IMG/VR virus record: IMGVR_UViG_640753023_000011 | Origin: a virus | Lineage: Duplodnaviria; Heunggongvirae; Uroviricota; Caudoviricetes | Length of the DNA stretch: 29,986 nt | Direction: 5' to 3' (one strand) | Shown here: piece after piece, positions 1 through 29,986 of the stretch | Position numbering within the stretch: position 1 is the first letter of the stretch | Layout: each line of letters opens with the position of its first letter | Notes under the pieces: model-generated | Told to the model about the DNA's origin: nothing | Seen by the model: the letters and a program-made list of their open reading frames with translations, nothing else | Database searches by the model: none | Made by a program: the position numbers and the translations under genes

Positions 1-535
1 TTACACCATACTGTTAACCTGGCCGGGTAATTCGCTAGCTGGAATACGAAAGGTATACCAGGCATAACGACAGCGTTTCCACAGGCTGGAGAAATGGAGA
101 TGATAAAGGCAATCTGCAATAATTTCGTTATCTGGATATAAAGACTCGGCAAAATGTGTCCAGCGCGCACTGAGTTTCATGTTAAACAGTTTTTCATCTT
201 CTTTGTTACCATACAGGCGCGACAAAGTAATCATTGCTTCGAGCGTACCTTTATTCGCTTCTTCTTGTACCTGTTGGAGGTGCAAATGAGCAAGTGAGAG
301 TTCTTTCACCTCAAAGATATTAAGTAAAAAAAGCCCCCATGCTTTTTCATGTCCAGCTTCATGAGCCAGAAATAAATTGTCAAGGAGATTTTTTTCATAA
401 ATAGCCCGTGTTTCTTTAGAAATTTCTTGTTTATTTAGTGCCTGGTAGCAGATAGCAATGCTAAAATAAATATTTTGTAGATCTTGTTGATGTTCGCTAT
501 AACCATAATTTTTACCAGTGGATAAGATACCGAGC
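1..535 (-). pseudogene. 3' continuation of the 435..2147 gene in another frame (helical, Sel1/TPR-like repeat-looking region)
   Basis: Manual minus-strand translation shows the frame of the 1..309 ORF stays open up to a stop at 535-537, overlapping the end of the 570-aa ORF, whose last ~35 aa look low-complexity and out of frame. Consistent with one ~700-aa gene split by a frameshift near 535-560, or a sequencing error. Confidence 0.35.
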
Positions 536-2147
536 TATGGAAATTTAGGTCATCTTGAAGTATTTTAAGTGCCCGTCGAAAATACTCCAAAGCTGTAGAT
601 GGTTCATAAGGTAATTTTGTATTGTCTTCCTTATCCAAATATTCAAGAGCAACTAAATTTAATGCGGCAGGAATATTTCTTTGCTTACCAATTGTCGCAA
701 GCGGAATGAAATAATCAGAAAGGTCAAACCAACTCAAATCTTTTATTGCCGACCGCCAATTATGATTGTATTTAATGTCACTAGCTTTTTCCAGCCAAGC
801 ATCGCCCTGCCCTTCATCTTTTTCAAAACCCAAAATACCCTCTCGCTGGAAAAACCCCCTATAAATAACAGGTGTAGCATAAGTTGTATTCTGTGAATTT
901 TGGCAGATAAAATTATATATCCAGAATGAATCTGGATAATAACTTAATGCAAATTTTATCGCGTACGCAGTGTAATAATTATTGAGCTTCATGTCTTCCA
1001 TCACCGCTCGCTGTATACAGCACCACAACTTATCGTGATCGTTCTGCTTGTTATAGCAGGCAAGTAACCACTCTAGGGCATTATGGCGACATTCCTGAAA
1101 TTGTGCGTACTGAGCAATATTCTCTGCTAAGTCGATTGCATATTGTTGCTCCTCGGGCGCAATGTCCTCAATGCTGACATCTCGGTAATCATCCCACCAA
1201 AGTAAGAGATCCATATAGTCATGTTCTTCGGTAGATAAGTGCTTACAGGTTACTGAATCCAGCAATTCGGAAATTTCTTTATGCGACCCTCCCCAGCGTG
1301 GCATTCGAAATGGTATATATTCAACAAAAGGATAAAAAGTGTGAGGAAAAATAGTCAGGCAAACAGAAAGCCAATATTTTTGCCCACCATCATCATCATA
1401 CTCAGGAAGTATATTGGGGCGAGGCAAAACGGGGCATATTGCATGCTCAAACGAAAGTCCGGAATACGCCATCAACGCTTCCACTTCTTGCGGGGAGCGG
1501 CGGTGATAATTTTTCAGTGCGATCATTAATGGTATTCCTGCGACACTATCACCGTTAAGGTGTGCCGCCAGCCAGGCTGGCTGACCAAATACTTTTGAGT
1601 TGGTGCTGGTAAGTAATGCAGCCATCCATTGTCGTGGGTCACAATCAATTGCTTTAAGTGTAGCGATGACCATTTGTTCATTACATGCACCAGCACAAAG
1701 CCACATTGCATGTGTGGTATCATTTGCCCAGCCATAACTGCGATATAACCATGCACGGTGATTCCAGTATTGTGCTTCGGCAAGCCAGGCATGTGTAGAA
1801 TGAGGTCTTGCTTGCTGCCAGGTTTTAATGAGTCTTAAACCTTCTGTTCCGGCATCAACTAGCGTGTTCATATCATAAAAATAGTTGCACATTTGGGTCC
1901 AGGATAAAAAATAGCGCTTTTCAGCCTGACGAGAAGTGAAACTCTCCTGTAATACCTGGTTATAAATTTCATCTAGTTCCTGATAACGTTTTTCTTGTAA
2001 CATATAAGGAATATTTGCGATTTGCCATTTTCTCTCAAGAGTATTAAGTGGCATTTTTTGGTCACACATCTTTTGCATTGCACTGAGTAAACGAGCATCC
2101 TGTTCCATAGATATCCTTTTAATTAGGTTCAAAAATTTTAAATTCAT
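435..2147 (-). CDS. hypothetical protein, Trp/Tyr-rich, 570 aa as called (probably frameshifted near its 3' end)
   Basis: Long ORF in the track; AT-rich codon usage; start overlaps the upstream 238-aa gene by 29 nt, suggesting an operon. No family recognised by eye. Confidence 0.55.
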   Translation of the reverse strand: MNLKFLNLIKRISMEQDARLLSAMQKMCDQKMPLNTLERKWQIANIPYMLQEKRYQELDEIYNQVLQESFTSRQAEKRYFLSWTQMCNYFYDMNTLVDAGTEGLRLIKTWQQARPHSTHAWLAEAQYWNHRAWLYRSYGWANDTTHAMWLCAGACNEQMVIATLKAIDCDPRQWMAALLTSTNSKVFGQPAWLAAHLNGDSVAGIPLMIALKNYHRRSPQEVEALMAYSGLSFEHAICPVLPRPNILPEYDDDGGQKYWLSVCLTIFPHTFYPFVEYIPFRMPRWGGSHKEISELLDSVTCKHLSTEEHDYMDLLLWWDDYRDVSIEDIAPEEQQYAIDLAENIAQYAQFQECRHNALEWLLACYNKQNDHDKLWCCIQRAVMEDMKLNNYYTAYAIKFALSYYPDSFWIYNFICQNSQNTTYATPVIYRGFFQREGILGFEKDEGQGDAWLEKASDIKYNHNWRSAIKDLSWFDLSDYFIPLATIGKQRNIPAALNLVALEYLDKEDNTKLPYEPSTALEYFRRALKILQDDLNFHSSVSYPLVKIMVIANINKIYKIFILALLSATRH

Positions 2148-2835
2148 TCCACGGCAATTTTTTCCAGTTACTGGATGGATCTTTCAACCATGCAGTGACT
2201 TCCTTTAAATCACGGTTCGCAGTGGCGACGGGGGTATCGTATATCATTAACCATTTTTGTCGGGCGCGAACATAAGCACTGGCATAATCTTCCCATGAAG
2301 CGAAACAATCTTGTGCTCTTTGAGCATTCAGTAATAACACTATCCAGGCCTGGTTTTCATCGCACCAGCCTAAACCGGCGATGCAACGAGTTAAAAAAGC
2401 AGTGCGCATACAGTCAAACGCCAGCCCATCCAGAACCTGGCCTTGTGCTGCCAGTTGTTCGTAAAAATCATGTGGAGAATTACCAAGCCCTGTAGCCCAG
2501 CGCTGTAATATAACGCCAATTTGTTGACGGAAATCTTCGTTGCTTTGGTAAGTTTCTGTTCCTAGCTCTTGTTTAACCTGTAGTGCAAGTTGTTGACGCT
2601 TATCATCAGTCAACTTTAAATCTAACGTGAAGCCATTTACTGACAGTCCATTACGACGAGCAACTATATCACCAATTGCTAATGCCCACTTACGTCTCTT
2701 TGTTGCTCGTCTTTTGTCCTTGATTAGATCCTTTTCTTTTTCTTTAGCAATAAAAGCATCGATTTGTGGTTTGTTTTTTTTGTATCTATAGATAAAAATA
2801 AATATTGCGACCAGGAGAACAATGATAAGACTCAT
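2119..2835 (-). CDS. hypothetical membrane-anchored protein (single N-terminal TM helix then a basic/charged linker), 238 aa
   Basis: ORF track; N-terminus MSLIIVLLVAIFIFIYRY is hydrophobic, followed by a Lys/Arg-rich stretch; its start codon overlaps the stop of the upstream 404-aa gene by 1 nt. Confidence 0.55.
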   Translation of the reverse strand: MSLIIVLLVAIFIFIYRYKKNKPQIDAFIAKEKEKDLIKDKRRATKRRKWALAIGDIVARRNGLSVNGFTLDLKLTDDKRQQLALQVKQELGTETYQSNEDFRQQIGVILQRWATGLGNSPHDFYEQLAAQGQVLDGLAFDCMRTAFLTRCIAGLGWCDENQAWIVLLLNAQRAQDCFASWEDYASAYVRARQKWLMIYDTPVATANRDLKEVTAWLKDPSSNWKKLPWNEFKIFEPN

Positions 2836-4049
2836 TATTTTTCAACCTCTGACAGGGGTAAGTAATGAGATGTCTGTAATGTCAAACTCTCTATCTCAAA
2901 GGAAATGTTGCTGATATTTTGACCTGCAAATTGCGGATGCCACTCAGCGCCAGGGAATAACATTTCCGCAGAAGTAGCAACTATAGGGTCAATAGCATTA
3001 AGATAATGTAACTTATCAGGTGCGCTGTGTAACAGTAACCACTGCAACTCCACTGAAGGATTTGTAAAATGTTCTAATAAATGAAAGTTATTATGTAGTA
3101 CGCTTAGTAAAAAACTGGTTTCGTATACTTCCGTTACATATTTCCACCCCTGATATTCAGGTGTATTTTCATAAACAATACCCATACCTTCACAATCACT
3201 ATGTCGAACTGCTTGTGGTGATAATAGTTGCAAAAGAGACAAAACATCGTCCGCATATTTTTTAACTGGATGACGATTTTGCTTACCTTTTATTTGATCA
3301 ATTTCAAGTGAATCACCAACAACATTGAGAGCAATAGTAACATGAGGAATATTATTATTATCACGCAAACTGAATAACCGTAATTTATGTTGCTCAATTT
3401 GATTTGCATAATACTCACCATAACCACCGGTAAGATTTTTTCGATCATCAAACTGGCCTACGCAATGTTGCATATGCCATGATTCATAAGCCATTTCACG
3501 ACGAAGGTTCGAATGACTGGCATCAAACTCAACAATTTTTCCGTCTGGCACATCAAGTATTGACTTTACAGTATTTTGTTCACTCGGCTGCCACCCTTTC
3601 TCGCGTCGTTGAAGCATCTTTTCATGCTCTTCTTCACGCATTCTGAACGCAACGTAGCAGGTTATGCGCTGTAGTTTTGATTCCAGACGGGTACCACATT
3701 TCCTGGAAAGAAATTCCACCAACTCCCGTTCTTTGGTTAATATTTGTTGATGATCGGTTTCGATATAATAAAGTGTCGCAGTTGATACTGAGGCAGTATT
3801 AAACTTCGATACCAGCCATTCCGGGATTACATCATCATTTTTATTAAACAGTGAATATTCTGCAAGCGAGTTAATTTGTTGCACCATTGGAAAGTCACTA
3901 ATTAGCCATCGATAAAAATGGTTGAGTAACCATTTTTGGATGGTCTCATTATCCTGGCGAAACAGACTTCTTTGCAAAATTGCTGTTTTTACTTCCGGGG
4001 CATTAATTACATCCCTTGCATTATAATTCTGGTGAATATTTCCAGTCAT
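2835..4049 (-). CDS. hypothetical protein, 404 aa, first gene of the AT-rich three-gene operon
   Basis: ORF track; AT-rich; preceded by a ~450-bp AT-rich non-coding region (4050-4500) likely holding its promoter. No motif recognised with confidence. Confidence 0.55.
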   Translation of the reverse strand: MTGNIHQNYNARDVINAPEVKTAILQRSLFRQDNETIQKWLLNHFYRWLISDFPMVQQINSLAEYSLFNKNDDVIPEWLVSKFNTASVSTATLYYIETDHQQILTKERELVEFLSRKCGTRLESKLQRITCYVAFRMREEEHEKMLQRREKGWQPSEQNTVKSILDVPDGKIVEFDASHSNLRREMAYESWHMQHCVGQFDDRKNLTGGYGEYYANQIEQHKLRLFSLRDNNNIPHVTIALNVVGDSLEIDQIKGKQNRHPVKKYADDVLSLLQLLSPQAVRHSDCEGMGIVYENTPEYQGWKYVTEVYETSFLLSVLHNNFHLLEHFTNPSVELQWLLLHSAPDKLHYLNAIDPIVATSAEMLFPGAEWHPQFAGQNISNISFEIESLTLQTSHYLPLSEVEK

Positions 4050-4536
4050 AACATCCGCCCGTGTTTATTATATCACTCAAAGCAATAATTGTTGACTATA
4101 GATTTTTTATCTAAATCAGCATGGTTGCAGGTACATACTCAAGTAAGCCACTCAAGAAAATAACGTAAACTCAATAGTGGCAGCGTCACAAACTTTGGAA
4201 ATTATGTCTTATATTTGCAGTTTATTTTAGTGAATAATTGAGATAAATGACATTATTTTACATCCTCAATAATTCAGGCTGTAAGAGGACGGCAAATACA
4301 TTCATAATTATCAGGGGATGAACATTCAGGAAAGTAGTCAGTATCGTCAACTTTTTCTTTTATCACTACATGAAGATTTCGTGTAGATACTCCCATCTCT
4401 GCCACTTCTCCCCTCACATTTACACTGGAGCTAAACCCGCCGATTGCGCTACAATGCCCGCCCTTAAAGTGGGGGCACTCCCCTAACCGCTTCATCAGGT
4501 GAAGCGGCTCTGACCTGTCATCAGAACGAGAGAATT

Positions 4537-5898
4537 ATGTTTAAACCGGAACTCCTTTCCCCGGCGGGAACGCTGAAAAATATGCGTTACGCTTTCGCTT
4601 ATGGCGCAGATGCTGTTTATGCGGGCCAGCCGCGTTACTCCCTGCGTGTACGCAACAACGAATTCAACCACGAAAATCTTCAGCTCGGCATCAATGAAGC
4701 CCACGCGCTGGGGAAAAAGTTTTATGTCGTGGTCAACATTGCACCGCACAACGCCAAGCTGAAAACCTTTATCCGTGACCTGAAACCGGTGGTGGAAATG
4801 GGGCCGGATGCGCTGATTATGTCCGATCCAGGGCTGATTATGCTGGTGCGTGAACACTTCCCGGAAATGCCAATCCACCTCTCGGTACAGGCTAACGCCG
4901 TAAACTGGGCGACGGTGAAATTCTGGCAGCAAATGGGTCTGACCCGCGTGATCCTCTCTCGCGAACTGTCACTGGAAGAGATTGAAGAGATCCGCAATCA
5001 GGTGCCGGATATGGAGATCGAAATCTTCGTTCACGGCGCGCTGTGCATGGCCTACTCCGGTCGCTGCCTGCTCTCTGGCTATATCAACAAGCGCGACCCG
5101 AACCAGGGCACCTGCACCAACGCCTGCCGCTGGGAGTACAATGTCCAGGAAGGGAAAGAAGATGACGTCGGCAACATCGTACACAAGTACGAGCCGATTC
5201 CGGTGCAAAATGTTGAGCCGACGCTGGGTATCGGCGCGCCAACCGACAAAGTGTTTATGATCGAAGAAGCCCAGCGTCCGGGCGAGTATATGACCGCGTT
5301 TGAAGATGAGCACGGCACTTACATCATGAACTCGAAAGATCTGCGCGCCATCGCCCATGTTGAACGCCTGACCAAAATGGGCGTGCATTCGCTGAAAATC
5401 GAAGGCCGTACCAAATCTTTCTACTATTGCGCACGCACCGCGCAGGTTTACCGTAAAGCTATCGATGACGCCGCTGCGGGCAAACCGTTCGATACCAGCC
5501 TGCTGGAAACGCTGGAAGGTCTGGCGCATCGTGGCTATACCGAAGGTTTCCTGCGTCGTCATACCCACGACGATTATCAGAACTACGAATACGGTTATTC
5601 GGTTTCTGACCGCCAGCAGTTTGTTGGTGAGTTTACCGGTGAGCGCAAGGGGGAGCTCGCGGCGGTAGCGGTGAAAAATAAATTCTCCGTTGGCGACAGC
5701 CTTGAGCTGATGACGCCGCAAGGCAACATTAACTTTACCCTTGAGCATATGGAAAACGCCAAAGGTGAAGCGATGCCGGTCGCACCAGGCGATGGTTATA
5801 CTGTGTGGCTCCCGGTGCCGCAGGATCTTGAGCTAAATTACGCGCTGCTGATGCGTAATTTCTCCGGGGAAACCACGCGTAACCCCCACGGTAAGTGA
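4537..5898 (+). CDS. yegQ: peptidase U32-family protein YegQ (TrhP)
   Basis: 453-aa ORF whose sequence I recognise as E. coli YegQ; typical core-genome GC content; synteny with cyaR immediately downstream. Confidence 0.9.
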   Translation: MFKPELLSPAGTLKNMRYAFAYGADAVYAGQPRYSLRVRNNEFNHENLQLGINEAHALGKKFYVVVNIAPHNAKLKTFIRDLKPVVEMGPDALIMSDPGLIMLVREHFPEMPIHLSVQANAVNWATVKFWQQMGLTRVILSRELSLEEIEEIRNQVPDMEIEIFVHGALCMAYSGRCLLSGYINKRDPNQGTCTNACRWEYNVQEGKEDDVGNIVHKYEPIPVQNVEPTLGIGAPTDKVFMIEEAQRPGEYMTAFEDEHGTYIMNSKDLRAIAHVERLTKMGVHSLKIEGRTKSFYYCARTAQVYRKAIDDAAAGKPFDTSLLETLEGLAHRGYTEGFLRRHTHDDYQNYEYGYSVSDRQQFVGEFTGERKGELAAVAVKNKFSVGDSLELMTPQGNINFTLEHMENAKGEAMPVAPGDGYTVWLPVPQDLELNYALLMRNFSGETTRNPHGK

Positions 5899-5982
5899 TT
5901 AATTTCGATTATTTTTCCCGGATGGAAAATTCTTAGAAACCGATCACATACAGCTGCATTTATTAAGGTTATCATCCGTTTC

Positions 5983-6069
5983 GCTGAAAAACATAACCCA
6001 TAAAATGCTAGCTGTACCAGGAACCACCTCCTTAGCCTGTGTAATCTCCCTTACGCAGGCTTATTTTTT
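5983..6069 (+). ncRNA. cyaR: CyaR (RyeE) small RNA
   Basis: Sequence gctgaaaaacataacccataaaatgctagctgtaccaggaaccacctcc... matches CyaR as I recall it, ending in a terminator hairpin (gcctgtgtaa/ttacgcaggc) plus a T-run; lies downstream of yegQ as in E. coli K-12. Confidence 0.85.
6043..6069. other. prophage attachment core, ogr-proximal copy (attR), overlapping the cyaR terminator
   Basis: 27-bp sequence aatctcccttacgcaggcttatttttt is repeated directly at 29314-29340 with 2 mismatches; the repeat matches the P2 att core as I recall it. Confidence 0.75.
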
Positions 6070-6132
6070 ACGCGTAACACAATGAAATAAAAGGATTTAT
6101 TTCTGGTCACGTCCACACATTGACCACATCGA

Positions 6133-6158
6133 CAAAAAAGCCCCTCGACTGAGGGGCT
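6133..6158 (-). terminator. rho-independent terminator downstream of ogr
   Basis: GC-rich inverted repeat gcccctc-gact-gaggggc followed on the minus strand by a T-run (plus-strand A6 at 6134-6139). Confidence 0.55.
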
Positions 6159-6170
6159 TCCTGTTTGTAA

Positions 6171-6389
6171 TTACATCCACATAATTTGCTGCCCTGACGG
6201 CAACGGGGGCGGTCTTACGGCGTGGACTTCTCCCGGCTTCACGATGTATCGCTGTACCGACTCATAAGTGATGAATGTGGCGCTGCAATTCACGTTCTGA
6301 CACTGGTGATAACGCTCTTTTGTCGTGTCAGTGATATAGCGGCTTGTACGCGCATGTGCGGCATGCTGGCATAAAGGACAATGAAACAT
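6171..6389 (-). CDS. ogr: Ogr, zinc-finger late-gene transcriptional activator (72 aa from MFHCPLCQ...)
   Basis: ORF contains MFHCPLCQHAAHARTSRYITDTTKERYHQCQNVNCSATF, the Ogr Cys4 zinc-finger sequence; the track ORF (6171..6452) has a 21-codon N-terminal extension that is probably not translated. Confidence 0.85.
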   Translation of the reverse strand: MFHCPLCQHAAHARTSRYITDTTKERYHQCQNVNCSATFITYESVQRYIVKPGEVHAVRPPPLPSGQQIMWM

Positions 6390-6470
6390 CGCGAGCACCT
6401 CTTCCGGTTTTGTTGATGGTGCTATTTTAGTTAATTTATCCTTATAAAACAAATAGATAAAATAAAAACA

Positions 6471-7634
6471 TCACTCATCATCTTCTGTTTCGTACTCCAC
6501 ATCAGAAAGCCTGACCTCAAGCTCCAAGGACGTCGTGAAGCCGCTATTATTCAGAAAATGTGTCACCTTAGTGATTGTCCAGTCCTGCTCGTCTATGACG
6601 CGCTTAAAGCCTGACACTTTAACCGGTGTTTCCGTGTAAATATCTGCCCGACCGGTAGCCAGGCTGATGGAGAACTCCGCAACGCCCCGTTGCAGCTTAT
6701 CCCACTTCGCCTGAGCGGCGCGCATGGCCTGCGCTTTCGTGGCATATACCGCGGTCAGGGCAAAAACATTGTCAGCCTCACCTGCCATGTATTCACCTTC
6801 GCGCGCTTCCGGTACTTTTGGCGCTTTCTTCTGCGTGACTGGTTTCGCTTTCGGGTGCTCCAGTGCGCGCAGGTGTTTCTCTTTCTTTTTGCGTTTCAGT
6901 TTTACCTTCTGCTTTTGTGGCTTCGGGTCTTTGGTGTGTAACCACTTTGCCGTTACGCCGGTATAGGCTCCACGGTCAGCAATCGCAAAATGATGGCGGT
7001 CGCCGTCGCTGCGGGTGATGGTAATCTGCGGGATTTTTTTACCGCTGGCCGTCACCCCCTGCCCCGCCTTGAGAAACAACAGTTTTCCCATTTTTACCGA
7101 CACCTCACCGCCGTTGCGTTCAGCAAGGCGGGTCAGGAATTTTGCATCAGACTCCTGCGACTGGTCGATGTGCGGGATTTTAATTCCGGCCAGTGACGGA
7201 GCGACACTGGCTTCCAGCCTGTTACGGGAGGCTATCGCTTCAACAATCGCACCGAGCGTGGTGTCATGCCAGGAGCCTTCACGGCGGGAATTGAGCGTCC
7301 CGCGAAAATCTGCACTCCGGGCGCGGATGGTGACCACATCCGGTGCGCCCCGGTGTTCAACCTCATCAACGGTAAATTTCCCTTTGCATACCAGGGCAAA
7401 ACCTTTCCAGCCGATATACACCGTCAGGACAGCGCCACGAACCGGCAGCCCGACCTGCCCGTCGGCATCGTTCAGTTCAATATCAAGCTGGTCAGCCTCA
7501 AAGCCCCGGTTATCCGTCAGGGTCATGCTCATCAGACGGTCGCTGATATTGCCGGTAATATCCCTGTTGTCGAGCATCAGCATGTAATCCGGCGTCAGCG
7601 TACTGCCTGCATCAAATGTCAGTGCATCCAGCAT
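6471..7634 (-). CDS. D: P2 gpD-like tail protein (late control gene D)
   Basis: 387 aa, same length and position as P2 D, between ogr and U. Confidence 0.8.
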   Translation of the reverse strand: MLDALTFDAGSTLTPDYMLMLDNRDITGNISDRLMSMTLTDNRGFEADQLDIELNDADGQVGLPVRGAVLTVYIGWKGFALVCKGKFTVDEVEHRGAPDVVTIRARSADFRGTLNSRREGSWHDTTLGAIVEAIASRNRLEASVAPSLAGIKIPHIDQSQESDAKFLTRLAERNGGEVSVKMGKLLFLKAGQGVTASGKKIPQITITRSDGDRHHFAIADRGAYTGVTAKWLHTKDPKPQKQKVKLKRKKKEKHLRALEHPKAKPVTQKKAPKVPEAREGEYMAGEADNVFALTAVYATKAQAMRAAQAKWDKLQRGVAEFSISLATGRADIYTETPVKVSGFKRVIDEQDWTITKVTHFLNNSGFTTSLELEVRLSDVEYETEDDE

Positions 7635-8113
7635 TATCCCGCCCCCGTCATATCCGTGAATTTAGTCGCCATACTGCCAGCCTTACCGATGAGCGATTCT
7701 GCCTGTTTACCGATATCGCCATAAAGCGCGGCCAGTGATTCATCAACGCGGGTGAGCGACAGCGTAAAATCAATTTTCCGGGGTGTGCCGTCTGCAAAGA
7801 AAATACTCCCTGTTTCACTCACCCTGCTGATGACATACATGCCGTAAATCATGCCGGTGCCATCCAGCAACGGCCACGCCCGGCCTTCCTCAGCCATCAG
7901 CCTGAGCGTGGTCATCGTCAGCTTGCCGCCGGTCAGTTCGGGATAAAGCACACCGGCAAGCGTGATATTTTCCTCGCCAACACCGAGAAACTGAAAGGCA
8001 TCCCGTTTGCCGATACGGGAATTTGACGCCCAGCGATAATCTGATTCACGCTGCATGGTCTGGTGTGGCAGCGTCTGGCGCATAAAAACAAACATACCTA
8101 ACGCGAGCATCAT
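7634..8113 (-). CDS. U: P2 gpU-like tail protein
   Basis: 159 aa; stop overlaps the D start; position between T and D as in P2. Confidence 0.8.
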   Translation of the reverse strand: MMLALGMFVFMRQTLPHQTMQRESDYRWASNSRIGKRDAFQFLGVGEENITLAGVLYPELTGGKLTMTTLRLMAEEGRAWPLLDGTGMIYGMYVISRVSETGSIFFADGTPRKIDFTLSLTRVDESLAALYGDIGKQAESLIGKAGSMATKFTDMTGAG

Positions 8114-8127
8114 TTTTCGTCACCTCC

Positions 8128-10575
8128 TTAACCGTCATGCATCATGCTGGCACGGGCGCGCGCACGTTTATCCCGCTCGTATTTTTCGAGCGCATCCTGT
8201 AACTGGCGGTCAAGCTGTGTCCCCGGCGCAGTACCACCCGTCAGGCTGATGTGATATTCGTTTTTACTCTGGTCCACATAAGAGCGGCCAGCCGGTGCCG
8301 TGACCGGCTGATAAGCCTGATAGCCTGCATAAGAGCTGGTCGCCGGAATATAACCACCGGTGCCATACGTGGCGGCATGAGTTCTGGCGGCGGTCTGGTC
8401 AAGTGTGTCTGACTCTTTGTTGATAACACCGAGTTTTTCCAGTACCCAGTCAATACCGCTGCGCAGTTTGTTGAACGCATTAAGCGGCAGCATCAGCGCG
8501 TCAGCCAGTGCCTGCCCGAACATGACGCCCGTGTCACGGCAACGGTTCAGGGTGTCCCGGGTGGCTTTAACCGGAGCAATCAGGTTTGTAAACCACTGCC
8601 ACGCGGCCTGTAACTTTTCGCCCAGCCAGTCAAACACCGGCTTAAGTGGCGTGAACAGCTCCCCCACCGGCGCAAATGCCGCTTTCAGCCCTTCAACCAC
8701 ACCGCCAAAGAATGCGCTGACAGGCTCCCAGTATTTACGGATAAGCAACGCCCCGGCGACAATGGCAGCCACCACGGCCACAACCGGCCAGCTAATCGCC
8801 CCGATGGCCGTCATAACAGCACTGCCAACCGTCGTGAAGATTGCCCCCATTGCGCCTGCTGCCGCGATAATAGCATTGATGCCGGTGATAACCGGCCAGG
8901 CTACGAGGCCAATGGCACCAATGATGCCAGTCAGCGCCAGTGCACCACCGGCAATTAGGCCAATGGTTAACGCCAGTGATTTGTTTTTCTGGATCCAGCC
9001 GTCGAGTTTTAACACATACTTTGTGGCCGTCTGCGTGAGCTTACGCAGTGCGCCTTCCTGCTGGTCAAACAGGTCAGTCCCCACCGCCTCATAAGCGGAC
9101 TGAAACTCCTTAAAGTCACCGCCGAGGTTGTCCTGCATGATATTTACCAGTTCTGCGGTCTTTCCGTCTGAGGCTTTAAACGCAGCGGTCAGTTTGTCCA
9201 GCTTTCCGGTTGAGGCGGCAGTCATCAGCACGGCGGCGGCTGAACTGGCCTCCTCCCCGAAAATGGTTTTCATGTATTCAGCCTGCTGGGCAGTACCGAG
9301 CCGGTTTTTCTCAAAACTGGCCTGCATTTCTTTCAGAATGGTAAATACTGGTCGGGTGTTTCCCTTACTGTCTGAGGTTTTCACACCAAGCTCTTTGAGT
9401 GCATCCCATGCTTTTCCCGTCGGTGCCTGCAGGCGGCTTAACACGGCACGGCTTCCCGTTCCCGCCATTGAACCGGTAATTTTTGCATCATGCAGCGCCC
9501 CGACCATTGCGGCTGTTTCTTCAATGCTGACACCGGCATTTTTTGCCACAGGTGCGGCATAGGTCAGCGCATCGCTCATACCGTCAAAATCGGCGGCGGT
9601 TTTGTTCATCGTCATGGAGAGAACATCCCCGATATGAGCGACCTTATCGTTTGAAAGCTGAAAGGCGGATTTCATCCCCATCAGCAGGGCGGCGTTTTCT
9701 TCCATCGTGCGGCGGTTCGCCAGCGCCATATTCAGCGTGACCGGCGTTGCCGCCTGAATGGCATCAACATCCCCACCGGCTTTCGCAATGATAATCTGCG
9801 CACCGGCAGCATCATCCGCCGAGGCGGCTGTGTTGTCGCCGAGCTGGCGCGCCTGTTTGCGTAGCGCGGCCATTTCGGCAGAATCTTTTGCCACACCGAG
9901 CACGGCCTGTAATTCTGAGTTTTTCTGCGCAAATTCATAACCGGGCATCAGCAGCTTAACACCGGCCATCGTTCCCGCCGCCGCAATCCCCACACCGGCA
10001 GCGCCCACTGAGGCCATATTTCCGGCCAGCTCCTTTCCTGCCTGATAGCGCTGTTTTACTGCGTTAAGTTTTGCCTGTTGCGCACTGACACGCGCCAGCG
10101 CGTCACGCTGCCGGTTAAGCTGTGCGGTGGTTTCACTGATACGGTTTTTCAGCCCCAGCTCATCATGTGCAAGATTGCGGGTATTAATTCCCACAGCGGC
10201 CAGTTCCCGCTGCTGGCGTTTAACGGAATCCGTCAGGCGGTTATATTTCGCCTGTAAGTCCTCCGCCGCACGCTTTGCGGATTCCAGCACTTTCGCCTGA
10301 GCACGGGTCGGACGTTCAGTGTTTTTAAACTGTGTGGCAAGGGCTTCGGCCTCCTGCCGTGCCTTTTCAAGTGCATGACCAGTCACGGCGAGCTGTGCGC
10401 TGGTCTTGCGAAATCCCTCAATACGGGATGCCTGACCATTCAGCTCGCGCAGTGATTTTTGTGTTTCCCGGATATCCCCCGACAGCGACTTGCTCGCTGT
10501 GCGGATGGATTTAAACGGGCGGGATGCCTGGTCAACAGCCCTGAGCAATACCTGTAATTTTACATTGTTACTCAT
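8128..10575 (-). CDS. T: tail tape measure protein (gpT-like)
   Basis: 815 aa; coiled-coil-rich N-terminal part, Gly/Ala-rich hydrophobic central segments, typical of tape measure proteins; lies downstream of E/E'. Confidence 0.85.
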   Translation of the reverse strand: MSNNVKLQVLLRAVDQASRPFKSIRTASKSLSGDIRETQKSLRELNGQASRIEGFRKTSAQLAVTGHALEKARQEAEALATQFKNTERPTRAQAKVLESAKRAAEDLQAKYNRLTDSVKRQQRELAAVGINTRNLAHDELGLKNRISETTAQLNRQRDALARVSAQQAKLNAVKQRYQAGKELAGNMASVGAAGVGIAAAGTMAGVKLLMPGYEFAQKNSELQAVLGVAKDSAEMAALRKQARQLGDNTAASADDAAGAQIIIAKAGGDVDAIQAATPVTLNMALANRRTMEENAALLMGMKSAFQLSNDKVAHIGDVLSMTMNKTAADFDGMSDALTYAAPVAKNAGVSIEETAAMVGALHDAKITGSMAGTGSRAVLSRLQAPTGKAWDALKELGVKTSDSKGNTRPVFTILKEMQASFEKNRLGTAQQAEYMKTIFGEEASSAAAVLMTAASTGKLDKLTAAFKASDGKTAELVNIMQDNLGGDFKEFQSAYEAVGTDLFDQQEGALRKLTQTATKYVLKLDGWIQKNKSLALTIGLIAGGALALTGIIGAIGLVAWPVITGINAIIAAAGAMGAIFTTVGSAVMTAIGAISWPVVAVVAAIVAGALLIRKYWEPVSAFFGGVVEGLKAAFAPVGELFTPLKPVFDWLGEKLQAAWQWFTNLIAPVKATRDTLNRCRDTGVMFGQALADALMLPLNAFNKLRSGIDWVLEKLGVINKESDTLDQTAARTHAATYGTGGYIPATSSYAGYQAYQPVTAPAGRSYVDQSKNEYHISLTGGTAPGTQLDRQLQDALEKYERDKRARARASMMHDG

Positions 10576-10995
10576 TCGTGTTTCCGCTTCGCCGGAGCGC
10601 CTTTTCGCGCCATGTGATGAGTTCGGTCAGGCTCATGGGATACAGTTCTGATGGCGGCCAGTGAAATATCACTGCCACATCCGCCATCAGGTCATCGACC
10701 GAGAGATTTTTCGGAAACGTCACTGCACCGAGTTCGGCGACAAAAAACCGACCACCTTACCGGCCAGCGCCACAAGGTCAGGCAGTTCCAGCGCGGCGAC
10801 TTCCTGCTCGGTCAGCATCGGTGCCGTCATGCGCGGCAGCACCTTAATCAGTGCATCGACTTCGGAGTTTGCAACCGCAGCCAGACTGACACCGCGTAGC
10901 GTCCCGGCACTGGGTTTCATCAGCGTGACCTGTTCGATAACCTGCTCACCACGTTTGACCGGATTGTCCAGGGTAATGACATTTTCTTTGTTCAT
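10568..10995 (-). CDS. E: tail assembly chaperones gpE (10720..10995, 91 aa) and the -1 frameshift product E+E' (extends to 10568)
   Basis: The E ORF ends ...VVGFLSPNSVQ*; the mRNA contains the slippery heptamer T_TTT_TTG (plus-strand caaaaaa at 10741-10747). My manual translation of the -1 frame runs open from there to a TAA at 10568-10570, overlapping the T start codon. Confidence 0.75.
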
Positions 10996-11051
10996 GGTTT
11001 TCTCACTTCTGAATCAGGGTTAACCGGCCAGCCAGGCTGACCGGATGAAAA

Positions 11052-11570
11052 TCACAGGCCGATATTGCGGCGGTGTTGCTCCAGCCGATCGACGCCGTTC
11101 ACCTTCTCAATCATGTTGATGGTGTCAATTTCGACCAGCTCCTTACCGTCCATCGTCAGCCGGAAATAGGTGCAGACCACGGAGATTTTCGACTCAGTGT
11201 CTTCTCCCTGTTTACCCTCGCCGGTGTCGATTTCTTTCTGACGTCCACGCATGACCACTTCGACGGCCACCGTTTCGCCGGTATCGTCGCGCTGGTAAGA
11301 GCCTGCAAAACGAATCGGCACGGCATCCACACCGGTTGCGGCGTAAAGCTCCCAGATAACCGAATCCGGGAAGCCACCGAGCGACCACTCCATTGACAGC
11401 GCATCGTCATCAAGGCCGAGGTCTACCGGTGCGCTGCCGTTCATCCCCGCACCGCGATAGTTTTCGAGCTTACGGGTCAGTTTTGGCAGCGTGACGGACT
11501 TTGCAACGCCCTGATAGCTGTAGCCGTTCAGAAAGACGTTCATTAACTTGAGTTTGCGCGGCATTGCCAT
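11052..11570 (-). CDS. FII: tail tube protein (gpFII-like)
   Basis: 172 aa; position immediately downstream of the sheath gene as in P2. Confidence 0.8.
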   Translation of the reverse strand: MAMPRKLKLMNVFLNGYSYQGVAKSVTLPKLTRKLENYRGAGMNGSAPVDLGLDDDALSMEWSLGGFPDSVIWELYAATGVDAVPIRFAGSYQRDDTGETVAVEVVMRGRQKEIDTGEGKQGEDTESKISVVCTYFRLTMDGKELVEIDTINMIEKVNGVDRLEQHRRNIGL

Positions 11571-11582
11571 CGGTCAGGCTCC

Positions 11583-12443
11583 TTAATTGCTGTTAACCGA
11601 GGTGACCAGATTTGCCAGGTATTTATCGGTAATACGCTGGCGCAGGGTCAGGTTTTCGAGAGGAGGCACCGGTGTATAGTCGTAGTCGATATACAGTTTT
11701 CCGGCCTTGAGGGTTTCCGCATCGTTGGATTCTTCGCTGAACCAGCATGAGCCATCCACGATATAGCCGTTTGTTTTCAGCTCACGGAATTTGGCATTGA
11801 TGCCGTCAACGATATCGCGAATCAGCGTTGCGGTGATGGGCTTGTCCACCGCCCACATGTGCGCCTCAGCCATCGTGTCGGCCAGCACCTGCGCGGTGCG
11901 GGTGTAGTTTTCAAAGAGAAACAGCGGGTCATCAGAGCAGGTACGGTTACCCCAAAAGCGGAAACCGTCGCGGCGAATCAGCGTAGTGACGCCTGACTCG
12001 TTAAGCAGGTCAGCATCGGTGCCGGACTCCTGCAAATCCCAGAATACAGAGGCGCTGATGCCGGTAACACCGTTTACCCCGACGTTGGACAGCGTTTTAT
12101 GCCAGCCCTGCTCCTGGTCGATTTTAGCGCGCAGACCCAGCGCACGGGCGGTGGCATACGCGGTGGCGGTGGTACTGGTGACCGTATCCCATGCGAGGAA
12201 ATCCGGCCAGATGACCATCAGCTCACGCTGGCTGAAATTCTGGCGGTAGGCTTTCACCTCGGAAATGGTTTTACAGCCCCATGCGCTGATATACCCGAAA
12301 GCGCGCAGCTTCTGACAGACGGATGCCAGTGCAACAGCCACCTCTTTGGTATCCAGTCCCGGCACACCGAGAATACGCGGTTTAACACCGGTTACCGACT
12401 CCGCCGCCAGCAGGTGCGTATTACCGTGAAGGAGATCGGTGAG
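11583..12443 (-). pseudogene. FI: tail sheath protein (gpFI-like), 5'-truncated at the IS boundary
   Basis: 288-aa ORF where ~390-400 aa is expected for a myovirus sheath; the ORF's first codons lie at or within the IS21-family left end. Confidence 0.75.
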
Positions 12444-12499
12444 TAACATCGATGGAGATCGGTTCGTGTCACTTTCACAGAACCGTTTTTAAATTACCT

Positions 12500-13249
12500 T
12501 CACTGATCTCCTTCGGTCAACGGAGATTGTATTTTCCGCATTGATTCTCCTTTAAGTTCGATCTTGATACTGCCATGAACCAGTCGATCTAGGATGGCAT
12601 CCGCATGTGTGGAGTCTCCGATCATTTTGTACCAGTTTTCCACCGGCAACTGGCTCACTACGATGATTGAGCCTCGTTGGTACATCAGATCCACTATTTC
12701 CAGCAGGTCGCTACGCTGTTCTGATGAGAGAGGTTCCAGCCCCCAGTCATCCAGAAGCAGCAGATCGCTATTATTCAGCCTGGTCAAAAGTTTGCTGTAT
12801 CTTCCATCAGCATGCCCCTGATAGCACTGTTCCATCAGCGCTTTAAGGCGATAATAGTAGACCTTGTATCCCTGTCGGCAGGCATTATGACCAAGTGCAC
12901 ATGCCAGGAACGTTTTACCGCTGCCGGTGGCCCCGGTCAGTAAAATATTTTGTTTCAGGGTTAACCAGTTTCCCTGACTGAGTGAACGGATGAGGGCCCT
13001 GTCCAGCCCTCTATTGTTACGATAATCCAGCTTTGATAACTCAGCATTAAGTCTGAACCGTGCATGTTTGATCAGACGCTCTGCCTTCCTGTTTTCACGG
13101 CAGGTTAGTTCTTCTGCTGTCAGTAATGACAGGCGTTCTTCGAAGCCCAGCTCCTGGTATGTGCCCGGCTGAGCAAGTTGCTTTTTAAGCGCATCACGGA
13201 AGCCGGTGAGTTTAAGTGCGGTCAGTTGTTCGTAAAGATGATTCATCAT
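12500..13249 (-). CDS. istB: IS21-family IstB transposition helper ATPase
   Basis: 249 aa with Walker A (GATGSGKT) and Walker B (LLLLDDWG) motifs; located downstream of istA. Confidence 0.85.
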   Translation of the reverse strand: MMNHLYEQLTALKLTGFRDALKKQLAQPGTYQELGFEERLSLLTAEELTCRENRKAERLIKHARFRLNAELSKLDYRNNRGLDRALIRSLSQGNWLTLKQNILLTGATGSGKTFLACALGHNACRQGYKVYYYRLKALMEQCYQGHADGRYSKLLTRLNNSDLLLLDDWGLEPLSSEQRSDLLEIVDLMYQRGSIIVVSQLPVENWYKMIGDSTHADAILDRLVHGSIKIELKGESMRKIQSPLTEGDQ

Positions 13250-13260
13250 TGGATCCCGTA

Positions 13261-14803
13261 TCAGTGGTAATACTCACTGCCGCGTACGTTTTCGTGTTCC
13301 ATCGTGGATAACAGATCTGGTTTTGGATCCTGAACAGGTTGTTTATCCAGACCTTTTTCCAGGATCGATTTAATACCTGACAGACGCCATACCTTTGTTT
13401 TCAGAGCTCTTGCACATGCTGCATTAAGTCTGGCTTTACTGTATTTTTTATGAAGGTTCAGGAGTCCAAGGCAGAAGCGATAGCTTTGTTCCGGATGTGG
13501 ACGAGAGTTCAGTATATGAAGCACATAACTATGAGTTTCACTGCCTATGTGCCCCGCCCATTCCAGAAGACGCTCTGGCGTCCAGGTGGCATGCTGTCGA
13601 TGAGCTTCAGGCATGTGCTCGTTGCGGGTACTGTAGCCATAAGTACGCTTGCGCGGGTGCACAGCAACCTCCTGCCCCTGATTGAAGAGTCTTACCAGTT
13701 CTCCGGAGATCCATGCTTCCAGTTGCTGGCCTAACAGCGAACATGGAACCGAGTAGTAATGTTTGTCGATTTCCACGTGGTAATCGGCATGAACTCTGAC
13801 TTTCTTCACCAGGGTGTAACTGTAACTGGCTTCAGGAAGAGGCTTCAGTGCGGGTTTATCAAGCTGGATGAAGAGTTCTGCACGTGAATAACCCAACTTC
13901 TGCATTATTTTGTTATTCAGTCTTTCCAGCAACTCCCGAATGCGCTGATTAAGCGATGCAAGGCTGTAGAAGATCTCATGCCTGATTCGGGCCATGATCC
14001 AGCGTTCAACAACCTGAACGCCAACTTCAGCTTTGGCTTTATCTTTTCGGTTTACGTGGCCGCGCAGGCAAAACTGCGACATTATAATGCTCAAGCATCT
14101 GCTGGTAGGTAGGGTTAACGTCAGGATCATACTTACATGCCCTGGATGTGGCGCTTTTCAGATTGTCCGGAACAACAAGTTCAGGAACGCCACCCAACCA
14201 CTGGAAGCAGCGAACATGACTCATCACCCAGTCTTCAAGCTGCTGAGACCAGGTGGCCTCTGCCCATGTGTAACTTGATGCCCCGAGAACAGCTACGATG
14301 ACCTGAGCAGTTCTTATTTCTCCGGTCTCAGGGTCGGTAACGCCAACGGTAGGTCCACAGTAATCAACGAAAAGTTTTTCGCCAGCTTTATGTACCTGAC
14401 GCATTGATGGTGAAGTGGTTTTGAGCCATTCACGGTACATCCGGCAGTAATGGTTATAGCTGTAAAAACCGCCTGGATTACGCTCACAGTATTCTTCCCA
14501 GAGTAGCTGCAGCGTCACGCATTTATTACGCAGTTCCCGGTGTACTGTAGCCCAGTCAGGCAGAGAGTGCTTCTTCATCTTAACCTGGGTCTGAAGGAAC
14601 GCATGTTTTAGTTTTGTATCATCCCATCCTGTAGGTAAGGGCCACTGCTTTATGCCAAGTTGAGCCGCCCGATTAGCATATCTGGATACAACGGAAGGGG
14701 AGATTGCAAGACTACGACCAATTTGTCGATGGCTGAGTCCAACACCGTATTTAAGCCTAAGAATTTCTTTAAGTTTTCTCATAGAAATTGGAACTGTTGG
14801 CAT
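13261..14803 (-). pseudogene. istA: IS21-family IstA transposase, split by a frameshift into 254-aa and 289-aa ORFs
   Basis: N-terminal ORF (14039..14803) has an HTH and ends ...RPRKPKR*; the C-terminal ORF (13261..14130) continues in another frame with ...[11 protein letters not shown]...; the shift maps to a T4 (mRNA A4) run at 14044-14047. Confidence 0.7.
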
Positions 14804-14917
14804 AGGTATCCTTTACCGGAATGGCAAAAGATACAGATCAACACACCTGTGAAGTTCCAATAACATTGATGGAGATCACTGAATAACAAAATGAGTCAAA
14901 AGTGATCTCCATCGATG

Positions 14918-15829
14918 TTATTCAGCGATCTTAAAACTACCCATATCAGATATCCGATTAGCCCGCGTACCTACATGTATTGCAGCGCCTTCTCCCAAAC
15001 CAAGGTATGCGAGAAGACCGGCAACATCCTTTCCACTCAAATGAGTCAGCGTCTCATCCAGTGGCTGCTTACCTGACAGCGCATTGTTAATGGTGGTGCT
15101 GAATTTCGGGTCATTGTTAATGGCTGCGGCAATTTCTTTCAGTGTGTCCAGCGTGGCTGGCGCACCGTTAATCAGAGCGGTAATAGCGGCCTGAACAAAC
15201 GCAGTGGTCGCAATCCGCGTGGTGTTATTTCCTGCGGCAGGCGTCGGCGCTTTTGGTTCTCCGGTAAATGTCGGATTATGTTTCTGCGCATACTGGGTAT
15301 GAGGATCCTGTGCGGCAATGTGGTTTCTCATCTGGTCATCCACATACAGCCTTAATTCCAGGACTTCATCATCCACGTATTTACGGGTCGCCAGTACCAC
15401 CGACGGGTCGATTTTCAGCGTGATAGCTTCGGTATTCGTGACAACCAGAATCATGCGGATAGTCTGGGTACGACCGCTGCCTTCCTGCAACTGCGGTTTG
15501 TACGTTTCCGGGCAGTTCGCCACCGCAATGAGTACGCCTTCATCATCATAAAGCCCAATCTCACGGATCCAGAATCCGCCCTCGTTCTCAGGGATGATTT
15601 GCTCCGCAATAATCTGGCTCTGGTTGTTCGGGTCAACACTCAGAAGATTCAGCGGCGCGATGCGTTTCTGGTTAATCAGTTTTGTCTGTGCCGGGTCTGG
15701 TGTCGGCAAGACACCATTCGCATCACCAACGGCCATTTGCGTCAGATTCAGCTTACTGCCGAGCATCGTCGCGTTAGCCAGCCGTGCTGCGCCCTGATTA
15801 GTCAGAATGGCGTAGTATTTCACTGTCAT
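14918..15829 (-). pseudogene. H: tail fibre protein (gpH-like), 3'-truncated at the IS boundary
   Basis: 303-aa ORF with an N-terminus resembling P2 H (MAVGD..G.LP.P...QT.L; GGFW.RE.GLYDD.G.LIAVAN; YKP.L.EGSGR); its stop is supplied by the IS right end; full-length H-type fibres are much longer. Confidence 0.75.
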
Positions 15830-16437
15830 GCGTTTACTCTCAGGTTATCAATTAAATGAATGGCCGAGGCCGGGAAATAATCCCCTCCGACAATAATGGC
15901 CTCTGGGGTGTAGGGATAAACCGTCAGGGCGTCACCGTGATAGCATCCCGCACCGGCAAAAATGTTGCCGGTTGTACTTAAACTGATAGCCAGTCCCGTC
16001 AGATGGCGACTTGCCGGTTTGGCATCAGCAACGAGGCGCTCCAGCTCCTGATACATTTCCTCGGTAATACCCTGCTCAAGCACGCCAACAACGATACGGA
16101 ACGTCCCCGGCTCCTCGTTGAGTTGCCACCACTCCCTCACCTCAATCAGATAGCCGAGCGGCTCCACCACACGGCGAATCGCACCAATAGTGCCCTTATG
16201 GCAGTGAATGAAATACGCATCGCGGATAACAGCGCGTTTGGTCGCTTCCGGCCATTTATCATCCCACCTGTCGACCGAAAATGACCACGCCAGCCACGGC
16301 AGCAGATTTGCCGGGCAGGTGTCCGGGTTCCACAGCTCACGAATACTGACCGGTGTTTTTTCAATTTCCGCACAGGCTTTTGCGGCGGCGACTTCAAGCG
16401 GCGATGAGCCAGTTGGCAGCAGTCGCGAATCACTCAT
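15826..16437 (-). CDS. I: baseplate assembly protein (gpI-like)
   Basis: 203 aa; position between J and H as in P2; start overlaps the J' stop. Confidence 0.7.
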   Translation of the reverse strand: MSDSRLLPTGSSPLEVAAAKACAEIEKTPVSIRELWNPDTCPANLLPWLAWSFSVDRWDDKWPEATKRAVIRDAYFIHCHKGTIGAIRRVVEPLGYLIEVREWWQLNEEPGTFRIVVGVLEQGITEEMYQELERLVADAKPASRHLTGLAISLSTTGNIFAGAGCYHGDALTVYPYTPEAIIVGGDYFPASAIHLIDNLRVNA

Positions 16438-16918
16438 CCGAGCCTCCGGTCACGACGCTGTATTCAGTACAGAAAGACGCCTGCGTACTGTTGAGCACAA
16501 TGTCAGCCAGCGGTGCAGTCAGTTCGACACGCTGCACGCCTTCCACATGCAAAGCGGCATAAATGGCAGACAGACGGATGTCGCGCCCAAGCCGGTGCTG
16601 TGCCGTGATGTACGCTTCCAGTTTTTTCACGGCAGCAGCGCGGATGGGTTCGCTTTCGGGACCAGGGTAAAGGTAAAGCGTGGCGTTTATCTGGTATTCA
16701 ACAATGGCGGCAGACTGCACGGTCACGCGGTCGGCCACCGGTCTGACGTCCTCGCCATTCAGGGCGTTACGCACCACGGCCAGCAGGTCTTCGGATGCGA
16801 CACCGTTATTTTCACGTGACAGCACGGAGATGGTGACGCAGGCCGGAGACGGACTGGTGACAGAGATATCCGCGACACGCCCGTCGGCACTGCGGCCATG
16901 ATACTGATAGGCTCCCAC
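16430..16918 (-). pseudogene. J: baseplate protein (gpJ-like), 5'-truncated; N-terminus of the called ORF derives from the repeat junction
   Basis: 162-aa ORF where ~300 aa is expected for P2 J; upstream sequence is the 38-bp tandem repeat array, not J coding sequence. Confidence 0.6.
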
Positions 16919-17097
16919 CGACCCGGCGCAGGGTCAGGTTTTCGAGAGGCTCCCACCGACCTGGCGCAGGGTCAGGTTTTCGAGAGGCTCCCACCGACCT
17001 GGCGCAGGGTCAGGTTTTCGAGAGGCTCCCACCGACCTGGCGCAAGGTCAGGTTTTCGAGAGGCTCCCAACGACCCGGCGCAGGGTCAGGTTTTCGC
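16910..17097. repeat. five tandem copies of a 38-bp unit (ggctcccaccgacc[c/t]ggcgca[g/a]ggtcaggttttcgaga)
   Basis: Direct reading: copies start at 16910, 16948, 16986, 17024 and 17062 with a strict 38-bp period and 1-2 substitutions per copy; the last copy decays after 17096. Confidence 0.9.
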
Positions 17098-17599
17098 TCA
17101 CGGGCGTTGCCACTGAAATCAGGTTTTCAGGGCTTAATTTGAAGCGGTTCAGGGGGTTGTGTTTTGCCGTGCGGCAGAATTCCAGGTATTCCGTGCCGAG
17201 GCTTGCCGGGTCATCGGTGACGGCCAGACCCACCAGATAACATTTGCCGGTGTTGGCAAAGTTCGGCTGAATTTCCATTGAGGTGTAGACCTTCTGCGCG
17301 GCCTTGTTCATCGCGATAAGGTCATCGGTCGGGGTGATTTTCGCAAACAGCGCCCATTTGCCTTTCAGCGCCGAATCATCGTCAATCTTTTCGGCCTTAA
17401 GTTCGGCCACATCGCCATAACGTTTAAAAATACCATCAGGCAGGATGCCGCGCAGATGTTCCAGGTTAATGCGGCAACCGTAGACACGCGGGTCAAAGGT
17501 TTCAGCCATTTCCTGAATATCCTGCGCACTGATGACACGCCCGTCACAGGTGTCACCCTCAACGCCGATACGAAAGAATTTTGAGACTTTTTTTGCCAT
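17048..17599 (-). pseudogene. O: capsid scaffolding protein (gpO-like), 3'-truncated and fused to repeat-derived codons
   Basis: Begins MAKKVSKFFRIGVEGDTCDGRV..., which I recognise as the P2 gpO N-terminus; ~183 aa retained where ~284 aa is expected; the C-terminal codons and stop lie inside the 38-bp repeat array. Confidence 0.7.
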
Positions 17600-17772
17600 T
17601 GTCAGGAGTCCTGAATAGTGATTAGAGGAGTCACATGTCGGCATCAGTTTCCCGACGATGCGCATCCTCCGCCATCAGTCCCGGATGGCTTATCACTGAC
17701 ACAACAGCACCTTAGCGAATCGCAGGGCGCGACTCAGTAGCCTTGCCGTGTATTCATCACGGCGAGGTATTC

Positions 17773-19545
17773 ATGACCATCACCACAGACACCACTCTTT
17801 TACACGACCCGCTTCGTCAGGCGGCGCTGCTGTACTGGCAGGGATTTTCCGTGCCGCAGATTGCCGCCATGTTGCAGATGAAACGCCCGACAGTGCAGAG
17901 CTGGAAACAGCGCGACGGCTGGGACAACGTTGCCCCCATCAGCCGTGTCGAAATGAGCCTGGAAGCGCGGCTGACCCAGCTCATCATCAAACCGCAGAAA
18001 ACCGGCGGTGACTTCAAGGAAATTGACCTGCTGGGACGCCAGATTGAACGACTGGCACGGGTAAATCGTTACAGCCAGACCGGCAACGAGGCAGACCTTA
18101 ATCCGAACGTCGCTAACCGCAACAAAGGCGGGCGGCGCAAACCGAAAAAAAATTTTTTCAGTGACGAGGCCATCGAAAAGCTGGAGCAGATTTTCTTTGA
18201 GCAGTCTTTCGACTATCAGTTGCACTGGTATCGCGCCGGGCTTGAGCACCGCATCCGCGATATCCTGAAATCCCGCCAGATTGGCGCGACGTTTTATTTT
18301 TCCCGCGAGGCGCTGCTGCGCGCCCTGAAAACCGGCCATAACCAGATTTTTCTGTCGGCCAGTAAAACGCAGGCGTATGTGTTCCGCGAATACATCATCG
18401 CCTTTGCCCGGCTGGTTGACGTTGACCTGACCGGTGACCCGATTGTCCTGGGCAATAACGGCGCAAAACTGATTTTTCTCGGCACCAACTCCAACACCGC
18501 ACAGAGCCATAACGGCGACCTGTACGTCGACGAGATTTTCTGGATCCCGAATTTTCAGGTACTGCGTAAGGTGGCATCAGGTATGGCCTCACAGAGTCAC
18601 CTGCGCTCGACCTATTTCTCCACCCCGTCCACACTGGCGCACGACGCCTACCCGTTCTGGTCGGGTGAACTGTTCAACCGGGGACGCGCCAGCGCCGCCG
18701 AACGCGTGGAAATCGACGTCAGTCATAACGCCCTTGCCGGAGGTCTTCTCTGTGCGGACGGCCAGTGGCGGCAGATTGTCACCATTGAGGACGCCCTGAA
18801 AGGTGGCTGCACACTGTTCGACATTGAGCAGCTCAAACGTGAAAACAGCGCCGACGATTTTAAAAACCTGTTCATGTGTGAATTTGTTGACGACAAGGCG
18901 TCGGTGTTCCCGTTCGAGGAGCTGCAACGCTGCATGGTCGACACGCTGGAAGAATGGGAAGACTATGCGCCGTTTGCCGCCAATCCGTTCGGCTCACGCC
19001 CGGTATGGATTGGTTACGATCCGTCACACCGTGGCGACAGCGCCGGATGCGTGGTACTGGCACCGCCGGTGGTGGCCGGTGGCAAATTCAGGATCCTTGA
19101 GCGTCACCAGTGGAAAGGCATGGACTTTGCCACTCAGGCTGAATCCATCCGCAAACTCACCGAAAAATACAACGTCGAATACATCGGTATTGATGCCACC
19201 GGCCTCGGTGTCGGCGTGTTCCAGCTCGTGCGCTCGTTCTATCCCGCCGCGCGCGACATCCGCTACACGCCGGAAATGAAAACCGCAATGGTGCTCAAGG
19301 CAAAAGACGTTATTCGCCGTGGCTGTCTGGAATATGACGTCAGCGCCACCGACATCACCAGCTCGTTTATGGCTATCCGCAAGACCATGACCAGCAGCGG
19401 ACGCAGCGCCACCTATGAGGCCAGCCGCAGCGAGGAAGCCAGCCACGCCGACCTCGCCTGGGCGACCATGCATGCCCTGTTAAATGAGCCACTCACCGCG
19501 GGTATCAGCACCCCGCTGACATCCACCATTCTGGAGTTTTACTGA
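17773..19545 (+). CDS. P: terminase large subunit (gpP-like)
   Basis: ~590 aa; start taken at MTITTDTT..., preceded by GAGG 7 nt upstream (the track's upstream ATG at 17743 lacks an SD); transcribed away from O toward cos as in P2. Confidence 0.85.
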   Translation: MTITTDTTLLHDPLRQAALLYWQGFSVPQIAAMLQMKRPTVQSWKQRDGWDNVAPISRVEMSLEARLTQLIIKPQKTGGDFKEIDLLGRQIERLARVNRYSQTGNEADLNPNVANRNKGGRRKPKKNFFSDEAIEKLEQIFFEQSFDYQLHWYRAGLEHRIRDILKSRQIGATFYFSREALLRALKTGHNQIFLSASKTQAYVFREYIIAFARLVDVDLTGDPIVLGNNGAKLIFLGTNSNTAQSHNGDLYVDEIFWIPNFQVLRKVASGMASQSHLRSTYFSTPSTLAHDAYPFWSGELFNRGRASAAERVEIDVSHNALAGGLLCADGQWRQIVTIEDALKGGCTLFDIEQLKRENSADDFKNLFMCEFVDDKASVFPFEELQRCMVDTLEEWEDYAPFAANPFGSRPVWIGYDPSHRGDSAGCVVLAPPVVAGGKFRILERHQWKGMDFATQAESIRKLTEKYNVEYIGIDATGLGVGVFQLVRSFYPAARDIRYTPEMKTAMVLKAKDVIRRGCLEYDVSATDITSSFMAIRKTMTSSGRSATYEASRSEEASHADLAWATMHALLNEPLTAGISTPLTSTILEFY

Positions 19546-20579
19546 TGAGCAAGAAAAAAGGGAAAACACCGCGACCAGCGGCAAAAACAATGACCGCCAG
19601 CGCCCCGAAAATGGAGGCATTCACCTTTGGCGAGCCGGTGCCGGTACTCGACCGCCGTGACATTCTGGATTACGTCGAATGCATCAGTAACGGCAGATGG
19701 TATGAGCCACCGGTCAGCTTTACCGGTCTGGCAAAAAGCCTGCGTGCTGCCGTGCATCACAGCTCACCGATTTACGTCAAACGTAATATTCTGGCCTCAA
19801 CGTTTATCCCGCATCCGTGGCTTTCCCAGCAGGATTTCAGCCGCTTTGTGCTGGATTTTCTGGTGTTCGGTAATGCGTTTCTGGAAAAGCGTTACAGCAC
19901 CACCGGTAAGGTCATCAGACTGGAAACCTCACCGGCCAAATATACCCGTCGTGGCGTGGAGGAGGATGTTTACTGGTGGGTGCCGTCCTTCAACGAGCCG
20001 ACACCTTTCACGCCCGGCTCCGTGTTTCACCTGCTGGAGCCGGATATTAATCAGGAGCTGTATGGCCTGCCGGAATATCTCAGCGCCCTTAACTCTGCCT
20101 GGCTGAATGAGTCGGCCACGCTGTTCCGCCGCAAGTATTACGAAAACGGCGCACATGCCGGATACATCATGTACGTTACCGATGCCGTGCAGGATCGCAA
20201 CGATATCGAAATGCTTCGCGAAAACATGGTGAAGTCGAAAGGCCGCAACAACTTTAAAAACCTGTTTCTCTATGCCCCGCAGGGGAAAGCCGACGGCATT
20301 AAAATTATCCCGCTCAGTGAAGTGGCGACGAAGGACGATTTTTTTAATATCAAAAAAGCCAGCGCCGCTGACCTGCTGGACGCACACCGCATCCCCTTTC
20401 AGTTGATGGGTGGCAAGCCGGAGAACGTCGGGTCACTGGGCGATATTGAGAAAGTGGCAAAGGTCTTTGTCCGCAATGAGCTAATCCCGTTACAGGACAG
20501 GATTCGGGAAATAAACGGCTGGCTCGGTCAGGAGGTCATCCGCTTTAAAAACTACTCACTGGACACTGACAACGGCTGA
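19545..20579 (+). CDS. Q: portal protein (gpQ-like)
   Basis: 344 aa, same length as P2 Q; start overlaps the P stop (ATGA); adjacent to cos. Confidence 0.85.
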   Translation: MSKKKGKTPRPAAKTMTASAPKMEAFTFGEPVPVLDRRDILDYVECISNGRWYEPPVSFTGLAKSLRAAVHHSSPIYVKRNILASTFIPHPWLSQQDFSRFVLDFLVFGNAFLEKRYSTTGKVIRLETSPAKYTRRGVEEDVYWWVPSFNEPTPFTPGSVFHLLEPDINQELYGLPEYLSALNSAWLNESATLFRRKYYENGAHAGYIMYVTDAVQDRNDIEMLRENMVKSKGRNNFKNLFLYAPQGKADGIKIIPLSEVATKDDFFNIKKASAADLLDAHRIPFQLMGGKPENVGSLGDIEKVAKVFVRNELIPLQDRIREINGWLGQEVIRFKNYSLDTDNG

Positions 20580-20583
20580 ACAT

Positions 20584-20606
20584 CGCCGCCTGCGGGCGGC
20601 TTTTTT
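20584..20606 (+). terminator. rho-independent terminator after Q
   Basis: gccgcc-tgcg-ggcggc hairpin followed by T6. Confidence 0.6.
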
Positions 20607-20748
20607 ACAACCCGCCATCACGCCCTCACACGCTCACCACCGCACAAAACACCCCGCAGACACACCAACGCCCCGGCGCACAATCCAAACGCCGTCACGA
20701 CGCGCTGAGACGCTGAAAAAATAAAATCAGCACCACCGCCAGCGCGCA

Positions 20749-20767
20749 GTGCTTTCCCCGCCTCGCC
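20749..20767. other. cos site (19-nt cohesive end sequence of P2-type phages)
   Basis: gtgctttccccgcctcgcc is the reverse complement of the P2 cohesive end GGCGAGGCGGGGAAAGCAC as I recall it. Confidence 0.7.
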
Positions 20768-20817
20768 CGCCCGCTTCATGGGTCGGTTTTAATGCAGATG
20801 CATGTGAACACTCGAGA

Positions 20818-20847
20818 TTGACTGGATAAGACCTAAGGTGCATTAAT
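20818..20847 (+). promoter_or_regulatory. candidate sigma70 promoter for the cargo operon (TTGACT-N18-ATTAAT)
   Basis: By-eye match to -35/-10 hexamers upstream of 20906; not validated. Confidence 0.25.
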
Positions 20848-20905
20848 TTTTTGTTTTTTTACATGCAGTTTGATGCAAGAACATGCCCTCTAAAGTCTTG
20901 GTTTA

Positions 20906-21955
20906 ATGTGCTACACTTTTATACAAACCTATGATAAAAGCGATAAAAAATCTTCCATTTTGGCGAACATTATGACGGATATTGAAACAGCTCGATGGAA
21001 CACAGAAAGTGCCGCTTTGTTGGCACTATCAGAAATACATGGCGTTAGTTATTGGACTCTATATAAAGTTGCTCAAAAGGGAATCAGATTTAGAGACATT
21101 GTTACCAGCCAAACATTAGCCAACTTTGAGTATCTACTTGGAGTAAAACTTCATCGCCAACCTTATTATTTGAATGAAGGCAATTGGTCTGTTTTTCGGG
21201 ACAGCATGATTTCTACGGCTAAAATATTACTCACACATTATCATAATAGTGGTTACAAAATCATCCACCATGGTTCTCCGAGCTATCCAGACAAGTTGAA
21301 TGATCTGTCTGAGCCGCCTTTCTGGTTGTTTGCTCAAGGCAATGTATCCTTGCTAGATAAAAAGTGTGTTGGAGTTGTCGGCACCAGAAACCCAACCGCA
21401 CTTGGAATTTATTTAACTCAAGCAGTAATCTCGCAATTTATAGATTCGGATTATTCAACTGTAAGCGGTTTAGCATATGGTATAGATCAATCTGCACATG
21501 AAGCATCCCTGCTATTTAAAATACCGACAATTGCTGTGTTAGGTACTGGCGTAAACTCAAATTATCCCAAAAATAGTGGCGAGATGAGAGGCCATATTGT
21601 AAATAATGGCGGACTGATTCTTACTGAGTATTTACCAAACCAAAAACCATCACAGGAAAATTTTGTTCGTAGAAATAGAATTCAAGCAGCTTTAAGTGAT
21701 GTATTGATCCCAGTTGAATGGGGCCTAAAAAGTGGGACATCTCATACTGTGAGATATGCTGCTCAATTAAAAAGAGCGATACTTTGTCCTTTACTTAGGG
21801 GAACTACACCTCAAGAAGAGATTAAACATGCCTTGTCAGAGTACTCAGCTACGATAATGAATATTCCACTATCCGATTTTAAAGACGTGCAAAGCTTAAT
21901 TAAATCAGCATCCGGTGTAAAAACACAGCAACTTTCTCTTCTGGGAGATGAATAA
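20906..21955 (+). CDS. DprA/Smf-like (SLOG-type Rossmann) protein; candidate ShosA-like antitoxin or sensor
   Basis: Motifs CVGVVGTRNP, SGLAYGIDQSAHE, TIAVLGTGVNSNYPKN, ENFVRRNRIQAALS and SGTSHT follow the conserved spacing of the DprA Rossmann domain; the N-terminal region has an HhH-like segment; AT-rich; true start may be M23 (20972). Confidence 0.7.
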   Translation: MCYTFIQTYDKSDKKSSILANIMTDIETARWNTESAALLALSEIHGVSYWTLYKVAQKGIRFRDIVTSQTLANFEYLLGVKLHRQPYYLNEGNWSVFRDSMISTAKILLTHYHNSGYKIIHHGSPSYPDKLNDLSEPPFWLFAQGNVSLLDKKCVGVVGTRNPTALGIYLTQAVISQFIDSDYSTVSGLAYGIDQSAHEASLLFKIPTIAVLGTGVNSNYPKNSGEMRGHIVNNGGLILTEYLPNQKPSQENFVRRNRIQAALSDVLIPVEWGLKSGTSHTVRYAAQLKRAILCPLLRGTTPQEEIKHALSEYSATIMNIPLSDFKDVQSLIKSASGVKTQQLSLLGDE

Positions 21956-23231
21956 TATGTATTTAAAGGCAGTTATATTTTCAATCGCAGATGTTGTATT
22001 ACCATTAACATCTAACACTCAACCTCAGGAACTAAAATCTAGAATCGACTCTGAATTACGTAAGTTGTTTGCGTTTTTGTCATCAAAAGGGATTAAAGTT
22101 ATCTTCTTGACAAATAAAAATAGAAACGTGAGAACACATGACGGGATCGTAACACTAGACGAATACCTAAAAAGGAAATTCCCAGAATCAATTCACTTTT
22201 GCCGTGAACTCGACAACAACATACCAGCAAAACAAACAGGGAAGGCCATAGATTTCATCATGGCTGCGTTAGAATTAAAACGAAACGAAATGATCTATGT
22301 AGGGCGTTCTCAGGAAGACTTACAAGCAGCTACCAACGGGAATACCCTATTTATTAATGCGACCTGGTATGAACCGGTTACTGAGTACGGTTTTCAATTT
22401 TCAGAACCCAAAGAAATCGCTAGATTTATTGATGTCTTTTGCTTAAGAGAGCAGTTGTGGGGATGGCAAGGGCATTTTAATGAAGATGTTCACTACTACG
22501 CCTTAGCACCATTTAGCACATATGTCCCTGAATTTACAATGTATTCAGCCAATGCAAGAGACCTCGCAAAGCTATCGGTTGGAAGCCCCGATTTTTGGAT
22601 AAGATATCTTGGTGCTAGCATTTATTTCTCTGGCTTAAGTGAAGGAGCAAGTTTTATAACCACCTACGTTGGACATAACGCTGAAGATCCTTATAAACTA
22701 GCAAACATTATGGAGCATGACCTAAAAGGTTTAGCAGTTTCATTCAAAGGAAAGTATCTAAAAGATCTATTCTTACGACATACAACAGCTATTAAATCAC
22801 AGCAAGCTCGGATAGCTAAGCAAGAAGTAAACATCACATCTCAAATAAACACAGTTAATTTAAATCCTGCCCCTATTAAAAACCTCATCACCGGCGAAAG
22901 ATATACCAACCCTCCTAAATTGAAAGGTAAGAAAATATTAGTTATTGATGATTTTTGCACTGAAGGAAATGCTCATGAAACAGCCAGAATGTATCTAAAA
23001 GCTGCAGGCGCAAATGTAATAAATATATCGTGGTTAAAAACCATCAATCGTGACGTTTCTATCTGTGAACCAACTCGCAAGATACGGCCATGGGAGGCCA
23101 ATACACTTGATGTTGATGACATTAACTATGTCGGTACGATTGGTTATGCTGAAAATGTAACTCACGGTAGTGCACCTCAAGTGTTATCAGAAAAAATTCA
23201 ACAATATGATAACTGGGACTGGCCACAATAA
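21948..23231 (+). CDS. two-domain protein: N-terminal HAD-like fold with atypical motif I, C-terminal type I phosphoribosyltransferase (PRTase)-like domain; candidate ShosT-like toxin/effector
   Basis: C-terminal KKILVIDDFCTEGNAHETA fits the PRPP-binding motif of type I PRTases; N-terminal AVIFSIADVVL...VIFLTNKN...K...IYVGRSQEDL resembles HAD motifs I-IV with both motif-I Asp positions substituted; overlaps the upstream gene by 8 nt (alternative start at 21957). Confidence 0.65.
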   Translation: MNNMYLKAVIFSIADVVLPLTSNTQPQELKSRIDSELRKLFAFLSSKGIKVIFLTNKNRNVRTHDGIVTLDEYLKRKFPESIHFCRELDNNIPAKQTGKAIDFIMAALELKRNEMIYVGRSQEDLQAATNGNTLFINATWYEPVTEYGFQFSEPKEIARFIDVFCLREQLWGWQGHFNEDVHYYALAPFSTYVPEFTMYSANARDLAKLSVGSPDFWIRYLGASIYFSGLSEGASFITTYVGHNAEDPYKLANIMEHDLKGLAVSFKGKYLKDLFLRHTTAIKSQQARIAKQEVNITSQINTVNLNPAPIKNLITGERYTNPPKLKGKKILVIDDFCTEGNAHETARMYLKAAGANVINISWLKTINRDVSICEPTRKIRPWEANTLDVDDINYVGTIGYAENVTHGSAPQVLSEKIQQYDNWDWPQ

Positions 23232-23248
23232 ATCAATCCCATAATTTA

Positions 23249-23278
23249 AAGTGCCCCCTAATAATGGGAGGCACTTTA
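23249..23278. terminator. hairpin between the convergent cargo operon and gene A (possible bidirectional terminator)
   Basis: Inverted repeat aaagtgcc...ggcacttt with A/T-rich flanks on both sides. Confidence 0.4.
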
Positions 23279-23406
23279 AATATTAAGAAGATAATGTCAT
23301 TAAGCGAAATTTAACTATAATTTAAAACATTACAATTATTATTTTTTAAAGTTTACTATTACCCAATCCATCAATAAGACCTGTATTTATTCGTAATTTA
23401 ATAGCC

Positions 23407-25704
23407 TTACCACTCATCAATCACTGGATATTTGAATTTTTTATTATCATAAATCACCATCGCCCCACGCGCCAGCGCCTCAAGCTCCCATCGCTGCGGT
23501 CTGATACCGTTCTGAGCAAGGTCAACGCGGATACGGGTGATTTGCAATCTTTCAGACCGGGTCAGTCTGGCCGATGGTGCAATTTCATGTGGTTTTAACG
23601 GGCTTCCGTTTCTTTGCTGACGGTTTGGTCTTCTCAGGCCGTGTTTTAATGCGCTTCTGAGCGCCCTCACAACCTCCGGGTCATTCCATTCGATAACACC
23701 GTCATCAACCAGATTAAGCACTGCTGCGGCGTGCTCAGAAGGTGTGGGAGCCGGTAACGAAGTATCACCGCCGGTGAGCTTTCCACAGTTATTGACAGGA
23801 CTCCGAGGCGCGGCGATGCCGCTTTTTAAAGTCAAAGGCTCAACGACCGGCACTTTCGGAACAATGCGCCAGTCCGTCGTTCTGGTGATATGAATATGAC
23901 GTGCGCCGAGATGCGGCGCGTAAATGCCGACCACTCTCTCGACCTCCTCCTCGTACTCGTTAACGTCATCCGACGGGCTACGGGCGACCCTGACAGTCTG
24001 ACAATCGCGCGGGACATTTGCCCCGCCCTGCGCGCTGATATACAACGCAAAATCACCACTGTCTGCAGCGGCGCGTGCAGCCTCGACGCGCTCGTCAAAC
24101 TCATCAGCAATGCTGACGCCGCGAGGCAATTTGCGTAGTTCACGGTAAGCCCCCATTGTCGGCAGACCAACCGTTTTAAATTGCGGAATGCGCCACGTTG
24201 ACGCCCATGCGGTAACAGCCGCAGCTGTGTCTTTCAGCGGCCTACCGGTATCATTATCGAGCTGACCATCCAGTGCATAGCCGTCGATGTTTTTTGAAAT
24301 GTATTTCGCGATATATCCCGCAGCACCGCCCCGGTTAAGGTGTTTTGCCTGAAAACGGTTTCGCGCGGCTCCTCTTTCGTCGCCATCCTCTTTGAGCGCA
24401 TAGCGACGCATGATTTCAATAATCTGGTTACGCTGGCGTGGATTACAAAAAAGCATCATATGCCAGTGCGGCGTTCCGTCGTGGTGTGGTTCAACAACAC
24501 GCAAACCGTAGGCCTGTAAATCATTATCCTTGAATGCCGTGCGCATCAGGCTCCAGATACGGCAGAGATAACGCTGCGCATCCTTTGGATTAAATGCCTC
24601 ATCATTCCAGCCGTGATTTAGCTGGACGGTTTTACTTTCGCCTTTTCTGACCTGACGTGTCGGGTGATACTTTGACGGCGCGGTCAGCGTGATAAACATC
24701 CCCACATCACCCTCTGCGGCAGCGTAACGCTCAATACCGGCGATGGTGTTCATCAGCTCCATCCGGCGAATTTCTGGATTAGAAATACTGCCCATCACCT
24801 TACTGATAAGGTCGATGCGCTCGCCGGTTTCCCTGTTTTCAAGGTCACACGATTTAAGAAATTCCAGATTTGCCTGGCGGCGCGCACGCACATCACGAAT
24901 GGCATGTTTACTTGCATAAGGAGAACGGTCTTTATTGACCTCCCCGACAGCAATCAGTAACGCCTCATGCCAGCGCATACGCTGGCCTTTAAGCTGATGA
25001 GTCCACCATTCATCGTTAAACAGACGGGCAATGGCAGAATATGCCTGCCTCGTGGTCATCTGCCCTTTACGGTATTTTTTCCAGTAGAGCGGAGAAATAT
25101 TGAAAGCACGTGCAGCGCCAGCAACATGACCATAGAGGTGAGCCTGCGCCTCATCCGTAAACAGCGATTCTTTTTCGCCATGCGCATCCACCCAGGCATC
25201 GCAGAGTTCCTCATACATCATGAAAAGCTGCGATGAGATACGGGCGGCAAACTTTTTCAGCTCCTTATCATTCATCCCCGGCAGACGCGCATAATGGTCA
25301 CGCTCTGCCAGAAACAGCAACGACGCGTCGGTGTTCATTTCATGGCGCTGATTCACGCGCTCAATGCGCGGCCATAAACGACGCTGAAAAGTGGATGTGA
25401 GGAAATAAAACCCGTGCACCGGGCTTTTATTGCGCCGGATGTAGTCATAGCGTGAAGTAAACAGCGAGCGCAAAAAGTAAGGCAGGCGGTTAATCGTGGA
25501 TAAAACACCTTGCACCTGACGCATCTCGTCACGTGTAAGGGGTCTTTCGCGCCCGACAGCCTCGCGTGGCGCGTTCCATGCATAAGCACCGGTAAACGCC
25601 TTACCGGTGCCTGCGGCAAATGCTGACGGAGGGACAAAACGCCCGGAGGCTTTAACGTCCATATGAGCCAAAAGCCTCTGAACAACGCCTGCTGAGTTGC
25701 TCAA
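23407..25704 (-). CDS. A: replication initiation protein (gpA-like rolling-circle endonuclease)
   Basis: 765 aa, close to the length of P2 A; last gene of the early operon; contains a HWHMM motif. Confidence 0.85.
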   Translation of the reverse strand: MSNSAGVVQRLLAHMDVKASGRFVPPSAFAAGTGKAFTGAYAWNAPREAVGRERPLTRDEMRQVQGVLSTINRLPYFLRSLFTSRYDYIRRNKSPVHGFYFLTSTFQRRLWPRIERVNQRHEMNTDASLLFLAERDHYARLPGMNDKELKKFAARISSQLFMMYEELCDAWVDAHGEKESLFTDEAQAHLYGHVAGAARAFNISPLYWKKYRKGQMTTRQAYSAIARLFNDEWWTHQLKGQRMRWHEALLIAVGEVNKDRSPYASKHAIRDVRARRQANLEFLKSCDLENRETGERIDLISKVMGSISNPEIRRMELMNTIAGIERYAAAEGDVGMFITLTAPSKYHPTRQVRKGESKTVQLNHGWNDEAFNPKDAQRYLCRIWSLMRTAFKDNDLQAYGLRVVEPHHDGTPHWHMMLFCNPRQRNQIIEIMRRYALKEDGDERGAARNRFQAKHLNRGGAAGYIAKYISKNIDGYALDGQLDNDTGRPLKDTAAAVTAWASTWRIPQFKTVGLPTMGAYRELRKLPRGVSIADEFDERVEAARAAADSGDFALYISAQGGANVPRDCQTVRVARSPSDDVNEYEEEVERVVGIYAPHLGARHIHITRTTDWRIVPKVPVVEPLTLKSGIAAPRSPVNNCGKLTGGDTSLPAPTPSEHAAAVLNLVDDGVIEWNDPEVVRALRSALKHGLRRPNRQQRNGSPLKPHEIAPSARLTRSERLQITRIRVDLAQNGIRPQRWELEALARGAMVIYDNKKFKYPVIDEW

Positions 25705-25927
25705 CCTGCGCGTTTAAATCAGCAAAAGACTTTGCGCTTCCGGTCAGAATATCGTGATGCATCAGGCCGGAAACGAGCTGGCTTAATTTCGGATAATAAC
25801 CAACCACCGCCAGCCATTCCTGACCGGCGTTTTTACCGCTTTCCGCTCTCTTTTTCTCGTGGAGAATAAACTGAAAGCTGTCACTGGTAACGACATAACG
25901 TTCGCCAATTTCGATACGAATACTCAT
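25652..25927 (-). CDS. early-operon small protein (P2 orf83-like)
   Basis: 91-aa ORF in the position of P2 orf83; overlaps the called A start, so one of the two starts is probably internal. Confidence 0.5.
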   Translation of the reverse strand: MSIRIEIGERYVVTSDSFQFILHEKKRAESGKNAGQEWLAVVGYYPKLSQLVSGLMHHDILTGSAKSFADLNAQVEQLSRRCSEAFGSYGR

Positions 25928-26148
25928 GCCATTCTCCGGTAATGCTTGTTTTTTGCTTCAAAGACTGACTGGCAGGAAACACAACGCGTGGCTGACGGGT
26001 AAGCCGCACGACGGGCAGCAGGTATTGGCGTGTCACACTCTTCGCAAACCAGCGCAGAAGCACAGCAATGTTTTACCCTTGCCGCGTTAATCTGGCGCTC
26101 CAGTAATTCAGCCTGTTGTTCCTGAATAAAATCTACGTTGTCCGGCAT
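25924..26148 (-). CDS. TraR/DksA-family C4 zinc-finger protein (P2 orf82-like)
   Basis: 74 aa with a CxxC...CxxC arrangement (CEECDT ... CVSC). Confidence 0.65.
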   Translation of the reverse strand: MPDNVDFIQEQQAELLERQINAARVKHCCASALVCEECDTPIPAARRAAYPSATRCVSCQSVFEAKNKHYRRMA

Positions 26149-26150
26149 TA

Positions 26151-26453
26151 TCAGCTCCTTTTATCGTTAAGTTTCCTGGATACATCAGCGCAATAACTGG
26201 CGAGTTCTGTCGTTAATTTTGTCAGTTCATCCACTGAGGAAATTTGCTTGTGGAACACAGCGCGTTTAACAAGTAAATTGACCACATCAGACAGGAGGTT
26301 TAATTCATTCTGATAAATCGCGATAACAGATTCAGTTATGTCGCGTTTTTCTTTATCAAGACAAAGTTGAATAAGAGACAAATCACCATTTTCCATAACA
26401 GCTATTTTTAAGGCGTTATTCAGTAATACAACCGAACGAGAACAGGACATCAA
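26151..26453 (-). CDS. early-operon small protein (P2 orf81-like)
   Basis: 100-aa ORF, tightly packed in the cox–A operon. Confidence 0.5.
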
Positions 26454-26674
26454 AGCACCTCCCCGCGAGACAATCCGATATTGTGAAATTTTTCCGACTC
26501 CTGACTGAGCAGCTCGACTATCTCCACGCGGGATAACTCCGCCTTTGTGATGTGGCGAATCATGGCGTCAAGATGAGAAGAAAAGCGCGTCGCAGCGTCG
26601 GCCTGTGCTTCGGTTCTGGCCTGTTTCAGCAGTAATGCGTATTTATCGCACTGATTTTCAGAAACTGTATGCAT
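26450..26674 (-). CDS. early-operon small protein (P2 orf80-like)
   Basis: 74-aa ORF; stop overlaps the next gene's start. Confidence 0.5.
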
Positions 26675-26737
26675 GACTTTCTCCAGGCAAAAAGAAGCCC
26701 CGCACGATTAAGTGCGTTAAAAACTCTGGTTAATTAT

Positions 26738-27244
26738 TTAATGCAGATATTGCTCTGGTTTTACCGACGTCAGAATTGTCGGTGCATACTCAAACAGGCT
26801 GAATAATTCACGTAATGCACGGAATAAAGCATCACGCCAGTAACATGATTCTTCATTAATTCGCCAGTATGGCTGGTTAAATTCTTTTTCTGTCAGTCGT
26901 GCGTGCATAAATAAAGTGCGACGCTGACTGACTGTTAAAAAACTAATATATGCATACTCACTTGCGCCAACCTGACGGCGTTTTGAGAATGCCCCACGCA
27001 ATTCATCAATTGCACATACCAGTCGTTCACGTTCGACGTCGTTCATTTCTTCAAAACGCATCGTTGCGTGACGCTGTTTTAACTGCGCATGGAAGCAAAC
27101 CGTTAGCCGTTCACGTTCCATCATCTGATTATAATAATCGCATGTCTCCTGCCAGCGAGGGACGGCCAGATGCTTACCAATTATCCGGCGCATGGTTGCT
27201 GGCTGTTTTTCAACGAGATTGAGCGTCATCACTGTCATTTCCAT
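26738..27244 (-). CDS. B: replication protein B-like (helicase-loader type)
   Basis: ~166-168 aa in the position of P2 gene B, between cox/orf78 and orf80. Confidence 0.65.
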   Translation of the reverse strand: MEMTVMTLNLVEKQPATMRRIIGKHLAVPRWQETCDYYNQMMERERLTVCFHAQLKQRHATMRFEEMNDVERERLVCAIDELRGAFSKRRQVGASEYAYISFLTVSQRRTLFMHARLTEKEFNQPYWRINEESCYWRDALFRALRELFSLFEYAPTILTSVKPEQYLH

Positions 27245-27429
27245 ACCCTCCGGCTTTTCAGAAAGGTCAGAGCCTTTTTTAACGGACTCTGTTTTTTGGT
27301 GCGGATAATGATTCCCTTGCGTCCCTTCCCGTGGGTGATGGTAAAGTCAATCGCCCTGGGGCTTTCGTTACGCAATAACTGAGCAATACAACGAGGCTCG
27401 TTCATACGGTTCTCCTTAACGTGGTTCAC
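27235..27429 (-). CDS. early-operon small protein (P2 orf78-like)
   Basis: 64-aa ORF between cox and B. Confidence 0.45.
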   Translation of the reverse strand: MNHVKENRMNEPRCIAQLLRNESPRAIDFTITHGKGRKGIIIRTKKQSPLKKALTFLKSRRVWK

Positions 27430-27691
27430 CGAGACCTAACCACATCAACCAGCCGTCACGAATCTCTTTAGGGCGGCTTTCATAAGCCAGTTTTAGTCCG
27501 TTATTCCATGCCGGAAGGTATACCCAATATTCACCTGCACGACCTGAAGCTGATTGTGGATCGGTCATATCAATTACAGGCAGCTTTCCTTTATCGATCA
27601 TCCGACGAACCGCTCCTGTCGATTTTCCTATTAGTTTTGCGAACTCCTGATAAGGAATCGCATCAGTCATGAGTGTTACTTGCTTGCTCAT
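27416..27691 (-). CDS. cox: Cox (excisionase / repressor of Pc)
   Basis: 91 aa, same length as P2 Cox, divergent from C; sequence MSKQVTLMTDAIPYQEFAKLIGKSTGAVRRMIDKGKLPVI... has an HTH-like segment. Confidence 0.8.
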   Translation of the reverse strand: MSKQVTLMTDAIPYQEFAKLIGKSTGAVRRMIDKGKLPVIDMTDPQSASGRAGEYWVYLPAWNNGLKLAYESRPKEIRDGWLMWLGLGEPR

Positions 27692-27805
27692 GTCGTCCCC
27701 CAGCCCTCATGAATTGCGTTTAATGCCTTATAATGCCTTTTAGTGCCCACATCCAAGCACTAAACAATCTACATCTAAACTAAATACCATTGAGATCTAA
27801 ACACC
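27692..27805. promoter_or_regulatory. divergent Pe/Pc promoter–operator region of the lysogeny switch
   Basis: Intergenic region between divergent cox and C; contains direct repeats of atctaaac and an inverted repeat agtgc...gcact. Confidence 0.5.
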
Positions 27806-28105
27806 ATGTCAAACACGATAAGCGAGAAGATAGTCTTAATGCGAAAATCAGAGTATTTGAGCAGACAACAACTTGCTGATTTAACAGGGGTTCCGTATGG
27901 CACGCTGAGTTACTATGAAAGTGGTCGTTCAACACCTCCAACAGATGTCATGATGAACATCCTGCAGACCCCACAATTCACCAAATACACTTTATGGTTC
28001 ATGACCAATCAGGTCGCTCCTGAGTCCGGGCAAATTGCGCCCGCTCTCGCACACTTTGGGCAAAACGAAACAACGTCGCCCCACTCCGGTCAAAAGACTG
28101 GTTAA
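27806..28105 (+). CDS. C: immunity repressor C
   Basis: 99 aa, same length as P2 C, divergent from cox and upstream of int; contains an HTH (LSRQQLADLTGVPYGTLSYYESG). Confidence 0.8.
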   Translation: MSNTISEKIVLMRKSEYLSRQQLADLTGVPYGTLSYYESGRSTPPTDVMMNILQTPQFTKYTLWFMTNQVAPESGQIAPALAHFGQNETTSPHSGQKTG

Positions 28106-28220
28106 CAATTTATCGTGAATATATTCATCACAAGTGCCTACTATTGGTGGCTAAATTTCAGCCACCACGAAAAAAGCGATTAGTAGTAGCAAAAAAAAGT
28201 ACCACTCGGAGGGTTTTCTG

Positions 28221-29234
28221 ATGGCAATCAAAAAACTCGATGATGGTCGATATGAAGTGGACATCCGCCCTACTGGACGTAACGGAAAACGCATCCGTAG
28301 GAAGTTTGATAAGAAAAGCGAAGCTGTCGCTTTCGAAAAATACACGTTGTACAACCACCACAATAAAGAATGGCTATCAAAACCAACAGACAAACGACGT
28401 CTGTCGGAACTGACACAGATCTGGTGGGATTTAAAGGGTAAACACGAAGAGCATGGGAAATCTAATCTTGGAAAAATTGAAATCTTCACAAAAATAACGA
28501 ATGACCCATGCGCATTTCAAATCACGAAATCCCTTATCAGCCAGTACTGCGCCACCCGAAGAAGCCAGGGTATTAAACCTTCGAGTATCAATCGTGATTT
28601 AACATGTATTAGCGGCATGTTTACAGCCCTGATTGAAGCGGAGTTATTCTTTGGTGAGCACCCTATCAGAGGGACAAAGAGGCTTAAGGAGGAAAAACCA
28701 GAAACAGGCTATCTCACACAGGAAGAAATTGCCTTACTGCTTGCAGCACTTGACGGCGACAATAAAAAGATTGCGATTCTTTGCCTGAGTACAGGAGCAC
28801 GTTGGGGAGAAGCAGCTCGTTTGAAAGCAGAAAATATCATCCATAACCGCGTCACGTTTGTTAAAACGAAAACAAACAAACCACGCACCGTCCCGATTTC
28901 AGAGGCTGTTGCCAAAATGATCGCGGATAACAAACGAGGTTTTTTATTCCCTGATGCTGATTACCCTCGCTTCAGACGAACAATGAAAGCAATAAAACCG
29001 GATTTGCCAATGGGGCAAGCCACACATGCACTAAGGCACAGCTTTGCCACTCATTTCATGATTAATGGAGGAAGTATTATCACGCTACAACGGATACTAG
29101 GTCACACGCGGATTGAGCAAACTATGGTTTACGCTCATTTTGCGCCAGAGTACCTTCAGGACGCCATTTCTCTTAATCCGCTAAGAGGTGGTACTGAGGC
29201 CGAGAGTGTCCACACAGTGTCCACAGTAGAGTAA
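28221..29234 (+). CDS. int: tyrosine integrase (P2 Int-like)
   Basis: 337 aa, same length as P2 Int; C-terminal catalytic signature HALRHSFATH...LGH...MVYAHF; adjacent to the att core. Confidence 0.9.
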   Translation: MAIKKLDDGRYEVDIRPTGRNGKRIRRKFDKKSEAVAFEKYTLYNHHNKEWLSKPTDKRRLSELTQIWWDLKGKHEEHGKSNLGKIEIFTKITNDPCAFQITKSLISQYCATRRSQGIKPSSINRDLTCISGMFTALIEAELFFGEHPIRGTKRLKEEKPETGYLTQEEIALLLAALDGDNKKIAILCLSTGARWGEAARLKAENIIHNRVTFVKTKTNKPRTVPISEAVAKMIADNKRGFLFPDADYPRFRRTMKAIKPDLPMGQATHALRHSFATHFMINGGSIITLQRILGHTRIEQTMVYAHFAPEYLQDAISLNPLRGGTEAESVHTVSTVE

Positions 29235-29313
29235 CGTTTAAGGGCTTTCAGTGGTAATTTATGCCGCTCAAACCCGCATTGTACCGTTGAAAGCCCCTAC
29301 TGGTGACACCCTA

Positions 29314-29340
29314 AATCTCCCTTACACGGGCTTATTTTTT
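29314..29340. other. prophage attachment core, int-proximal copy (attL)
   Basis: aatctcccttacacgggcttatttttt; direct repeat of 6043-6069 (25/27 identical). Confidence 0.75.
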
Positions 29341-29668
29341 ATGCATAAGCCCTATCCCTGGTCACCGTCTTCCATTGACCACATCGATAGAATCCTCCTT
29401 CATAGCACGATGCTTTTCACTTATCGACATCGTGCTCGCACAGGTTCCGGTTACGCACAGCCAGAACGCGCATGTTTGACGCTTACCAAAAAATGAACCT
29501 AAAGCATTGGAACATTTTTGACATCATTTTCTGATGGCTGCATAAAATAAAAATTCTGCTTTAGTTTCATCTATCTGTTTGTCATTATTACTCACATTCA
29601 ATAATGGTGTTGAAGAATATCCCATCACAGATAAAATAAATATGTGCATGGTAGTCTTGAATCTATTC

Positions 29669-29986
29669 TCACTCTCCACATTTGAATGTCAGACGAGCGA
29701 CGCCATGTAATCCTGCACCTTCTGTCTTCAGGTCAACTATCTGCATTTTTTTGCCCTGAGTAACACAGAAATGAACTGCATCATTTTTTACTATATTTTC
29801 TGCACCAGATATTCTACCCCTGGCTAAAGAAGCTTCGGCTTCGGTGTAGTATTGGTTATCGAGTTTACGCTGAATATTACTTTTATATGCAAGACCAAAT
29901 TTACCGATACTTGTCTCATCATTATGTACAGCACACCCAGACATAAGAAAAACACTAATTAATGATATAGCAGCTATCTTTTTCAT
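29669..29986 (-). CDS. small lipoprotein (host flank; possibly the yegR equivalent)
   Basis: 105 aa with signal peptide and lipobox (LMSGC); AT-rich; lies outside the att repeat. Confidence 0.6.
   Translation of the reverse strand: MKKIAAISLISVFLMSGCAVHNDETSIGKFGLAYKSNIQRKLDNQYYTEAEASLARGRISGAENIVKNDAVHFCVTQGKKMQIVDLKTEGAGLHGVARLTFKCGE

Follow-up and report, generated by a model that had tools for sequence, protein, structure and literature searches.

Cryptic or defective P2-like elements that have lost mobility or virion functions, with the defense genes in their hotspots intact, have been described previously (PMC13586616; PMC3448106), and whether such defective elements swap cassettes has been explicitly left open (PMC13586616). 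For the ShosTA system, cloned genes were reported to protect against phages (PMC11961720; PMC9122126), and the pair that was tested and crystallized consists of the E. coli APEC O1 genes ABJ01487/ABJ01488, published in a structural paper in which the word "prophage" does not occur (PMC11961720). Here, we find that this type ShosTA system lies within a defective P2-like prophage, in the hotspot next to cos, and this location bears on the native regulation and mobility of the system.

The window, by which we mean the whole 29,986-nucleotide stretch analyzed, is 100% identical to E. coli APEC O1 (CP000468.1) over the 20.5 kb compared (window 7048-27599). APEC O1 is a chicken pathogen with a genome sequence publicly available since 2006. 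Window 6043-29340 contains a 23,298-bp P2-like (Peduovirus) prophage, which lies between yegQ and yegR and is inserted where the sRNA gene cyaR has its 3′ end (Table 1). Because the attL core overlaps the 3′ end/terminator of cyaR, the attB used here corresponds to the end of this gene. The arrangement is of the P2 type, with the att core present as a direct repeat and int (28221-29234) adjoining attR; the IHF site in attL carries 6 mismatches in 34 positions relative to P2, rendering excision competence uncertain. We are highly confident that this is a P2-like prophage that was integrated by Int at the attB of the cyaR end, was made defective by two internal deletions, is otherwise intact, and carries ShosTA. 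A previous sequence-only reading of this DNA had placed a defective P2-like prophage here, which the att cores and blastn blocks bear out to the base, and the gene inventory, size, IS, and boundaries that it gave all agree with the blastn, tblastn, and att searches.

Table 1. Features of the P2-like prophage and its attachment site (window coordinates).
Feature	Position	Strand	Remarks
cyaR (ryeE) sRNA gene	5981-6066	+	Rfam RF00112, 100.2 bits, E 3.9e-19
attL core, 27 bp	6043-6069	.	2 mismatches vs P2 attP core
Int P-arm site near attL	6105-6132		
ogr terminator	6137-6160		
ogr, late-gene activator, 72 aa	6171-6389	-	98.6% identical to P2
ogr promoter	6423-6452		
Intact tail-gene block D to FII	6471-11570	-	tblastn full length, 98-100%
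D	6471-7634	-	intact
U	7634-8113	-	intact
T, tape measure	8128-10575	-	intact
E′	10568-10723	-	intact
E	10720-10995	-	intact
FII, tube	11052-11570	-	intact
FI′, sheath gene fragment, P2 codons 117-396	11583-12414	-	breakpoint at P2 position 18013
ISEc12 (IS21 family) copy, 2,517 bp	12415-14931	-	99.9% to complete 2,581-bp copy, strain 98221
istB	12500-13249	-	Pfam IstB_IS21 2e-67
istA	13261-14803	-	rve and Mu-transpos_C_2 domains
H′, tail-fiber fragment, N-terminal ~299 codons, non-P2 type	14932-15829	-	Pfam Phage_tail_fib 1e-62
I, baseplate/tail protein, 203 aa, intact	15826-16437	-	Pfam Tail_P2_I 3e-56; tblastn
J′, baseplate gene fragment, ~P2 codons 138-302	16430-16928	-	breakpoint at P2 position 11702
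Deletion scar, tandem array, 188 bp	16909-17096	.	TRF score 348, 96% matches
O′, scaffold/protease fragment, codons 1-167	17048-17599	-	runs 17 codons into repeat array
pO/pP late-promoter activator (Ogr) site	17679-17709	.	identical to P2
P, terminase large subunit, intact	17773-19545	+	tblastn
Q, portal, intact	19545-20579	+	
tQ terminator	20585-20606		
cos, 19-nt cohesive-end sequence	20749-20767	.	identical to P2
shosA, DprA-like antitoxin	20972-21955	+	PADLOC ShosA 2e-231; Pfam DNA_processg_A 1e-59
shosT, PRTase toxin	21948-23231	+	PADLOC ShosT 4e-296; weak Pfam Pribosyltran match
Early/replication operon A, orf83, orf82, orf81, orf80, B, orf78, cox	23407-27691	-	all intact
A	23407-25662	-	
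ori nick region inside A	23789-23819		nick ±15 nt identical to P2
B	26738-27238	-	
cox	27416-27691	-	
Pe/Pc switch with C operators	27706-27816	.	2 mismatches/111 nt vs P2
C, immunity repressor	27806-28105	+	99% identical to P2
int	28221-29234	+	100% amino-acid identity to P2 Int
Int P′ arm	29200-29226	.	identical to P2
Cox boxes	29224-29297	.	identical to P2
attR core	29314-29340	.	perfect match to P2 core

We aligned the element to P2 (NC_001895) by blastn and evaluated its gene content by tblastn with 42 P2 proteins. The alignment, which the sequence-only reading had proposed as a check, maps two deletions and four collinear blocks in P2 gene order at 91-97% DNA identity: window 6043-12412 corresponds to P2 24382-18013 (97.2%; att core, ogr, D, U, T, E/E′, FII, and the 3′ part of FI), 16001-16928 to P2 12629-11702 (I and the 3′ part of J), 17096-20767 to P2 3671-1 (the 5′ part of O, P, Q, and cosL), with 20749-20796 matching P2 cosR, and 23410-29341 to P2 30286-24355 (96.9%; A through cox, C, int, and att). 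Twenty P2 genes are present at full length (~97% DNA identity to P2), with 82-100% identity at the protein level; full-length, ungapped matches comprise Q, P, I, FII, E, T, U, D, ogr, int, C, cox, orf78, B, orf80-83, and A. Only fragments remain of O (aa 1-167), J (C-terminal part), H (N-terminal ~299 aa, of a non-P2 type), and FI (aa 117-396). Among the 42 P2 proteins, N, M, L, X, Y, K, lysA/B/C, R, S, orf30, V, W, and G gave no tblastn match, and neither did fun(Z), orf91, tin, and old. All non-P2 DNA in the element is either ISEc12 or ShosTA. The earlier list of absent genes is right as given and omitted X; of the packaging-enzyme genes thought to be kept, P is present and the small terminase subunit M is absent, leaving the packaging enzyme incomplete. 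That most tail genes are lost is only just true, given that seven survive. The lysogeny and replication module, previously described as apparently intact, is confirmed as such down to its operators, the ori nick site, and the Int/Cox/IHF sites, and the C/Cox switch has the face-to-face organization of P2. The retained genes T (815 aa), P (590 aa), D (387 aa), and Q (344 aa) are free of inactivating mutations.

The first deletion, 8,030 bp long, begins at O codon 167, ends at J codon ~137, and has removed the C-terminus of O, N, M, L, X, Y, K, lysA/B/C, R, S, orf30, V, W, the N-terminus of J, and pV. Its scar is an array of 4.9 copies of a 38-bp chimeric unit made of 11 nt of J and 27 nt of the FI 3′ end (P2 18762-18788), which was not found in the other sequence collections searched. 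The resulting O′ product of 183 aa is called identically in CP000468.1 and in two Logan runs. The second deletion extends from H codon ~300 to FI codon 116 and has removed the 3′ part of H, G, the fun(Z) hotspot, FI codons 1-116, and pF, the late promoter that drives the FII-D block; activator sites of pV and pF were not found in the element. The place of this deletion is occupied by a copy of ISEc12 (12415-14931), the IS of about 2.5 kb noted earlier. Its istA is split by a +1 frameshift due to an extra T near 14044, and single-base frameshifts of this kind in istA may be mistakes in the 2006 Sanger assembly. Relative to the 2,581-bp copy of strain 98221, 65 terminal bp are missing from this IS copy on the istA side, the inverted repeat among them, and no target-site duplication surrounds it. 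The left end in FI (P2 position 18013) is a true transposition junction, and on the right the IS breaks off 65 bp short of its terminus and runs directly into H.

APEC O1 carries a second P2-like prophage at pflB (hereafter prophage B), which is a new observation. Our comparison covered ~21 kb of prophage B, a stretch that the O-P-Q side lies outside. The morphogenesis genes missing from the window element occur nowhere else within it, and prophage B contains V, W, J, I, H, and G, with FI disrupted; a complete ISEc12 is present in its FI at the same position as the window copy. Window 11506-12414 is identical to prophage B, as is the entire FI′ and IS tract (11506-14931, 3.4 kb) except for two 1-nt indels, and the J′/I tract (16001-16928) is 99.7% identical, in contrast to ~2.5% divergence elsewhere. 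Since the tracts flanking the junctions are identical or nearly so while the rest differs, the comparison points to recombination between the two prophages, and both deletions may have been made or remodeled by recombination or templated break repair with prophage B.

Two other origins of the deletions were considered. ISEc12 might have transposed into the element and its transposase deleted the adjacent DNA between H and FI, which would account for an IS located exactly at the deletion and for the absent target duplication. However, on the H side the junction falls 65 bp within the IS, with no terminal inverted repeat, so that it is not an end made by transposase, and the FI-side junction together with the whole IS is identical to the complete insertion in the co-resident prophage, so the IS came by homologous copying rather than by fresh transposition; we thus regard a simple IS-mediated adjacent deletion as improbable. 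It is even less likely, and in our assessment very remote, that the 2006 assembly cross-joined two ~97% identical P2-like prophages and thereby created false deletions. Two such prophages sharing an identical 3.4-kb IS and FI′ tract are a classic assembler trap, and the two IS copies carry different single-base indels. Yet the junction of H′ with the truncated IS is matched at 100% by one Logan short-read contig found in 7 samples, and the O′/array junction recurs in two other runs, one of which has 5 SNPs and hence represents a different strain. Moreover, beyond the common tract the window leaves its similarity to prophage B, from which it is 2.5% diverged, and runs into the yegQ flank, and NMEC O18 shows an independent J′/O′ junction at the same locus.

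The cos-adjacent (old/tin) hotspot holds shosA and shosT as cargo (20972-23231, plus strand). Both PADLOC matches are full length and the two genes are adjacent. Matches to PDB chains 8zva-8zvd, 9vzo, and 9w2p/q reach E values as low as 4e-296, the latter for ShosT against 8zvb (residues 1-427), with E = 5e-221 for ShosA against 9vzo/8zva. Identical ShosT occurs in many P2-like prophages (1,387 index blocks), which looked intact in all 10 places inspected.

In the lysogen, C would be expected to keep the element silent and to confer immunity to phages of the P2 immunity type, and ShosTA, transcribed from its own promoter, would act as a toxin-antitoxin abortive defense, as has been reported for this same pair of genes. 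Judging from P2 genetics, excision and replication may still be possible when Cox is expressed, and the element would be unable to lyse the cell or to build heads, baseplates, sheaths, and fibers, with FII through D left without a late promoter. The essential head, lysis, baseplate, sheath, and fiber genes and four late promoters of a functional P2-like phage were not all found in the element. Missing are capsid N, the scaffold C-terminus, terminase M, head completion L, holin, and endolysin, as well as baseplate V, W, and part of J, fiber assembly G, tail completion R and S, X, and intact FI and H. Nearly all of these genes are essential in P2 genetics (NC_001895 annotation), which makes the earlier claim that the element cannot make virions a sound inference. 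Mitomycin C, proposed earlier for induction, is poorly suited as a test, P2 being the classic example of a temperate phage that is not inducible, according to Bertani & Bertani 1970 as cited in PMC5009727.

We also weighed two readings of what the element might be to its host or to other phages. P2-size heads accept P4 multimers of 23-35 kb, and the 23.3-kb element, about two P4 genomes in length, retains intact cos, ori/A/B, int/cox, and att; its cos, ori, Int/Cox sites, and att cores are identical or nearly identical to those of P2, and a second P2-like prophage resides in the same genome. Packaging and satellite-like transfer by a heteroimmune P2-like helper are therefore conceivable. Against this, every segment is P2 homology, ISEc12, or ShosTA, with no satellite-specific genes; prophage B could not supply the sheath because its own FI is disrupted; and evidence of spread is absent, the ShosTA copies elsewhere lying in intact prophages. 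Mobilization by a helper is accordingly unlikely in our view. Somewhat better placed, although still doubtful, is a domesticated remnant, in which host selection for ShosTA and C-mediated immunity persisted as dispensable or lethal morphogenesis and lysis genes were purged. Lysis and most virion genes are indeed gone, with ShosTA, C, int, and the replication genes intact; ShosTA of APEC O1 is active against phages (PMC11961720); and domestication has been raised as a possibility for defective P2-like elements with conserved defense genes (PMC13586616). The large and now useless T, P, D, and Q, however, bear no inactivating mutation, as recent decay predicts, and the exact architecture was found in 0 of 5,426 complete E. 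coli genomes, being confined to APEC O1 and a few related runs. The conservation of ShosT requires no domestication either, because identical ShosT is found in many intact P2-like prophages. Of the earlier proposal of a domesticated cargo-bearing remnant, the remnant with intact cargo stands, and "domesticated" is not demonstrated: the intact useless genes, T, D, U, P, and Q, fit recent decay as well as selection.

One close counterpart at this locus is the defective P2-like prophage of NMEC O18 (CP007275), whose chromosomal flanks differ by 1 SNP and 1 indel in 6 kb. It carries a J′/O′ deletion with the same J breakpoint, but the junction is clean, with GGCG microhomology, 7 nt less of O, and no 38-bp array; FI, H, and G are intact, there is no IS, A is truncated, and the cargo consists of SIR2 and an ATPase. 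From inside the attL core onward, its arms are 2-4% diverged from those of the window element. The two strains thus have a common chromosomal background, the same locus, and the same J breakpoint, and differ in defense cargo, fiber modules, and arms, and the scar-flanking tracts in each match the pflA/pflB-site prophage of that strain group. Tentatively, and with less than even confidence, we suggest that this defective prophage, far from being inert, may serve as an active recombination partner that is repeatedly overwritten by co-resident and incoming P2-like phages and retains its deletion scar throughout. Should the scar in the two strains be identical by descent, defense cassettes are still being swapped by defective P2 elements, a question that the APEC O1/NMEC O18 pair could be used to address. 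The locus is of little importance by itself, as decaying P2-like prophages are common and the ShosTA of APEC O1 has already been solved and tested; it neatly illustrates how two co-resident prophages that are ~97% identical erode and patch each other.

Together, the element is an ordinary P2-type prophage that has been partly deleted. It resembles P2 (NC_001895) in gene order, in DNA sequence (~97% in the retained blocks), and in cos, the ori nick region, and the Int/Cox sites, and differs by the loss of 8.0 kb (O′ to J′) and about 4.4 kb (H′ to FI′), by H and I of another type, by ShosTA in place of old/tin/orf91, and by the addition of a truncated ISEc12. An intact P2-like prophage with identical gene order, 98% identity, and ShosTA in the same hotspot is found at the yegQ-yegR site of E. 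coli XJ5.2 (CP074354), and another intact one, at pflA in APEC O18 (CP006830), carries the ShosTA cassette with 1 mismatch in 3 kb; both keep all morphogenesis and lysis genes, unlike the window element with its two deletions. Compared to the remnants described previously (PMC13586616; PMC3448106), the window element is at an early stage, with integration, immunity, replication, and cos intact and no pseudogene among the genes retained.

We aligned the window to phage P2 (NC_001895) by blastn, which resolved four collinear blocks (see table), and queried it with 42 P2 proteins by tblastn. The sequence-only reading had described a defective P2-like prophage that might be a domesticated, cargo-bearing remnant, and its coordinates, gene list, element size of 23,298 bp and "~2.5 kb IS" all proved right when set against these alignments and the att and cos positions. 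Q, P, I, FII, E, T, U, D, ogr and int are full-length and ungapped, as are C, cox, orf78, B, orf80-83 and A, while O is reduced to aa 1-167, FI to aa 117-396, J to its C-terminal part, and H to its N-terminal ~299 aa, of a fibre type differing from that of P2. No match was obtained in the window for P2 N, M, L, X, Y, K, lysA/B/C, R, S or orf30, nor for V, W, G, fun(Z), orf91, tin or old; the absences listed from sequence alone thus stand as given, with X to be added. The packaging enzyme had been listed as kept, and P and Q are indeed full-length, but without M the enzyme is not complete. Gene content ruled out both a tailocin (truncated sheath, V and W missing) and a satellite (no satellite genes), and a tRNA scan of the window returned zero tRNAs.

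Coordinates of P2-homologous blocks, recombination and packaging sites, and ISEc12 insertions in P2-like prophages
Feature	Location	P2 counterpart or detail	Identity	Source
P2 block 1	window 6043-12412	P2 24382-18013	97.2%	blastn
P2 block 2	window 16001-16928	P2 12629-11702	90.8%	blastn
P2 block 3	window 17096-20767	P2 3671-1, then cosR	97.3%	blastn
P2 block 4	window 23410-29341	P2 30286-24355	96.9%	blastn
att core (attL), 27 bp	window 6043-6069		2 mismatches	
att core (attR), 27 bp	window 29314-29340		perfect	
cos, 19 nt	window 20749-20767			
cyaR (ryeE) sRNA	window 5981-6066	overlaps attL core		Rfam
ISEc12 in H	strain 98221, extract L003 12575-15155	7-bp duplication		
ISEc12 in FI, other position	strain E302, fieF site, extract L005 ~14110			
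ISEc12 in FI	APEC O1 prophage B, extract L032 7455-10037	P2 18013		

The chromosome of E. coli APEC O1 (CP000468.1) is 100% identical to window 7048-27599 and encodes the 183-aa product, unique to the window, in which truncated O (O') is fused to the deletion scar. The prophage lies in the yegQ-yegR interval, an insertion site shared with its intact relatives of XJ5.2 and 98221. An Rfam search yielded cyaR as its sole match, and the overlap of this sRNA with the attL core identifies the attB used as the cyaR 3' end. Since cyaR terminates within the core, its terminator is supplied or rebuilt by the prophage, and both positions that differ in the core (6055, 6057) lie in the stem of this terminator. 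Just upstream of yegQ, on the minus strand at 435-4049, the window carries an AT-rich island (36-44% GC) of three genes (DUF4034, DUF1266, PcfJ-like); in XJ5.2 and 98221, a ParDE toxin-antitoxin pair occupies this position. PADLOC returned zero matches for the left-flank genes, including this island. On the other side, 169 bp between attR and yegR (29495-29663) are shared with strain NMEC O18 (CP007275) and absent in XJ5.2 and 98221.

Two deletions account for the truncated genes. The loss between O' and truncated J (J') measures exactly 8,030 bp, relative to P2 and to XJ5.2 alike, and its junction is a tandem array (16909-17096; 4.9 copies of a 38-bp unit by TRF). Read against XJ5.2, the unit comprises a J segment of 11 nt (CTCCCACCGAC) and a 27-nt segment of the FI 3' end (CTGGCGCAGGGTCAGGTTTTCGAGAGG; P2 18762-18788), joined through GGCG and AGG microhomologies; the final copy enters O at P2 3671. 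The array resembles a scar of template-switching repair with subsequent amplification. The 38-bp unit was absent from complete E. coli genomes, GTDB representative genomes and JGI metagenomes, while the O'/array junction was present in two independent Logan runs. Many other contigs encode a 162-aa J' ORF, which we considered as a sign of a recurrent breakpoint and rejected: in these contigs, a prophage that is otherwise complete is disrupted immediately upstream of the ORF by a 1-nt deletion within a G run, by a scaffold gap or by some other rearrangement.

The second deletion, between truncated H and FI (H' and FI'), is occupied by ISEc12 (IS21 family), which encodes IstB and, as two separate ORFs, IstA. 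It shares 99.9% identity with the complete element of 98221 (2,581 bp, 7-bp target duplication), relative to which an extra T near 14044 causes an istA frameshift. On one side, a genuine IS terminus meets FI at P2 18013; at the istA end, the terminal 65 bp and inverted repeat are missing and the element abuts H codon ~300, so the H-side joint is an illegitimate deletion and no transposase product. Our first reading of the H-FI loss, an IS-mediated adjacent deletion, was accordingly dropped upon comparison with the complete ISEc12 ends in 98221 and in prophage B, the second P2-like prophage of APEC O1. The two APEC O1 copies each carry a different single-base istA indel (window ~13809 and ~14044), reflecting either independent inactivation or homopolymer errors of the 2006 assembly; Logan contig SRR7524170 encodes an intact 513-aa IstA beside the same FI' junction. 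ISEc12 has entered the fibre/sheath region of P2-like prophages in at least three separate events.

Prophage B came to light because the FI' product is encoded a second time in CP000468.1, at 0.94-0.96 Mb beside pflB. Within the ~21 kb compared (938154-959020), the intact genes are W, J, I, H, G, a fun(Z)-like gene and, in part, V; a complete ISEc12 copy interrupts FI at P2 18013-18017, leaving neither of the two APEC O1 P2-like prophages with an intact sheath gene. Two single-base indels are the sole differences between B and window 11506-14931, which comprises 909 bp of FI' and the IS, against a divergence of ~2.5% across the adjoining 6082-11505. J' and the 5' portion of I (window 16001-16928) likewise share 99.7% identity with B, versus 96.6% with XJ5.2 and 91.9% with NMEC O18. 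Both deletion junctions are therefore bordered by B-like tracts, and the simplest reading of these identities would be that the two prophages, co-resident in APEC O1, underwent gene conversion or templated break repair with one another.

A junction query in E. coli genomes matched NMEC O18 only, where the array is lacking. Its flanks are near-identical to the window (1 SNP and 1 indel in 6 kb), and a P2-like prophage at the same site carries a J'/O' deletion with the same J breakpoint. Divergence between the two prophages is 2-4% and begins within the attL core, and ~7.4 kb across the NMEC O18 junction has 0 mismatches to the pflA-site prophage (the APEC O18 copy as representative). The NMEC O18 element has intact FI, H and G, a truncated A and a different cargo (SIR2 plus ATPase). 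The two breakpoints may be identical by descent, with the arms overwritten later; alternatively, the deletions may be independent recurrences. The NMEC O18 junction is clean, with CCGACCCGGCG joined directly to TTGCCACTG, and retains 7 nt less of O than the window (extract L004 18100-18260 versus window 16880-17140); a GGCG-to-GGCG deletion could convert the window-type junction into that of NMEC O18, the reverse direction being impossible.

Next to cos, the hotspot holds two non-P2 genes, ShosA and ShosT, both full-length by PADLOC (2e-231 and 4e-296) and matching PDB entries essentially end to end (ShosT, 8zvb; ShosA, 9vzo/8zva). Phage defence has been shown for the APEC O1 genes ABJ01487/ABJ01488 under their native promoter, with ShosT a PRTase/pyrophosphatase that disrupts purine metabolism ShosA an unstable DprA-like antitoxin, and T7 Gp0.7 a trigger (Pu et al. 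2025, PMC11961720); this DprA+PRTase pair was found in the P2 hotspot and protects against T7 and lambda (Rousset et al. 2022, PMC9122126). Identical ShosT occurs in 1,387 index blocks, and the sites inspected were intact-looking P2-like prophages in 10 of 10 cases (8 at yegR, 2 at pflA). Relative to the pflA-site prophage of APEC O18, the cassette shows 1 base difference across 3 kb, against 2-3% in the adjoining P and Q; at the sequence level, such a conserved cassette beside diverged P/Q is a known signature of cassette exchange.

Among the regulatory sites, the Pe/Pc switch has 2/111 mismatches to P2 and the attL IHF site 6/34; the ori nick region, pO/pP activator site, tQ terminator, Int P and P' arms and Cox boxes are identical. 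The pV and pF activator sites were sought in the window and are absent, so FII, E, E', T, U and D, though intact, are without their late promoter. The structure is directly observed, and the functional steps are drawn from P2 genetics. C would repress Pe, keeping the element silent and conferring immunity to phages of the P2 immunity type, with ShosTA presumably acting as an abortive toxin-antitoxin defence. If derepressed, the element may still excise and replicate, because int, cox, att, A, B and ori are intact; heads, baseplates, sheaths, fibres and cell lysis would be beyond its capacity, and prophage B would be unable to supply FI in trans. P2 is described as non-inducible in the part of PMC5009727 citing Bertani & Bertani 1970, which makes the mitomycin C test proposed with the sequence-only reading ill-suited.

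Together, these data support the interpretation of a defective, cargo-bearing prophage, but domestication is not demonstrated, since large, now useless genes are still intact, the architecture is restricted to APEC O1 plus a small number of related runs, and the cargo is conserved equally in functional phages. Across 5,426 complete E. coli genomes (APEC O1 not among them), the best match to the window architecture reached 88% coverage, and what was matched was in every case an intact prophage, 33-37 kb in size. P2-like elements that are defective but conserve their defence genes have already been described, in a study that did not decide between domestication and continuing exchange (PMC13586616). 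The window element is of this familiar kind: it is a P2-like prophage in decay whose defence cassette is known, and its genome was published long ago.

Follow-up and report, generated by a model that had tools for sequence, protein, structure and literature searches.

A 38-nt tandem array at the O'-J' deletion junction of a degraded P2-like prophage in E. coli APEC O1: a probable scar of microhomology-mediated template switching

Reported joints of prophage decay are usually simple, and templated-insertion alternative end-joining systems use Pol theta; to our knowledge, E. coli is without Pol theta, and we know of no such fillers from its known end-joining route, the RecBCD/LigA-dependent A-EJ. 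MMBIR is described as giving complex junctions with 2-5 bp of microhomology, through low-processivity synthesis that changes template several times and then gives way to processive replication (Hastings, Ira and Lupski 2009, PMC2621351), and the MMBIR/FoSTeS model derives in part from E. coli amplification work (PMC3161906). SD-MMEJ is described as consecutive rounds of annealing and synthesis, on templates no further than about 30 nt from the break (Khodaverdian et al. 2017, PMC5728401), and Pol theta scars are another case of templated insertions in alternative end-joining (PMC5068794).

The locus described here is a tandem array that lies between the truncated genes O' and J' of a P2-like prophage and whose units combine sequence from J and from the 3' end of the sheath gene FI. 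It resembles MMBIR/FoSTeS in being a deletion joint with short segments from nearby cis loci and several switches, with 1-6 nt of microhomology per switch and small errors by the joints (a -1 deletion and two substitutions), but the same two templates alternate here (J-FI-J-FI...), giving a regular minisatellite instead of an irregular patchwork, and it would be a natural bacterial prophage scar and not a selected amplification or a human CNV. With alternative end-joining, SD-MMEJ or 'trans SD-MMEJ', it shares a filler apparently copied from a nearby template after microhomology annealing, in repeated rounds; one template of the array, however, is 5.3 kb away, versus about 30 nt for SD-MMEJ (PMC5728401). 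As in VNTR or minisatellite slippage, the units are head-to-tail and near-identical, the inner ones being most alike, and 20-nt direct repeats flank the unit once the first chimera exists, but slippage alone cannot make the FI-derived half, two kinds of J-to-FI joint and a distinct last joint. The likeness to decaying E. coli prophages lies in the 8-kb loss of head, lysis and tail genes, the IS21-family insertion and deletion in the tail-fibre region and the defence cargo that was kept, whereas the array joint would preserve a multi-step record of which a sister strain appears to have the simplified state. The array probably belongs to a known kind, that of microhomology-mediated template-switch junctions and slippage-expanded repeats, and would be an unusually clean natural bacterial example of it.

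The degraded prophage and its deletions

The window, by which we mean the whole stretch of 29,986 nucleotides that was analysed, is the E. coli APEC O1 locus (CP000468.1), identical over 20.5 kb. Its degraded prophage (Table 1) aligns collinearly with both P2 and the prophage of NMEC O18, and the P2 gene order, the near-identity and the Pfam families identify it as P2-like, with DNA identity to P2 of 97-99% in O, P, Q, FI-ogr and the early region. Comparison of the O 3' and J 5' breakpoints with intact relatives, which an earlier note on this DNA had proposed, showed that J is kept from P2 base 11702 and O to about 3671, giving a loss of about 8.03 kb (P2 3672-11701) and not the ~9 kb that the note had estimated. 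What is gone is the 3' third of O, the genes N, M, L and X, the lysis genes, the genes R, S, V and W, and J in its 5' part. In APEC E16002 (O1:K1:H7), this site is occupied on its yegR side by an intact P2-like prophage.

Several other features of the prophage were recorded. The IS21-family element lies between the N-terminally truncated FI' and the C-terminally truncated tail-fibre gene H', which points to a second deletion that took away the 5' end of FI together with the Z/fun hotspot, G and the greater part of H; NMEC O18 still has these genes intact. The ShosTA anti-phage cargo was assigned by PADLOC (ShosA, E = 2e-231; ShosT, E = 4e-296) and has a Pfam DprA-like DNA_processg_A match, and the same hotspot holds a SIR2 + ATPase pair in NMEC O18 and an AAA ATPase in APEC E16002. 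The window has a gpI allele (203 aa) of extremely wide occurrence, indexed in 23,277 blocks of the assembly collection and usually found upstream of invertible tail-fibre cassettes with a resolvase/invertase. In one relative, CM142773.1, an intact IS21-family element directly follows gene I, at a position that differs from that in the window. When the exact gpI allele (15826-16437 region) was used to look for the left array end in other assemblies, only intact P2-like prophages were returned, as the allele is very common.

Table 1. Features of the prophage, the array and its joints (window coordinates)
Feature	Coordinates	Strand	Description
Degraded P2-like (Peduovirus-type) prophage, ~23.3 kb	6043-29392	- (late genes)	between yegQ and yegR
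att-like direct repeats bounding the prophage	6043-6137 and 29314-29392		repeat search
FI' sheath CDS, without N-terminus	11583-12449	-	Pfam Phage_sheath_1/1C
Donor 27-mer	11637-11663	+	inside 3' end of FI; - strand codes PLENLTLRQ
IS21-family element	12433-14931		terminal inverted repeats 12433-12460 and 14904-14931; nested repeats 14859-14922
IstB	12500-13249
IstA, frameshifted and split	13261-14130 / 14039-14803
H', truncated tail-fibre gene	14918-15829
J' remnant, C-terminal part of baseplate protein J	16430-16928	-	Baseplate_J profile positions 136-254 of 255; Pfam-scanned ORF 16430-16918 (-)
Unit 1	16909-16946	+	direct reading
Unit 2	16947-16984	+	direct reading
Unit 3	16985-17022	+	direct reading
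Unit 4	17023-17060	+	direct reading
Unit 5, partial	17061-17096	+	direct reading
178 nt absent from the O18 junction (...GACCCGGCG followed by TTGCCACTG...)	16929-17106	+	alignment to O18
Outermost retained O sequence GCTCACGGGCG	17096-17106	+	natural O allele GCTCAACGGGCG minus one A
O', truncated capsid scaffold/protease gpO, 183 aa, WP_001085960.1	17048-17599	-	Phage_GPO, N-terminal 162 of 268 profile positions
ShosTA anti-phage cargo	20906-23231		between portal Q and replication module
J-to-FI joint string			GACC[CT]GGCGCAGGGTC
FI-to-J joint string			TTTTCGAGAGGCTCCCA
FI-to-O joint string			TTTTCGCTCACGGGCGTTGCC
Clean joint string, without array			GACCCGGCGTTGCCACTG
Array-specific k-mers			TTTTCGAGAGGCTCCCA and TTTTCGCTCACGGGCG

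Composition of the array and its joints

The five 38-bp tandem repeats that the earlier note had seen at the O'-J' junction are real, although their start moves by one base, from 16910 to 16909. Tandem Repeats Finder (TRF) gave one strong array in the window, at 16909-17096, with a period of 38, 4.9 copies, 96% matches, 0 indels and a score of 348, and a second repeat search of the window returned the same 38-nt register. The units abut directly, with no spacers. Each 38-nt unit consists of a J-derived part, AGGCTCCCACCGACC[C/T]GGCG (20 nt), and an FI-derived part, CAGGGTCAGGTTTTCGAG (18 nt), the latter occurring in FI only; the J part repeats the native J' end without a change, and the FI part agrees in full with the FI genes of this prophage, O18 and P2. 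At unit position 16, units 1 and 5 have C, as in J (16924 and 17076), and units 2-4 have T, as in FI (16962, 17000 and 17038). Two private substitutions, G>A at 17045 and C>A at 17070, complete the variation, with units 2 and 3 identical and unit 4 one base different. None of the fetched FI or J loci is a natural allele with these private SNPs (CAAGG, CCAACG), which may be ordinary later mutations instead of products of error-prone synthesis.

The FI sequence at the donor site reads ...ACGCTGGCGCAGGGTCAGGTTTTCGAGAGGAGGCACC, and its 27-mer CTGGCGCAGGGTCAGGTTTTCGAGAGG recurs in every unit of the array. The identity to 11637-11663 reported in the earlier note was found in the units but is perfect only in units 2 and 3 (27/27), while units 1 and 4 match at 26/27 and unit 5 at 21/27. 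Its 25-mer core has five matches in the window versus 0.00 expected from 100 dinucleotide shuffles, and a search of the unit in P2-like phages and in this genome, also suggested in that note, found no array elsewhere. As the donor sequence is also present in the FI genes of P2 and of the O18 prophage, FI is the source and not the recipient. The FI identity reaches into the J part of the unit, by GGCG on the left and AGG on the right, and only 2 of the 114 possible single substitutions in the unit lengthen the FI match, so that the T at unit position 16 is most likely templated. The donor and the J end are 5.3 kb apart in the window and 6.6 kb apart in the O18 prophage. A 10-mer in O', TCAGGTTTTC (17119-17128, + strand), 13 nt beyond the junction, is identical to the core of the FI donor (11648-11657). 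With GGCG, this makes two patches common to the FI 3' end and the junction region, which may have favoured FI as a template.

On the J side, native sequence stops at 16928 with ...GATAGGCTCCCACCGACCCGGCG, where intact J alleles have GGCG and then ACGCTTAAGCC; intact J reads ...GATAGGCTCCCAC(C/T)GACCCGGCG up to the breakpoint and ACGCTTAAG beyond it. On the O side, intact O reads ...CCAGCTCAAC(A/G)GGCG up to the breakpoint and TTGCCACTG after it. Among 120 IMG/VR P2-like O loci, 38 read CCAGCTCAACGGGCG followed by TTGCC, i.e. GCTCAACGGGCG before TTGCCACTG, and 78 read ...CAACAGGCG, i.e. GCTCAACAGGCG before TTGCCACTG. The 11 nt before O' in the window are GCTCA-CGGGCG, one base short of GCTCAACGGGCG; the exact string GCTCACGGGCG was found in no intact O allele in viral_contigs or genome_contigs, and the natural ...CAACGGGCG allele of O accounts for it. 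The computed chance of an O match this good at 17096-17106 is about 9e-4, and no other source with a match above 9 nt was found for the 10 nt 17097-17106 in the window, O18 or P2.

O' retains the N-terminal 60% of gpO and then reads through the junction and the array for its last 16 residues (SENLTLRRVVGSLSKT), giving a C-terminal tail of ...ATPVSENLTLRRVVGSLSKT. The frame ends after the 16 array-encoded codons and J' is not fused to it; the period is no multiple of 3 and the O' stop codon (TCA on the + strand, 17048-17050) lies inside the array, in unit 4, both as first described. A protein search with the O' C-terminus and its array-encoded tail retrieved 2 truncated O fragments only, neither with the tail, and the 205-aa ORF version of O' had no exact protein record. 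Members of the 90% cluster of O' were considered as alternative junctions and rejected, as they are contig-end fragments of O.

All J-, FI- and O-derived joints sit on microhomology and all pieces are in direct orientation to their sources, which fits the published MMBIR description. Segments from more than two loci (J', the FI 3' end and O') alternate in 16909-17106, the complexity known from MMBIR/FoSTeS, and microhomology agrees with the ~2-5 bp per joint of that model, though it is only 1 nt (G) at the FI-to-O joint. The J-to-FI joint has GGCG (4 nt), or C plus GGCG, and the FI-to-J joint has AGG (3 nt), within a 5/6 match in GA[G/T]AGG (GAGAGG in FI, GATAGG in J). Inner units exit FI after GAG(AGG), whereas the last FI segment exits after TTTTC(G), 2 bases earlier, so that TTTTCG is followed by CTCA in the last unit and TTTTCGAG by AGG in the inner ones. 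With two FI entry points and two exit points, a single insertion followed by duplication cannot yield the pattern, and the chimeric units, the two FI exits and the O remnant bear out the earlier view that a simple deletion does not explain the array. The array is GC-rich, partly self-complementary and regularly spaced. Its J-to-FI joint makes a small hairpin, GACCC-GGCGCA-GGGTC, and the whole array (16895-17110) as ssDNA folds with -49.3 kcal/mol (z = -3.6 versus shuffles). Quasi-palindrome correction was rejected as the source of the C-to-T change, as T weakens the GACCC/GGGTC stem by direct reading, and no Chi sites were found in the window.

Origin of the array and its relation to NMEC O18

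Judged by its sequence, the array is most probably a non-functional repair or replication scar at the ~8-kb deletion in a decaying P2-like prophage. For the kind of event, repeated microhomology-mediated template switching between J' and FI together with slippage, our confidence is high, the mechanism being read from the joints of a single end product; the earlier suggestion of replication slippage at a recombination junction is essentially upheld, every joint being on microhomology. Our confidence in one event over a stepwise path, and in the polarity relative to O18, is lower. In the proposed mechanism, a 3' end would go through repeated microhomology-primed template switching in the style of MMBIR/FoSTeS or of synthesis-dependent microhomology joining. 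Synthesis would run to ...GACCCGGCG in J and re-prime on (C)TGGCG at the FI 3' end, on the same strand and 5.3 kb off, where 18-23 nt would be copied to GAGAGG before re-priming on GATAGG, at a point 20 nt upstream from where J ends, and a new run to GGCG. The J/FI cycle would take place at least 3 times (C-type, T-type, C-type), and the 3' end would finally exit FI at TTTTC(G) and land in O at GCTCAACGGGCG, with the loss of one A. The identical inner T-type units (2-4) would then probably have been multiplied by slipped-strand mispairing or unequal exchange, with the ssDNA structure of the array (z = -3.6) as an aid to slippage. No intermediates with 1-4 copies were found. More tentatively, the whole may come from one iterative 5.3-kb template-switching episode, with at least 3 shuttles before the 8-kb gap was bridged, that made a minisatellite de novo; the O18 junction would then be a secondary simplification.

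NMEC O18 (NZ_CP007275.1) is the only place among 5,426 complete E. coli genomes where O' is joined to J' elsewhere. Its joint is clean, on GGCG, with ...AGGCTCCCACCGACCCGGCG directly followed by TTGCCACTGAAATCAGG... and no tandem repeat. Window and O18 have 0 mismatches over 16647-16928 and 17107-17227 and 1 mismatch in the chromosomal flank at 2713-6000, while divergence between the prophages is about 2.5% along their length and about 17% in gene I (16001-16430). The mismatch-free patch at the joint and the near-identical flanks indicate that the 8-kb deletion is most likely shared by APEC O1 and O18 by descent, in an otherwise mosaic prophage, and the lack of mismatches over 16647-17227 amid divergent prophage sequence suggests patchwise recombination with other P2-like phages that left the deletion unrepaired. 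The window joint keeps 7 O-specific bases just outside the O18 breakpoint, and it could thus not have come from the O18 joint, barring coincidence or a second O copy. The O18 joint is what is expected of a 178-nt deletion between CCGGCG (16923-16928) and CGGGCG (17101-17106), and the clean junction of O18 is probably a later deletion of this kind between the flanking C(C/G)GGCG repeats.

Among the alternatives, an assembly or cloning artefact in the APEC O1 reference, which the earlier note had listed, is very improbable. Tandem repeats are error-prone in assemblies, and the full array is present in one finished genome only, so that the copy number of 5 is that of the APEC O1 assembly alone (0 units in O18, and two short-read contigs that end within the array). 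However, WP_001085960.1 is encoded on CP000468.1 and on two Logan short-read contigs (SRR7524169 and SRR7524152), both of which run from O' into the array and break inside it, at window 17015 and 17040, where the k-mers become repeated. Both contain the O-proximal 1.5-2 units (from late in unit 3 or unit 4, across unit 5 and into O'), with the bases of the window at 17038 (T), 17045 (A) and 17070 (A) and identical FI-to-J and FI-to-O joints. Since the SRR7524169 contig differs from the window by 5 SNPs, all in gene P, it comes from another isolate and not from the same DNA preparation, and since the two independent short-read assemblies share the array end and its SNPs, the array is not an artefact of one assembly; moreover, FI/J chimeric k-mers cannot be invented by an assembler. 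Equally remote is the idea, in part also raised before, that a short mobile or recombinogenic element or a functional array (iterons, protein-binding sites, a small RNA or a CRISPR-like array) sits at the junction. The regular spacing, the GC-richness and the partial self-complementarity would suit it, but no further copies were found in the collections searched: the FI-to-J chimeric 31-mer has 0 exact matches in genome_contigs, viral_contigs and metagenome_contigs, the FI-to-O 23-mer has 0 in viral_contigs and metagenome_contigs, blastn against 5,426 complete E. coli genomes and 50,697 phage records matched nothing but the J part, and the J'-array-O' stretch is in no phage record. Neither the O18 sister prophage, which shares the deletion, nor any intact relative examined has the array, and these relatives included about 120 intact O loci and the fetched J alleles; local coding sequence explains both halves of the unit. 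A mobile or dispersed repeat (REP, MITE, IS) is accordingly poorly supported, with no copies at unrelated loci or in other genomes searched. So is a CRISPR or iteron array: the array has no spacers, no promoter or terminator signal (the 2 weak consensus matches found in 16500-17800 are in the part of O' that the array does not reach) and no Rfam match, and the P2 ori is in gene A, far from the array (P2 annotation). A diversity-generating retroelement is poorly supported too, as the shared tract is 27 nt versus roughly 100 nt and the changes (C/T, G>A, C>A) are not adenine-specific; a Pfam scan found no reverse transcriptase among 10 neighbouring ORFs. A 72-aa + strand ORF that spans the array had no candidates in the protein search. 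Apart from giving the truncated O' ORF 16 codons and its stop, the array probably has no role, as far as its sequence indicates, and it points to no new biological system.

Two further alternatives accept the same sources and concern the path. A stepwise origin would start with a ~5-6 kb tandem duplication from the FI 3' end to J', which gives the J-to-FI joint at GGCG, followed by an internal deletion between GAGAGG and GATAGG in the second copy, which leaves a 38-nt duplication, amplification by RecA-independent slippage or unequal exchange, and short-patch conversion from FI (25-27 nt of identity) that brings in the T. Both joints are exactly what a duplication joint and a deletion joint should look like if they connect one pair of loci in direct orientation, the identity of units 2 and 3 and the single base by which unit 4 departs are as recent slippage predicts, and the ssDNA array folds better than shuffles (z = -3.6), which would favour slippage; yet this path needs more independent events, does not itself explain the different FI exit of the last unit, leaves the J-type C in both terminal units without explanation and implies a large duplication that was seen in no genome among the complete E. 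coli genomes searched, so that we regard it as rather unlikely. The same grade fits the opposite polarity, in which the O18 GGCG joint is the original and the 178 nt are a subsequent insertion of the APEC O1 lineage. GGCG is present in both J and O at the O18 joint, as in a classic one-step microhomology deletion, and a simple event with local elaboration afterwards is intuitively parsimonious. Against this, the insertion must end in GCTCA-CGGGCG, the very O sequence directly outside the O18 breakpoint, by chance (about 9e-4) or by the copying of a second O, and the clean look of the O18 joint carries no weight, as any secondary J'/O' deletion looks clean. The polarity is read from the 11-nt O remnant, for which a co-resident intact P2-like O gene could in principle be a template, and the order of complex first and clean later is modestly favoured over the reverse on these bases.

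What the joint records

A source can be given for every base of the joint, which makes the array a small but unusually legible case of prophage decay. With template switching between J' and FI as the favoured reading, a wild lineage of E. coli would here show microhomology-primed copying from a cis template that lies far off. Each of the three chimeric joints is a unique string, found in none of the collections searched, and they are possible lineage markers for the APEC O1-type remnant. The comparison with O18 suggests that complex joints can later collapse to clean-looking microhomology deletions, and O18 is thus a caveat for inferring a mechanism from junction sequence. If the single-episode reading is true, complex origins would lie behind some of the microhomology deletions in bacterial genomes that look simple.

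Follow-up and report, generated by a model that had tools for sequence, protein, structure and literature searches.

The two genes lying between the cos site and gene A in the window (the whole stretch of DNA analysed, 29,986 nucleotides) are, with very little doubt, those of ShosTA, a type IV toxin-antitoxin system acting against phages. The carrier is a P2-like prophage of E. coli APEC O1 that has become defective, and the pair sits as cargo in its cos-A hotspot. On direct comparison the window matches positions 2253187-2283172 of NC_008563.1 (E. coli APEC O1) at 29986/29986 bases, and megablast places the shosAT region in E. coli APEC O1 at 100% identity. The locus is the ShosTA copy already cloned, phage-tested and crystallised, and is thus already known: DNA and proteins are 100% identical to those of the published APEC O1 system (ABJ01487.1/ABJ01488.1; PDB 8ZVA-8ZVD, 9VZO, 9W2P and 9W2Q; plasmid pFR105), and the genome position is the same. 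The coordinates of the features discussed below are collected in Table 1.

Table 1. Features of the shosAT locus and of the surrounding prophage (positions in the window)
Feature	Position	Strand	Remarks
Truncated tail sheath gene	11583-12413		RefSeq
IS21-like ISEc12 (istA frameshifted, istB)	12500-14803		between truncated tail sheath and tail fibre genes
Truncated tail fibre gene	14933-15829		RefSeq
Truncated baseplate J gene	16430-16927		abuts short gpO gene 17048-17599
Portal gene Q	19545-20579		RefSeq annotation
P2-type cos site, 19-nt cohesive end	20749-20767	.	left hotspot boundary; identical to cosL/cosR of P2 NC_001895
AT-rich cargo leader, GC about 0.35	20800-20971	+	presumed native shosAT promoter region
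shosA, DprA-like antitoxin, 327 aa	20972-21955	+	SAM + Rossmann/DprA domain; longest ORF from 20906
shosT, toxin, 424 aa	21957-23231	+	HAD-like hydrolase/PPase 1-164, PRTase 165-424; longest ORF from 21948 (427 aa)
Symmetric hairpin, likely terminator	23244-23281	.	13 nt after shosT stop; arms 23244-23258 / 23267-23281
P2 gene A, replication endonuclease	23407-25662	-	right hotspot boundary; RefSeq; position as in P2 relative to old/tin/cos

Identity of the locus

All the features of ShosTA that can be read in a sequence are present, namely a PRTase toxin with an intact PRPP loop, a DprA-like antitoxin and their organisation in one operon. shosA and shosT are adjacent and co-oriented, no terminator separates them, and a hairpin is found only 3' of shosT. 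The functional features, i.e. toxicity, neutralisation without direct binding and protection against phages, have been published for identical sequences (Rousset 2022, PMC9122126; Pu 2025, PMC11961720; Yang 2026, PMC12961424).

A preliminary description of the window had proposed a ShosTA-like pair, made up of a DprA-like and a PRTase protein and acting in defence or as a toxin-antitoxin system. Full-length matches to the PADLOC ShosA and ShosT models, identical PDB entries and the published defence data bear this out. The description had left open whether the HAD-like domain and the gene order match described members; both do, the antitoxin gene coming first in ShosTA, and both are described features because the locus itself is the described system. 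It had also stated that identity to a characterised system would remove novelty, not function, and this is the case: the type example of ShosTA has been rediscovered at its published genomic address.

The result can be put to use in two ways. As a positive control, it indicates that a reading based on the sequence alone recognised correctly both the DprA plus HAD-PRTase pair and the P2 hotspot. It also marks an annotation gap in RefSeq/NCBIfam for a system characterised structurally and functionally. The pair at 20972-23231 is labelled 'DNA-processing protein DprA' and 'hypothetical protein' in RefSeq, and neither a ShosA nor a ShosT model was found in NCBIfam.

Start codons and gene junction

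The two plus strand ORFs are found as described, the longest forms spanning 20906-21955 (349 aa) and 21948-23231 (427 aa); inside either of them, the opposite strand is free of ORFs of 50 aa or longer. The only discrepancy with the published system resides in these lengths, since published ShosA and ShosT are 327 and 424 aa long. RefSeq starts shosA at 20972 (WP_001389235.1, 20972-21955) and shosT at 21957 (WP_001389236.1). M23 of the long ORF is also the first residue both of the PADLOC ShosA model and of the two PDB ShosA constructs. Similarly, the ShosT residues N53, K54, R56, K92, D331 and D332, as well as Y196, H240, K280, Q296, G337 and N338, numbered as in both structural papers, agree with the window protein only if the 424-aa form is numbered. 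A Shine-Dalgarno sequence (GGGAG, 21943-21947) lies 9 nt before the ATG at 21957, and directly abuts the ATG at 21948. The starts at 20972 and 21957 are thus the better-supported reading.

The 8-nt overlap (21948-21955) from which translational coupling had been proposed holds true for the longest ORFs, and is replaced by a 1-nt gap at the annotated and published starts, where the stop codon of shosA (TAA, 21953-21955) is followed by one base and by the ATG at 21957. The latter arrangement is compatible with coupled translation.

ShosA and related DprA-like proteins

ShosA matches the PADLOC model PDLC02997 over profile positions 1-327/327 (764.6 bits), and is 100% identical from M23 to PDB entries 9VZO and 8ZVA in a PDB sequence search. 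The DprA motifs initially recognised in this ORF were recovered by a Pfam profile search, the check suggested at the time (PF02481, E = 9.8e-60). The protein, made up of a SAM and a DprA domain, binds ssDNA, pulls down recombination proteins, and neutralises ShosT without binding the toxin (Pu et al. 2025, PMC11961720); neutralisation works through DNA binding and the recombination partners RecA, RdgC, RecJ, RarA, XerD and RecN. ShosA is dimeric, and an ssDNA-sensitive interaction with RecA is required for neutralisation (Yang et al. 2026, PMC12961424).

ShosA shares the Rossmann domain and the binding of ssDNA and RecA with the canonical DprA/Smf proteins of transformation. Assignment to canonical DprA was rejected, the scores against TIGR00732 (171 vs. 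191.15 bits) and PRK10736 (128.3 vs. 495) being below the NCBIfam equivalog cut-offs. The RefSeq name and the strong match to PF02481 would fit a metabolic cargo, in which a phage DprA serves DNA uptake or recombination and its partner is a nucleotide-salvage PRTase/phosphatase. This reading can be practically dismissed: besides the failure to reach the equivalog cut-offs, the PADLOC ShosA score is far above that of any DprA model, ShosT is toxic and bound none of the purines tested, and the published toxicity and defence assays refute it.

Two further families were considered and rejected. PsyrTA/RqlHI has a DprA-like antitoxin in common with ShosTA, but the PsyrA score is 83.6 bits only, that of the ShosA model being about 9-fold higher; no match to PsyrT was found, and the neighbouring gene encodes a HAD-PRTase, not a RecQ-like helicase. 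Retrons with a PRTase effector share the PRTase fold, but ShosT is a monomeric, non-canonical protein with a fused HAD-like domain; the cargo contains neither a reverse transcriptase nor a third ORF, and no msr/msd was found. No Rfam family was matched at E <= 1 in the 20500-23500 interval, which therefore carries no retron ncRNA or riboswitch.

ShosT and its HAD-like domain

ShosT matches the PADLOC model PDLC03012 over profile positions 1-427/427 (979.5 bits), and is 100% identical to PDB entries 8ZVB/8ZVC/8ZVD and 9W2P/9W2Q in a PDB sequence search. The PRTase and HAD folds predicted for this protein remained below the Pfam gathering scores (22.0 vs. 26.3 bits for the PRTase family PF00156, 21.7 vs. 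26.4 bits for HAD), but crystal structures of a protein with the same sequence establish both folds. The catalytic residues published for ShosT, D331/D332 and R56, are present in the window protein (424-aa numbering).

ShosT is toxic and is rescued by ShosA; it binds PRPP, and its toxicity depends on the active site of the PRTase and on this binding, being abolished by the D331A/D332A change (Pu et al. 2025, PMC11961720). When expressed, ShosT disturbs purine metabolism and brings about filamentation and genome duplications; none of the purines tested was bound by the protein (Pu et al. 2025, PMC11961720). ShosT has been described as a monomeric, non-canonical PRTase, PRPP binding and structures being confirmed (Yang et al. 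2026, PMC12961424). The HAD-like N-terminal domain has a Mg2+-independent pyrophosphatase activity and modestly enhances toxicity, on which the R56A change in the same PPase domain has a marginal effect only (Pu et al. 2025, PMC11961720).

The motifs of the HAD-like domain (ShosT residues 1-164, window 21957-22450) were also inspected. Strand beta1, read by eye, ends in KAVIFSIADVV, with S-I-A-D where HAD enzymes have DxDxT. Motif IV reads GRSQED, to be compared with GDSEID in the HAD phosphatase 2HI0 and with canonical GDSxxD. No HAD protein in the PDB aligned across motif I of ShosT; the only match, to 2HI0, is weak (E = 0.23) and covers motifs II-IV, and the statement on motif I rests for this reason on reading the sequence. 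As judged from these motifs, the catalytic aspartates typical of HAD enzymes, the Asp nucleophile included, appear to be missing from the domain. Such degeneration fits the odd published properties of the domain, both the Mg2+-independent pyrophosphatase activity and the marginal effect of R56A. On this account the domain may be no conventional pyrophosphatase but a pseudo-enzyme that binds phosphate or PPi in a regulatory role, and the PRTase may in addition phosphoribosylate a non-purine acceptor, the product being the real toxin; we hold this reading as a whole to be rather unlikely.

Composition, promoter and terminator

The AT-richness of the locus pointed out previously is evident, GC content being 0.381 at 20972-23231 vs. 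0.558 in genes P and Q and 0.531 in gene A. It is as low as 0.257 in the 175 nt spacer 3' of shosT (23232-23406). On account of this composition the locus could be silenced by H-NS in the chromosome.

A consensus scan detected no promoter-like site above threshold in the leader upstream of shosA (20800-20971), and 7 sites in the scanned region as a whole, vs. 8.5 expected by chance. The best match (10/12; ATGTCA-16-TATAAT, 23294-23321, plus strand) resides 3' of shosT, in the spacer with 26% GC, and reads into gene A from its 3' end, in antisense orientation. It is probably meaningless, as the number of sites is no higher than chance. The native promoter was used to express ShosTA by Pu et al. 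2025 (PMC11961720). The pFR105 insert, which starts at window position 20559, takes in the whole leader.

The terminator-like hairpin reported between shosT and gene A is substantiated both by the inverted repeat and by folding statistics. The 15-nt arms are 93% complementary and flank an 8-nt loop; the MFE is -21.8 kcal/mol (z = -4.8), and 0/200 shuffled sequences folded as well. A simple terminator scan did not flag the hairpin, because no clean T-run follows it. Gene A converges from the minus strand, and the hairpin is likely the terminator separating it from shosAT.

The P2 cos-A hotspot and the distribution of the cassette

Similarity to the right end of P2 runs to about position 20800 and then breaks, and the cargo, lying between cos and A, extends from about 20800 to 23406. 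The attribution of the locus to the slot hosting old/tin in P2, made from the start, is sustained by the identical 19-nt cos site, the homology break and the annotation of P2. The arrangement is that of a P2-like cos-proximal hotspot, with cargo between Q/cos and A and core similarity breaking at the cargo. shosAT and old/tin have in common the cos-A slot, transcription away from cos towards A and an anti-phage role in lysogenic conversion, but the proteins are unrelated. It was Rousset et al. 2022 (PMC9122126) who defined the region between Q/cos and A of P2-like phages as a hotspot of defence genes.

Among 5,426 complete E. coli genomes, the query is matched at least in part in 2,153, mostly over the stretch close to cos, and the full cassette was found in only 30. 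At 99.7% identity the cassette is present also in the genomes of the P2-like phages P24C9 and 10W, where it is likewise located next to A.

Anti-phage defence and its trigger

The toxin-antitoxin pair was first described by Kimelman et al. 2012, and named ShosTA by Millman et al. 2022 (preprint version). A 'DprA + phosphoribosyltransferase' cassette, cloned from E. coli APEC O1 in plasmid pFR105 (Table S2), conferred protection from T7 and lambda (Rousset et al. 2022, PMC9122126); the insert start printed for pFR105 is identical to window positions 20559-20647. shosA (ABJ01487.1) and shosT (ABJ01488.1) of APEC O1 were subsequently synthesised, and ShosTA expressed from the native promoter reduced T7 plating about 10^6-fold (Pu et al. 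2025, PMC11961720).

According to the same study, T7 Gp0.7 is a trigger, acting via shut-off of host transcription and decay of unstable ShosA; a transient block of translation or transcription, by chloramphenicol or rifampicin, is enough for activation, and the level of ShosA drops on infection (Pu et al. 2025, PMC11961720). Sensing of ssDNA has been proposed as a second trigger, and the two may coexist (Yang et al. 2026, PMC12961424). Decay of the labile antitoxin after host shut-off is favoured here as the main trigger, because the two inhibitors activate ShosTA by themselves and ShosA falls on infection; sensing of ssDNA through RecA is perhaps a second input. The sequence of events would be as follows. 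Once the phage shuts off host transcription, as T7 does by means of Gp0.7, the resupply of intrinsically unstable ShosA would stop, and pre-existing ShosT would then kill or arrest the infected cell, resulting in abortive infection. An earlier collapse of the culture at high MOI was not observed, however, which is atypical of abortive infection (Pu et al. 2025, PMC11961720).

T7 escape mutants reported earlier map to SSB (gp2.5), gene 0.7 and the primase-helicase, and the Gp0.7 model leaves the SSB and primase-helicase mutations unexplained. These mutations speak for competitive sensing, in which ShosA and RecA together monitor ssDNA, and phage replication intermediates titrate ShosA off RecA and unleash ShosT. 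The requirement for a direct, ssDNA-sensitive ShosA-RecA interaction in neutralisation (Yang et al. 2026, PMC12961424) speaks in the same sense. On the other hand, co-expression of T7 SSB with ShosTA is not toxic while that of Gp0.7 is (Pu et al. 2025, PMC11961720), and inhibitors of translation or transcription suffice for activation. Competitive sensing has therefore a real, though lesser, chance of being the way in which the system is triggered.

The defective prophage and neighbouring DNA

Judging from the RefSeq gene content, the prophage (window 6171-29234) is defective, especially at 11583-17599. The truncated J gene lies directly against a short gpO gene, from which it follows that the genes for the capsid, the small terminase, lysis and several baseplate proteins have been lost. 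The region removed at ISEc12 presumably is that of the second variable locus (Z/fun) of P2. In view of these losses, the defence cassette survives in a cryptic prophage.

The persistence of the pair in a prophage devoid of capsid, lysis and several tail genes would be in line with shosAT being primarily an addiction or stabilisation module, which prevents loss of the prophage, or of what remains of it, from the chromosome and provides defence as a side effect; the pair is moreover a bona fide toxin-antitoxin system with a labile antitoxin. Yet the defence phenotypes obtained from the native promoter are strong and specific, the slot is a dedicated hotspot for defence cargo, and the same cassette resides in P24C9 and 10W. 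A primary role in addiction is hence quite improbable.

At the edges of the prophage, ogrK is next to trhP (yegQ) at 6171-6389, and the integrase gene next to yegR at 28221-29986. The site is, we assume, the one occupied in the chromosome of E. coli K-12 by the ogrK-yegZ remnant of P2.

A search for a second defence system gave no PADLOC match for six other proteins of the window (the PcfJ-domain and DUF1266 proteins and hypothetical proteins of the P2 early region), the first two being intact proteins encoded in the block at positions 1-4049. This AT-rich block (GC 0.35-0.45), located on the minus strand beyond the prophage, upstream of trhP, encodes in addition a frameshifted DUF4034 protein, and has the look of an islet acquired separately by horizontal transfer.
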